NCBI GenBank assembly: GCA_035221665.1
Contig: CM069157.1
Span: 12,710,001 to 12,774,000 of the forward strand
DNA: 64,000 nucleotides
From: Okamejei kenojei
Taxonomy: Eukaryota
Direction of reading: 5' to 3'
Shown piece by piece: positions 1 through 64,000 of this stretch. The translations under genes were made by a program, and so were the position numbers. Under the pieces are notes generated by a model. The model ran no database searches and had not been told where the DNA came from. It saw only the letters and a program-made list of their open reading frames with translations. Within the stretch, counting starts at the first letter, position 1. The number at the start of each line of letters is the position of its first letter.

Positions 1-759
1 ATTAAGTATGATTTTTATATATGATACGAGTTATGGAACATCGTTATTACAAATATTATCTAGAATTCATGGCCAAATATATTCAATGAAACAGAATACC
101 AATGATTTCTAATGAGTACCAAAGTGGATGTTAAGTTTGTAAACCAATCTTGCAGAAATCATAATACATGTATTGGTGAAACCATTGTGGTTTCCATATT
201 TTCTACGATGATGCTTGTAAGTATCAAAGCATCATGTAAATACATATCGTTTTTGTGCAAAACATCTCAACACCAACTCCAATATCTACTGCAGTCTCCA
301 CTTTATAAAAGTATTCTATTAACGTGTAATAGATGTTCTCTCAGGAGTTGATAATCCTCCAATAAGTTGCAGCCTCCATGCTGAACCCATGATTGCCAAC
401 ACGATAAAGCCTAATGACCTTGGACTGGTGGCCACATACTCTCAATAAGAATAACCGCTCTGTTTAAGGAGGGAAGGAGACCACAGAGAACTGTAGACCA
501 GTTGGTTTGACGTTCGTAGCATGGCAAATGCTGGAATCTACTATTAAGAAACTGGTTAACAGACCATTTAAAACTCAGGAACTCATCCAGTCAAGCAGCA
601 TCTGTGGAGAGAATGGACAGATGACATTTTGGGTTGGGACCCTTCTTCAGGCAGATCTTTTGTGTCTATCTAGAAAATAATAATATATTTTGGGCTAAAT
701 CAATACAGGTTTATGAGAGGAAATAATGTTCAATAAATCTGTTACAAGCGTTTTCAGAC

Positions 760-1580
760 TCTGACATATATAAGGGAGATCGAGTAGATGTGGACATGGA
801 CTTTCTGAAGACCTCGGATAAAGTGCTACACAAGAAGACATAAAACAAAACTAGAGTACATTAGATTGGGAGTAACATACAGGTATGCAATGGGTGCTGG
901 AGCCCCAACTGTTCACAATCTCTATTGATCATTTGAAATAGGGACCAAATTGTTGATGCTATAATGGTGGATTCAACCGTGGGTTGTGAGGTAGATGCAG
1001 AAATCCTTCAGGGTAATAAGACCAGGTTAAGTGAATGGATATAGATGTGACAGATGGAATATAAGGTGGGAAAATACAAGTTCACCCACACTGATAGAAA
1101 AAAAACTCACACCTTTTAAAATAATGAATTACCGAAAACAATGGTGGGATCTCGATAACTTTACTGACAATTAATGAGCAGGCTCAGCCAGCAATTGAAA
1201 GGACAAATAGTTTACTGCACAAGGAGTTAAATGGAAGAGTAAAGATGACTTACTCTAATCACATAGAGTTTTGGAATATCATCGTCTCCCTACCTAATAT
1301 GCAATATATCTGCAACACACAGTGTAAGGTTTCATTGGATTTATTATTTTTATTCTAATTTTCCCAAAGTTAGTGAATCTGTCTAATTCTCTCCTCAGTA
1401 GTGCTGCAAGAGGCTCAGTCACTGAGTATATTTAAGGCAGAGATTAATTGATTTTTGGAAATTACTAGAGACTGGAAATTTGCTTATTGCAAGAAAATGA
1501 CACTGAGGTGAAATACAGCGACAACCTTATTGAATGACAGAGCTGGCATGAAGGACTAAAGTGCCTATTCCTGGTTCTAT
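760..1580 (+). mobile_element. Old degraded CR1-type LINE fragment (RT C-terminus to 3' UTR)
   Basis: Degenerate matches to CR1 RT landmarks (DFxKAFDKV at ~800-825, GSVLGPQLFTI at ~890-920) and the CR1 3' end 'gaaggactaaagtgcctattcctg'; many frameshifts. Confidence 0.65.
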
Positions 1581-2248
1581 TTCTGCTGTTAAACATTGGC
1601 GACCACCTACCTCCTCCTCTTGCCAAGCTTCATCGCTAATTGCTATATTGCGGAGTATTACAGACCTAACCTCTAATTCAGCTCCACATTTGAACCTTAC
1701 GCAAAGTACAGCTACTATTATTCCACTGCAATTAGGATTTCATGTCCCCAAAAAAGCTATTTTAAACACTATTAAGGCAATGGATAAGATGATGTGAATC
1801 GGATTCACCATAAGGTTTATTATCTACCATCTGTTGGCTTCAGACAGTGGTTAGAAACTTGTTGAAGAATTAATGGCAGGATAATGAAAATAACCAGAGT
1901 ATATTTAAATATAGATGTCAAAAGTATACTAATCGGTGATTAGGCAATGCTCCATCTACAACACGGCCTCTGTGGTATCATGTTTAGGAATTACATCATT
2001 AGACAATATAAGAATAGTCTTTGCCAATGAAAATTAAAATCCAAATAAAAGTCTTTGAAACCACAGTCATTAAAACCAAACTGATACAGCTGCGATGTCC
2101 ATGTATTGACAAAAGTCCACAATGAAAGATCTGATGTTTTGACTTGTTTTCTCACTCTCCCAAACGTTTACAAAGTCAGTCCAACTTAACACCAAGAGTC
2201 ACATTTGACAAATTTAAAACAATGTCACAGAACACAATATCCAACTCA

Positions 2249-2254
2249 TTTATT
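2249..2254 (-). promoter_or_regulatory. Candidate polyadenylation signal of HMBOX1-like gene
   Basis: AATAAA on minus strand followed by a GT-rich tract (TTGTGTTCTGTGACATTGTTTT), about 680 nt downstream of the putative stop at 2932. Confidence 0.4.
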
Positions 2255-2931
2255 AAACCAATTATACAAAAGATGTCAAATTAATTAATCTAAATTAGCT
2301 CAATTCTTCAATTTGGTCACAGATTATACAAACAAACACAACTGCGAACCTGATGTGTGAACGTAATGTAAAACATGTCACGCCAGTATGAGTAGAGAAA
2401 TAAATGAATCAGGTCAAAGCTGTTTCAACACCCTAATGACTCAATTAGCAACCTCCCCACTTTTCAAAACTAAAAAGATTAATACCAATCCCAGTGAGGA
2501 AGTAATCAACCAAGGTGCTTGTGATTCAACCACTTAGATTGAATTCAGTTGGACTAATTTGTTAGAGATGTGATTTTGACTAAATGAGTTCACATGCTGA
2601 TTGACCAAAGGAGACACTAAGAAAGTGTAACATAGATAACCAGAAACCTGAAGTAATACAAAATCTCCTAGCCCCGGTGTTGAGGGAACAAGCATCAAAA
2701 AGTAAAACGGACAGAAATATATCTGTGCAGAATAGCATGGATGATAGAAAATGTGATTGCATTATAGATCACATTTTCTATCACCATAGTGTACTGAACA
2801 TTACAGCACATTCTGGTTTATTGTATTAACCGATGGGCAAACCTTTGTACCAATGCTGGGACGTACATGCATTACTGAATGAGTATTGTCCAGCCATAGT
2901 GAGAACAGAAACTCAGCAGCTTTGTACCCTG

Positions 2932-3039
2932 CTACCTGCACTCCTGGCTGCTCCTGTGGATTCCCCGTGGAGTCCAAAGGATGGAAAAAGCATCACAACT
3001 TTCATGCTTAACCTGGTCCAATTGCAGCAAATCCATTCG
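2932..3039 (-). CDS. HMBOX1: Putative terminal coding exon of HMBOX1-like gene (RMDLLQLDQVKHESCDAFSILWTPRGIHRSSQECR*)
   Basis: Pyrimidine tract plus AG (ctctacttctctcccattag), open in phase 0 matching the previous exon, stop TAG at 2934-2932; no recognisable homology to the mammalian last exon. Confidence 0.4.
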   Translation of the reverse strand, partial: RMDLLQLDQVKHESCDAFSILWTPRGIHRSSQECR

Positions 3040-4598
3040 CTAATGGGAGAGAAGTAGAGCTTTTTTTTTAACATTTAATTTAGTTAGTTTGAATGTTTAA
3101 ATTATTTTTAAAGGTGTTTCTTTAAAACATATCCCTAACATATCCAAAAAGATTTTGCACGTTAAAGGCATTCATAAATATTCAATATAAATGTCATATT
3201 TGACAGCCAGTGTGTTTGAGAGTGATTGTTCATCAACTAGTTTATAACGTGTCATTAGTTATGCATGGACATAAACTTTGAGGATATTTAAATGTGAAAT
3301 ACATCATATCTCTCCTGATCTTGTGGCCACTTCTCACCATCAATCATAATGTAGAGGTCAGTGACTACAATCAGCGACTGCAATTTTGTGCTTCTTTGGC
3401 CACAAGGGTACAGAAGCAGAACAGCCCCAAAGTCAGAGTTTCTCACTACTCAATCCAACATCTTTCTATAGTTCACATTGGATACTGACCACATTGTATT
3501 AATAAATGCTATTCTTTCAGGTTTTTAAGGTCATGCTGATGTCTGAAAAATCATATCCTCCCACCATGTGTCTTTATATTTAAAAATATCAATAACTACT
3601 TGAAAAAAAAAGGTTTGCATCTTATCCAAGCTATTTTAAAGCTTTGCAATAAAAATAAAATATCCCTATTACCATTTCCAATTGTTGTTCAAGTTCCACA
3701 TGTGTCAGGAATTTCTAGAACTGAGAAGGTTTCCAAACATATAAATTAGGATGAGTTATCAAGTCAGCCCATCAAGCCAGCTCCATTATCTAATAAGGTT
3801 ATGGTTGATTCGACAGTAAACTCTAATTCCATTCTAACTGCACATTTTCAGCCTCAAGAATCCTCTATTTTGTTTAATATTCAAGATTTTCCTTCCACCA
3901 CCTTCTGAGAAAGAGGGTTACAAAGGTGCTTGGCCCTCAAAGAGAAAAGGTTTGCCTCATCTCTTTATAAATGGGCAACCCCTGATTTTTAAACCCATTT
4001 CTAGATTCATACGAATGAAACATCTTCTCCCTATCACTCAAGACTCCTCAGGACTGTAAACAAGTGCCCTCTCACTCTTCTAAACTCATGCTGTGACAAG
4101 CTTACCCACTCAACCTTTCCTCATAAGATAAACTGGCTGAGTATATATTCCGATTTAATTCCAATGCATTAACATCCTTGGAGAAAAGGAATAGGTGATG
4201 TTTCGGGTCAAGACCCTTCTTCAGACTGAAGAGATGCTGCCTGACCTGCTGAGTTACTCCAACATTTTGTGTCTATCTTCGGTGTATACCAGCCTATGGA
4301 GTTCCTTCCTATGCATCAAAATCCTTTATGGTTTCACTACATAGCAAGACAGTAAAGCCATACTGTGCAGATTCACATCATTCATGTCAATGCCTACCAA
4401 TAAAAAATGATTTCAGCTTGACCTTAAATTATATACAGTTAAACCTTTTAGTCTGTCAATATGCAAATAGATTTAGATAATAGGCTAGAGGTTGATAATA
4501 AATTGTTTACAACATATTTATTTAACATTTCTGGATAAAATTAGAAAGATTTAAAGAAGTAACTTTTGTAGTTCTAACCTCTAATAGTCGTGACTCAC

Positions 4599-4693
4599 TT
4601 GCTCACAGTAGTCGTTGACCTCAATGTCATCACTATTGGAATGTCCACCAGGACTCTGCACATCAATCCCATGACTCTCCAGGATTGCTGCTT
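4599..4693 (-). CDS. HMBOX1: HMBOX1-like coding exon 7 (EAAILESHGIDVQSPGGHSNSDDIEVNDYCEQ)
   Basis: Near-identical to the HMBOX1 post-homeodomain segment; AG acceptor, GTGAGT donor, 95 nt, phase 1 to 0. Confidence 0.93.
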
Positions 4694-5249
4694 CTTTGAA
4701 AAGAAGAATGATCAGAAACTAAACTTAACTTTTGAAAATAAATAACTACATTTAAGTATCTTACAAAAGAAAATCAAACTGAATGCAATAAAGTATGCTT
4801 TTTTTCCAGGATGATTAGAACCCCAGATGGTGCTGAATCCAAATCATTGTCCTTCCTGTCACCTTGGCTGGAATAAGATGCACGAGTGCTGACTGAACTT
4901 GGAACTTGAGGTATTTTTCTTTTGAGTGTTTTTATCAACAGTTATTGCAAACTCAAATTTTTTATTTCAACTTTCTTTGAAAGAAATACTATTTGAAGGA
5001 AATACATTCAGGAACTGTTGCTGCCATGTAGCACTTAACAATGTACTCAATTCCCACCAGAATAGTAACAGTCTCACTCCACATTTGGCCAGTGCTGTTT
5101 TGTTTTCAGCACTGTGAGTTGAATTGTTTGCTTGAACCATGTCATGTCACAGCTTATAAATCATCTCAACATCAGTGGAGAGCTGATGAAAATGGATGAT
5201 ATTAGAAAATGAATATCCTCTGGATATTCAATTCTGCAAATGTATGCCT

Positions 5250-5582
5250 AGATAGACTAGACATAGAAAGGATGTTTCCAGTAATGGGAGAGACTAGGAC
5301 CACAGGGCACAGCCCAAATTAAAATAATGTACCTTTAGAATGGAGATGAAGACAAATTTCTTTATCCAGAGGGAAGTAAATCTCTAGGATCCATTGCCAC
5401 AGGCAGCTATGGAGGCTGACATTTGTATTTTTTAAAGTGAAGATAGCTAGGTTTTTGATTAATAAGAGCATCAAGGTGACAGGGAGGAGAATGGGGTTGA
5501 GAGGGAAAGAGACCAGCCATAATCAAATGGTTGCGTAGACTCGATGGGGCAAATGCCCTAATTCTGTCCTATGTCTTATGGT
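5250..5582 (+). mobile_element. CR1 LINE 3' fragment
   Basis: RMFPxxGExRTxGHS-like segment and CR1 3' UTR ending in a 'ctatgtcttatg' tail. Confidence 0.75.
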
Positions 5583-5705
5583 GTGAAGCAAGTATCCTAT
5601 GGGCAGTAAATCTTTTAAATAATAATTCTGGTTGAAGTTTCAATAGTTAAGTCAATCATTTGGAATTGATTGTCCTTACCGTCAAAAGCTTTCTAATTGT
5701 CTTAC

Positions 5706-5801
5706 CTATGTTTGCTCTTCTCTTCATCTCCTTCCGACGATTGGCAAACCAGTTGTACACTTTCAGAGGAGTAACTCGCTCAAACTCTGATAGTTTTTTA
5801 C
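5706..5801 (-). CDS. HMBOX1: HMBOX1-like coding exon 6, homeodomain helix 3 (GKKLSEFERVTPLKVYNWFANRRKEMKRRANI)
   Basis: KVYNWFANRRKE signature of HNF1-class homeodomains; AG/GTAAG boundaries, 96 nt, phase 1 to 1. Confidence 0.96.
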
Positions 5802-5865
5802 CTGAATAATGAATATTGGGAAAGATAGATATTAAAACAAAAATCGCAATAAATAGATAAAGTTA

Positions 5866-6140
5866 AAGCCCTGTCCCACGGTACGAGTTCATTCCAAGAG
5901 CTCTCCCGAGTTGAAAACAAATCAAACTCGTGGTAAGCACGGAGAATGAACATAGCGGGTGCGTTGGAGCTCGGGGACGTCTCTTAGCACTAACGGCTGG
6001 TAAGCACAGCAAGACACGTGAAGATTTTCAACATGAAGACCCGAGTACCGACGAGTGGCCATTACCGTAAATCACCGAGTTCGAATCAGGGCAAACTCGG
6101 GAGAACTCTTGGAATGAACTCGTACCGTGGGACAGGGGTT
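5866..6140. mobile_element. Non-autonomous PIF/Harbinger-type MITE
   Basis: About 45-bp terminal inverted repeats (aagccctgtcccacggtacgagttcattccaagag... / ...ctcttggaatgaactcgtaccgtgggacaggggtt) flanked by TTA on both sides (5863-5865, 6141-6143). Confidence 0.85.
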
Positions 6141-6882
6141 TTAGTACTGCAATTAACCAGTGTCGCCATCTTTCCATTTTTTAATAACCAAACTCGATAG
6201 TAAGAACATTGAATAATTGCTTTATTATGATTACTAGCTTGAAAACGGCTTTTAAATTGTATGGGAAAATTTGTGTAAACTTGGATTTCTGTAAGTCAGG
6301 TAATTCTAAACCCTGTATATCATATTATTGAATTGAAGATATCAGCTTTATTAAAAGTCTCAGCTAATTGTTCCCGTTATTAAGTTACCAAAGATAGCAG
6401 ACTTCAAATGGTTACCCACATTAAATCCATAATTGTTTTTGAGATTGTACTTGTATTGGAGCAATTATTTTTTGTTTTAATCTGTGGCTAAAGAAATTTA
6501 AATGCATCTTTGTGTTGGGAATTAACAGCTTTGCATGTCAATGATTTAAATAACTACAACTCGGATTAGTATTTCTCCCAAAATGCTAATTACATCACAG
6601 ACATAGCATTTTTGTCAATATATCAATTATATATCTTTCCACAAACAATATAATTCATTTGGAAATCTACAAGGTTTGTTGTATAAATATTATACAGGTA
6701 ATTTTCAAAAAAGTGCCTTTCCACTAATCCTATTTTCAATAATAAGATATACTGCTGTGTACGATAATGGTGTTTGCAACACCTCATAAATTAAACTGGG
6801 CACTTCATGAATTCTTCTCACTGATTTCTTGCTTTTAATAAAAGAAAAACTGCAAATGATGAATGGCTGCAGGTGCTCATAC

Positions 6883-6965
6883 CTGGTTTCTGTATTACTG
6901 TATTGCAAGCGTTTGCAATTTCTTCACGTTTTGCCTCATCCGGATACTGATTTTCACCAAAATAA
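6883..6965 (-). CDS. HMBOX1: HMBOX1-like coding exon 5 (SYFGENQYPDEAKREEIANACNTVIQKP)
   Basis: Matches HMBOX1 homeodomain helix 1/2 region; AG/GTATG boundaries, 83 nt, phase 2 to 1. Confidence 0.96.
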
Positions 6966-7282
6966 CTGCATTGGAATGGAAAAATACAAGGATACAATTT
7001 TTGAAGCAGGCATAGTTTAATTTTAATATTTGGACCACTGTAGTTAAATCAGAAGAATATTGAATTGCTTTGTCACTTTAATGTGCAATTGGTTATTGGT
7101 AAACATGAGGTGGTTGGATAAAGTTCAACCTCCATCTGTGAGGTAAATTGAGTTCTCAGATGTTTTTTCAAGTAAGTAAGAATTTTGAGGCACAAATTCC
7201 ATCAAAGTGGCCATGATATAAAGACAATTCACATCATACAAAACAAGTTCACAGCTAAATGAAATCCCTTGTTTAGAAATAC

Positions 7283-7562
7283 AGCGTTGAAACGGGCCCA
7301 CCATGTCCATGCCAACCATCTACACTAGTACACCAGTTCTACGTTATCCCACTTTCGCATCCCATACACTAGGGGCAATTTACAGAAGCCAATCAACCTA
7401 AAAACCTGCATGTCTTTGGAATGGGGGAAGGACACCAGAGCACTGAGAAGAATGCCACTCGGTCACAGGGAGTAATGTACAAACTCTGCACAGGCAGCAT
7501 CTATAGTCGGGATCAAACCCAGATCCCTGGCATTGTGAGCAGCAGCTCTACCACTGCGCCAA
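7283..7562 (-). mobile_element. tRNA-derived V-SINE (HE1-like)
   Basis: Reverse strand reads ggcgcagtggtagagctgctgc (A box), ggtttgatccc (B box) and the V-domain 'ttccaaagacatgcaggtt'. Confidence 0.8.
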
Positions 7563-7628
7563 TTGTGTCTGGCCAATCTGACAAGCATTTCTCCAGGAAG
7601 CACTTCTCCAGGCTCTGATACAAATAAG

Positions 7629-7832
7629 ATAGACATAAAAAGCTGGAATAACTCAGTGGGTCAGGCAGCATCTCAGGAGAGAAGGTATGGGTGCTGTTTC
7701 AGACCCTTCTGAAGGGTCTCGACCCGAAACAGCACCCGATCCTTCTCTCCAGAGATGCTGCCTGACCTGCTGAGTTACTCCAGTCTTTTGTGTTTATCTT
7801 CGGTTTAAACCAGCATTTGCAGTTCCTTCCAA
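7629..7832. repeat. Palindromic Penelope-derived short element
   Basis: Inverted arms (gctggaataactcagtgggtcaggcagcatctc / gagatgctgcctgacctgctgagttactccag) around a partial gaagggtctcgacccgaaac core. Confidence 0.8.
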
Positions 7833-8799
7833 CACATTTCGTCTGATGCAAATAATGCAGCTCTCTGACCAAGGGCCTCAGATCTGAAGCACTGGCTCTG
7901 TTTCTCTCTCTGCAGATGCTTCCTGCATTGTTGAGTGTTTCTGCTTTTGTTCCAGATTTCCAGTATTTGCATCTAATGCAAAGAAGGTTTACTGTTCCAC
8001 AGGGGATTTTCTGATAATTTATTTTTAACTGATGAAAGAATCTCTTTAAAATGTTAACTAGTTGACAGGCCGGAGTTTTTGCTATTATCAATCTGTCCTG
8101 GTCACTGTGTATGCTTTGGAATATAGAAGGCTGAAGAAAAGATAAAATTATGTTTATAAAATTAAGGCGACAGAATCAGTGATCGGGTGAGCCTACCTTT
8201 ATTACCTGGGATACTAATAACTGGAGGACAAAGATTTAAGATTTTTTTATAGAAGGATTGGAGGGGAGTTAAGGAAATTATTTTTTACTCGCGACTTGGG
8301 TGTCTGAAAAGGTGGCCAACAGGAAGTCACCATCACATTTAAAACATAATCACTGCCATGATAATTGGTACAACTTAAAAGGCAACAGAATGAGAGTCCA
8401 TAAGAGGCACAAATATAATGAGTGTGAATAGCCTAATTTAATGTTATGTTTCCATGATTTTATGCTGTTGAGACACAAAGTGCATTCAGCCTCAGCCATG
8501 GCAATTAACAACCAGATTTAGGTGACAAATTGTAATTTATCTCTGTATTTTTACCACTTAGCTCTTCCCTTGTTGCAAAATGCCTTAAATAGAGCAAAAT
8601 CATTAATAAATGTTCATTGTTTGCTCTTCTTATGAAAATCTGGATACAAAATCAACCTTTATTCGCCTTTGTTCCAAAAACACAAACACACCACTTGTTG
8701 GTTAGCAGTTGGAAACTTAATATTTATCATCCAACCCAGATTAATATGGGAGACAAGGCTAAATATACACGGTATGAGTAAGTCCTTCCTCCTACTAAC

Positions 8800-8947
8800 C
8801 TTTCCATGACAGACAGGCACTCTTTGCGCCAGGTAAATCGACTTCCTCTTCTGAGACGAAAGTTTCCAGTCACCGGGCTGACATTTGATCGCCATTCAGG
8901 ATCTTCTGTTGTTGTGGTTGAAACAGGCCTCATACTTAAAGTTGCTC
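8800..8947 (-). CDS. HMBOX1: HMBOX1-like coding exon 4 (GATLSMRPVSTTTTEDPEWRSNVSPVTGNFRLRRGSRFTWRKECLSVME)
   Basis: FRLRRGSRFTWRKECL homeodomain N-terminal arm of HMBOX1; AG/GTTAGT boundaries, 148 nt, phase 1 to 2. Confidence 0.96.
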
Positions 8948-10724
8948 CTGGATAAAATGGATAAAAAGAAATACTATTGATGATGGGTTATGTTTAAGTT
9001 GTTTTTTCTAAATTATTTCAAACATTGTTGACATGATGGAAGATAGTTGAGTTTTACATGATAGGGAAAACTGACAGTCCATTGAAGGAGATGTAATGCT
9101 GTGAACTGTGGTTACAGAGAAACAAATTAATTGATGGAATGTTTGTCTCCAACAGTTTTTTTAATTATCAAACTATATCTTACATTATGAATCATGATGT
9201 AATTTTGTTTGCATAATTACAAGTTATTACACTGTTATACAGGTTATAAAAGTATTTGATTTGTATTTTTAGGACAACATGATCTGTAAGTGGATGCAGC
9301 TATTTTATATATTTCAGTCTCCGCTACTGTGTTCTAATAGTCAGAGGGGATCAGCGATTGACAGCTGAAGGATTCTGCAATTTTTGCTGGACATGTATGG
9401 GTTCCTTCCACACACCTGTTGTTAAAAGGAAACAACTTGAAGGACCATGGATCAGAAACAACTTCAATTCTCTAAAACTTACTTGGTGGGAATTAGTTAT
9501 TAACTGCGTAATGTAATGTTTCTTTTCATTTTAAAGCAAATGTTTTCCTTAAAGATAGATCACAGAATTGTTACAGCATAGGAAGACAATCAACCCATGT
9601 CTATATAGGTCTATACATTAAAACACCAATATAACCAATATCATCCTTACACTTCTGTTGTTGGCCCAGTGTGATGATGAGTGTGGCATCAGATTGGAAG
9701 AGACACACAGTTCAAAGTTGGGCCCAAGCTGCTGCCCAACTAAATCAGTGTCATCTATCCTAACAGCAATTAGTAAGCAAGAAGCAATCCAGTAAGTCAA
9801 AGTCTTTTCTGATATAGAGTATCTGTGGATGGGCTGGTAAATGAAACAGGGGACTTGTCGTTAAATGATTCATGGTAGAGCGGGATGGACTGTCAGTTGC
9901 TAGACTGAACTTGCTGTGACTCTGCCCCACTTGCACGTTCAAGGGGTGCTCCCTGCACGATAAGTACTTTTCAACATTGCTCAAAAGGCCTAAGCCAGGG
10001 AAACGGTGTGCTTCATTCATTACAGATGTCGACAAGGAAGAAAGAGAGAGAAAAAATGCATTTACTTCTTGATTGTTGTCAAATATGCTAGTTTTAGCTT
10101 AAGTGTACATGCACGAGTTCTGAATTTTTTCCCCAGATATAGATGAACATTTCCCCTACCTATTCCTCCTGTCTCCTTTTTTATCATTTAAAGAACTCAA
10201 AGACTAATCCTCTGCACTCTAAACTCAAGTAAGTACAAGCCAAGATAATCTAGAATGAACCTATTTCCCTGAACAGAGAGGTAAAAAATTAAGGTGGTAT
10301 GGAATTAAAAGTACAGTAAAAACTCTTTTATACAACACGTGTACCAATTATGCAGTTGGCCTCATGTTGGCTCAGAAATTCCCTATTATCTTCATCGATC
10401 TATTATATTAATGTAATTGTCAATGTAACACATTCCATTATGCATCAGTAAATCAGCCTCACCTGACTGAATTAACATTTCTTAAAAGGAAGCTAAAATC
10501 CAGCTTCTGAACGGAAAGCAATATCTAGCTGTCATGATGATGGACGGGGAGCTCCATCAGCACTATCCCAATTCTAGCCCAAGAGATCGCTCAGTACTGT
10601 CCCATTGTTGGGTCAGGATTTCCACAGTGCTCCCCAATGTCAGCTAGGGGATCCCACAGCAATGCCCTGATGTTAACTCTGTAGTGCCACTTGCAACAAC
10701 TTGGAGCTCAATGCTCTTAAGACT

Positions 10725-11435
10725 GTGGAATCGATTGTAGAACTTTAGGAGAGCTCCCCCTCCCCTCACCCCACTCACCATCAACAACACCACAGTCACA
10801 TCTGTGGAGTCTTTTAAGTTCCTGGGAACCATCATCTCCATGGACCTTAAGTTGGGGGCTACCATCGACTCCACAATCAAAAAGGCACAACATCCTGCGG
10901 CAGCTGAGGAAGCACAATTTGCCACAGGTAATGATGGTCCAATTCTACACGGCCATCGTAGAGTCTGTCCTCACCTTCTCCATCATAGTCTGGTTTGGCT
11001 CAGCCACCAAGCACAATATCCAGAGGCTGCAGCGAATCGTCCGATCAGCTGAGAAGGTTATTGGCTGCAACCTTCCCTCCATTGACGAACTGTACACTGC
11101 AAGGGCCAGGAAGCGAGTGGGCAAGATCATCTCTGACCCCTCTCACCCTGGCCACAAACTCTTTGAATCACTTCCCTCTGGAAGGCGACTTTGGACTGTC
11201 AAAGCTGCCACAGACAGACATAAAAACAGCTTTTTTTCCAATAACCAAAAATCTCTGTAGACTCCTTTTGCTCTGGTATTTTATTTAATTCACATATTTA
11301 ATCAAAAATGTTTTATTATTAATGTTTAATGTTTTATGTATCATTCTTAACTGTCACTGTATGTCATGTCACTTGCAGGTGGAGCACCAAGGCAAATTCC
11401 TTGTATGTGAATAAACTTATTAATTCATTCATTCA
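10725..11435 (+). mobile_element. Rex1/Babar-type LINE 3' fragment
   Basis: ORFs VESFKFLGTIIS...KKAQ and FYTAIVESVLTFSIIVWFGS...RLQRIVRSAEKVIG...DPSHPGHKLF, typical Rex1 RT C-terminus; ends in aataaa plus (attc)n tail. Confidence 0.85.
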
Positions 11436-11482
11436 CTTAATGAAACAATCCAGTCAACAAAGTGCTGGATAATCCGTTTTTT

Positions 11483-12438
11483 AGTCATAGAGTAATACAG
11501 TGTGGAAACAGGCCCTTCAGCCCAACTCGCCCACACCAACCAACAAAGTCTCGGCTACCCACGTCCCACTTGCCTGCGCTTGGTCCATAACGCTACAAAC
11601 CTGTCCTGTCCATGTACCTGTCTAACTGCTTCTTAAACTATGGGATAGTCCCAGCCTCAACTATCCCCTCTGGAAGCTTGTTCCATACACCCACCACCCT
11701 CTGTGTGAAAAAGTTATCCCTCGGATTGCTATTAAAACTTTTCCCCTTCACCAAGAACCTATGTCCTCTGGTCCTCGATTCCCCTACTCTGGGTAAAAGA
11801 CTGTGCATCTTCCTGATCTATTCCTCTCATGTTTTTTTATACCTCCATAAGATCTCCCCTCATCCTCCTACGCTCCATGGAATAGAGATCCAGCCTACTC
11901 AACCTCTCGCTATAGCTCACACCCTCTAGTCCTGGCAACATCCTCGTAAATCTTTTCTGAACCATTTCAAGCTTGACAATATCTTTCGTATCACATGGTG
12001 CCCAGAACTAAACACAATATTCTAAATGCTGTCTCACCAACGTCTTATACAACTGCAACATGACCTCCCAACTTCTATACTCAATACTCTCACTAATGAA
12101 GGCCAAAGTGCCCAAAAGTCTTTTCGACCACCTTATCTACCTGCAACTCGACCTTCATTGAACCATGCACTTGTACCCCTAGATCCCTCTGCTCTACAAC
12201 ACTACCCAGAGGCCAACCATTTAATGTGTAGGTCCTGCCTTGGTTCTACATCCCAAAATGCAACACCTCACACTTCTCTGTATTAAATTCCATCAACCAT
12301 TCCTCCGCCCACCTGCCCAATCGATCCAGATCCTGCTGCAATCGTTCACAACCATCTTCACTATCGGCAAAACCACTAACTTTAGAATCATCAGCAAACT
12401 TGCTAATCTTGCCCTGCATGTTCTCATCCAAATCATTG
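11483..12438 (-). mobile_element. CR1 LINE 3' portion
   Basis: ISKFADDSKV...LQQDLDRLGRWAEEWLMEFNTEKCEVLHFG; same family as the copy at 61745-62975. Confidence 0.9.
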
Positions 12439-14034
12439 AAAGATTAAAGGGGAGATGAAACATATTTTCAATCAGAGGATAGTGAGAGTCTGGAATTCAC
12501 TGCCTGAAAGGTAGTAGCAGATGAAAACCTCATTACAAGGGTACAAGAGACATACAGTTGAAACGCTGTGACCTGCTAGGTCCTTCCTAGTGCAGGAAGG
12601 GTAAATTAGGCTGGTCGCTCTTTCAACCAGCACAGACATAATTGGCTAAATGCTCTCCTTCTGCATTGTAATTTTTTTAAGAGAAACCATTTAGTGCAGA
12701 ATATGTTCTAGCATTGTTTATTTTGTTTTCTATAAAATGTCTGAATTTTTTACTGACCTCTGCCTACTGTGCTCTGCTTTTTTTTCAGACCACATGAGAG
12801 TGGCGCTTTGCAGAAGTCTCCTCATCTAAACGCATTGAAATGTGGAAGCATTTAATTTGTTTAATTTTGTTTAGCAATTACGAATGCTATAAAAAATAAT
12901 CAGCTTGCTAAGTTACTGAAGGGTTTACTGGACACGTATTCTGAATCAGGCAACTCTGAAATGTCCGTCAAAAGGTTAGTTAATTTTCACGTTAAATTTG
13001 CTTTCCAAGAAATTACGTTCATTTATTCTTCCAGGCTGTTAATTATTTAAGAACATGAACACACAAGAAATATAAACAAGAGTAGGCCATTTTACTGGAG
13101 TTACTTGGCTGGTCAGGCACCATCTCTAGAGAACATGGATAGATGACATTTAAGGGCAGGTCCCTTCCTCTTCAGAAACGTCACCTATCCACGGTCTCCT
13201 GAGATGCTACTTGATCCGCTGAATTACTCCAGCACATTGTGTTTTTTTTTGTAAACCAGCCTTGTGTCAAGGCCACTTTACCCTTTCACTCTGGTGTACG
13301 TTCATGTATCTCATTGCCATTTTCCTGCATTTTGCTCAATTCTCTCAATGTTCAGAAATCTATCGATTTCCACTGAATAAACTTATTGATCGTATCTCCA
13401 TAGCCCTCCCAGGTAGAACATTTTAAAGATTCACCATCCTTTATCCTAATTCTCCAATTCATGACTTTTTTATCCATTGAGTTATCCTCATGAAATATAG
13501 GCCTGATTGACTCAATCTATCTTCTTATGGCAAATCATATGAAACTGTCCAGGATATGAACTTCCCTCCCTCTATTGAAAGATTATTTTTAAGATAAGGA
13601 GATTAAAGTGCGCACGTGTTCAGCGACAATCTCACTGCAGTCTTTATAACTGCGGTGATATCCACACTCCTTAACTTAAATACTCTGATTGCTTCAGTGA
13701 GTCGTGTCCAAAATAACATCTCTTTCCATTTATGCATTAACTTTGCCTGGTTTTATGCTTTTGTTTTGTGCACCAAATAGGATAAATGTATCTTTTTTCT
13801 AATTACATTCTAACTGCCCTGCTGTTGCCCATTTTCTAAGCATGCATGGATCCTGTTGAAGCTTATTTATATCCTCGTTCTTACTCAATATTATAATCCC
13901 ATCCAGTAACATCCCAAAATAAAAGTACTGGAAACTCAAAAGGAAAAATGATAAAAAATTGAAGGATTTTTCTTTGACACAACTTAACCATGTCATCTAC
14001 AAATACAGATAATCCTCATCTGAATGTAACCCAC

Positions 14035-14145
14035 CTGGACTATTTTTTTCTAGAAGATACCACCTATAAAATGCCCTCTTCTTGGGCTCACTCATATCAA
14101 GACCCTGCTGCAACAGCCATTGAGATATGTAACTTTGGCTAATAC
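14035..14145 (-). CDS. HMBOX1: HMBOX1-like coding exon 3 (GISQSYISQWLLQQGLDMSEPKKRAFYRWYLLEKNSP)
   Basis: POU-specific-like domain of HMBOX1; AG/GTGGGT boundaries, 111 nt, phase 1 to 1. Confidence 0.96.
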
Positions 14146-15116
14146 CTGTATAAAAAAATACAATTATTAGAAATTTCAAAATAAACACATAATCATTCAA
14201 TTTATTTTTTTCTAAAATGGAGGGAATTATGAGTGGGTGGGAACCAAGAACAAAAGTAAAGTTTTAACTTATGTAAAAATGTTTTCAGAGTAAATTCTGT
14301 CGCATTGGTCAATAATTCACTCATACCCCAATTATTAAACATTTAGGGTTCAAAACTATTGACATATGACTTGGGATAGTGTTGAATAACAGTCACACTA
14401 TGACTTTCTTGAAGTTGCCACGCAGACATTTTAAAATTGCAAACAATATCTACTGCGATTATTTTGCCTCATATCTTAAGTCACAAATTTCTGTGTATTC
14501 TATGGATCCCCAAATCTATGAATGCACAGTAATTAGGGAAAAAGTGTCTGTAGCACTTTACATAAAATAAGACAAAAGGCGGTGATGAGAAACAGGAAAG
14601 AAAGGAGTCACTGCAAAAAGAGTGGAGAGAAAGCAAAAGGAAAGGTGAACCCAGTGCGGAAGGAAGGTGGAACTCTAAGTATTGCAAGCTGTGTTTCCCC
14701 AAATCACAGGAAAGTTTATAGGTGAGTAACCCTTGCCCTCATGTGATCACACTATCCAGCGTCAACAATCAGATAAGAAATATGAGAGAAAAGAAAGACA
14801 GAACAGTAGAACGAAGACAAAGGGTAAACCGTGCACCGTATCAATTGAGATCTATTAAAATAGAATTATTTCATGTTTAACTAACCGCAGTAATGCTTTG
14901 AATGTTACATTTTAAAATATCAGATATTTTAAATGATAAATGTTATTTTCTATTACTTTTAGCCTTGTTGATGTTCAAGAACTATTTCAATTTTTTTCAA
15001 TGAAAGAAAAACTAAGTGCTCAGTATCATGTTAAAAGAATCATAATTCTTATGACAAACAGCTTAGTGATTTTAATTTCATGTTATTCCTGTTTCGTTGA
15101 CACTTTCTGCCCTTAC

Positions 15117-15202
15117 CTGTGACTTGCCCAACTACGGCCTGAGAAATCCTCCGATTGGCTAAAAATGCTTTGATTTCTTCTTTTACTGCATTGCTGTCTC
15201 TT
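15117..15202 (-). CDS. HMBOX1: HMBOX1-like coding exon 2 (RRDSNAVKEEIKAFLANRRISQAVVGQVT)
   Basis: KEEIKAFLANRRISQAVV matches HMBOX1; AG/GTAAGG boundaries, 86 nt, phase 2 to 1. Confidence 0.96.
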
Positions 15203-15602
15203 CTGGGGGAAAAAAATGCTATTACTTTTAATGTTTGTTTACCTCCTATCATTCCTATCACCAAAAGATCCCCCACCCCACTCCCCATTTTAAGACAGCT
15301 CACCCCCACCTGGTTCCTTGCAGCTGGCAAACAAGCTGATTCTGATCATGGATTCCATTTAATGCATTGCCACCATCAACGCCGCCCCGTTCAATGGCCA
15401 ATAAGTGGATCAATTCAGACGACATCGCGTTCCCTAAAATGGAAACACCTCTTTCTACATTGCAATTCCTCTAAAATAAGTGAACCAAGAAAAACTAAAA
15501 CTCGGACTGAGATTCATGGACGTGACCCAATCCATGATGTTTTAACACGTGGCGCATTATGACAAGGTGACATTATTCTCAACATTTATTTTATCACATT
15601 AC

Positions 15603-16051
15603 CTCATGTACTCCTCCACCTTCTCCTCCAGGTCTGCATCATCATCTCCTGTGTCAAAACTATATGATCTCTGACTGCCACTGTTCTGGTACCGCGGAGA
15701 TAATGTTCCGCTGGCAACAAGTCTCTCGCTCGCCATGCTTTCTCGTCCAGTGTGGCTTGCATTGTAGGGCGGAGGCGATGTGTCGTAGCTATTACTAGGT
15801 GAGGGTGATTGCGCAATACTTTGTGTTTGTGTAGCAGCAGAAGCAGTTGAAGAGGATGCAGAAACATTGTTGCCATAGTTACTACTGTAGTTGGGCCGCC
15901 TAACAAACTTTTCATTTTGTTCCTGATCAAGGCGTTCCATTGTTTCAAGTGCATGAATGATTTCATGTTTAGTCATTCCGGATCGGCGCAGGCGCTGGAG
16001 AAGATCAATTTGTTCAATGGTGTATCGAGGCTCATCATTGTAGTAAGACAT
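15603..16051 (-). CDS. HMBOX1: HMBOX1-like (homeobox-containing protein 1) first coding exon
   Basis: MSYYNDEPRYTIEQIDLLQRLRRSGMTKHEIIHALET...SPSPSNSYDTSP matches the HMBOX1 N-terminus; acceptor AG at 16061-16060, donor GTAA after 15603; 449 coding nt. Confidence 0.96.
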
Positions 16052-17957
16052 GATGTCATCTGCAAAGAGAAATATAGCAGATCAGTGGTCAGGTAGACAC
16101 CAAGCCTGGACTTGTCCAACTACTACATTATATTGAGTCTGAAGAATGGCCCCGACCCAAAATGTCACTTATCCATGTCTCCAGAGACACTACCTGACCC
16201 ATTGATATACTGCAGCACTTTGTGTCTTGAACATGGTTCCAGCATTTGCAGATCCTCGTGTCTACATTATATGAATTCTTCAAATCATTTTCATTAATTC
16301 AAATTTCTTTTAGCTGTTTCTCAAATTGCTGACCTCCATCACTCCCTGAGCAATTTAACTCAAAACATGGCAAACAATCAACTGTGCTATCAGTTCTTCG
16401 GGAAAATTAGAAGCTTAATAACTTTTGTACTTAAGCATACAAGTACAGAAATCTTGCTTTGCCCAGCCAAAATCCAATACAGTGTTAGCCATATATTTCA
16501 AGTTTGTCAGCTACATGTTCCTACAAGCAGGCACTGCAGTTGCTGAAAATCTAAATTAAGACAAAATGCTGGAGGCGCTCCACAGATCAAACGACATCCG
16601 GGATAAAAGAAGGGTCTCGACCCGAAACGTCGCCTATCTCCTTCGCTCCTTAGATGCTGCTGCACCCGCTGAGTTTCTCCAGCCTTTTGTGTATCCGGGA
16701 TAAAAGAGACGATTTGGTTGGTCTGAATACATAACAAATATCAAAATTGGGTGGTTTCCCAATTCTTCATACATGGACATTTGGAGGCTGTCTACAGAAA
16801 TCATGATTGTACAAGATTGATGTTTGTCTACAGTGATGCAAGGGTGCATCAAGCAGTATCAACTACTAATACACTGATACACATCTTGGGAACCAATGTT
16901 AAGTCGGAAATGAGATGAAGAGAGAGCAAATTCAACTCGCAGTGTCTACTGGATCAGCAGCCCAAAATATCTGTTGACCACATTCTTTCAATATGGGCTT
17001 TAAGTTATTCCACATCATTATTCCTAGCTGTTTTATATTCAATGTTGTTGCTCAATTATTTTAAAGTGTTCATTCTTACCTAAAAAGGGTAATTTTGAGT
17101 GAGTATTTGGGTTATAAAAATGGTCAAATATAAAAGTAACTTTTTCCACCTGTTAATGTTCCACTTTGTAGATAAAACATGCTTGAAGAAGTTATCATCA
17201 CTGCATTAAATCCCCAGCCCCAGTTACATTACAGTCCAGCAACTATGTTTTAAAATTAATTTTACTTCTTCAATGTCTAAGTGAATTACACAAATTGCCA
17301 TTGGCGTGAAACTGAACTGATAGATTTCCGCACCGCTTTATTCGTAGCCAAAAGATGCCAGTATGCATATTCACGTGACAAATTTTGCTGCTGTATATCA
17401 ATCTAATTTTAAACTTTTGAGAGGTGCTAGTACACAGTACTGGAGCGAACTATCACAAAAAAAAGCACTGGATTTCTGTTTGTTTCTGGCTGTCCACCTC
17501 AACTCGGATCTCACTGGATCTTTCTACTGACATTTGTAAAACTACCTTGGCTGTAGATTATACTCACCCTTGCACTAAAATGCACCAAGAGAATGAGGCT
17601 TGGACCATAAATGTGTGGGAAAATAATATCAAGCTGAACACTAACTGCCGCTTTAACTCTGAATTATAGAAACATATTGTTCTAAAAAGTCAACACTGAA
17701 ATGACTAGTGCAACAATTTCAGATGTCAGTGGTACGGTTGGTATTCCACAAATGAAATGTTTGTTAAGTCAGGACCTCTAGCCACCGTTCTGTGCTGCAA
17801 CTGACTATTAAATATGAAGTGTCACCCCAGGCAACATCACATTACTGTTATCACACTTATACAAAAAGCACCAAATCATGCAGCAATGCAGACTGTGCCA
17901 CTAATTATTGTAATGGTTCCTCTTAAAAATAACATCAGAAGAAAACGAGTAACTCAC

Positions 17958-18040
17958 CTGAGGTGCAGAGGGTCCAGTTACTACAACTGTCCACATTGGG
18001 CCTCCTTGAATTATGATTTGTTTCAATCTTCTTGCCCCTT
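17958..18040 (-). other. Putative non-coding 5' UTR exon of HMBOX1-like gene
   Basis: Long pyrimidine tract then tctcaAG acceptor; strong CAG|GTGAGT donor; 83 nt. Confidence 0.5.
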
Positions 18041-18112
18041 CTTGAGAAACATGGAATTCCATAAAAGGAAAAAAACCAAAGTAAATCCTATTTAATTTGT
18101 GAGACCAGTCTA

Positions 18113-18150
18113 CAAGTCTGAAGAAGGGTTTCGGCCCGAAACGTTGCCTA
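18113..18150 (+). ncRNA. Minimal type I hammerhead ribozyme-like motif in a Penelope-derived repeat (best-preserved copy)
   Basis: CTGAAGA (18118-18124), stem II GGGT-TTCG-GCCC, GAAA, palindromic ACGT stem III, GTT as NUH triplet; stem I pairing is weak. Confidence 0.55.
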
Positions 18151-18396
18151 TTTTCTTCGCTCCATAGATGCTGCCTCACCCGCTGAGTTTCTCCAGCATT
18201 TTTGTCTATCTACAAATTCAAATACTTGCTCCCAGCCACAAACCTAAAATATTCTCCCCTTGTCACGAGTGAGCAGTTTTGCAACCTGACCAAATTTCAA
18301 ACAGTAGATAAATGCTAATAATTTCAAGAGATTTATCATCTGAAGTTTACTCTGGTTTGGCTGTGGGAAAATTATTTCATGGCATCTATAATCTCT

Positions 18397-18944
18397 ATAG
18401 AAAACTTAGAAAACATAGAAAATAGGCTCAGGAGGAGGCCAATTGGCCCTTCGAGCCAGAACCGCCATTCATTGTGATCATGGCTGATCATCCACAATCA
18501 GTAATCCGTGCCTGCCTTCTCCTCATATCCCTTGATTCCGAGCCCCAAGAGATCTATCCAACTCTCTTTTAAATGCATCCAGTAAATTGGCCTCTACTGC
18601 CTTCTGTGGCAGAGAATTCCACAAATTCACAACTCTGGGTGAAAACGTTTTTTTCTCATCTCAGTTTTAAATGGCCTCCCCTTTATTCTTAAACTGTGGC
18701 CCCTGGTTCTGGTCTCCCCCAATATTGGGAACATATTTCCTGCATCTAGCTTGTCCAGTCCTTTTATAATTTTATGCATTTCTATAAGTTTCCCTCTTAT
18801 CCTTCTAAATTCCAGTGAATACAAGCCCAGTCTTTCCAATCTTTCCTCATATGACAGTCCCGCCATCCTGGGGATTAACCTTGTGAACCTACGCTTCATT
18901 ACCTCAATAGCAAGGATGTCTTTCCTCAAATTAGGAGGCCAAAA
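18397..18944 (-). mobile_element. CR1 LINE 3' fragment
   Basis: ORF RKDILAIE...RRFTRLIP..AGLSYEERLERLGLYSLEFRR...TRTRGHSLRIKG; (catagaaa)-type tail at left end. Confidence 0.9.
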
Positions 18945-20164
18945 TAGTCTTATAAAAAATGTGGTGATTATTGTTCATCATCATTGTTGTCACCATGATG
19001 ATGACCAATTAGAAGTAAATTTCTTTCAAAATTTTACCTGCATTTAAATTGGCATTGCCTTTGGAACATAAAATAATACCAAATAGAGGCATAAAGTCCT
19101 GACAACCTTTATAAAATACTGGTTTAGCCTAAACAGCAGCACTGTTCAGCACATTTTAGGAAAAATGTGTAGGCTTTGAAGAATGCTGCAAAAGAGATTT
19201 CCTGAAATGATTCCAGCGCAGAGGGCCTTTGTGGATAGATCACTGGTTGTTCACCTTTGAATAGAGGAGCACGAAAGATGGTCTGGTAAAGATTTAGCTC
19301 GTGGAGCTAAAGAAATCAAGGGATATGGGGAAAAAGCAGGAACAGAGTACTGATTTTAGATGATCAGCCATGTTCATATTGAATGCCGGTGCTAGCTCAA
19401 GGGGCCGATTGGTCTACTCCTGCACCTGTTTTTTTTTATGTTTACAATTACGAAGGGTTTATACAAGAGATAGAAAGAATCTGCTCCCTTGGACAAAAGT
19501 ATCAAGGAGACAATGAGGGTGTTTGGAAAAAGGATCAAAAGTGACTAGAAGATAAAACTTTTTTTTGTAGTAAGGTGTTATGTTCTGGATTAGTGGTGGA
19601 GATGCAGTTGTGTTATCAAAGGGTTATTAGGCATTTGAACATGCCATTCAACTGTAATTGAAAAGGAAAACTATTGTCATAATTACAGAGAGACAACAGC
19701 AGCATGGTGGATTTCTTTCTAAAAGAAAGAATGGACTAGATTGATTAAAATGGTCGCCCTCCATTCTTTAACTTTTCAGTGATTCTATCAACATGCGACT
19801 TGCTCATTTCAGCATACGTGTTAATTTATTGTTTTGTAGCTCGGCATTTGTTTTTGTGTTGTTTGCTATCAATTTTATACGTAATAGAACATTTAATTGA
19901 CTTTAAGAATATACAAAATACTTATCAACTTTACTCTCTAAATAAAAGTTACAAATTTACAAATTTGTCACAAATGATTGTCACAATTAACTGGTCAGTC
20001 AGTTTCACATTTTTCCCGCTTACGGTTTTCAAACTGAAGCTTTCAAGAAACCCACAGTTATTACTACTAAAGTTATGTGGATAGACTAATAAGGCAATAA
20101 CAGAGGGAGGAAGCAAATAACAACTGTGCCTTAAAACAATTGTTTTCAAAGTAGAAGCCATAAC

Positions 20165-20600
20165 TAGAAAGAGTGCCTAGGAGATTTCAAAGGATGTTGT
20201 CAGAACTCGAGGGCCTGAGCTATAAGGAAAGATTGGGCTAAGACTTTATTCCTTGGCTGAAGACTGGGAGGTGATCTTAGAGGGCTGTGTAAAATCAAGA
20301 GAGAAATAGACATGGTGAATGTACAGTCTTTTACTCAGGTTATCTTAATTAAGAACCAGTGGACATAAGTTTAAGGTGAAAATTTAATAGGAACCCGAGG
20401 GGCAGCATTTTCACTCAGAAGATGCTGGGTATATGGAACGAGCTGCCAGGTGGAGGTAGTTGAGGAAGGTGCTATAACAGCATTTAAGAGACACTTTGAC
20501 AGGTGCATGGATAGGGAAGGTTTAAAGGGATATTGGCCAAATGCGGGAAAATGGGACTAGCTTAGTTGGGGACTTCATGATTGGCATGGACAAGTTATGT
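20165..20600 (+). mobile_element. CR1 LINE 3' fragment
   Basis: Degenerate LERVxRRF..GLSYxERL segment and 3' UTR shared with the copies at 25455 and 62580. Confidence 0.75.
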
Positions 20601-21775
20601 AAGTTAGGAACTTTTATTTTATACTGTTAAACCTTTTACTGTAAATTTGGCGACAGTCAAAATGTTCTTCTCAATTTAATGCTATGCTTTTTAGTTTTAA
20701 TTTAGGAATACCTCATAAGCCTAAATTCTTACACTAACACTGTGTATCAGCAAAACGACTTATGTACATCCCCCAAATTTACATGGCCTTTGCTGAATGA
20801 TTGAGCAAATAAGCCCAATTCCTTCTGACACTAATTAACAGTTAGTTTTAACAATTGGCTGGTAGCTTGTTAATAACTAACGTTATAAAGAAAACTTCAA
20901 GGTTCATTTCCAAATGCAAAACGTAACAAAATGTTACCAAATTATCTACACTCACCGAATTCTCAATGTTGCACCAATCGCCAAATGGCCTCCTTCAATG
21001 CCTTAATGACTCTGACGAACTCTATGAATGCTAAGTGCTAGAGTGACTCAGCGGGCCAGACAGCATCTCTGGAGAAAAAGGATGGGCGACGTTTTAGGGC
21101 AGGACCCCAAACTTCACCCATTCTTGTTTGCCAGAATTGCTGCCTGCCAGAATTGCTGCGTTACTCCAGCACTTTGCGTCTATTTTTAGTATAGACCAAT
21201 ATCTGCAGTTCCTTTCTACACATTAGAACTATGAAATTGCACTCCGATAAAAATACACACCGTGCTACCAAAGAAAAGATCTATTAGACACAAAAAGTTA
21301 GAGAAACTCAACTGGTCAGACGGCAACTGTACATTTTCAGTACTTTTTAAAGTAAATTTTATAGAATATCATAGGGAAAGAGAAGGGACAGAGGCTAACA
21401 AATTTGGAGAATCAATCTAGAATCATGTTCCTGTGTAGCTGAAAGCACGGTTTCCAATGCCAATTAGGTGAAATAACCCTCTAATAATTTATATAATAGT
21501 CCTGAAAATAATGTGTTTAACCCTGATACTATTCTGAGACGTCTCCCTGTGCCTCCCTATGCCATATACCTATCCTTGGGTTGTGTGTTCACAACTGAAA
21601 TGGATCCCACTAAATCAATCTTACAAAACCATCATGTTTACTTTCATGTTTAAGAAAGAACTGCAAATGCTGGAAATTGAAGGTATACAAAAATGCTGGA
21701 GAAACTCAGCGGATGAGGCAGCATCTATGGAGCAAAGGAAATAGGCAACGTTTCAGGCCGAAACCTTTTTGGCCT

Positions 21776-22184
21776 GAAGATTGAGGGGTGATCTCATAGA
21801 GACTTACAAAATTCTTAAGGGGTTGGACAGGCTAGATGCAGGAAGATTGTTCCCGATGTTGGGAAAGTCCAGGACAAGGGGTCACAGTTTAAGGATAAGG
21901 GGAAGTCTTTTAGGACCGAGATGAGAACATCGTTTTTCACACAGAGAGTGGGTGAATCTGTGGAATTCTCTGCCACAGAAGGTAGTTGAGGCCAGTTCGT
22001 TGGCCATATTTAAGAGGGAGTTGGATGTGGCCCTTGTGGCTGAAGGGATCAGGGGGTATGGAGAGAAGGCAGGTACAGGATACTGAGTTGGATGATCAGC
22101 CATGATCATATTGAATGGCGGTGCAGGCTCGAAGGGCCGAATGGCCTGCTCCTGCACCTAATTTCTATGTTTCTATGTTTCTAT
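21776..22184 (+). mobile_element. CR1 3' fragment inserted inside a Penelope-derived palindromic element (21650-22242)
   Basis: CR1 3' end with (tttctatg)n tail; flanked left by gctggagaaactcagcgg...gccgaaacc and right by the complementary arm ttccttcgctccatagatgctgcc. Confidence 0.85.
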
Positions 22185-25100
22185 TTCCTTCGCTCCATAG
22201 ATGCTGCCTCACCCGCTGAGTTTCTCCAGCATTTTTGTCTACTCACCCTTTAATGTTCTCTTTCTTAAAAAAAAAGCCAATATCCATGAAAATATTAAGA
22301 AAACTGCAGGTGCTGTAAATTAAAAATAAAATAGAAAACACCTGAAACACTCAGCAGGTCAGGCAGCACCTTTGTAAAAAGAAACAAAGTTAACTGTTTC
22401 TCTTTACACAGATATTACCTTGTCTTTGAGATGTTTTCACAGTTTGTTTATATTCCCAAATTCATGAGACTGTTTGATAATATTGTGTGCCTATGCGCAG
22501 TCCTTGAGTGATTAGAGTCCATAGAGGAACCTCTCTCCACAGCTCCCATTTTCTCGCTATTGGGATAATATTCAATACAATACAATAATATTCAATATAA
22601 TACAATAATACTTTACAATACAATAATACTTTATTAGCCAAGTAACATAAACATCCACCACAGTGACTCCTCCACATTCCTCACTGTGATGGAAGGCGAA
22701 AAAAAGTTAAATCTCTCCCCTTCTTTGTTCCAGTTTGCTCCAAAGATGTCCACTTTTCCCTTGACTTAACTCCATCTCCAATAGCTGCTCACTTGGCCAC
22801 TACCCTTGTAATGTCTTGATCCTCTGTTCATAACTTTCTATAAGTCCTACTTCAAGGCCCTATGCAATAATCAATGTGCAATAAGTCACTGATAACAGGC
22901 TGTAAAGGGGCTTAGTCTCTGAATATTATGTCTCTTGAGAAACACAAATGATGAGGATTTCAGTTGTAAACTGCCCTGAGGCACTACTGAATGTGAAGAC
23001 AAGTCACTGTAAACCTTAATAATATTCACTCATCTGTATTTATGCATAAACTATGACAATTTAAAGTCTATTGGAGAGGTGCTTGAAAGGTCGTTGGTGA
23101 GCATTCAAATGCCAGTTTAATGTTTCTGGATGAATCATAAACCACTAGATTGATTTGAGATCCTGCAAGGAATCGACAACTAATGAGCAACAGTAACCCA
23201 ATGATTTACCTTCATTGATGTAAAAAAACTGATTTAAGTACAATCTGTAGTTACTGTAAATATTCAACACAATTTCTTGGTCCTACAACCAACAAGGAGA
23301 ATTACAGTGCTTTTTTATCTAGAAACACAGAATATGAAACAAGGAACTTGTACAAAACCTTAAACAAAAAAAATGCTGAAAATGCTCAAGAGATCAGAGA
23401 GCCTCTGAGGAAAGAGAAAGAGGCAAGCCTTCATTTGAGGGTCTGTGAACTGACCATGTAAACTTTTGGTTAAAAATTAGCTGATCTGCCGAGTGTGCCC
23501 AGCTTTTTCTGTTTAATTTCCAATTTCCAGCATCCACAGTTGTTTGACCATCTTCTACAAAACTTTTGTTAATTGGGTTGCTTTCATGATCAATGATGAT
23601 TATAACAAAGAAAGAAAAAGCAACATGAGATTGTGAGTAGGATAGATTCACTAGTTTAAGAGATTGTGTAATGAGGAATGACTTGAGAATTCAGGACTCT
23701 CACTGGAATAGAATCAGGATTTTTACTGGAAAATGAAAATCACGTTTGCAATCCTGATGAAAAAGATTGCAATATCTTTCTGTTAGTTACCAAGATGAAA
23801 ATCAAAGGGCACAATTTTAGAAAAATCAGAAAACAGTTAAGGGATATTTTGAGCAGCATCTGTTGAGGGGAAAGGAATTGCTGGTGTTTCGGGTCCCGAT
23901 TCAGGATCTCGACCCAAAACAGCAGCAATTCCTTTCCTCTTTATCGATGCTGCTTGGGTTACTGAGTTTGTCTAGCAGATTGCTTTTTGCTCCAGATTCC
24001 AGTATTTGCAGACTCTTGGGGCTCCAGGGGATATTTTGAATGTGAATGGCTTTACTGTAAATTTCTAGAGAGATGTGTACGTTCTTTAAAATGGAATTAG
24101 ATAGCTTATGAAAAACAAATATGAAAAGTAAATAAAAGTTTGAAATTGAGGAAATTATTCATGTGATGAAAAACAGATTCACAGGTTGACCTGGTTAACA
24201 AACTGCTTGAAATTCATTTGATTAGGTCACGGAAAAAGGAAGCTTTACAATCATTACAGATGTGCAGCAGTCTGATCTGATTAGCTGTGACTAAACTAGC
24301 TGAGACTAACAAGGAACCCCCACAATGCGGCAGAATTGGAGAAGTACATGTGCAATAAACTTGTAAGATTTATAATAGGTATAATGACAGGAAATACTAG
24401 AAACACTCAGTGAGTCAGAAGCACCTGTGGTAAAATAAATGGTTAACGTTTCAGCCTGAAAAGTCTTCACCAGCACTGAGAATCAAGAGATAATAGACTT
24501 TGGTTTCAGATTTCCAGCATCGGTAATATTTTGAAATTTTCAGCTACAGTAAATAAATGGTTATGTACAATGTACAATGTCAAATGCAGATAAGATAGTG
24601 GACCATAAAGTTGGACTACATTGTGAAGTAAAACTTTTGAAATAATATATTGCTTTGCATGTCATTTAGGGAAATTAAATTCAGAAGATATGCTTGGAGA
24701 TATATAAAGTTTGATGCAACTACCTTTTCATTACTCTATTCCAGCTATTAATTTCAGTGCAGACAAAGGCAGAATCAAATGACGGGGATGCATATGGAGA
24801 GGCTGCACCACTACTAGCTAGCTACAAGTATAAACCAAGATAATCTTGTTATGAAATAATGTTAAATTTATCAGAAGTAGTTCGACTGGTTCAAAGCTTA
24901 AATGATCTATTGTTTTTTAATCAAAAAGTACTGACCATTTTTAGCAATAATACAGCTGTTTTCCAGAATAATTCTCATTCACGTCAAAATAATGATTAGG
25001 TCTTTCCTGAAAGTGAGTTTCAAATCAGATTCATCCAATTGGAATGAAGGCATTGGAACTAAGACACAAATTTGAAGTGGGGCTGACTTCAATATTGGAG

Positions 25101-25454
25101 TAAAGTGACAGTCCCAGGATTTAGATAACTACAAGCTTTATTACTAAAGTATTCTGCACTTTACTTATATTGTGGAAAACTTGTGTTTATTATTATATGC
25201 TAATACAAGTTGTTATGATTGTGCCAACTCAACTGCTTGTAATAAAAAATTACAACTGAACTTTTGGACTGGTGAGTAAACAATTAAGCAAAGAAAAAAT
25301 GAAACCAGGATTCTCATTCTTAATCACTTTCCAACAAAACTTGCTGCAAATTGCCCTTTACGACTGTCGAGTGAGAACATTACTTGGTTCTACTATGAGA
25401 TCCTCCTTAAAATAATAGTCTGCTGAAATTAACTGTATTTATTAAGGGACCGAG

Positions 25455-25840
25455 CTAGAAGAATTGGGTGGGCAGGCTAAGACTATTTCTTGGAGTGCAG
25501 GAGGATGAGGGGTGATCTTATAGAGGTGTATAAAATCACGAGGGGGGTAGATAGAGTGAATGCACAGAGTCTTTTACCAAGGGTAGGGGAATCAAAAAAC
25601 AAAGGACATAGGTTTAAGGTGAGAGGTGCAGAATTTAATAGCAACTTGAGAGGCAACTTTTACACTCAGAGTATGGTGAGTATATCGAATGAGCTGCCAG
25701 AGCAGGTCGTCAAGGCAGATATTATAACAGCATTAAAAAGACACTTAGAAAGGTACACGGATAGGAAAGGTTTAGAGAGATTGGGCCAAGCAAGCACAGA
25801 CAAATGGGACTCGCATGGATGGGGCATCTTGGCCCATCAA
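25455..25840 (+). mobile_element. CR1 LINE 3' fragment
   Basis: ORF ECRRMRGDLIEVYKITRGVDRVN...GHRFKVRG...FYTQ. Confidence 0.88.
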
Positions 25841-26531
25841 GATAACTGAGGAATATAACTTAAGTACAACTTATTAAGGAGTCCCAATGCAGAATTTATT
25901 GAATTGGAGCTCTGCTGTAAAGTGTTAATTATAAATCTATTCTGTAAAATGTTAATCCAACTGGTGATATTTCTGGTTATCTTGAGAGAGCTGGTACAAA
26001 TGTAGGGATAAAATATCACATCATAGATTAGTTATGAATTTACAAAATGAAGGGACAGCAATGGGAGGGCGTGGGTGATGTGATATGAAAATGGTGATAT
26101 TTCCATTTTCTTGTGATATTGAGATGCTTTTGGTATTCCTAGCACTTATTAATGTATATAAAAGTATTTTTTAAACTTCTTTTTCAGGATCTGCACTAAT
26201 TAATATTGCAATTGTATAAAACATGAGAACCCAAACTGAACACAGTGTCCCATCACCAATTCATAACTTTTTTTTAATATCCATTTTCAGTTTTGCAAGT
26301 TTAAAGAACCAAAACACAAAAGAAAAATGCATTTTACTACCTTTTTTTATTTCAAGAGAAATGTTACAGCACATATATTTATTGCAAGGGTTAAGCATTA
26401 GAACTAAGATTTGGCCTGCATTCCGGATGCCAATGTATATATAGTGGTAGATTTCCCAACCAATTCAAAACACTGTCGTTTCTTAATTACACAGTAATTT
26501 ATGTGTAAATCTATTGGAACTTAGTTATGTA

Positions 26532-26554
26532 TGTGTGTGTGTGTGTGTGTGTGT
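26532..26554 (+). repeat. (TG)n microsatellite
   Basis: Direct reading. Confidence 0.9.
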
Positions 26555-27490
26555 ATAAAGTTTCTATACAGCATATAACCATATAATTTGGTTATATGTA
26601 GTCACTAGCAAAACAAAACTAATCAGTTCACATCCATGGTAAACTCCATTAATCCTACTTTTATAACTAACTTTATGTGGCTTAGTGGTTTCTGTGTGGT
26701 AATACTTCTCCTTAGCATTTTAATTCATTAAAAGTTATTACACAAATCCAAGTTGTAGTTATTAAAATGCCCGACCAAACATTGAATACTTGATGCAGCA
26801 GATACTGATTTTATATATTGCTTTCGTTGAGGAAAAGATGATGACTAAGCTACTTCTTCCCAACATCTCTATAATCAGATAAACTGATTTCGCGAAAAAT
26901 GTGCTGCTTTTATGCTGTGAGGGAACATTTTGCTTTTGATGACATTTTCACACAGGAGATTGTGGGATTAACCTAGATCTCCGCGCTTCATTGACGCAGG
27001 AATATTTCTGTCTTTGAACCAATTCCTTTGGTCCACACTGGTTAAATAACTGCACAAATGGAAAAATAATTTGGTAAAGCTTATTTAACATCAGCAATCA
27101 AAAGACTTAGTTCTTCCCATTGTTAAAATACACTTTTTATGTTAGTGCGCTGCTGTTCCTACGGAATCGTTTTTATCTGTTGTTGTCCTGCCTTTCAATA
27201 ATGGGAATTTGAAATTCACTCAACTCATTCTGAGAAGATTAAAGGCTCTATTTTCAATCTGATGTAAATTTGAAAGCTAACACTGTTATAGTATTAAAAA
27301 TGAATGAATCATCTTTGTTTAGGAACAACAGTAACAAAAGTGAATAGCATTATGTGTTTAATAAGTTGTGATTCACATAGCAAAGATACCTATGTACAAA
27401 AGCAATAAATTAAATAATCCAGTTTGACTGTGATAGACTACCACCTAACAAGGCCAATCAAATAATGGCAGCTCTTCACATGTTTAATTG

Positions 27491-28575
27491 TAAGATTAAA
27501 CGAGAACTCACCTGTTCGAAGTTTGATCGTTATTTTACGAGGAGTTACGATGAGGGATTACGTGAAGAAGAGCCCGCCTCACGCTGGTAACGGCATACTT
27601 CAAAGCAACGGCATGAAAAACACAGAACACCAAAGCCGGAGTAACATAGTAAGGCTCATAAAAAGACTTAGAACCACCATTTGATCATTTATTTTACGAG
27701 GGTGGGAGTGGAGGGCACGTAATCCCTCATCGTAACTCCTCGTAAAATAACGATCAAACTTCGAACAGGTGAGTTCTCGTTTAATCTTAACTATTTTACT
27801 TCGGAGTCACGTGAGTGACTACGTGAAGAGTTTTAAAGCTTTCTGTGTTTTTTATGTCGTAGAATTAATCCGTACGACAGTCCGGCTAAGTAAACTCACA
27901 TACATGAGAAAGCACACAAATGTTAGATCTTTTCACAATTAAGTTTTTTAATGGCTGAAAAACCATATAATACCCTCCTTATATTTGAGGGAAAAATGAT
28001 TACAAGTGACAAAAAGATATCAGTGACTACACAACTGATTATAGCAATTAATAGCAAACAAAGCAGGTGATTATAGTGCTCCCAACACCGCGTGTCCAAA
28101 GCTTGTCATAGTGTGAACAGGTTTGTTGTAGAACTTTGAAAAAGTTTCTTCTTTACTCCACCCTGCGATTTTTTAAAAAATATGCTCGAGAGGTACGTCC
28201 CGCCCCTTCGCCGCGGACGTAGCTGCCGCCTGGTGGAGTGAGATTTGAAGACATCAGTGTCTACTCCCGCTAAAACCAACACCTGTTTCAACCATTTTGA
28301 GATAGTTTGAACTGAAGCTTTTGTGTGTGGCTTTTTTGTGCGTAAGCAGCAATGTCTTTTCGTTTCCTCGAAAAGTGTCCGTCACTTTAATACATTGGTT
28401 CAAATGTCTAACCACACACAAAGCAAGCTCAATATGAAAAGCTTGAAAGGTTACCTTTGTTCCAGATCTCCCTGGTCTACTTTGTTTGATCAGATCGTAA
28501 ACATAGAATACAACGTTATCTGTAGTCACATGCATACAGTCTAAACGCAACATTTGTAAAGTTTGCACTCTTTGG
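27491..28575 (-). mobile_element. DIRS-type tyrosine-recombinase retrotransposon, 3' end (YR C-terminus, ICR, right ITR)
   Basis: Frameshifted YR: QRVQTL...LIKQSRPG...LCVVRHL...LKQVLVLAGVDTDVFKSHSTR; perfect 74-bp inverted repeat 27491-27564 / 27716-27789. Confidence 0.88.
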
Positions 28576-31500
28576 GGTGGGATATCGGGGGGGCGGGTGG
28601 TCATGGGTATGGTTCTGGTCACAATTGGGATTGGGGGTGAAAGTGAATTGGTATTCCCGGATTGGGGAGGAATGGGAGAGCTTTGGTCGTGATTGGTAGT
28701 GGAGATATGAAATTTGAGAGGGTGTGAAGTGGGGGGGAGAGGTTGGATGGGGTTTTTGGGAAGGTGTGGTTGAGGGTGTGGTTGGGTCTGGAGTCAATTG
28801 GTGGGACCGATATAATGGATGTTGGAAAAGTTCGTGGTAGTAATTTGATAGGAGGGACGGGGGTTGGGATAGGGTTAGCAGTTTGGGGCGGAAATTTTGA
28901 GATTTGGGGATTGGTTGGAAGTTTTTATGGTGGTTTATGGGATATGTTGATGATGTTTGGTGGCGGGTCGGGGGTGCGATTTTGGAGAGAAATGTGAGGT
29001 TGTGAGGGGGATGTGTGGGGGGGGAGGGGGGGAGTGGAGAATGGTAAGCTGGAGAATTTGTTATCGGATTGGCGGGGGCAAGTATATTGCAATGGGAAGG
29101 GTTGGGGGTGGTGTGAGAACGGGGATTTTAAGGATTGAATGGTTAATTTGGATGTGTGGATCGTGTTGGGCGGTTGAGGATGGGGGGGTAGGGTGGTGGA
29201 TTGTGTGCTAGGCTATGGGCTCTGTTGAGGATGTGTAGGGGCAGGGGCTTGATGTTGGAGGGGCATTTACTGGGGGAGGAACCCATAGGTGTTGTTTGAG
29301 GTTGGCCTATTTGGCACTACCTCAATTCCGGGTTAGCGGTAATCGTGTACTATTTTTCTTCTAGCCATCTCGGGATCTGATGCAATTCGGGGGTGGTTTT
29401 GCTGTTTCTGTTTTTTCTGGGGGCCACCTGGGGTTGTTTTTTGGATGGCCGGTATGCTATCTGGCTACGTTCGGGGGGGCCTTGACTCAGTTGGTGGCAT
29501 TTGGTTGGTGGTTGAATGGTGGTGTGATTTTTTGATTGGGAGGGCTTAAATTGTGAGGAGTTTATTGTGGAGGTTTGTGGGAGGAGAGGTTTATGAAGGA
29601 AGGTGGTGAGGGGTTTTTGAGGGTCAGTTATTCGCGAGTACTCTGGGGCGGGTAGGGTGGTTTGAGGGTCGGCTTGAATGTGAGGAAGTCATTGTATTAA
29701 TGGGAATGTGCCAGATCCGGGTCCCTGTATTTGATGTGGGATGTTGCGTGAATTAGAGCACATGGGGTGGTTTGTTTTCATGTGATGGGTGTGGGGGGTG
29801 GGGTTCTATTGGGATGTCAGGGGGGTGATCTTTCATTTGTGGCGGTTGACATTGGTTATGGAAACATTGCTTAGTATTTGCTTGGGATGTCAATGGTCGC
29901 GGGGTGTTTATAGGGGGCGGATGGGGGAATGCGTCCGCCTAAATTGGTGGTTGTTTGAGGGGAACCTGAAGTGGAACGAGAGTGCTAGTGATGCTGTGGG
30001 GTGTTAAATGGCGCTGGAGTGGGGGTTGATGTTTTGGGTGGTGATGAGCGGGGGGAATCGCGGGTAAGGGGGTTAAATAATGGGGTTTGGGCATTTCGCT
30101 ATGAGAGAGGGGGCCCTAGGTTTGTATGTGGAAAGGGGATTTGGGGCAGGAAGGACGCGTGGTGTGGGGGTGAGGGGTACAGTGACGTTGTGTGAATTGT
30201 TTGGGTTGGTTCATTTGGATTCGGCTGGTTGGATGAGTGCTTGGGCTCTTGGGGGGGCTCACATCCTGGGCGAGGGAGGTGGGTTAGGTGTAGGGGGGGT
30301 AGGTTTTGTTTGTCTTAGTGTCCTTTTTTTTCATCGTCTGTTTCTTGGGGGGTTAGGGTTGGTTCTGTGGCTATGGGTGTGTAGGTCTTTCCCATTAAGT
30401 ATATTGTTTTGTGCTGGCGGCTGCTGGGCTTTTTTTATGTGGTATTTAGTCTTTGTTACCTCTTCAGCTTTAGTATCTGGATTAACTGTTTGTCCTCAGC
30501 TGACTCCTGAATTTTCACTTTTGTCCTAATCTGCATTGTGTTATAGCTCTGTTTGATGGGCAATCTTTTGTGGGCACTTTAGTTTCGGGGTGTGACTTTA
30601 TGGGGAGGGTCTTGTGGTTTTTGAGGTTAGTATACGGGAATTGGGGGGATTTTGCGGTTAGGAATGTGGGGGAAACATATTAATTTGGGGTTTTGGGTGG
30701 GTCATAATTTTAAGGTGGATCGTGGGTATGTTGTTGTGTTGAGGTAGGCGGAATGGTGGTTGAGGTGACTGTGTTATTAAGGGGTTGGTTTGTGGGGGAT
30801 GGTGGACATGGTAGATGGGGTTATGGGGGGTTGGAGTAATGTAGGTGGCTTGTCCTGGTTTTGTCCTGTTGTAGGCGGATTAATGCTGAGGGTTGGAGCG
30901 GACGCACGTTATGGTTTGGTATTTTGTGTGGAGCGGGGGACTTTTGCAGGGGAATGGTAAGAGGGGACTGTGTTGGATGGCACTTTCCGGGGTTATGTTT
31001 TGAGAGAGGGGGCTTGGGATGTTTTATAGGGGGGTGTTTTATGTTGTGGGGGTGGAGGGTATGGTGGTGGTTAAAGAGGGGGGGGGGGGGGTGAGTTTTG
31101 GTTGTGGTGGGTTTGGTTAAGGAGAGGTTGTGGTCGTTGTTTTATGTTGTGGGTGAATGGAGGATTGTTTCGGGGGGGTTGATGAAAGAGTTTAGGGTGT
31201 GTTGACGATAAGGGGAGGTGGGTTGATGTTTTTATTGGAGGGTTGGAAGAGGACTGTTGCCGCTGCGGGGAGGGGCGCCGGTCCCCACGGGTGTAGGGGG
31301 GTTGGTGGGGGGTGGGCTTGTTCATTGTATTTCGGAAGGGTTATGTGGGAGGAAGAGTGGTCACTTGGTGCACTTTGCCCCGGATGGGCGGGGCTTTATT
31401 AAGGGGGAGGAATTTGTCGTTGGGGGATGGGATGGGATTTTGTGGGTGAGGGGCTGACAGCGTCGAAATTGGGCTTGTTGGGAGGACTGATTTACTGCCT

Positions 31501-34500
31501 TTATGTTTTACTAAGTGCTTTTATTATCATCCACTTGCTCGTCACATGGTATGCAACCTTGGGTTTGGGGGTATTTTTATATTGGCACTTTGTGACTTGG
31601 TGTGGGCGTGTTTCTGGGAAGTGGTTTGTTTGGCATATTTGAGGAGGGTGGGGTGGGGGTGAGGGCTGCGGCAATTTTGCAATGTAGAGTGCTGTTTATG
31701 GTGTGTGGTGGTGTTTTACTCTGTGTGGTAGATAGATGTGGGGGGGGTCATGGGTGGCAATGTGGTTAGGTTTTATTTTTTTTGTTTTTCCGGTGGAGAG
31801 GGATCTGGTTGTAGGATATTTGGGAAGGGGAGGGGCTTGTTGTCTGTGGGGATTGATAGCATTATGTTGCTGGTTGGGGCAGGGGGTCGTGTAATGTGTG
31901 TGTGGGGGGATGAGTGGTGGGAGGCCTGTGAGATAATAGGCAGGATGTGTGTGATTTTTTAAGGGGGAGTGGAATGGATGAGGGGGCAAACAGCACGGGG
32001 CTGTGAGGGGCATGGGGTTTTTTTGTTGGTTTTTGGTGGTAGTGCTTTCTAAATTGCCTAATAACCTTCATCTGGGGTCTGCCTTACCGCAGCCCTTTTA
32101 ATGCATTTGGGTGGTCTTGACATGGTGTCGGCGGAAGGACACCTTTTCATGCGGGGACCGGTGTGGTTGGGCCTTCGGACCTTGGTCGTGAAACTGGGAA
32201 TGTGGGGATGATGTTGGTTTAACAGATGAGGGTTGAGGAGGTTCCGGAAGAGGGTAGTGGGTAAAAGTGGCGACTGTTCGGTGGGGGTGGTTAGGGAGAA
32301 TGGTGGCAGAATGTTGATTGGAGACTTGTGGGGGTAGGTGGGGGTGGTTAAAGGGGAATTGGGGGGTGGGTTGGGTGTGATGATGTGTATGATGTTAATA
32401 GGGAAAGAGATGTGGGGGGTGGGGGGGGTGGGGAAATGGGTGATTTTGCTGGTGCTGGGATAGTCCGTGGGGGTTGCTGGGGGGTTTAGTTGGCGCTAAG
32501 GTTAGGGTTGTTCGGAGGGAATAACGCAGGGAGAGAGGTTCCGGCAGACGATAGTGCAGGGAAAGGTGTGGGTGGTGGATATCATGGTCTGATGGGTTAA
32601 AGAGTTGGTGTTAGGGTCTGCTGATTTGGGGAGGTGCAATGCATATTTGGTAGAGGTAGGTGGGTTATGTGGGAAAGTTTCTGCTGGGTCTTCCACACTT
32701 ACCAATTGCGCCCGGAGTTTTTTCACCTAATTTACGGTGCCTTCCTGCGGGGCCGTTACGTCGCTGCGGAGGAGATGTCTCCGTACTGCTGCTCCACATT
32801 CTGCCGTCTGCGTCGGTAGTCTTGACTGGGTCATGAGGGGCGTGGAGGGCGAGGAGGATAGGTGGGGATCGATCGTGTATCCGTTTCTGGTTTTTGTGGT
32901 AGTGGGTGATACCCGTTGCAGGGTATTCGGGTATGGCTGGTATTTTGATAGTTGCTCGGGCGGGTGTTGGTTTGGGGGTTTTGAGGAATGGGTCCCTGTG
33001 GGGTGGAGGTGGGTGTGTGTATTGTTGTTTGTTTGCGTTTCATGCGGCATTGGGGATCGTTAGGGATAGAAATATATTGCCCGCATGGGTAGGTGGGTGG
33101 AGGGGCGTGGAGTGGGTAATGAGATTGGGACTGGATGGCGGATTATGTAGGATGGATGTATGATATTAGTGTATTCGAACTCTAGTATGAAATGTAGGTG
33201 GAGGGCCCCTGACACGAAGGAAAAATATGCCACATATTTGGACAGTTATAAACTGAGAGGATGCCAAATTTAAGTTTCATCTTATATCAGTGTCTGTTCA
33301 TAGGTTCTTTAGCTTGAAAGTGGTCGTTTCGCATCCCACTTTTTGACTACTTAGATATTTGAGCGAGATATTAATTTGCTGGTGGGAACTCTGCGGCCGC
33401 GGGGCTGGGAGTGTTTGTGCTATCTTGGGAGTGTTGGTGTGGCGTCCGGGCGGGGGGGCAATGTCAGGTCGGCTTGTCTGTGTGGGGTGGGGGGGAATGA
33501 TGAGGTTGGGGGAGAGGTGAAGGAGTTGACGGGGAGGGACATTGGTTAGGACTTGGGTGGGGTTGTAGGTGGGGTTTGCACTATGCTGTTGTTAGGTGTT
33601 TGGTGGGCAGGGGCTTTGGGGGTAAGGGGGGTACTTGGGGGGGTCTTGAATTATTTTGGTGTAGAGGGGGGGGGATGGGGGTTCGTGGTTGATGGGTTAT
33701 GTCACTGGTGGGGGTCTGTTCATGTGTGGTTTTTGGTGTGGGGATGGGAGGTTCAGGGAATAGTTTTTAAGGTGGCGGGACAGGATGCGGGTGGGTGGAG
33801 GGGGATTCTGGGGGGGAATTACATGTAAGCGTTAGCAATATGGACGGCCTTCAGAGTGGGTCCAGTGAGTCTGGTGGCAATGGTCGTTGTGGGTGTTGTT
33901 GGTTTTTTACTGCGTCATGGTTTGTTTGGAGTGTGGTAGCAGTGGAGGTGGGGGGGTCGCCAGTAGGTGCGGGTGTGTAGCGTGTGGCTGTGGGATCCGG
34001 TGTGCGGTGGGTATAGGATATTTTATTTTGTGAGTGCCGTGGCTGGTCTGTCCGTGCCCAGTGGGTGGTGCTTCCTATTGGTTTGATGTGTTTTGGAGTT
34101 GTTGTAATAGGTATACATTATGGGGGCAAAGAGATTTATCTGTGTCGGGAAACCATTTTGTTTTAATAGCCCTTATTAATTGTAAACTGAATTGTTCTTA
34201 TCAGTTGATGTACTGAATGACAGTTCCATTGATGCCCTTTAAGAAGGAATTAGTTTAATGTAAGGCATGTATAAGAAATGTGGTAAGTATAATGAAGTTG
34301 CTCGGCGGGATTGTGTGTTCTTAATGTGTTAGAGCCACAAGTATCGATCCAATGGGCTAAATGGTCTTATTCTTCTGCATTGTATCCACTCTATTTTAAT
34401 TTATTCAAACTTCTTTCAGGATCTCGGCTGCGTTTCGGGAAAGTTTAAACAAGGTCGGTTCTCTGGCTTAAGTAATCCAGGGGACAGAGTTCAGGAAATG

Positions 34501-35700
34501 TGCTGTGCCATTCGACAGGGTGAAGGATTCTTATACCACCTAAACAAGTTTGCGGACTTACATTCATGGTGGAGCGAATTATGGTGGATTCAGTAAAAGT
34601 AGAGGTGGAAATATGGTATTCGAGGTTAGAGAATGACTAATTTCCATTCACTACATAACAATGCATTGCTCAAAGGCCCTTTTGGCTTGCTCCCACCTCT
34701 TTTTGTCTGGCTGCTAATTGCTGAATTTGCATGCAATCTCTTATCATTGATTGCTAGCAGGGTCTGTTGATTGTTGGTTGGACTTATATCTATCTTACTC
34801 GGTGTTTTCTTCAGGGTGGCCACTTACCCTTTGGGGGTGGGATAATGTTAATGAGGCGTGATGTGGTGTTGCTGACTGAGATTGATATTGAGGGGCGGGC
34901 CTTTGTTGGGGGTGGGGGTTTGTTTGTTCGGTGGATGATTGAAGGATTTATGGATTTTATGAGGCTGGTGTGATGGTAAGTTTTTAGGGTTAAGGGCTAA
35001 GGAAGGAAGAGAGTAGGGAGAATTCAAAGAAAGAACCAAATTATTGCTTTGGAGCTTGGGGTTTTGAGTAGGGGTGGGATGGGGAGAGGCGTCTTTTCTT
35101 GTTTTGTTGTGTGGTGGTGGGTTTTTATTTGTTAGGGTTTTGGAGAATGCGGGTTTTGACTTTGAGTCTCCTCCCTGGTTCGTTTTTCGTGAATTACAGA
35201 TTGGTAAGAATCTGGATTGTCACTTAACATAATTTGTCAGACGTTTTGTTTGTTGATTTTCTCTTATCTTGTAGGTGTTATCCAGAAAAATTTGTCATGC
35301 CCGTTTGTTGTTCCTTTTGTTATTTGTTTTTTTTGGACTTTGTGGGACGATGGGGAAAGTTGTTTTTGATGAAATCATAAGCAATCTCCTTAACTTTAAA
35401 TAGGTCAATTGGAAATTCCTTTTTGTAGGCTCAATATGGACTTTAAAAGCCAAGCGTGTATGTTTTACCAATAGTTTCATTCTTTTTTCTGCAGTATTGC
35501 GGACAGTTATCATTAGTTGGTATGATAAAGTTTAAATTTACTGTTTGGTTTGTGTTGTTCTTTTGTTTCTCGTACTTCTGGCTTATATGGTAATGGTCCA
35601 TCTGGTTTTCCTTTGTGTTGTCTCGATTCGCTTTGGGTACTTCTCTCTTCCCGGGCAAGATTGGGCTCTTTCCGGGCTGGGTCCTGTGGGAGTTAGAGAT
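28576..35700. other. Strongly G/T-skewed low-complexity region, probably low-quality consensus; the first ~4.6 kb is probably the garbled DIRS body
   Basis: Abrupt compositional switch in the middle of the YR ORF; no periodicity; no credible ORFs; lies close to the N gap. Confidence 0.65.
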
Positions 35701-37117
35701 TGATGGAAAAAAAAATGTTAGGTAGTCCTCATACTCTTCGAGGGGTTATCAGCTTTAATTCCAGAAGTATCAAAATACCTACATTGAACGGGAGGATAGG
35801 GCATTCCATTATAAGGTAACTGGACATGTCCATAAGGAACGTCGTGCCAAGAGAGCAGGTTTTTCATGGTAGCAATGTTTTAATGAGTCTTAAAGTTGGG
35901 GATTGTGCATCACTATTATAGTACTTTCATCTGAGGTGCTACTGCATGACAAACATTGTGTAAGGAAATTTAAGGCCAAAACAGCCCGATTACCCATATT
36001 TGTCAACCATACCTACAGCAAAGGCACCTCTAACTGTGACAATAGTGCACCCCCCCCCCCCCCCCCGGGAACCCCCAAATTCAACTCAGAGAGAAATTTA
36101 CAACTTCCAACCTTCATGACAGGCGTTCCACAACCAATTCAGAATAGTAATTGTATTTCAAATGTAAAGTTGGGAGAAACGGCAGCAGATTTACGAAACA
36201 AAAATGAAATTACAATCAGAAAAAAATGCTTTTGATGATCGGCATTGGCGGATTCCTGCACTTCTTTACATAGACCAAATCAGCAGTAAATCAGATGTCG
36301 AAACTGATCTTCTTGTGGCCATGTATATAGCCTTTATGGTTTGACAATACCAGTTAGATTAACAGCCAACCTGAATCTACAACTCTCCAAACGTACCACA
36401 ACACTAATTTACAGACGTGCTTTGGAATAGGGAAATTTTGTTTTAACTACATTATTCACAGCCACTTTTACTTCAATATCGATCATAAAGCAGATCAGAT
36501 GCTTTACTGTTGCAATTATTCACTGTACACTTCTGTACGGAATCCATATATTGATTCTTTTTCTATTCATATCAGGTTTGACAATAAGCAAACTAATCTG
36601 CATTCACAAGTAAGATGCTAATGGATTGGACTGTGTCCTGCAAGTTTCGAAGATCGACACAAAATGCTGGAGTAACTCAGCGGGACAGGCAACATCTCGG
36701 GATAGAAGGAATGGGTGATGTTTCGAGTCGAGACCCTACTTCAGTAATTCAAACGTAACAAAACTTTTTATGATGTTTTTGTTCTGAATCGGCCATTTCA
36801 AAGTTCTTCCAAATACCTGAAATATGACAGGAGCAAAATCTAAGGATACTAAGGGAATCAGTAAAGAGATACTGTGTTGGAATGATCCAGCATGATCAGA
36901 TTTATATGGGCGGTGCAGGCTAGGATATGGCCTACTCCTGCAACTATTTTTCTTGTTTCTATGTTTCACACAATATATATGTGTGTGTATGGGGGTATGT
37001 GTATATATTTAAATTCATACATACATGCATACTTGTATATTTGAATATTATCTGCAGTTGCACTGGTACAGTGAGATATCGCTTGTTTTGGTGTTGTGTT
37101 TAACAAAGTTAGATTCT

Positions 37118-37245
37118 NNNNNNNNNNNNNNNNNNNNNNNNNNNNNNNNNNNNNNNNNNNNNNNNNNNNNNNNNNNNNNNNNNNNNNNNNNNNNNNNNNN
37201 NNNNNNNNNNNNNNNNNNNNNNNNNNNNNNNNNNNNNNNNNNNNN
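37118..37245. other. Assembly gap (128 N)
   Basis: Run of N. Confidence 1.
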
Positions 37246-38159
37246 TATATTTTTTCTTTTTTATTATATATATTTATATATAATAAATATTTGGCATAAC
37301 TTTTTCTGAAAGCAAGATACTAATTTAAGCAACCAAACCATGAAGTTACTTTCCTACTTTTGCTTAGGATCTTCCTCGTCGCCGTTTTTAAGTATATAAA
37401 CAATTAAGAGGTACAGTTATGGAGGAGGAAACATTGGGATTATGCACTATCCTTTATTTGTATATGTACTTTGAAATAAACATTAACATATTACCCCTTT
37501 ACAGTCCAAATTACATTAAATATAACACTTGGTATTTTGCCTAGAAAGATATAACACAATAATTTCTAAATTATAACATTTTAGATTTCATCTTTACAAG
37601 TTAAAAACCTTCCTGTAGTTATTTATTCAAACAAAATTTGATATGATAAATAACTAATGCAAATATTGAAATAGATAAGACCATAAGTTTTGGACCAGAG
37701 AGGTACATTTTAAGATGCAGGTGTTGAAGATGGTTCTCGACCCGAAGCATACCCATTTACTTCTCTCCAGAGATGCTGCCTGTCCTGATGAGTTTACTCC
37801 AGCAATTTCGTGTCTCCTTCGATGTAGAGGAGATACGTTTTAGCAATTATTTCAGAGCTTTTACAGATACCTGATTGACAATAGGTATAATATTTAATCT
37901 TCATTTTTAAGAAGTATAACTGCAGATGCTGGAAATCGAAGGTAGACAAAAATGCGGAGAAAAATAGCGTGTGGCAGCATCTATGGAGCAAGGGAAGTAG
38001 GCAATGTTTCGGGCAAAAACCTTCTCTGCAGGACTTCGACTTCAGTCTGAAGGAAGGTTTCAGCCGGAAACGTTGCTATTCTTGCTCTAGATGCTGCCTC
38101 ATCCGCTGAGTTTCTCCAGAATATTTACCTCTTAGGTGACTATGTTCCTGTTACATATA

Positions 38160-38470
38160 GCCAGGTTTCTCACAAGTTTTATTTTTAATACTTACCATAC
38201 ATTGAACCGGGTTCAACACCTTGAATTCAACATCACATTTCATTGCCTTTTGTCTCTTTTCATATCTGGTCTTTGTCATACCAATATGTCCAAATCTAAC
38301 CTCCTCTCTCATATAGTCTACCTACCACTTGCCTGGCTTTGTCCCCTTGTGCCACCTCATTTCCTGTTTTCTCTCCCTACTTCAACTAGTCCCTGAAGAA
38401 GGGTTCCGACCCAAAAATATCGCCTATCCATTTTTACTCCAGTGATGCGCTGACCAGCGTAATTTTTGTT
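38160..38470 (+). mobile_element. Degraded Penelope 3' end with terminal repeat
   Basis: Residual GIY-YIG C-terminal coding (…cttgaattcaaca…), pyrimidine-rich 3' UTR, then ctgaagaagggttccgaccc core at 38393. Confidence 0.6.
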
Positions 38471-40779
38471 CTTGTGCATTATTCATTTATTTGATTTTAT
38501 GTACTTCTTTGGGCAATGCGTACAATTTCTGTACCCAACCCAGAACCACTTCCCCTGCCTGTCATTATGCATGACGGACAGAGAAGATTCTGCTGTCAAT
38601 CCTTTTACTTCCTTATTAAAATAAAACCAATGCGCAATCCGCAACAAAGAGGTGTATTAGCACTTTAATTTCACAGTTAATTAATATCTACTAGTAAAGG
38701 TTGAAATGAATGCATCACATTCCAGTTCCCTTTCGACTTGGTGTAGGTTGTTGACACTAAACACAAAGTTTTACCACCTTACATAGCTGCTCTTTTGTTC
38801 ATTCCCAATCAAATCATACTACAAATCTTTTAGCTTAACTAATGAAAGCCATTTCTCTCATAGTCTTTCTAATTATTGGGGAAAACTATCAAAATATTTA
38901 AAAAAATACACATATTGATGTGAGTAACTTTGCGGCCAAGCAGGCCAAATATTTTTTTACCCTCTGGGCAGGGGGGCATTTATGTGACTTTCGGGTCGGG
39001 ACCCTTCTTCAGGGGACCGTTTGAAGTGTCATGTTCTGATGTTACCTTAGACATGCTTGCTCTCCAGAGATGCTGCCTGACTGCTGTGGGTGTCATGATC
39101 CTGAATCAGTTACCTACATGCTCTCCAGAGATGCTGCCTGTACGCTGTGGTACTCCAGCATTTGTGTTTTTTTTTTGTACAAAGCTGCTGGCTTGCACTT
39201 CTTTAAATCTCCTATATCAAAATATTTAGTTCGTGTCATAATTACACTGAAGAAAGAGGTTTTTCTCGCGCTTTATTGTTTTGAATTTCTATAGCTTTGT
39301 AATATAGAAAGGGTTTCTAGATTTACGAATCAAAATAAAACGTTATTTTCAGGACGGAAATTGATCATAAACAGTCATAAAACATTAATATACATAAAAT
39401 TAATGTGAAAAGTGGAAAGCACTTGGGGATGTGGAAAGATTGGGGAGGAGGGGCAGGGGAGGAGAGTCAGTCTGTCTACCATGGCAAGAGGTAGGAGGAG
39501 TGTAAGTTTGATAGCCACAGGGAAGAAGGAGCCCCATGTGGCATTCTGTCCTGATTTGGAGTTCATCAATTGGTCTAGTTCAATATAATGTTATTGTAGA
39601 GTATGAAGATCAAGCCTTAATTTTTTTCGACCTGTTTATGATGAGTGGTTTGATAGTTTTCAACAAAACTGAAGGGAAAAATGTTCAAAGTAATTTATTT
39701 TTCCATAACATACCAGTTACTTGAATGTTGAAGCTACAGTTTCCAAAATAGAATATGTGGTTATTATATTAAACTATTTTAATAGTGATGGCATATGGCC
39801 CCCGTAAATAGATTAAAAACCACTATTGTAAATGCGTATTTAACTCTTGTGAAACTTCAGTTATAATTTGGTTAAAATAAGTGTTTAAAGTAAGATGTTT
39901 TGATGTATTAAGTAACTTTTAGTATAAGTAGTCATGTTTATTTTTTTTATGGTTGGTATGATATAACATGTTATTTTAGATTAAAGTAAATTTAACTCTA
40001 AATTATGAACATTACATATCTATGTATCCACAAATGGACCTGATATCTCCTACTATTATTTATACCTTTTTTGAAGAAGATTAATCAATCACAATGGACT
40101 TTAAATCATTTTGTATTTAGTAGAGGCATATTCGTTTCATGTCCATCACATTTTGCTTACAAACATGTAATCTCTTGAAACGAAGCCAAAAATTGTTATA
40201 AAAACATGCAGCAGAGCAGATGGCATCCTGAATTATTTTGTAATCATTTCCGGTTTCCGGTTTTATATGAACCATCGTTGTGTGAGATGATAATACGAAA
40301 AAAAATCACAACTCCGCACACAGGCATCGAGTTTTTAACTTTTTACACTGCCTGGATTTTCTTGATGGCGAATTCAGTTTTAGAAAAAAAAGACTGTTAT
40401 GCTAAAATATAAAATAAAAGAACCATTGAAAGAGCAGAAAGAAAATAAAATTAAATAACTGTAAAAAAAGCAGACCACTACCAATCATTTAACGAGTAGG
40501 TGATTCCTGGATTCAGTAGGATTAACTGTAATAAAAAATTGTTGTTTTATTATAGTTTAGTACACAATAGTGTCAGTGAAAAATCAAAACCTCACACAAA
40601 ACATCTGCTTAGGGAGGGGATTTAAAAGGCCCGTTAAACTCCTGAGGGGAAGCCTTTCGGATTCGATTAAAGAGGATTGTTGTTGCTGCGAAAACTAGCG
40701 ATCAAAAACACTGCAAATAACGTGGTCTCCGTTCGTTAAAAAAACTCCATTTCTCAGGAAGAGCTACCGGCCAAGATAA

Positions 40780-41250
40780 TCCTGCCCCCGCCCGGATCCT
40801 GCATTTGTCATGCAAACTCACCGAGTGTCTGCCGCCTGCAGCTCGCGATCCGTCCGTACCCAGACAGAGAGCTTGCCGAGTCACAGCAAAGCCCAAGGCC
40901 CCGCCTGCTCCATTCATCGCCATGACAGATGTGAGGAGCTTCACCCCTCACTTCAACCTCCTCCCTCCCTTCGCCACACTCTTTCCACGCCCCTGCCCTC
41001 CCCCCCCTCTCCCCCTCCTGCCCGCGCGGCGAAGCCGTGATTGCCGCGGCACATCGCGCGCACCAGGCTGCCGCTGGAGTCGGCACGAGCCCGAGCCTGA
41101 GCCCGGGGCCCACGCGCGCGCGGGCTGCTGTCCATCACTCACCCCCCCCCAATAGAGCACCGTGTCCTGGGCGCTTGGTCTTGTCCAAATGTTCATAAAG
41201 CGGTCGGCACACACAGAGCGCTGAACGCGTGCACGAACACGCGGCACGCC
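40780..41250 (-). promoter_or_regulatory. CpG island / promoter and non-coding first exon of HMBOX1-like gene (donor after 40822)
   Basis: Sharp GC/CpG rise; minus-strand CTCG|GTGAGT donor at 40822/40821; orientation fits the gene; TSS not determinable. Confidence 0.65.
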
Positions 41251-41299
41251 CACTGTCAAGTCCTCCCGCACGGGGTGTGCCCGCGCCTCCCCCCCCGCC

Positions 41300-42370
41300 G
41301 GGTTCCCTTGTCAGTCACTCTAACATTCCCTCCGAGCACCGGTGGCTGGCACGGCCGGGGGCCGCTGATGTCTGGTCCTCTCGAGTCACGTGCACGGCGG
41401 GACAAAGGGGCCTGGGAGGTCCGAAAGACCAGTGCGGGCGGTTCCTGTCAGTCTCTCCCAGACCGAGCGAGCGCGGTGGGGGGGGAAAAGGCACTCTGTC
41501 GAAAGGCGGGGGGGGGCCGACCGATGCGTGGCACGGCGGCCACTTGGTCAGTCCGGAGCGCCGCCGTACACGGCGGCACGCTGTCTGTCAGAAACTGTGT
41601 TGGGTAGGTCGCGCACACGTGCCGCCAGTAGACCACAGTCACTCCGAGCTACCGTGCACGGCGGCCACCTGTCAGTCCGAGCACCGTGCACCCGGCGGCC
41701 CACTGTCAGTTCCGAGCACCGTGCACGGGCGAGCCACTGGCAGTCCGAGAGCGCCGTACACGGCAGGCCGCTGGCACTCTGAGCCCGTGCACGCGCGGCC
41801 ACTGTCCACGCATCGATCCGAGCACCGTCACGGCGGCCACTGTCACTCCACGCCTAGCACCGTGCCCCGGACGGCCCCTGTCATGTCCGGATCGCCGGAT
41901 GCACGGCGGCCGCTGTCCACTCTGAGCGCCCGTCGCACGGCGCCATGTCATCTGGCTCGAGCGCCGTGCACGGCGGCCGCTGTCACTCCGAGCACCGTGC
42001 ACGGCAGCCACTGTCACTCTGAGCACCGTGCACGGCATCCACTGTCACTCTAAGCGCCGTGCACGGCATCCACTGTCACTCTAAGCGCCGTGCACGGCGC
42101 CCGCTGTAACTGAGCACCGTGCACGGCGCCCGCTGTAACTGAGCACCGTGCACGGCGGCCGCTGTAACTGAGCACCGTGCACGGCGGCCGCTGTCACTGA
42201 GCGCCGTGCACGGCATCCACTGTCACTGAGCGCCGTGCACGGCATCCACTGTCACTGAGCGCCGTGCACGGTAGCCACTGTCACTGAGCGCCGTGCACGG
42301 CAGCCACTGTCAGTCGGAGCGCGCTGCACGACAGCAGTTGTCAATCAGTCCGAGAGCCGTGCATGGCGCC
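41300..42370. repeat. CpG-rich minisatellite, 29/31-bp unit GAGCRCCGTGCACGGCNNCCRCTGTCACT(CT)
   Basis: Clean units at ~41960-42310, progressively degenerate leftwards; about two dozen units recognisable from 41640. Confidence 0.92.
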
Positions 42371-42871
42371 CCGTGCTCGCCCCCGAGTGATTGTCCAATT
42401 AATGCTTTGCAAAGAATCATTCAACACAAACATCAGCATTTGGCAATCTTCAATTTATTTAAAATTCCTTATACCAGAGTCAATTTATTTTAAATTCCTT
42501 ATAACATAGCTGCCAAGTCTCAGTCGTTGCTTAAATAAGCAATAGACAACAGTTGCAGGAGTAGGCCATTCGGCCCTTCAAGCAAGCACCGCCATTCAAT
42601 GTGATCATGGCTGATCATCCACAATCAGTACCCCGTTCCTGCCTTCTCACCAAATCCCTTGCCTCCACTATCTTTGAGAGCTCTATCTAACTCTCTCTTG
42701 AAAGCATCTAGAGAATTGGCCTCCACTGCCTTCTGTGGTACAGATTCACAATTCTCTGGGTGAAAAAGTTTTTCCTCGTCTCCGTTCTAAATGGCTTACC
42801 CCTTACTCTTAAACTGTAGCCCCTGGTTCTGGACTTCCCCCAACATCGGGAAATGTTTCCTGCCCCTAGCG

Positions 42872-43192
42872 TGTTGGGGGAGTCCAGTACCAGGGGCCAC
42901 AGTTTAAGAATAAGGGGTAAGCCATTTAGAACGGAGACGAGTAAACACTTTTTCTCACAGAAAGTTGTGAGTGGGTGTGGAATTCTCTGCCTCAAAGGGC
43001 AGCGGAGGCAGGTTCTCTGGATGCTTTCAAGAGAGAGCTGGATAGGGCTCTTAAAGATTGCAGAGTCAGGCGATATGGGGAAAAGGCAGGAACAGGGTAC
43101 TGATTGGGGATGATCAGCCATGATCACATTGAATGGTAGTGCAGGCTTGAAGGGCTGAATGGCCTACTCCTGCACCTATTGTCTACTGTCTA
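42872..43192 (+). mobile_element. Second CR1 3' fragment inserted in inverted orientation
   Basis: LGESSTRGHSLRIRGKPFRTE, 3' UTR and 'ctattgtcta' tail on plus strand; host element resumes at ~43195. Confidence 0.85.
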
Positions 43193-44273
43193 TTATCCAA
43201 TCCCATAATAATCTTATATGTTTCAATAAGATCCCTTCCCATCCTTCTAAATTCCAGAGTATACAAGCCCAGCCACTCCATTCTATCAACATATGGCAGT
43301 CCCGTCATCCCGGGAATTAACCGTGTGAACCTACGCTGCACTCCCTCAAGAGCAAGAATGTCCTTCCTCAAATTTGGAGACCAAAACTGCACACAATACT
43401 CCAGGTGTGGTCTCACTAGGGCCCTGTACAGCTGCAGAAGGACCTCTTTGCTCCTATACTCAACTCCTCTCAATATGAAGGCCAACATGACATTAGCTTT
43501 CTTCACTGCCTGCTGTACCTACATGCCTACTTTCAGTGACTGATGAACAAGGACCCCCCAGATCTCGTTGTACTTCCCTTTTTCCCAACTTGACACCATT
43601 CAGATAATAATCTGCCTTCCTGTATTTGCCACCATCGTGGATAACCTCACACTCATCCACATTAAACTGCATCTGCCATGCATCTGCCCACTCACCCAAC
43701 CTGTCCAAGTCACTCTGCATCCTTATTGCATCCTCCTCACAGTTCACACTGCCACCCAGCTTTGTGTCATCTGCAAAGTTGCTAATGTTACTTTTAATCC
43801 TGTCATCTAAATCATTAATGTATATTGTAAACAGCTGCGGTCCCAGCACTGAGCCTTGCATTACCCCGCTAGTCACTGCCTGTCATTCTGAAAGGGACCC
43901 GTTAATCCCTACTCTTTGTTTCCTGTCTGCCAACTAATTTTCTATCCATGTCAGTACCCTACCCCCAATACCATGTGCTCTAATTTTGCCCACTAATCTC
44001 CTATGTGGGAAAGTCCAGGTACACTATATCCACTGGCTCTCCCTTGTCCATTTTTCTAGTTACATCCTCAAAAAATTCCAGAACATTAGTCAAGCATGAT
44101 TTCCCCTTCGTAAATCCATGCTGACTTGGACCGATCCTGTTACTGCTATCCAAATGTGCCGCTATTTCATCTTTTATAAGATTCCAGCAGCTTCCCCACC
44201 ACCGATGTCAGGCTAACTGGTCTATAATTCCCTGTTTTCCCTATCCCACCTTTCTTAAAAAGTGGGATAACAT

Positions 44274-44556
44274 GTGGGCAGTCACGGTAATGCAGTGGTA
44301 GAGTTGTTGCCTTACAGTGAATGCAGCGCCGGAGACCCGGTTTTGATCTCGATTACGGGTGCTGTCTGTACATGTTTGTACGTTCTTCCCGTGGCCAGAG
44401 TGGGTTTTCTCCGAGATCTTCGGTTTCCTCCCACATTCCAAATATGTACAGGTTTGTAGGTTAATTGGCTTGATAAATGTAAAAACTTTTTTTTTAATCG
44501 TCCAGTATAAAATTGCCCAATGGACTCGTCGGAAGTGATGACCGCAAGGTACAAGG
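44274..44556 (+). mobile_element. V-SINE (HE1-like) nested in CR1
   Basis: tRNA-like head (gcagtggtagagttgttgcc, ggttttgatc), V-domain ggtttcctcccacattccaaa; ACAT repeated at both junctions. Confidence 0.85.
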
Positions 44557-46384
44557 TACATTAGCTACCCTCCAATCCACAGGAATGGATCCTGAATCTA
44601 TAGAACATTGGAAAATGGTCACCAATGCATCCACGATTTCTAGAGCCACTTCCTTAAGTACCCTGTGATGCAGACCATCAGTCCCTGGGGATTTATCAGC
44701 CTTCAGTCCCATCATTCTACCCAACACCATTTCTTGCCTATTGTGAATTTCCTTCAATTCCTCCATCACCCTAGGTCCTCTGGCCACTAGTGCATTTGGG
44801 AGATTGTTTGTGTCTTCCTTAGTGAAGATGGATCCAAAGTACCTGTTCAACTCATCTGCCATTTCCTTGTTCCCCATAATAAATTCATCTGTTTCTGTCT
44901 TCAAGGGTCCAACTTTGGTCTTAACCATTTTTTCCCTCTTCACATACCTAAAGAAGCTTTTACTATCCTCCTTTATATTCTAGCTAGCTTACCTTCGTAC
45001 CTCATCTTTTCTCCCCGTATAGCCTTTTTAGTTATCTTCTGTTGCTCTTTAAAAGTTTCTCAATTTGGCGTCCCGCTCATCTTTGCTTTGTTATACTTCT
45101 TCTCTTTTATTTTTATACTGTTCTTGACTTCCCTTATCAGCCACGTTCGCCCCTTACTCCCCTTAGAATCTTTCTTCCTCTTTGGAATGAACTGATCCTG
45201 CGCCTTCTGTATTATTCCCAGAAATACCTGCCATTGTTGTTCCACTGTCATTCCTGTTAGGGTATGTTTCCAGTCAACTTTGGCCCGCTCCTCCCTCATG
45301 GCTCCATAGTCTCCTTTGTTCAACTGTAATACTGACACTTCCAATTTTCCCTTCTCCCTCTCAAATGATTTTGGCCCGAAACGTTGCATATTTCCTTCGC
45401 TCCATAGATGCTGCCGCACCCGCTGAGTTTCTCCACCATTTTTGTCTACCTTTATTACTGAGGGAACTAAACTTCAGCTTTAAAAAACAACGTTATTAGG
45501 ACAGCCAAGAGTTTATTTATATTACCCTGAGTACTGATAAAATAATGTATGGAATTGAACCCTGTCTACTGGGTTTCTCTATTTGAGTCCCTCCCCCAAC
45601 CGTTCTAGTTTAAAGTCCCCCCGGTAGCCTTTGCAAATTTCCAAAAATTGCAAATACTAGTCCCACCTGCCCGTGTGTATCCCATAACCCTCCAAACCTT
45701 TCCTCCCCATATAGCTGCCCAAATGCCTTTTAAATGTTGTTATAATACCTACCTCAACTACTCTGGCAGCTCATTTCCATATATCCACCACCCTCTGTGT
45801 GAAAACATTGCCCTTCAGGTTCCTATTAAATCTTTCACCTCTCACCTTAAATTTATCACAAAAAAATGCAAACCTAATAGCAGAGGACTCTGTAAAATGT
45901 CAACAACTGTCAATGGCAGTTGGATGGCAATGGCAATGGTTCAGAAGCTTTTAGTAGCTGGAGCAATTTGTTCTTGCTAAAGTTAATACATTCATTCAGA
46001 TAACAGTATTTCTTGGGCTCAGTTGACTCAATTTTCCCTGAGGCAAATTTTCCTTAGCAAACACATCTCACAAACCAAGTGGTTTATGATGAGTCTGCAT
46101 TTACAGGTTACAGTGGCATTGATCAGATATGTTATGTGCTCTTAAGATTGAAAATTAGGTGCCAGGCACACATAACAATGTAGTGATATCAATTTCACCA
46201 TTCCCATTATCTTTAATCCTTGATCGCAGTGTACTTTGATGAGTTTCTGTAAACCCTAGTACAGTACACCAATAGAACTGAGTGTCTGAATCAATGTTTG
46301 TATAATTCTGTTTGTCAAGTCTTGATTTTATGCACAGCTGAAGTTCATTGTTATTCAGATGAACATTTGCACAAACTACAATAA

Positions 46385-47100
46385 AAAACAGAATGCTAGA
46401 AGAACTATGCAGGTCAAACAGTATCTATGGATGCAAATGTATGTCAAAGCTTCGGCTCAGGACCCTGCATCAGGAGTTAGAGGGTAAAGGAAAGATTACC
46501 ACTATATAGCACTATGAAGGAGGATGGGATAGAGGCTGTTTGGTGATATTTGAAACTGGATGGAGAAGGGGTATTGGACAGATGGAGTCAAGTAGGAGGG
46601 TAGGGAGTGGGAAAAAGCCTGGTAGGGGATAAGTAGAACCAGGTGGCGAGGGTATCATGGACAGATGGAGGCAGATGGAGGGGAGAGGGTGGTATGAAGT
46701 GATAAGAGGAACCAGATAGGGATGGGGATCAGGAGCAGAAGGGGACAGGCCATGTGAGAGGTGATCAAAGAGAAAAACAAATAGTTGGGTATATGCATAT
46801 GTGTGGGAGAACCAACAGTGTGGGTTAGCTGAAATTGAAACATACAATGTTTATATCAGTGGGTTGTAAGCCACCTAGGCAGAATATAAGATGTTCTTCG
46901 AAATTGCAGTTGGCCTCTCTGCAGTAACGGGGAAGACAGAGGATAGACAGGGTGGTTCAGGAATGGGAAGGAGAGTTAAAATGACATGCAACATTACAGA
47001 TGGAGCGGGGGAACTCTGCAAAGCAGAGACCTTGTCTATACTTGGTTTCACTAATGTGAAATGGTGGGCATTGAATGCAGTGAACAGGTTGCAAAAGGTT
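46385..47100 (-). mobile_element. Old Penelope 3' fragment with degenerate terminal repeat
   Basis: Same layout as 55268-56460: terminal repeat, purine-rich spacer, then decayed endonuclease C-terminus (gggttgtaagccacctaggcagaatataag). Confidence 0.6.
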
Positions 47101-48300
47101 GTGTGGCTGTCCTATGAGAATTACATTGTCAGAGATTATAGATTTTTACATGCGGCATTAAACTTAGATCTCATTGATTTTCTCACTTAGACATAAAATA
47201 ATTTACGGTGTTATTCTGAAGAACTTAAAATGAACTTTTTTTCTCATATTCCCAGTTCTGACAAAGGGTTTTCAAACTGAAAGGTTGAGTCTATTACAGA
47301 CTCACATATGCTGCCTGACACACTATTTCCAACAATTTATGATTTAATATAAGCCAAACACAAAGATTTGTATTCAATACATTTATAGGATGAGAACATC
47401 AGTGGCAATACGCAGCACTTAATATTCATTACAAATTACCCATGAGCCTGCAGTGACAAGCTCCCTTCCTCTACCACTGCAGTCCTTCACTGATTGAAAT
47501 AAAGTTCCAAGATTATGACCTAGTGGTGATGTAGGAAGGATATTTCTAAGGAAAGACACAAAATGCTGGAGTAAGCCAGCGAGTCCGGCAGCATCCCTAG
47601 AGGACATGGATAGGTGACATTTCGGGTCAGGACCTTTCTTCTCACTGATTGCAGGGGTGAGGGGAAGAACGCTAGAAGAGTTATATATATATATTTCCAA
47701 GTCAGGTTTGCCTGTGAATTGGAGGTGAATCTACAGGCTATGGTAAAAATCAAACTGCTGGAGGAACTCAATGGGTCAAGTTGTATTTGTGGAGACAGAG
47801 GGATAGTCTGTGAACCTGAGTCCTGCAAAAGGGTCACAACCTAAAATGTCATCCATTCCTTTGCCTCCACAGAAGGTGTTTGATCTGCTAATTTCCACTA
47901 GTAGTTTGTTTGTTTTTTGCCCCAGATACCAGCATCTACAGTGTCTCATGTTTTTTGTAGTGCTGTTCCTCTATTTCCTTGTCCTTTCTGCTGTGTTTAG
48001 GAACTATTTTCAAAGTAGGCATGTGAGTAACTCAAGTGCAATTTGTAGGTGGAGAACACTGCAGTTACATTGCTCTAGTGTTGGAGAGAGAAAATGTTTA
48101 GGCTGGTGAGCGAAGTGTTAATCAAGTAAGTTTCTTTATTGTGGTTTTTCTTGATCTTTGTTGAGCTGCACTCATTTAAGCAAAAGAAGAGTTTTCATCA
48201 CATGCCTTGTAGATCATTGAAAAGATTCATTGAACCCTACGATGTATAACTTACCACAGAAATCCCAGCCTATGACCTGTCCTTCTTTCCATTTAACTAA

Positions 48301-48863
48301 AGGGGCTGTCCCACTGCGGCGACCTAATCCGCGAGTTCAGACAAGTTTGCCCTCGATTCGCACTCACAGCATGGTCGACACGAGGTCCTAGGAGGTCTTT
48401 GTGACTCTCCTTCATGCTCGAGAGTAGTCCCCGCCTACTCAAGGTCTCAGCTAGGTCACGGCGTTTTTTCAACATGTTGAAAAATGCCCGCGAGTTAAAA
48501 AAAAGGTCGCCATGGAAAAAATCGATACATTTTTTAATCGTAGGTTTAGTCAAAGTAGGTCGTAGTAGGTCGGCATGTTAGTCGTAGGTAATGAAGGGTA
48601 GTCAAAGGTAATCAAAGGTCGTTGAAGGTAGTCTTCAACATAGTCGAAGGGAGGTCGAAGGAGATCGAAGGAGGTCGTCTTCACTCTCGACTATTCGGTG
48701 TCCAATTTTCCTGAAGCTAGTCGAAGCTAGTCTTCAACATAGTCAAAGGAGGTCGAAGAAGGTCTTCTACATAGTCGAAGGAGGTCTTCAACATGACATT
48801 TTTTCAAACTCTCCTAAACCCTTCTAAACTTGCCAATTAGGTCGCCGCAGTGGGACAGCCCCT
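48301..48863. mobile_element. Non-autonomous PIF/Harbinger-type MITE
   Basis: Perfect 28-bp TIR AGGGGCTGTCCCACTGCGGCGACCTAAT; TAA duplication at 48298-48300 and 48864-48866; internal (agtcgaagg)-like short repeats. Confidence 0.9.
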
Positions 48864-49124
48864 TAATGCAGCTAGTCGATTAAGTTACATGTAAGAGGGA
48901 TATCAAGAGGAACTTTTTCACGTGTACCTCAGGAAGCTAGGGAAGAATGTACAGTATGTGATGTTAAGTATGTACAGTATGTGCATCCTAGATTATGCCA
49001 GTGAATTTAATATCCACTACTGGTACATTGCCTCAATTTTTAACTTCCTATCAATATATTCTTAGTCATCCCACCCTCATAACTGAGTGCTTACTCTCTC
49101 GATTTTAGTTTACTAGCATATTAA

Positions 49125-49387
49125 CAGACCCTTCAGCCCACTTGGTCCACGCTGACCATAGATCACCCATTGACCATAGATCGCACTAGTTCTATGTTAT
49201 CGAATTTCCTACAAGCTAGGGCAATTTACAAAGGTCAATTAACCTACAAACTCGCACATCTTTGGGATGTGGAAGGAAACCGGATCATCCGGAGGATCCC
49301 ATGGAGAATGTGCAAACTCCACACAGACAGCAATCGAGGTCAGGATCGAACCAGGGTGTGAGGCGGCAGCTCTACCAGCTGCGCCAC
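49125..49387 (-). mobile_element. V-SINE (HE1-like)
   Basis: Reverse strand gtggcgcagctggtagagctgccgcctcac...ggttcgatcctgacc, with V-domain. Confidence 0.82.
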
Positions 49388-50096
49388 TCAAAGGTGTCGC
49401 GTTATTGCTTCTACTTTTTTAGTATTTTGTCGAGACACATCATCTTAATCTATTTTGGTCATATATCCTTGACTCTCCTATTCTCAAAGCGTATATAACT
49501 TATGTCAGTTTTAACTTGCGGATATTCTCGGTGTCTCGGGCAAACAATTTAATCGGAAGACAATATCCTTGCCTGGAAGACACCCTGATTGATGAAAGAT
49601 ATACGTCGATAGTTGAGCAGATCGCATGACGAAATATAAGGTCGGTAGTTACTAGCGGCACAAGAAAAAAAAACCTTCCGTCCAGCACGAGTGAAGAATG
49701 CGAACACAACTCGCTTCCTCCAAACTCCACACACCCTCCCTCCCTCCCGTCACAAGACCTGTTTCTTCCCTCGTGGCAGATTTTTTCTCCCACCAGTTTA
49801 CAGTTTGTCTACCGGCTACAGCGGTGAGGCGACAGCATCCCAAGGGTGGGTGGGGAGGGAGATGACTTCAGGTGAAGGACATGCCACCAGTGCATCGGTT
49901 GGCCTTTTAAACTGTTTACCACACTGCAGCTGGCAGTACCAACAGCCACGGAAAATATCGGTGCGGCGAGCCTCAAAGTGCTACTGCATTATTTATAAAT
50001 GGCGCCTGTTTGCCCTTCACTGGCATAACGTCATGTCTTGTACGCACAATTGTTCTGCATCTGTAATATCCATGAGCAACTGTCAGCATATGGATG

Positions 50097-50290
50097 TGTA
50101 GGAAGGAACTGCAGATGCTGGTTTGAACCGAAGATCGACACAAAATGCTGGAGTAATTCAGCGAGACAGACAACATCTCTGGAGAGAAGGAATGGGTGAC
50201 GTTTCTGGTTTAGACCCGAAACGTCACCCATTCCATCTCTCCAGAGACGCTGTCTGTCTCGCTGAATTACTCCAGCATTTTGCGTATATT
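50097..50290. repeat. Palindromic Penelope-derived short element
   Basis: About 68-bp near-perfect inverted arms 50141-50208 / 50215-50282. Confidence 0.88.
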
Positions 50291-50984
50291 TTCAGCGTAG
50301 AGGGCTGCTTTACCTTGTTACAATACGCAACCCATATTTCCCCTTCCTTCCTCCTTTGCAAGTTGCATCCACCGTCTCTTTTCTCGGAATCTATCAGAAA
50401 ATCTCACCTTGTGATCCGACTCCCTTCTCTGTAAAGTACCCGAGAAGAATAGCAAGTCAGAACATTCTCAAAATGAACGTTTTTTCCCCCTTTATTAATA
50501 AAACCGTCAGGGGAAACGTTATTAAAGAATGGAAATACAAAACACCACGGATGACTCAGATGGGTTGGAAAAATGCAGTACATATTGTTTAGAGATGGAT
50601 GCTAAGCCTGTTTAATGTCGGAAATATGAACTCGCTGATTAAGTCAGACTAGAGGAGGGGTGGAAGATTGCAACCTTCACGTGGTCCGCCCTGTTTCGAC
50701 TAATGCAATCAACTCGACGTGCACGCAACAGAAGATCAAATAGAACAAGTTAGTTGTCCTACAGCTTTAGGCTGTGCACGCCACACGAAAGAAGAAGAGG
50801 AAAAGAGGAGAGTGAGAAAGGCCAAGGTTGCTACAAGGATCTCGACCCGACACGTCGCCTATCTCCTTCGCTCCTTAGATGATGCTGCTTGCTGCTGCAC
50901 CCGCTGAGTTTCTCCAGCCTTTTGTGTGCCCGAGGTTGCTACACTGTTGGTTACAGTTACCGCAGCCCCTCACACACACACACA

Positions 50985-51480
50985 CACACACGTGATCCTC
51001 GGCGTGACGTATCGTGACTCCTCCCTCCCGGACCACCACCGCCGCTGCCACGTGACCCCTCCCCCTCCCCCTCCCGGACCACCGCGTCACTTCCGGCTGC
51101 GTCAGGCTTGCCCCTCTGCTGTCCGACGGCCGTTGGGCTGCGAGTGTCTGTCGGTGGCGGCCGGTGAGTTGTTGATGTTGTCGACGTCGTGGTGGTGGTC
51201 GTGACTTGAGGAGGGGGGGGATGTGTTTCTTCTATAACTGCGCGGCTGCCTCTGTTGGTCGCTTCGTGTTGAAGCTCCAGGGCCGTGTTGTCGGGGTGAG
51301 CGTTGGCCGTGAGGGAGAGGGAGAGGGCAGCGTCCCGTCATCAAATGCTAGGCTGTCGCCTTGTCCGCAGGCCACACGCCGCGCCTGGGGCCGGGGTTGT
51401 TGGACCGCCGCCCAGCCCCCGCTCCCGGCACCCCCGCTCACGCTGGCACCATTCTGACCCAGCGCTTTATATTCCCGAAT
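50985..51480 (+). promoter_or_regulatory. CpG-island promoter and non-coding first exon of ZNF706-like gene (donor after 51163)
   Basis: E-boxes CACGTG at 50989 and 51049, GCGTCACTTCCGG (CRE-half/ETS) at 51084-51096, CCG|GTGAGT donor at 51163/51164. Confidence 0.75.
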
Positions 51481-54387
51481 GTTAGTGCCATATGGCGAGA
51501 ATTCAGCCGAGTGTTGTCTCTTGTTGTTTGGGAGGAAGAGTTGTCGGTCCACATTTATAAAGAAAGGAAGTAAATTGGCACATCTCGATGGCTTTCCAGA
51601 TTATCCCCGAAATAACTGTAATGGGCGTAAAATGAAGTTGAAAAGCGTTGCATAGATTTCGTGGGCTTTTTTCCTCGACAAATATGTTGGAAATCCAAAA
51701 TAAAATCGGAAAATACAGGGCCCACATAGCAAGTTAGGTAACCGCCACGGTGTGATTATTGATCCATTCTGTTCTTCAAGCAGAATGCTCCATCAGTGTT
51801 ACACCAAAGTGCTATCCAATATTATGAGCTGGAATGCGGATTGAATCTACAGTCTTCTGACTTGATTAGTACCGCAGGGGCAACTTTAAAGTACTTCAAC
51901 CTGCAACTCCCAAATTTGCAGGTGGTTATTTTTCTGTAAATTTGGGAAGATTTAGCTGTTTGGGGGTATGTGGAATTCATGAGATGAGGGGATTCTATGC
52001 TTAATTTAGACAATTCGCTCAACAGATACCAAATAATATAAAAATAGAAATCGCTCTCATGTATTTGAAGCAAAATATGTGTTTCAGTGGTTATTCAGGT
52101 TAAGACTTTGCATATTGTGGTTTTGTGTGGTAAAAAACACAGATTCCCGAGTCCACCTTATTTGTTTCTTTCTACTTAAGTGGACTCGTTCTGTGTTCTT
52201 CAGCTTGCACCACATTTTCTTGGTACTTTTTCCACTTACCTTGGTAGAATCATGATATTTGTTTGGACTAATGGAAAGTACTTGATAAAAGTATGAGACA
52301 ATACTAAAGTTTGCAGTTCTCCGAGGATGAATTATTGATTAGATTTGGAAATTGAGTGGCAGATAGACTCAATAAGATCTGTATTACAGCCTTAACTTTG
52401 CCTGGGCAGCTTGTCAAGACTGAGATAGCTTGCTTCCATTGGAGGTCTGAGATAAGTATATGTGAATGGCAGATTCTTCCACCTATGGGGCAGAAGGTGC
52501 TTGTCAGGATGATTGATTGTGCAATTGAAACATAGGCTTGAGGTTTGAAAATGTTCACAAATGTTTGTTAATTTTGAAAAGCCGAGGGCTTGAGATTTTA
52601 GGTCAATAGAGATGTATAATTTTCAAGGTTATTTTGTTTTGGAGGCTAAAAATAGATGGGTGAAAATCATGCATGCGACTTACACTTTATGGAATAGTGA
52701 TGTCACCAAAGATCTGGATGTTTTACACATGTTTTAAGTGAACATGGACAAAGTTGGAAATGTTTTTCCCCTTGCTTTGTATTTACTTACAATATAGGAG
52801 GTCACCTGGTCAATCAAGTCTCATTCTCCCACATTTACCTGGATTTCTCCTGCAACACCACCATATCTCTACCTGCCTACCCTGGGGTAATATACAGTGG
52901 CCAAGAAACCTATCAGGATGTGGGAGGAAATTGGAGCACTTGGCAGTGATGGAGAGAATGCACAAATTCTACGCTGACAGCACTGGAGGCCAGAATCAAA
53001 CCCTGGGTTCTACAGCTGTGGGCAGGCAACATTGATATTGGTTTATTATTGTCACATGCACTGTGATACAGTGAAAACCTTTGTTTTGTGTACTATCCAG
53101 GCTGATTATACAATACACAAGTATAACAGGTGGTGCATAAAAGAAGATAAACAGTGGAAACTAGTGTTGCAGCTACAGAAAAGAGTGGAGGGATTGTAAT
53201 AGATGTACGTAGATCCTGTGTTCAGCATGCAAAGTCTCCATGCTTCAGTGTCATCTTGGGTAGATTAACTGCTCTGCTACCATGCTGCCTATATTGAAAA
53301 CTTTTATTCCATCCTTAGTGTAATATTTGATCATGAGGCGATGAACTAAGAATTGTGTGCATGTCTACAGAAATACTGCCTACTTAAAACTCTGTAAAGT
53401 GGACTCTTGACTCTCATTTGTGCTTTTTTTAAATCCAACCCTATCCCAGTGTTTACGTTGTTAACTTTGCACTGCTCTCCATAACCTTGAAGTGATTCCA
53501 AACTCAAATATCTTTGTATTTCCTTGCACTGTTCCAGATCATTATCAGATCCAGGATAAGCAAGGCGATGACTTTTTAAAAGAAAATATTACTCTTATAA
53601 TTTCCCCATTGCCTTTGTCTCTAACCCTTCCTATTTCTAATTTCCCCCCAGTACTTTAACCTAGAGAAACCCCGAATCCTCCAGGTTGTTTCTTAATTAA
53701 TCGCAAATTAAATTCAGTCTACCCCCTACTTTACAGCAGTTTGGGTAAAGAAAAATTGCCTTTGCAATGTTTACAAAAAAATTGAGTTAGAATAAAATTT
53801 CACCCTTACTGGGGCAAAATATTTTAAAGAATTTATTTTTTATCTAGCGTTTTTACTCGGGCTATGGAAATTTGCAATACGGAGAGTTTTCTGGGAAAGT
53901 AACCCCTGCATAAATATGGGGTCATATACTACATCATTGGGAGCAATACTTTTGACTCTGCAATATCACTGTCCAGAAATTTAAAATGCTTCTTAGATCA
54001 AGCTCTTTAAAATGTTTCTTAAATCAAGCTCATTGAGCAACTTTTTTAATGTTAAATGTTTGAAATCTGTTTTTTGGTTTGTTGCAGGTTTATTTATAAC
54101 ACAGGTTATTGTGAATGTCATTTTCTGTCTATTCTGCTTAAACTAAAACTTTTACATTTGGAATTTGAACTAATCAATGTGCTAAAGTAATTTGATTGCT
54201 ATTTCCCCTTATTTATGGTGAATACACTGTGGGAAAAGTGTCTTCGTTTTGGTGCCTAGATTTGGAATTTGGAATTGAATTCATTTATTAGATAGGTTAA
54301 AATGCAAGTGTTTTGATGGCTTCTGGGTTACATTACAAGGCACAGTAACTGATGCTTTACATTTTGCTAGATTTTGTGAATTTCATC

Positions 54388-54519
54388 ATGGCTCGTGGGC
54401 AGCAGAAAATACAGGCCCAGCAGAAGAATGCTAAGAGACAAGCTGATAAGAAAAAGGGGGGATCTGATCAAAAAGCAGCAGCAAAGGCAGCACTCGTGTA
54501 TTCATGTCCTGTCTGCAAA
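54388..54519 (+). CDS. ZNF706: ZNF706-like zinc finger protein, coding exon 1 (MARGQQKIQAQQKNAKRQADKKKGGSDQKAAAKAALVYSCPVCK)
   Basis: MARGQQKIQ..QKNAK SERF/4F5-like N-terminus and CxxC; acceptor AG at 54369-54370, donor GTAAGA at 54520. Confidence 0.96.
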
Positions 54520-55267
54520 GTAAGATATTAGGCCAATACTCCAATTTCCAACTATGCGGAAATGTATTTCAGAAAAATGGTATACTGCACTTTTGTTTGT
54601 TTAAATTGTGATTTAAAATCATTGACATTTCCAGAATAATTCCTACGGTGTGAATTAAACCAGCAACGTTAACTTGATTATATTCACTAAATTGTCCAAA
54701 ATGAGAGAGTTTAACTTGAGCCCCCCACATAATTGTCCTGCAGACTCTCCATTGCCCAGACACTCAACTGGACCAGCCAGGTAAATAATGTGGCTGTATG
54801 AGCAGGTCAGGCAGGGAGTACTATGTCAAATGGCAACCAAAAGACTTTTCACATCCACAAATTAAGCCAGCAATGTGCCTGCCTGGATGATTGCATCTGC
54901 ACTGACATTTGAGAAGTTTATCATTGAGACAAAGCAATCTGCGTTATTTGTAGCCAATCCACTACCATAAAAAAAATATTCCTTTTACCACTAGCACACC
55001 ATGGTTGCAGTGTGTATACCATCTACATTCTGCATTGCAGTTACATTGGAAACTCCAATATCACTTGCAAACCAATTTGCTGCCTTCTATCTATTTTCTT
55101 TTAATGAAATGGACTGATTTATGATCCAATTCCTTATGTCCACCATTGCTTCATATCCATACTTTCGCTTACCGTTCTCATATTTAAGACAAACATTTAA
55201 CCATTAGTTACTATTTTGCTGAAGAATTCCACTATCTTTGTGTATAGAAGAATTTCCTAACCTGAAA

Positions 55268-56460
55268 GTAGACACAACGCTGGAGTAACTCAGCAGGACA
55301 GGCAGCATCTCTGGAGAGAAGGAATGGGTGACATTTTGGTGTCGAGACCCTTCTTCAGACTGACGTCAGGGGAGTGGGCAGTACAGAGATCAAATGTAGT
55401 CGGAGACAGTAAGACTGGTGGGAGAACTGGGAAAGGAGTGGGAATGGAGGGAGAGGGAAAGCAAGGGCTACTTGAATTTAGAGAAGTCAGTGTTCATACT
55501 GCTGGGGTGTAAACTACCCAAGCAAAATATCATGTGCTGTTCCTCCAATTTGCGATGGGTCTCACTCTGACAATGGAGAAGGCCCAGGACAGAAAGGTCA
55601 GATTGGGAATGGGAGGGTGAGTTAAAGTCCTGAGCAACCGGGAGATCAGGTAGGTTTAGGCGGACTGAGCGAAGGTGTTCTGCGAAACTATCGCCCAGCC
55701 TGCGCATGGTCTTGCCGATATACAGGAGTTGACACCAGGAACAGTGGATACAGCAGATGAGATTGGAGGAGGTGCAAGTGAACCTCTGCCTTGCCTGATA
55801 AGACTGTCTGGGTCCTTGAATGGAGTGGAAGGGGGAGGTAAAGGGACAGGTGTTGCATCTCCTGCGGTTGCAAGGTAAAGTACTTGGAGATGTTTGGGTG
55901 AGAAGGAACGAGTTGACCAGGGAGTTGCGGAGGGAACGGTCTCTGTGGAAAGCAGAAAGGGGCGAAGATGGGAAGATGTGGCCAGTAGTGGGATCCCGTT
56001 GGAGCTGCCGAAAATGTTGGAGGATTACAAGCTGTGTGTGATGGCTGATGGGTGGAAGCTGAGGACAAGGGGGACTCTGCCCTTGTTACAAATGTGGGAG
56101 GGGGAGCAAGAATGGTGCTGCCGGATATCGATGAGACCCCAGTGAGAGCCTCTTCCTGGGCGCAAATGCAGCATAGACGGAGGAATTGGGTGGAGGGGAT
56201 TGAGTCTTTACAGGAAGCAGGGTGGGAAGAAGTGTGGTCTAGATAGCTATGGGAGTCGGTGGGTTTGAAATAAATGTCAGTTGATAATCTGTCTCCTGTG
56301 AAGGAGACGGTGAGATCTAGAAATGGTAGGGAGATGTTGGAGATGGTCCAAATGAATTTGAGTGCAGGATAGAAATTAGCCGTGAAGTTGAAGAAATCTG
56401 CGAGTTCTGCATGGATGCAGGAGGTAGCACTGATGCAGTTGTCAGGTAGAGTTCAGGGAT
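55268..56460 (-). mobile_element. Penelope-like retroelement, internally deleted 3' part (RT C-terminus, GIY-YIG endonuclease, terminal repeat)
   Basis: LPFLDLTVS...FKPTDSHSYL (RT), then NLIYCIHC..C..LYIGKT.RRLGDSFAEH...LPVAQDFN (GIY-YIG); terminal repeat with degenerate hammerhead core at 55328-55360. Confidence 0.9.
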
Positions 56461-56838
56461 AGGGCCAGTGTACACTCACCTAGTCCTCACCTGAAATGTT
56501 CAGTCATTTTTAAAATTTTCAGTCGGTGACCTACCAAAATATTTTCTTTCCATCCTCTCAGATCCCCTTAAGATATTAAACATTGGTCAAAAACAGTTAG
56601 GACAAAAATTTTAGGGAGTTATACGTTTAGTTTGAATCTCTGTTTGTAATTTCATTTGTATCTGTGTTGCACTTTCTCCAAGGCCAATAAGGTATGCAAC
56701 TTAGAACTGCACTTGGTATTTCATCTGTGGTGTAATCAGGAGTTTGTATAACTAGTATTTTGCTGGACTTTCAATTTTAATGGCCACTCAGATAATTGTG
56801 TTACTTATCATTGACCTTTATATTTTCTATTCTTCCAG

Positions 56839-56934
56839 ACACAGATGCCAGATCCTAAAACCTTCAAACAGCATTTTGAGAGTAAACATCCTAAATCTCC
56901 CATGCCTCCTGAACTGGTAGATGTGCAGGCATAA
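56839..56934 (+). CDS. ZNF706: ZNF706-like coding exon 2 (TQMPDPKTFKQHFESKHPKSPMPPELVDVQA*)
   Basis: TQMPDPKTFKQHFESKHPK matches ZNF706; ttccAG acceptor, phase 0; total protein 75 aa. Confidence 0.97.
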   Translation, partial: TQMPDPKTFKQHFESKHPKSPMPPELVDVQA

Positions 56935-58434
56935 ATAAAAACTCAACTTGGATTTGGGTGAGAAGATTTTCAGTGTTAATCTCTTATTACCTAGTAAGAG
57001 AAAGGAAAGAGCACAGCTTTTTGATTTTGGCTGTAGTTACTGTCATTATGGGGAGACAGTAGCATAGTGATAAAGTTACTGGTGTAATGACCAGAGAGTT
57101 GGACTATTAATCTGATGACAGGAGTTAATACCCCAATTTTGGGAGAAAGGGAATATCATTAAATAAACATTGAGTAGATGAGGCTCTTCCAAGAAATTGT
57201 GAGATTATAGTTGTTTTCAGTCATATATAATTGAGATTTGAATCTAATGAATTATTTAATTCTGACATTGAGCCTACAATGTTTTTATGCAAAAATAAAA
57301 AAAAACCTTAGAATAAAAGTTGTGAACTGTGTTTTGTCTTGTTTTGAAACTGTAGTAAAGAACAACTTCTTATCGAGTCCACACATAAGATTAGAAGTTG
57401 TTCAGCACACTTCTCGGCATCTGCATACAATGGTGTCTGTCTTGCGCTTCTTGTGCGTGGTGGTGGAAAGATTGGTGAAAACAGGGCCGCGACATGAATG
57501 CTCTTTCCTTGACCCCATTAAAGAACTGACTAAGTTTATTTTCAGGTTTTTGTTGTTCAATGCTGCTTGTATGTAACCCAGTTAAGATGCTCAAGGTGAT
57601 TCTCTCCAAAGCACATTCAGTTAATGCATCACAAAAGAATGTGAATGAATTCCACCAACATGAAGTGGTCATCTGTCACCAGAGCTAAAAGTTTAGGCAC
57701 AAGTTTGCATCCTGTTGGTTTGCATGTCACTTATGAACAGGATTCATAGAATCAGCAGCAATTAAGTAGCTTTCAGCAAATCCAAATGTCTAGTTATACA
57801 AACCTTATGGGATGCTTTTAAACTGTGAAAATGGCACTGCAGTTAATATAACTAACTTGCAGCTCCAGTGAACTGGGTTCGAATATGATCTGTGCTGAAT
57901 GTGTAGTTTATATTCTCCCAGGTATTTCAGACCTTTCCCACATTCCAAAATGGTGTTAATTAATTTTTGCAATTCATTTCCCCCCCCCCCCCCCAATGTA
58001 GGATGGATGATGGGGTGCAGTGGTGAGATCTTCTAATGGGCATGTGCGAAGGAATATGTTAAAAGAAAATAAGTGGGGAGAATGGGGATTGCTCTCAGCT
58101 GGAATTAATAAATACACTTCAGTACGATTTTACACAGCAAAGCTCCTGCTTAAAAATTAAATATGTCATTTGTTCATTTAGTGATTAATCTGCTATTCAA
58201 TTAGTTGCCAGTTAATATTCAGCTGCAAGTGTGACTTTTTAACCCAGTGAATTACAGTTTACCAGACGTCAAGCATTTTGCTCAGTGTTACGATGTAAAT
58301 TCTTGCATTGTCTGCATTATAGAGCTATGACATTCAAACTGGGGTAGTGTTTAAAAAGGGCAAATGTTTAATTAATTGTACATTTTCCAAATGTAAATTC
58401 TTAATTTCAAATAGAGTACCATTCTGGTTGTGGT

Positions 58435-58570
58435 TAGACAAAAATGCTGGAGAAACTCAGCGGGTGAGGCAGCATCTATAGAGCGAAGCATAGATGCTGC
58501 CTCACCCGCTGAGTTTCCCCAGCATTTTTGTCTACCTTCGATTTTCCAGCATCTGCAGTGCCTTCTTAAA
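58435..58570. repeat. Palindromic Penelope-derived element lacking the central core
   Basis: tagacaaaaatgctggagaaactcagcgggtgaggcagcatctat / atagatgctgcctcacccgctgagtttccccagcatttttgtcta. Confidence 0.85.
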
Positions 58571-59657
58571 CATTCTGGAGGACCAATAGCTGGGATATAT
58601 TGCCTTTCATTGGTTAGTTGTGTATGACTGGAAGCTCATAAATTTGTGGATATCCAAAGTATTCATTTAAAAGTAACATAAATATCCCAAAGATAGACAC
58701 ACAATGCTGAAGTAACTATGTGGGTCAGGCAGCATATCTGGAGAAAATGAATAGGTAATGTTTTGGTTGGGACCCTTCAGTTAAAAAAAAAATCCCTGCA
58801 CCTTACATTTACTCTATTGATTGTATGAAATGTGCCTTCTTGAATAGGTTCTTTCTTTATTATTCCTGTTTATCTTTTTTGTATTATTGTTACTTCTCCC
58901 TTTCTGCAAAAATAATATGCTGATTGATTATTAGACAGCTTGTACTCGCTAAAGCAGCTTCAGTGCAGCTGAATATTCTGGGGTGTTTTATGAAGGTGGG
59001 GGGGTTGGAAATAGTTAAACGGGGGAAAATTGATACCAAGGGGGACTCTCCTCCCTAACCATAGGTGACAACAGAGAGAGAGTTAGGATGTGATAGTTTT
59101 TTTTTTAGGATAAGGGAAAGGCTCTGGTTAATTAAGATATTCCTTGATATAAATAATACTGCACAATATCTATACCATCTGAGACTTAGTTATATTGATT
59201 TCTAACAAACCTATTCGTTTCCGTTTTGGGACGTATGACAATTACTTGTCTCTTGTTTATATGGCATGCAACAGATATTTTGCTAGAAGATCTATCTGTA
59301 CAATCTTTTCTTAATTGTGTACAACCATAATTGATGTAAAAGTTAAAGCATTTATTAATTAATCCCAGATTCATTTATATAGAAGTTTACAATTTTTGCA
59401 TTAAGGAATTTTATTGTGTATTGTAACATCATAAAATAAGTTTGTCAAAGAATAGTTTGTTTATTGGCACTAAAAAGAATTAAACAAATCTGTACAACAT
59501 CAATTCCAGACCCGTGTGAATATACTTTTACAAAGTGAATATCCCAATGAAGATATCTACAGATTTCATTTTTTAAATTATAAGTAAGATTGGATAGTGC
59601 AATAGAGCTTGGTTATATGTGGCAGTATTTGTTAACTTTTTTAATGTTTGCTTTTAG

Positions 59658-60830
59658 ACTTGGAATTCTGCTGACATGATGCACTGAATACTACTACACA
59701 AGGCCTGGAAAAGATGAAGAAAATTTAATTCTTCAACCTTTTCCATTTCTACTTACTACTGAACTGTTGATGTTTAATCTTTTCATGTTTTGGGACAAAG
59801 AAGCATTGAAGATTTTTTGTTTGGGCATTACAAAGGTGCCAATTCTTCGAGTAGGCTCGGTGAAAGATGTGGTACAGATCTCGTGATAGTTCAGTACTAA
59901 TATGAACTTGTCTCTTCACTACTTTTAAGCACTGGTATCATTGTAATATTAGGACTGTTGGAGTCTGTTACTAAAAATATCGGGAGTTTGAATCTAACTT
60001 ACAACTATATTGGTTTTTTGAGAACCACTATGGGTGCATACTGTGTTAGGTTAGAGTACTGGTCTATGACTAATAAAATTCCTTGACCTCCCTAAGTACA
60101 GCCCAGTCAGCTATGTTAGCATATGTATGCCTTGTACCGCTTGTGTTCGGCACCTTCTTTGTAGAAGGGATGTTGCAATATATTAAAACTTGTATCCCTG
60201 TTGCAAACTGATAATTATGATCAATCCATAAAGACAATAGGGTCTATCTCACTAGATGCTCCCAGATGATTGCAGGACAATTTATTCTCGTGACCACCCG
60301 TCTGATTTTAGTTTGCCTTATGTTTGATTTTCTGAAAATAAATAACAGATTTCATGAGCTCCACAAATCATATAGTAGGATTCCCAACAGTTTAACAGGC
60401 ATTATTGTACAGACATCAGATGCTTCAAGTAGACGTTTGAAGGAACACAGACTCATGATGTGAAATCAGAGGCTGTTTGAGCTCTACAGATATTGTTTGC
60501 AAACTATTAGTTTATAGCTACAGTTTGCAGGGTTAACATCTTGTTGGTAAACTGTTTGTATATAACAGGTTATTAACGAGTAATGGTTTTGTGAAATTTG
60601 GTTGAAGGGGTTACTCCATATAGAGGGAAACCAATTATCACATTGACTACAATTCCAATTTGAAATGACAATATCTAGGATTGCAATAGCTTTTATTACA
60701 CCTGGATATGCTTCTAGTCCTTAGCCTTATTTTCTCTGTTCTGCAGCAATCGTGCATAATCATACATACAGTATTTTGTGATTTAACTGGAGCTCACTGT
60801 AATTTCAATAAATATCAAAAGCACATTTTC
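59658..60830 (+). other. Putative non-coding terminal (3' UTR) exon of ZNF706-like gene
   Basis: Acceptor tttttaatgtttgcttttAG at 59656-59657; repeat-free AT-rich tract; AATAAA at 60072 and 60807; pairs with donor GTGAGA at 56958. Confidence 0.45.
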
Positions 60831-61744
60831 TTATAGAATGGCTCAATCACCTTTATTTGTTTAAATGACATTTGTGACAATGCCTGACTCGTACTGTTTC
60901 CCACAATATGTGTAGCTCTTGATAATAGTCTAATTAAAGAAAACCTCGACTCTAAACTGTAGTCTAACACTGAGTTTCTTGTAACTATGCTTTGGTTGAA
61001 GGCAAAAGTAAACACTGAAGAAGAGAAAGATGATTGCTTTTTCTTTTAATGTGCCATGATTTCAGTAAAGCTTTTATGTCAAGGAATGCAGATAATGAAT
61101 ACAAGTGTGTCGAGATCAATTTTGAGCACTGTTTTCTGATACAGCCGAGTTAAAGCTAACTAGTATATAAGGACACTGTTTCAAAAAAACCTAACTAATT
61201 CAGATGTAAGTGTTATTAAAAAAAAATGTCTGCCAATCTGGGCCATTTCCATACAAATACTTTATTTTCCTGCTAGTGTTTGGATTCTAACAATTTCTGC
61301 CCATTCTATCCAATGTCATACAATACATTGACCTTCACTGGTTTCTCACCGCTTAAATTTGGAAACCTTAAGTTCTTTGTACTAGAAATGTAACCACAAT
61401 TAGTTTTATACTATGACTTTGCCACTTAGGAATTTAAAATGATGGTATGGTATGGAAACCGAACTTTTGTAGGTTTTTTCAATTTTCACACTGCATTTAA
61501 CAATGTGTTTAAATATTCTTAATGGTTCAAATTTTATTACATTTTCTCAAATGCCAAATGCTTAACAAAGAGCTTGTGTTTAATTTGGCTACTGAAATTG
61601 TTGCCACCTTCTTAGCTTTACTCCTTGTCTCAGTGGTTGTAATTTTGTTTGAAAAGGTACTTGTATCCTGAGATGGTTGGTCTGTTGGAGTCTGACATTA
61701 GGAAGAGAGCTAAGTGTTTAATACATCGGGCACAGTATATCGTG

Positions 61745-62975
61745 TCCTTTGTCCTACAGTAAGGCATTCGACAAGGTTCCGCATGGTAGGCTGCTCTGGA
61801 AGATTAGATTGCATGGCATCCAAGGAGAGATGGCTGAATGGTTAGCAAATTGGCTCCATGGAAGGATGCAGAGTGTGATGGAAGGTTGCTTCTCGGACTG
61901 GCAGCCTGTGATTAGTGGTGTGCCTCGGGGTTTGGTGCTGGGCCCATTACTGTTTGTCATCTACATCAATTATTTGGATGAGAACATACAGGGCAAGATT
62001 AGCAAGTTTATTGATATAAAAGTGAGTGGTTTTGCAGATAGTGAAGATGGTTGTGAAAGATTGCAGCAGGATCTGGATCGATTGGCCAGGTAGGCTGAGG
62101 AATAGTTGATGGAATTTAATACAGAGGGGTGTGGGGTGTTGCATTTTGAGATGTCTAACGAGGACAGAACCTACACAGTAAATGACAGGTCTCTGGGGAG
62201 TGTTGTAGAGCAGACGGATCTAGGAGTGCAGGTGCTTGGTTCCTTGAAGGTCGAGTCGCAGGTAGATAAGATGGTCAAAAAGGCTTTTGGCACATTGGCC
62301 TTCATCAGTCAGAGTATTGAGTATAGAAATTGGGAGGTTGTGTTGCAGTTGTATAAGATGTAGGTGAGAGACAGTATTTAGAATAAGCGAGTTCGGTATT
62401 CCATTCCGACTGCGCATACCCAGGTCAAAGTTCACTATGCATACTCAGCCCTGGAAAGCAGTGGACATTCATTTCTTCTGTTTTTTCCAGCTTTGATTCT
62501 TCTAGGTAAGAAAATACTGCTTTCAAACTTTGAAATTGTTGTATTTATTGTTCCTTTGTTATGGACCTCTATTCCTTGGAGCCTCTATTCATTGGAGCGC
62601 AGGAGGGTGAGGGGTGATCTTATAGAGGTGTACAAAATCATGAGAAGAATAGATCGGGTAGATGCACAGTCTCTTGCCCAGAGTAGGGGAATCGAGGACC
62701 AGAAGACATAGGTTAAAGGTGAAGGGGAAAAGATTTAATAGGAATTTTGAGGGGTAACTTTTTCATAGAGGGTGGTGGGTTTATGGAACGAACTGCCAAA
62801 GGAGGTAGTTGAGGCTGGGACTATCCCAACGTTTAAGAAACAGTTAGACAGGTACATGGATAGGACAGGTTTGGAGGGATATGGATCAAGCGCAGGCAGA
62901 TGGGACTAATGTAGCTGGGACATAGTTGGCCAGTGTGGGCAAGTTGGGCCGAAGGGCCTGTTTGCACACTCTATT
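61745..62975 (+). mobile_element. CR1 LINE 3' portion, interrupted by ~185 bp of non-CR1 sequence (62382-62566)
   Basis: SKAFDKVPHGRLLWKI...SGVPRGLVLGPLLFVIYIN...; SLERRRVRGDLIEVYKIM; CR1 3' UTR. Confidence 0.9.
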
Positions 62976-63769
62976 GGGGACACATAGTCATAGAGTGATA
63001 GTTTATCTAAAACTATCCCTGACGGAGGACTTATTGCATTTGAATTGCAATTTTTGTTTTGTCAACCAGTTACATTGCTAAAATGTCCAGGAAAGCTCTA
63101 CTTATTATTAAGTAAAAAATACAAGGCAATTATAATAACCAAAGGATGTTTTCCATAAGTTATTTTGATTAGAGCTTGTAGCGTACCTTTTCATGCCCCT
63201 AAGATATAGTAGAAGAAAGCTGTCATTTGTCAAGATCACAGGTGATATGCCTTCAGCTTTTCTGCCCACCCTGCTTGCCGCCCATCGCCAATATTAATCA
63301 ATTCCACTGGATTCTAAAATCCATCAATTTTAGCCCCTATAATACTGAATTACTTGTGCGGTAGGTTTGGAGCAACTGATTTAATAACTTTGTTGTTTTT
63401 GGTGAAGAAATAGTTGTAAACACTATTTCAAAACTGGTTCCAAGCAAACAGCTACTGTAGAGGTACGGAGAAACAAGGAACAGCAGATGCCGATTTATAA
63501 ATGACACAAAGTGCTGGAGTAGGCGGGCCAGGCTGCATCTCTGCAGTATATCAGTCTGAAGAAGGTTTCCGATTTCCCCCCCCCCCCCCCCCCCCCCGCA
63601 AGAGGTAAGGCAATATGTTTGCAACACCTGGCCAAAACGCGAGCAGCGAATCGGACCCCTTGTTTAACCTCACATCTTTGCTGGTATATGGCGTTGATAG
63701 GAGCAATTCTGCACACCAAAACTTCTGCCTATTCTCTGAGAACAGCCACTACACAAATCACGACCCATT

Positions 63770-64000
63770 TAGATGAAGGAATGGGCGGTGTTTCGGGTCG
63801 AGGCCCTACTTCGGACTAATGTCAGTGGAAGGGGTGAAAAGAAGATAGAATGTAGGCGGAGACAGTGGGAGAACTGGGAAGGGGATGGAGAAAGAAAGCA
63901 AGGGCTATCTGAAGTTAGAGAAGTCAACGTTCATACCGCTGGGGTGTAAACTACCCAAGTGAAATATGAGGTGCCGTTCCTCCAATTTGTGCTGGGCTTC
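63770..64000 (-). mobile_element. Penelope 3' end running off the window
   Basis: Closely parallels 55315-55560 (gtttcgggtcgag..cttc, gagaagtcaacgttcataccgctggggtgtaaactaccc). Confidence 0.85.

Follow-up and report, generated by a model that had tools for sequence, protein, structure and literature searches.

Short hammerhead-bearing repeats of the skate Okamejei kenojei as 3' terminal pieces of Penelope-like elements

A 64,000-nucleotide stretch of Okamejei kenojei DNA (GCA_035221665.1, contig CM069157.1, positions 12,710,001 to 12,774,000; the window) is crowded with short copies of a repeat that contains the core of a hammerhead ribozyme. The locus raises the question of how such copies arise: as a family that propagates itself, as ribozymes at work among host genes, or as by-products of a larger element.

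The repeat and the element that it terminates

A profile built from window copies (threshold E<=0.05) matched 46 arms in the window; the reversed window, used as control, gave one match at E 9.9. Profile matches were present at all 24 positions where a first-pass annotation made from the sequence alone had placed the repeat, and the consensus CAGT-CTGAAGA-A-GGGT(CTCG/TTCG/CCCG)ACCC-GAAA-CGT(C/T) is correct. The arms total 3,440 bases and lie at about 34 places (Table 1), so that there is one place per ~2 kb, not roughly one per 3 kb as proposed earlier. Each unit comprises a minimal hammerhead, about 60 nt of further sequence and an optional tail of ~35 nt. Among the papers listed by literature searches, none deals with this skate/ray repeat. 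Absent from the first-pass annotation was the observation that 24 of the 46 arms sit in 12 head-to-head pairs by profile-match coordinates; a stricter pair-calling criterion recovers seven of the 12.

Several subfamilies of a Penelope-like retrotransposon (PLE) that carries an endonuclease end, on their 3' side, in this repeat. The Penelope origin claimed at first is borne out: the repeat follows a reverse transcriptase (RT)-endonuclease (EN) ORF in all 20 of 20 fetched PLE loci, and 75 of 84 ORF ends, with some loci counted twice. The single ORF encodes an RT with a C-terminal GIY-YIG domain (in P0004, RVT_1 at E 1.7e-6, just under the curated cut-off, and GIY-YIG at a weak E 0.029), and several homologues of P0004 carry PF01541. 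The RT and GIY-YIG protein is 63-69% identical to shark and ray proteins, and the CX2-5CxxC linker found between RT and EN in P0004 and P0001 is a feature of the Neptune and Nematis clades, as given in the accessible part of PMC8557442. One locus (L034) is a partial tandem with a 3,958-bp unit, in which the ORF begins right after the repeat (the pLTR arrangement). The window's own PLE fragments gave no match in Pfam. A co-oriented ORF remnant directly upstream of the repeat had been reported at three places, and was confirmed at 55471-56452 and 63887-64000; at 38393, tblastn, a DNA profile and a protein profile detected no ORF remnant, the upstream sequence holding a 6-residue look-alike of the ORF end plus a pyrimidine-rich stretch and nothing more. 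Another remnant, overlooked earlier, brings the number to three (46846-47100, with its repeat at 46373-46466).

Table 1. Coordinates of the host gene, PLE remnants and repeat copies in the window (stub, short copy of the repeat)
Feature	Coordinates	Strand	Remarks
HMBOX1-like coding exons	4599..16051	-	first exon 98% to shark and ray proteins
5'-truncated PLE	55260..56452	-	RT-thumb and GIY-YIG remnant, frameshifted (55471-56452); ~120-nt 3' UTR; repeat 55260-55362
PLE ORF end (63887-64000), 3' UTR and repeat	63775..64000	-	repeat cut short at about +40
Old PLE endonuclease remnant	46373..47100	-	remnant 46846-47100; diverged repeat 46373-46466
Solo stub	18112..18234	+	only intact minimal hammerhead in window: C3 at 18118, UUCG loop, GUU cleavage triplet, 2-bp stem I
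Young stub	16607..16696	+	99% to ORF-linked copies; starts at +3; 11-bp target duplication; inserted beside older minus-strand arm 16550-16607
Young stub	50835..50931	+	97%; starts at +6; 10-bp target duplication
Head-to-head pair	4171..4316	both	last intron of HMBOX1-like gene; minus arm with CTGAAGA and GAAA, stem III broken
Head-to-head pair	7625..7839	both	
Head-to-head pair	13088..13263	both	
Head-to-head pair	21027..21224	both	centre is stem II palindrome
Old head-to-head pair	23367..23543	both	weak matches
Head-to-head pair	23853..24016	both	
Head-to-head pair	37906..38130	both	
Head-to-head pair	38898..39204	both	additional partial plus arm
Head-to-head pair	47739..47945	both	
Head-to-head pair	50094..50301	both	centre is stem II palindrome
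Head-to-head pair	58432..58574	both	without hammerhead; arms start at +36 and +44; tail on plus arm only
Decayed solo stub	577..656	-	
Decayed solo stub	16136..16257	+	
Solo stub with tail	21647..21768	-	
Solo stub without hammerhead	22183..22242	+	
Solo stub	36646..36744	-	
Solo stub	37725..37814	+	
Decayed stub	38387..38465	+	pyrimidine-rich sequence upstream; no ORF remnant detected
Solo stub	45365..45454	+	
Solo stub	47545..47663	-	
Solo stub	58686..58778	-	
Stub and short inverted core fragment	63495..63571	-	

Ends, tails and inverted pairs of the short copies

The genome is estimated to carry 1.1 million arms, or 2.9% of its sequence. Ends were read in 102 young copies, all within the initial 5.2 Mb of a single chromosome, with positions numbered from hammerhead C3. 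Fifty-six of these start at -7..+7, 31 extend into the UTR or ORF, 11 start at +8..+26 and four at +27 or later; the starts form a heap at -5..+2, smeared on both sides, which coincides with the 5' edge of the hammerhead and not with its cleavage site (one of 102 starts at +27..+30). The pile-up recurs in an independent set, in which 100 of 217 copies start at -6..-1, and heterogeneous loose ends at -2..-4 are also present in contigs of three other organisms. The 3' ends of the young copies cluster at two places, +90-95 and +126-132. Target duplications are about 14 bp; they could be resolved in no more than 24 of 131 solo copies in one set and 15 of 103 in another. Another peak of 5' ends, at +32, was rejected as a cleavage product, since it derives from a hammerhead-less 55-bp tandem satellite.

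Paired copies are almost always head to head: 166 pairs versus four tail-to-tail pairs among 987 copies, and 47 versus two in random loci. Exactly one arm is tailed in 25 of 26 young pairs, where 13 would be expected, and also in 62 of 77 and 96 of 122 pairs. At its 5' end the tailed arm was the shorter in 42, the longer in 15 and equal in five of 62 pairs. Among 107 pairs there are 101 different inversion junctions, and 44 pairs show an exact target duplication of at least 8 bp. One complex junction is shared by two sites whose target duplications differ (L122 and L126), a hint that entire hairpins may be re-mobilised.

The reading preferred here, to which a probability of roughly 0.7 is assigned, is that the repeat is the 3' terminal piece of the PLE and that its short copies are dead-end insertions from full-element RNA, not a self-propagating family. 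Reverse transcription would begin at an internal position of the RNA, about +93 or +126, and would mostly stop at about -3, probably the 5' end of the RNA. Both target strands would be primed, one per start site, and the two cDNAs joined at their far ends, the product being a head-to-head pair with a tail on one arm; the template RNA would be uncut by the hammerhead. Internal initiation at two sites, both-strand priming, an uncleaved template and a protein-assisted hammerhead are all described for an anole PLE in vitro in the accessible part of PMC11167929. A fuller version can be offered tentatively: the stubs may record insertion by a dimeric RT-endonuclease that primes both strands from two fixed sites on one uncleaved RNA starting at the first bases of the hammerhead, with synthesis from the upstream site in the lead and running off, synthesis from the tail site lagging and ending sooner, and the two cDNAs then linked head to head. 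If true, this would account for the inverted pLTR and one-sided tail in all EN+ PLEs, and would place the role of the hammerhead outside template processing.

The closest rival agrees that the stubs are dead ends and parts from the preferred reading only over what causes the 5' edge: they would be ordinary 5'-truncated copies begun at the 3' repeat of the full transcript, and the heap at -5..-1 would mark a pause of the RT at a roadblock, such as protein bound to a polypyrimidine tract with CAG, perhaps a 3' splice site, or the palindrome TCAG-N-CTGA. In ORF-linked copies the core is indeed immediately preceded by a pyrimidine-rich UTR ending in CAG, in D. virilis Penelope an intron terminates at the 5' boundary of helix I (PMC4209133), and several inversion junctions fall on the palindrome. 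A cap-derived G at the 5' edge, seen in a first set (7/12 versus 0/12), was not replicated (0/8 versus 1/6) and is not claimed; capped run-off is thus no more than a putative cause of the pile-up, and the failed replication also favours a pause. Against a pause, the 15 of 74 joints listed include no GT..AG joint, and untemplated extra bases are commoner at ends at -7..-2 (14/20) than at ends further downstream (6/18), as expected of a template end; this rival is judged rather unlikely. A splice between the ORF end and the CAG that precedes the core was likewise rejected, no such joint being among those 15 of 74, in runs whose RNA origin is unconfirmed.

Less probable still, though close to what was first proposed, is a separate non-autonomous, SINE-like family, whose stubs would be transcribed from their own start at ~-3 and retrotransposed in trans by the PLE protein. 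The common, fairly sharp 5' edge of the copies would suit such a family, as would the initiator-like sequence YYA(+1)NWYY at which that edge sits, the few copies that extend at least 12 nt upstream of the core (just seven of 181 random copies), and the junction found twice. Non-autonomous PLE derivatives are known (PMC8557442 and bioRxiv 2026.07.22.740005, in their accessible parts). Separate amplification is not supported by the young short copies, which are 95-100% identical to ORF-linked copies and carry the same variants at similar frequencies: the variant base after the query motif is T20/C10/A1 in long and T46/C19/A6 in short copies, and at this single polymorphic site, a limited test in 102 young copies, the short ones have no private variant. 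Short copies also grade continuously into 5'-truncated copies bearing UTR and ORF, and the inversion junctions are nearly all unique. A few copies run 3-6 nt beyond the tail into the ORF leader, which is absent from a solo stub, a weak point for which microhomology may account. The anole PLE requires ORF sequence downstream of its start sites, according to the accessible part of PMC11167929. A fixed 5' start is as much to be expected of a SINE-like family as of dead-end copies, and this counts as a point against the latter.

Condition of the hammerhead

The assignment of a minimal type I hammerhead with palindromic stem III is supported. The core (CUGANGA, GAAA and U16.1-H17) is invariant in four of four subfamily consensuses (361 copies), the extra base after A9 and G10.1-C11.1 are present, and CG occupies 15.2/16.2 in 226 of 251 descriptor matches. 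Intact descriptors number 39 in 690 kb of random DNA versus 0-1 in shuffles, or ~1.6e5 genome-wide by extrapolation; a search of Rfam gave no hammerhead among 16 matches at E<=10. The first-pass annotation had staked the ribozyme on conservation of the core and on covariation of stem II; the former is found between subfamilies, whereas stem covariation does not rise above shuffles (0.086 versus 0.089 in 32 copies) in subfamilies too close for a strong test, and stem changes are one-sided only (U-A/U-G).

Most cores in the window are mutated, as had been said: CTGANGA survives in 8/46 arms, GAAA with the palindrome and UH in 10/46, and both parts in 1/46, the copy with C3 at 18118, which lies on the + strand and is antisense to the HMBOX1-like gene. 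That gene, the last exon of which was not found within the window, is on the minus strand, so the minus-strand copy near 4195-4228 is sense to its pre-mRNA and intronic, as claimed, with its stem III palindrome broken. An effect on the pre-mRNA is not supported: the window has no intact sense copy, and orientations left of position 41000 are balanced (16:16).

Of 251 intact copies, 190 have a stem I of 2 bp, short of a 4-5-bp helix I. The active fold is disfavoured in folding predictions, which give stem II a probability of <=0.01 and a hammerhead-like dimer -9.7 to -12.7 kcal/mol, versus -26.6 kcal/mol when the cofold is left free. A stable fold of another kind for the entire unit was rejected (z -1.35 to +0.37 in five tailed units); a body-tail helix of 8 bp recurs, with no covariation. 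That the dispersed hammerheads are active, cleaving host pre-mRNAs or yielding retrozyme-like circles via dimers between copies, as the abundance of intact descriptors and the invariant core might suggest, is very improbable given the 2-bp stem I, the predicted folds, the single young start at +27..+30, the lack of strand bias in the gene, the absence of hammerhead-bearing tandem arrays from the window, the mere four direct tandems among 278 random copies, and the poor cleavage by minimal hammerheads in vitro (PMC4209133). The hammerhead, broken in 45 of 46 window copies, is likely idle here. On the dead-end reading it would be selected only in master elements, where it is probably protein-assisted or dimeric, and would decay as a passenger in stubs.

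Significance and comparison with known systems

As a ribozyme finding this repeat is ordinary, for minimal hammerheads in PLE ends are already known and these are mostly dead; the overall architecture, too, is already known from the PLE literature. The value lies in material on how PLEs make inverted repeats and tails, and on what the PLE hammerhead does. A very large, partly young family yields countable rules for a purified-protein assay: one tail per pair, the tailed arm shorter, 5' ends at the core edge and none at the cleavage site. The counts also suggest that about 3% of the genome consists of a PLE end, and that one third of the arms belong to hairpins from which double-stranded RNA could form within introns.

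Known minimal type I hammerheads share the type I core, the extra base between 9 and 10.1, G10.1-C11.1, the palindromic 15.2-16.2 without loop 3, and the occurrence as many dispersed singles and some opposite-strand pairs. Helix I is 4-5 bp in them and 2 bp here, as in the D. virilis variant (PMC4209133); helix II is 4 bp here, with little sequence variability between subfamilies. Non-LTR retrozymes (bioRxiv 10.64898/2026.07.22.740005, accessible part) likewise have type I hammerheads, a PLE pLTR origin and no encoded protein, but form head-to-tail arrays with a complete hammerhead per unit, whereas the skate copies are solo or head to head and have target duplications. Poseidon PAc of Anolis (Frangieh et al. 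2024, PMC11167929), in the text available, also has two 3' ends, separated by one tail length, on the downstream side of the hammerhead, and insertions that contain the uncleaved hammerhead; it belongs to another clade and was studied by biochemistry, the present account by genomic sequence alone. The one-tail-per-pair rule and the 5' heap, genomic counts here, are not met in that part of the PAc account. With EN+ PLEs as described in the accessible parts of PMC8557442 and PMC3846280, the skate element shares the ORF of RT and C-terminal GIY-YIG, the CX2-5CxxC linker of Neptune and Nematis, the partial tandem forming a pLTR, the head-to-head inverted 5'-truncated copy, target duplications and a 30-40-bp tail at one end only. 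Unlike them, most of its insertions are only 90-135 nt long, an estimated ~1.1 million arms are present, and their 5' ends are heaped at one place.

Abundance of the repeat and its link to a Penelope-like element

The repeat is real, its tie to Penelope proposed in the first-pass annotation is correct, and the finding is of a known kind; what is useful in it is that the ends of the copies follow countable rules. A profile iterated from window copies matches 46 arms (single copies) at E<=0.05, covering 3,440 bases and including all 24 places where the repeat had been noticed, and gives one match (E 9.9) in the reversed window. The same genome has 264 matches in 60 random 10-kb stretches (reversed controls, 0); 278 arms were counted in 69 random stretches, and extrapolation puts the genome load at about 1.1 million arms, or 2.9% of 2.76 Gb. 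Exact genome matches to one 36-base motif, taken from the youngest subfamily, number 44,147 (control, 0). The names of homologues alone point to a skate or ray as host. A 55-bp tandem satellite, derived from +30 to +85 of an older subfamily (counted from hammerhead C3) and lacking the hammerhead, forms many arrays in one region (Table).

The repeat follows open reading frame (ORF) remnants of a Penelope-like element (PLE) in the window and lies about 250 nt past the stop codon at all 20 loci that were fetched for their long frames. Co-orientation with adjacent remnants was borne out at 55471-56452 and 63887-64000; near 38393, where a remnant had also been claimed, none was detected. Of 84 ORF ends, 75 are followed by the repeat, mostly 100-290 nt away with the distance varying by subfamily, some loci being counted twice. 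A first look with the endonuclease fragment gave 144,987 candidates across the genome. In the protein, RVT_1 is accompanied by a weak GIY-YIG match and a CX2-5CxxC linker; identity to shark and ray proteins is 63-69%. By the features given in PMC8557442, the element fits the Neptune type. At locus L034 a partial tandem has a unit of 3,958 bp, in which the ORF starts just past repeat and tail; there, a strong donor-like AAG/GTATG lies at the likely start codon (L034:6770-6800, minus strand). Together with the CAG before the hammerhead, this site could permit splicing or back-splicing between pLTRs (repeats formed by partial tandems). No such joint was found among the 15 of 74 joints listed for contigs of three other organisms, which may not be RNA.

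On the minus strand, the HMBOX1-like gene extends from 16051 to 4599 and continues past the left end of the window. Its exon 15599-16051 (-) is 98% identical to one shark/ray paralogue and only 55% to skate proteins named HMBOX1 or HMBOX1a, so the gene is a second paralogue. An effect of the copies on its pre-mRNA is not supported: left of 41000 there are 16 minus and 16 plus arms, the sole intact core in the window is antisense to the gene, and stem III is broken in the sense copy (4171-4229). Nothing in these sequences suggests cleavage of the pre-mRNA.

Features of the window and of the satellite region
Feature	Position	Remarks
PLE ORF remnant	46846-47100	co-oriented repeat follows
PLE ORF remnant	55471-56452	co-oriented repeat follows
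PLE ORF remnant	63887-64000	co-oriented repeat follows
ALKBH8_N Pfam match in frame	10721-11260	plus strand; presumably a LINE-type retroelement fragment
Long dispersed repeats	11494-12390; 18400-19440; 42530-43900; 61700-62980	two with RVT_1 matches; presumably CR1-type LINE pieces; 42534-43194 is itself an inverted pair
Perfect 74-bp inverted repeat	27491-27789	151 nt between arms
GC-rich stretch	40700-42350	between HMBOX1-like gene (-) and ZNF706-like exon (+); may be a promoter region common to both
29-34-bp minisatellite	41633-42335	within the GC-rich stretch
Exon	56845-56934	plus strand; resembles the ZNF706 C-terminus; Pfam zf-met2 E 0.056
55-bp satellite	G000:C1 (chromosome), ~1.9-3.5 Mb	loci L150-L152, L159, L162-L165, L168-L172

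Ends and source of individual copies

Ends were tabulated for 102 young copies, comprising the first 100 listed matches of the 36-base motif, all in 5.2 Mb of one chromosome, and their neighbours. They stop on the 3' side at either +90-95 or +126-132, and both of these ends have a CCAGC motif before them. Their 5' ends fall at -7..+7 in 56 copies, at +8..+26 in 11, at +27 or beyond in four (one at +27..+30), inside the UTR in 13 and inside the ORF in 18, in a set where 5' ends past +44 are impossible and some UTR assignments are premature alignment stops. A second, independent set was drawn from many chromosomes by similarity to stretches starting +5 to +8; of its 217 copies, 100 begin at -6..-1. 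Because 5' ends mostly precede the cleavage site (+27/+28), the insertion templates would have carried an uncut hammerhead. Contigs of the three other organisms, from runs that may not be RNA, have heterogeneous loose ends at -2..-4 and roughly thousandfold lower depth on the 5' part of the ORF than on the repeat.

Target duplications of at least 9 bp flank 24 of 131 solo copies; among 393 mismatched controls there was one. The extra G that a cap would be expected to leave at the 5' edge occurred in 7/12 versus 0/12 cases in this solo set; it is not claimed here because replication gave 0/8 versus 1/6. A peak of 5' ends at +32 proved to be the derived 55-bp satellite.

Amplification as a separate non-autonomous family, as first proposed, is not supported. 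Young short copies match ORF-linked copies at 95-100%, long and short copies have similar variant spectra at one site (T20/C10/A1 versus T46/C19/A6), tail frequency is similar too (7/27 versus 14/42), junctions are nearly all unique, and short copies grade into long ones; for these reasons the sequences, in this limited test, speak for the full element having produced the stubs repeatedly, rather than for a master family of their own. Most cDNAs would stop near -3, perhaps because the RNA starts in a pLTR or, alternatively, at a roadblock formed by the pyrimidine tract and CAG. The 5' edge of the repeat matches an initiator-like motif. For D. virilis Penelope, PMC2377424 reports a promoter that is internal and of the initiator type.

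Head-to-head pairs

The 987 copies include 166 head-to-head pairs (two inverted arms) and four tail-to-tail pairs; in random stretches 94 of 278 arms are paired. At >=95% identity, 25 of 26 pairs carry the tail on one arm and lack it on the other (13 expected, p 4e-7), and the same holds for 62/77 and 96/122 pairs; the tailed arm is 5'-shorter in 42 of 62 pairs and longer in 15. The 107 pairs of at least 88% identity comprise 101 junction types, and those that recur are for the most part joins at microhomology or palindromes. An exact target duplication flanks 44 of the pairs, 14 bp being the commonest length. One complex junction, including a substitution, is common to L122 and L126, 55 kb apart on G000:C1, with different target duplications; the entire hairpin was possibly re-mobilised.

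Inverted copies with a one-sided tail are described for PLEs in PMC8557442 and PMC3846280, the latter proposing self-priming on an antisense template. Two priming events, one per target strand, would yield paired arms with different 3' ends; since the 3' ends of the arms do differ, two-strand priming may fit them better than self-priming. According to PMC11167929, purified anole PLE protein cut both strands and extended them from two internal start sites.

Conservation and folding of the hammerhead core

Between -4 and +27, four subfamily consensuses (361 copies in all) disagree at 3 of 32 positions (two in loop II, plus H17). In the stretch that follows they disagree at 14 of 20 aligned columns, in part through an indel shift, and in a second conserved block, +48..+79, at 5 of 32 positions. 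These counts indicate constraint on the core of master elements, although the core is not the sole constrained part. The outcome for the proposed ribozyme core is mixed: the core is conserved between subfamilies, but stem covariation, a weak test in subfamilies this close, is no higher than in shuffles (0.086 versus 0.089), and stem changes are one-sided only, U-A to U-G. The minimal-descriptor search recovered 39 copies in 690 kb of random DNA (shuffles, 0-1) and one in the window (18118, plus strand; shuffles, 0.1); stem I has 2 bp in 190 of 251 matches. Rfam gave no hammerhead match. Predicted folding disfavours the active form, with a stem II probability of <=0.01 and a hammerhead-like dimer at -9.7 to -12.7 versus -26.6 kcal/mol for the free cofold, and the tailed units fold no better than their shuffles. 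All subfamilies keep 8 bp of complementarity between body (+48..+55) and tail (+108..+115), with 97% of cells paired and covariation absent.

These data agree with the min-HHR class, which PMC4209133 describes as weakly active in dimer form, and with the anole PLE hammerhead, which is protein-assisted according to PMC11167929.
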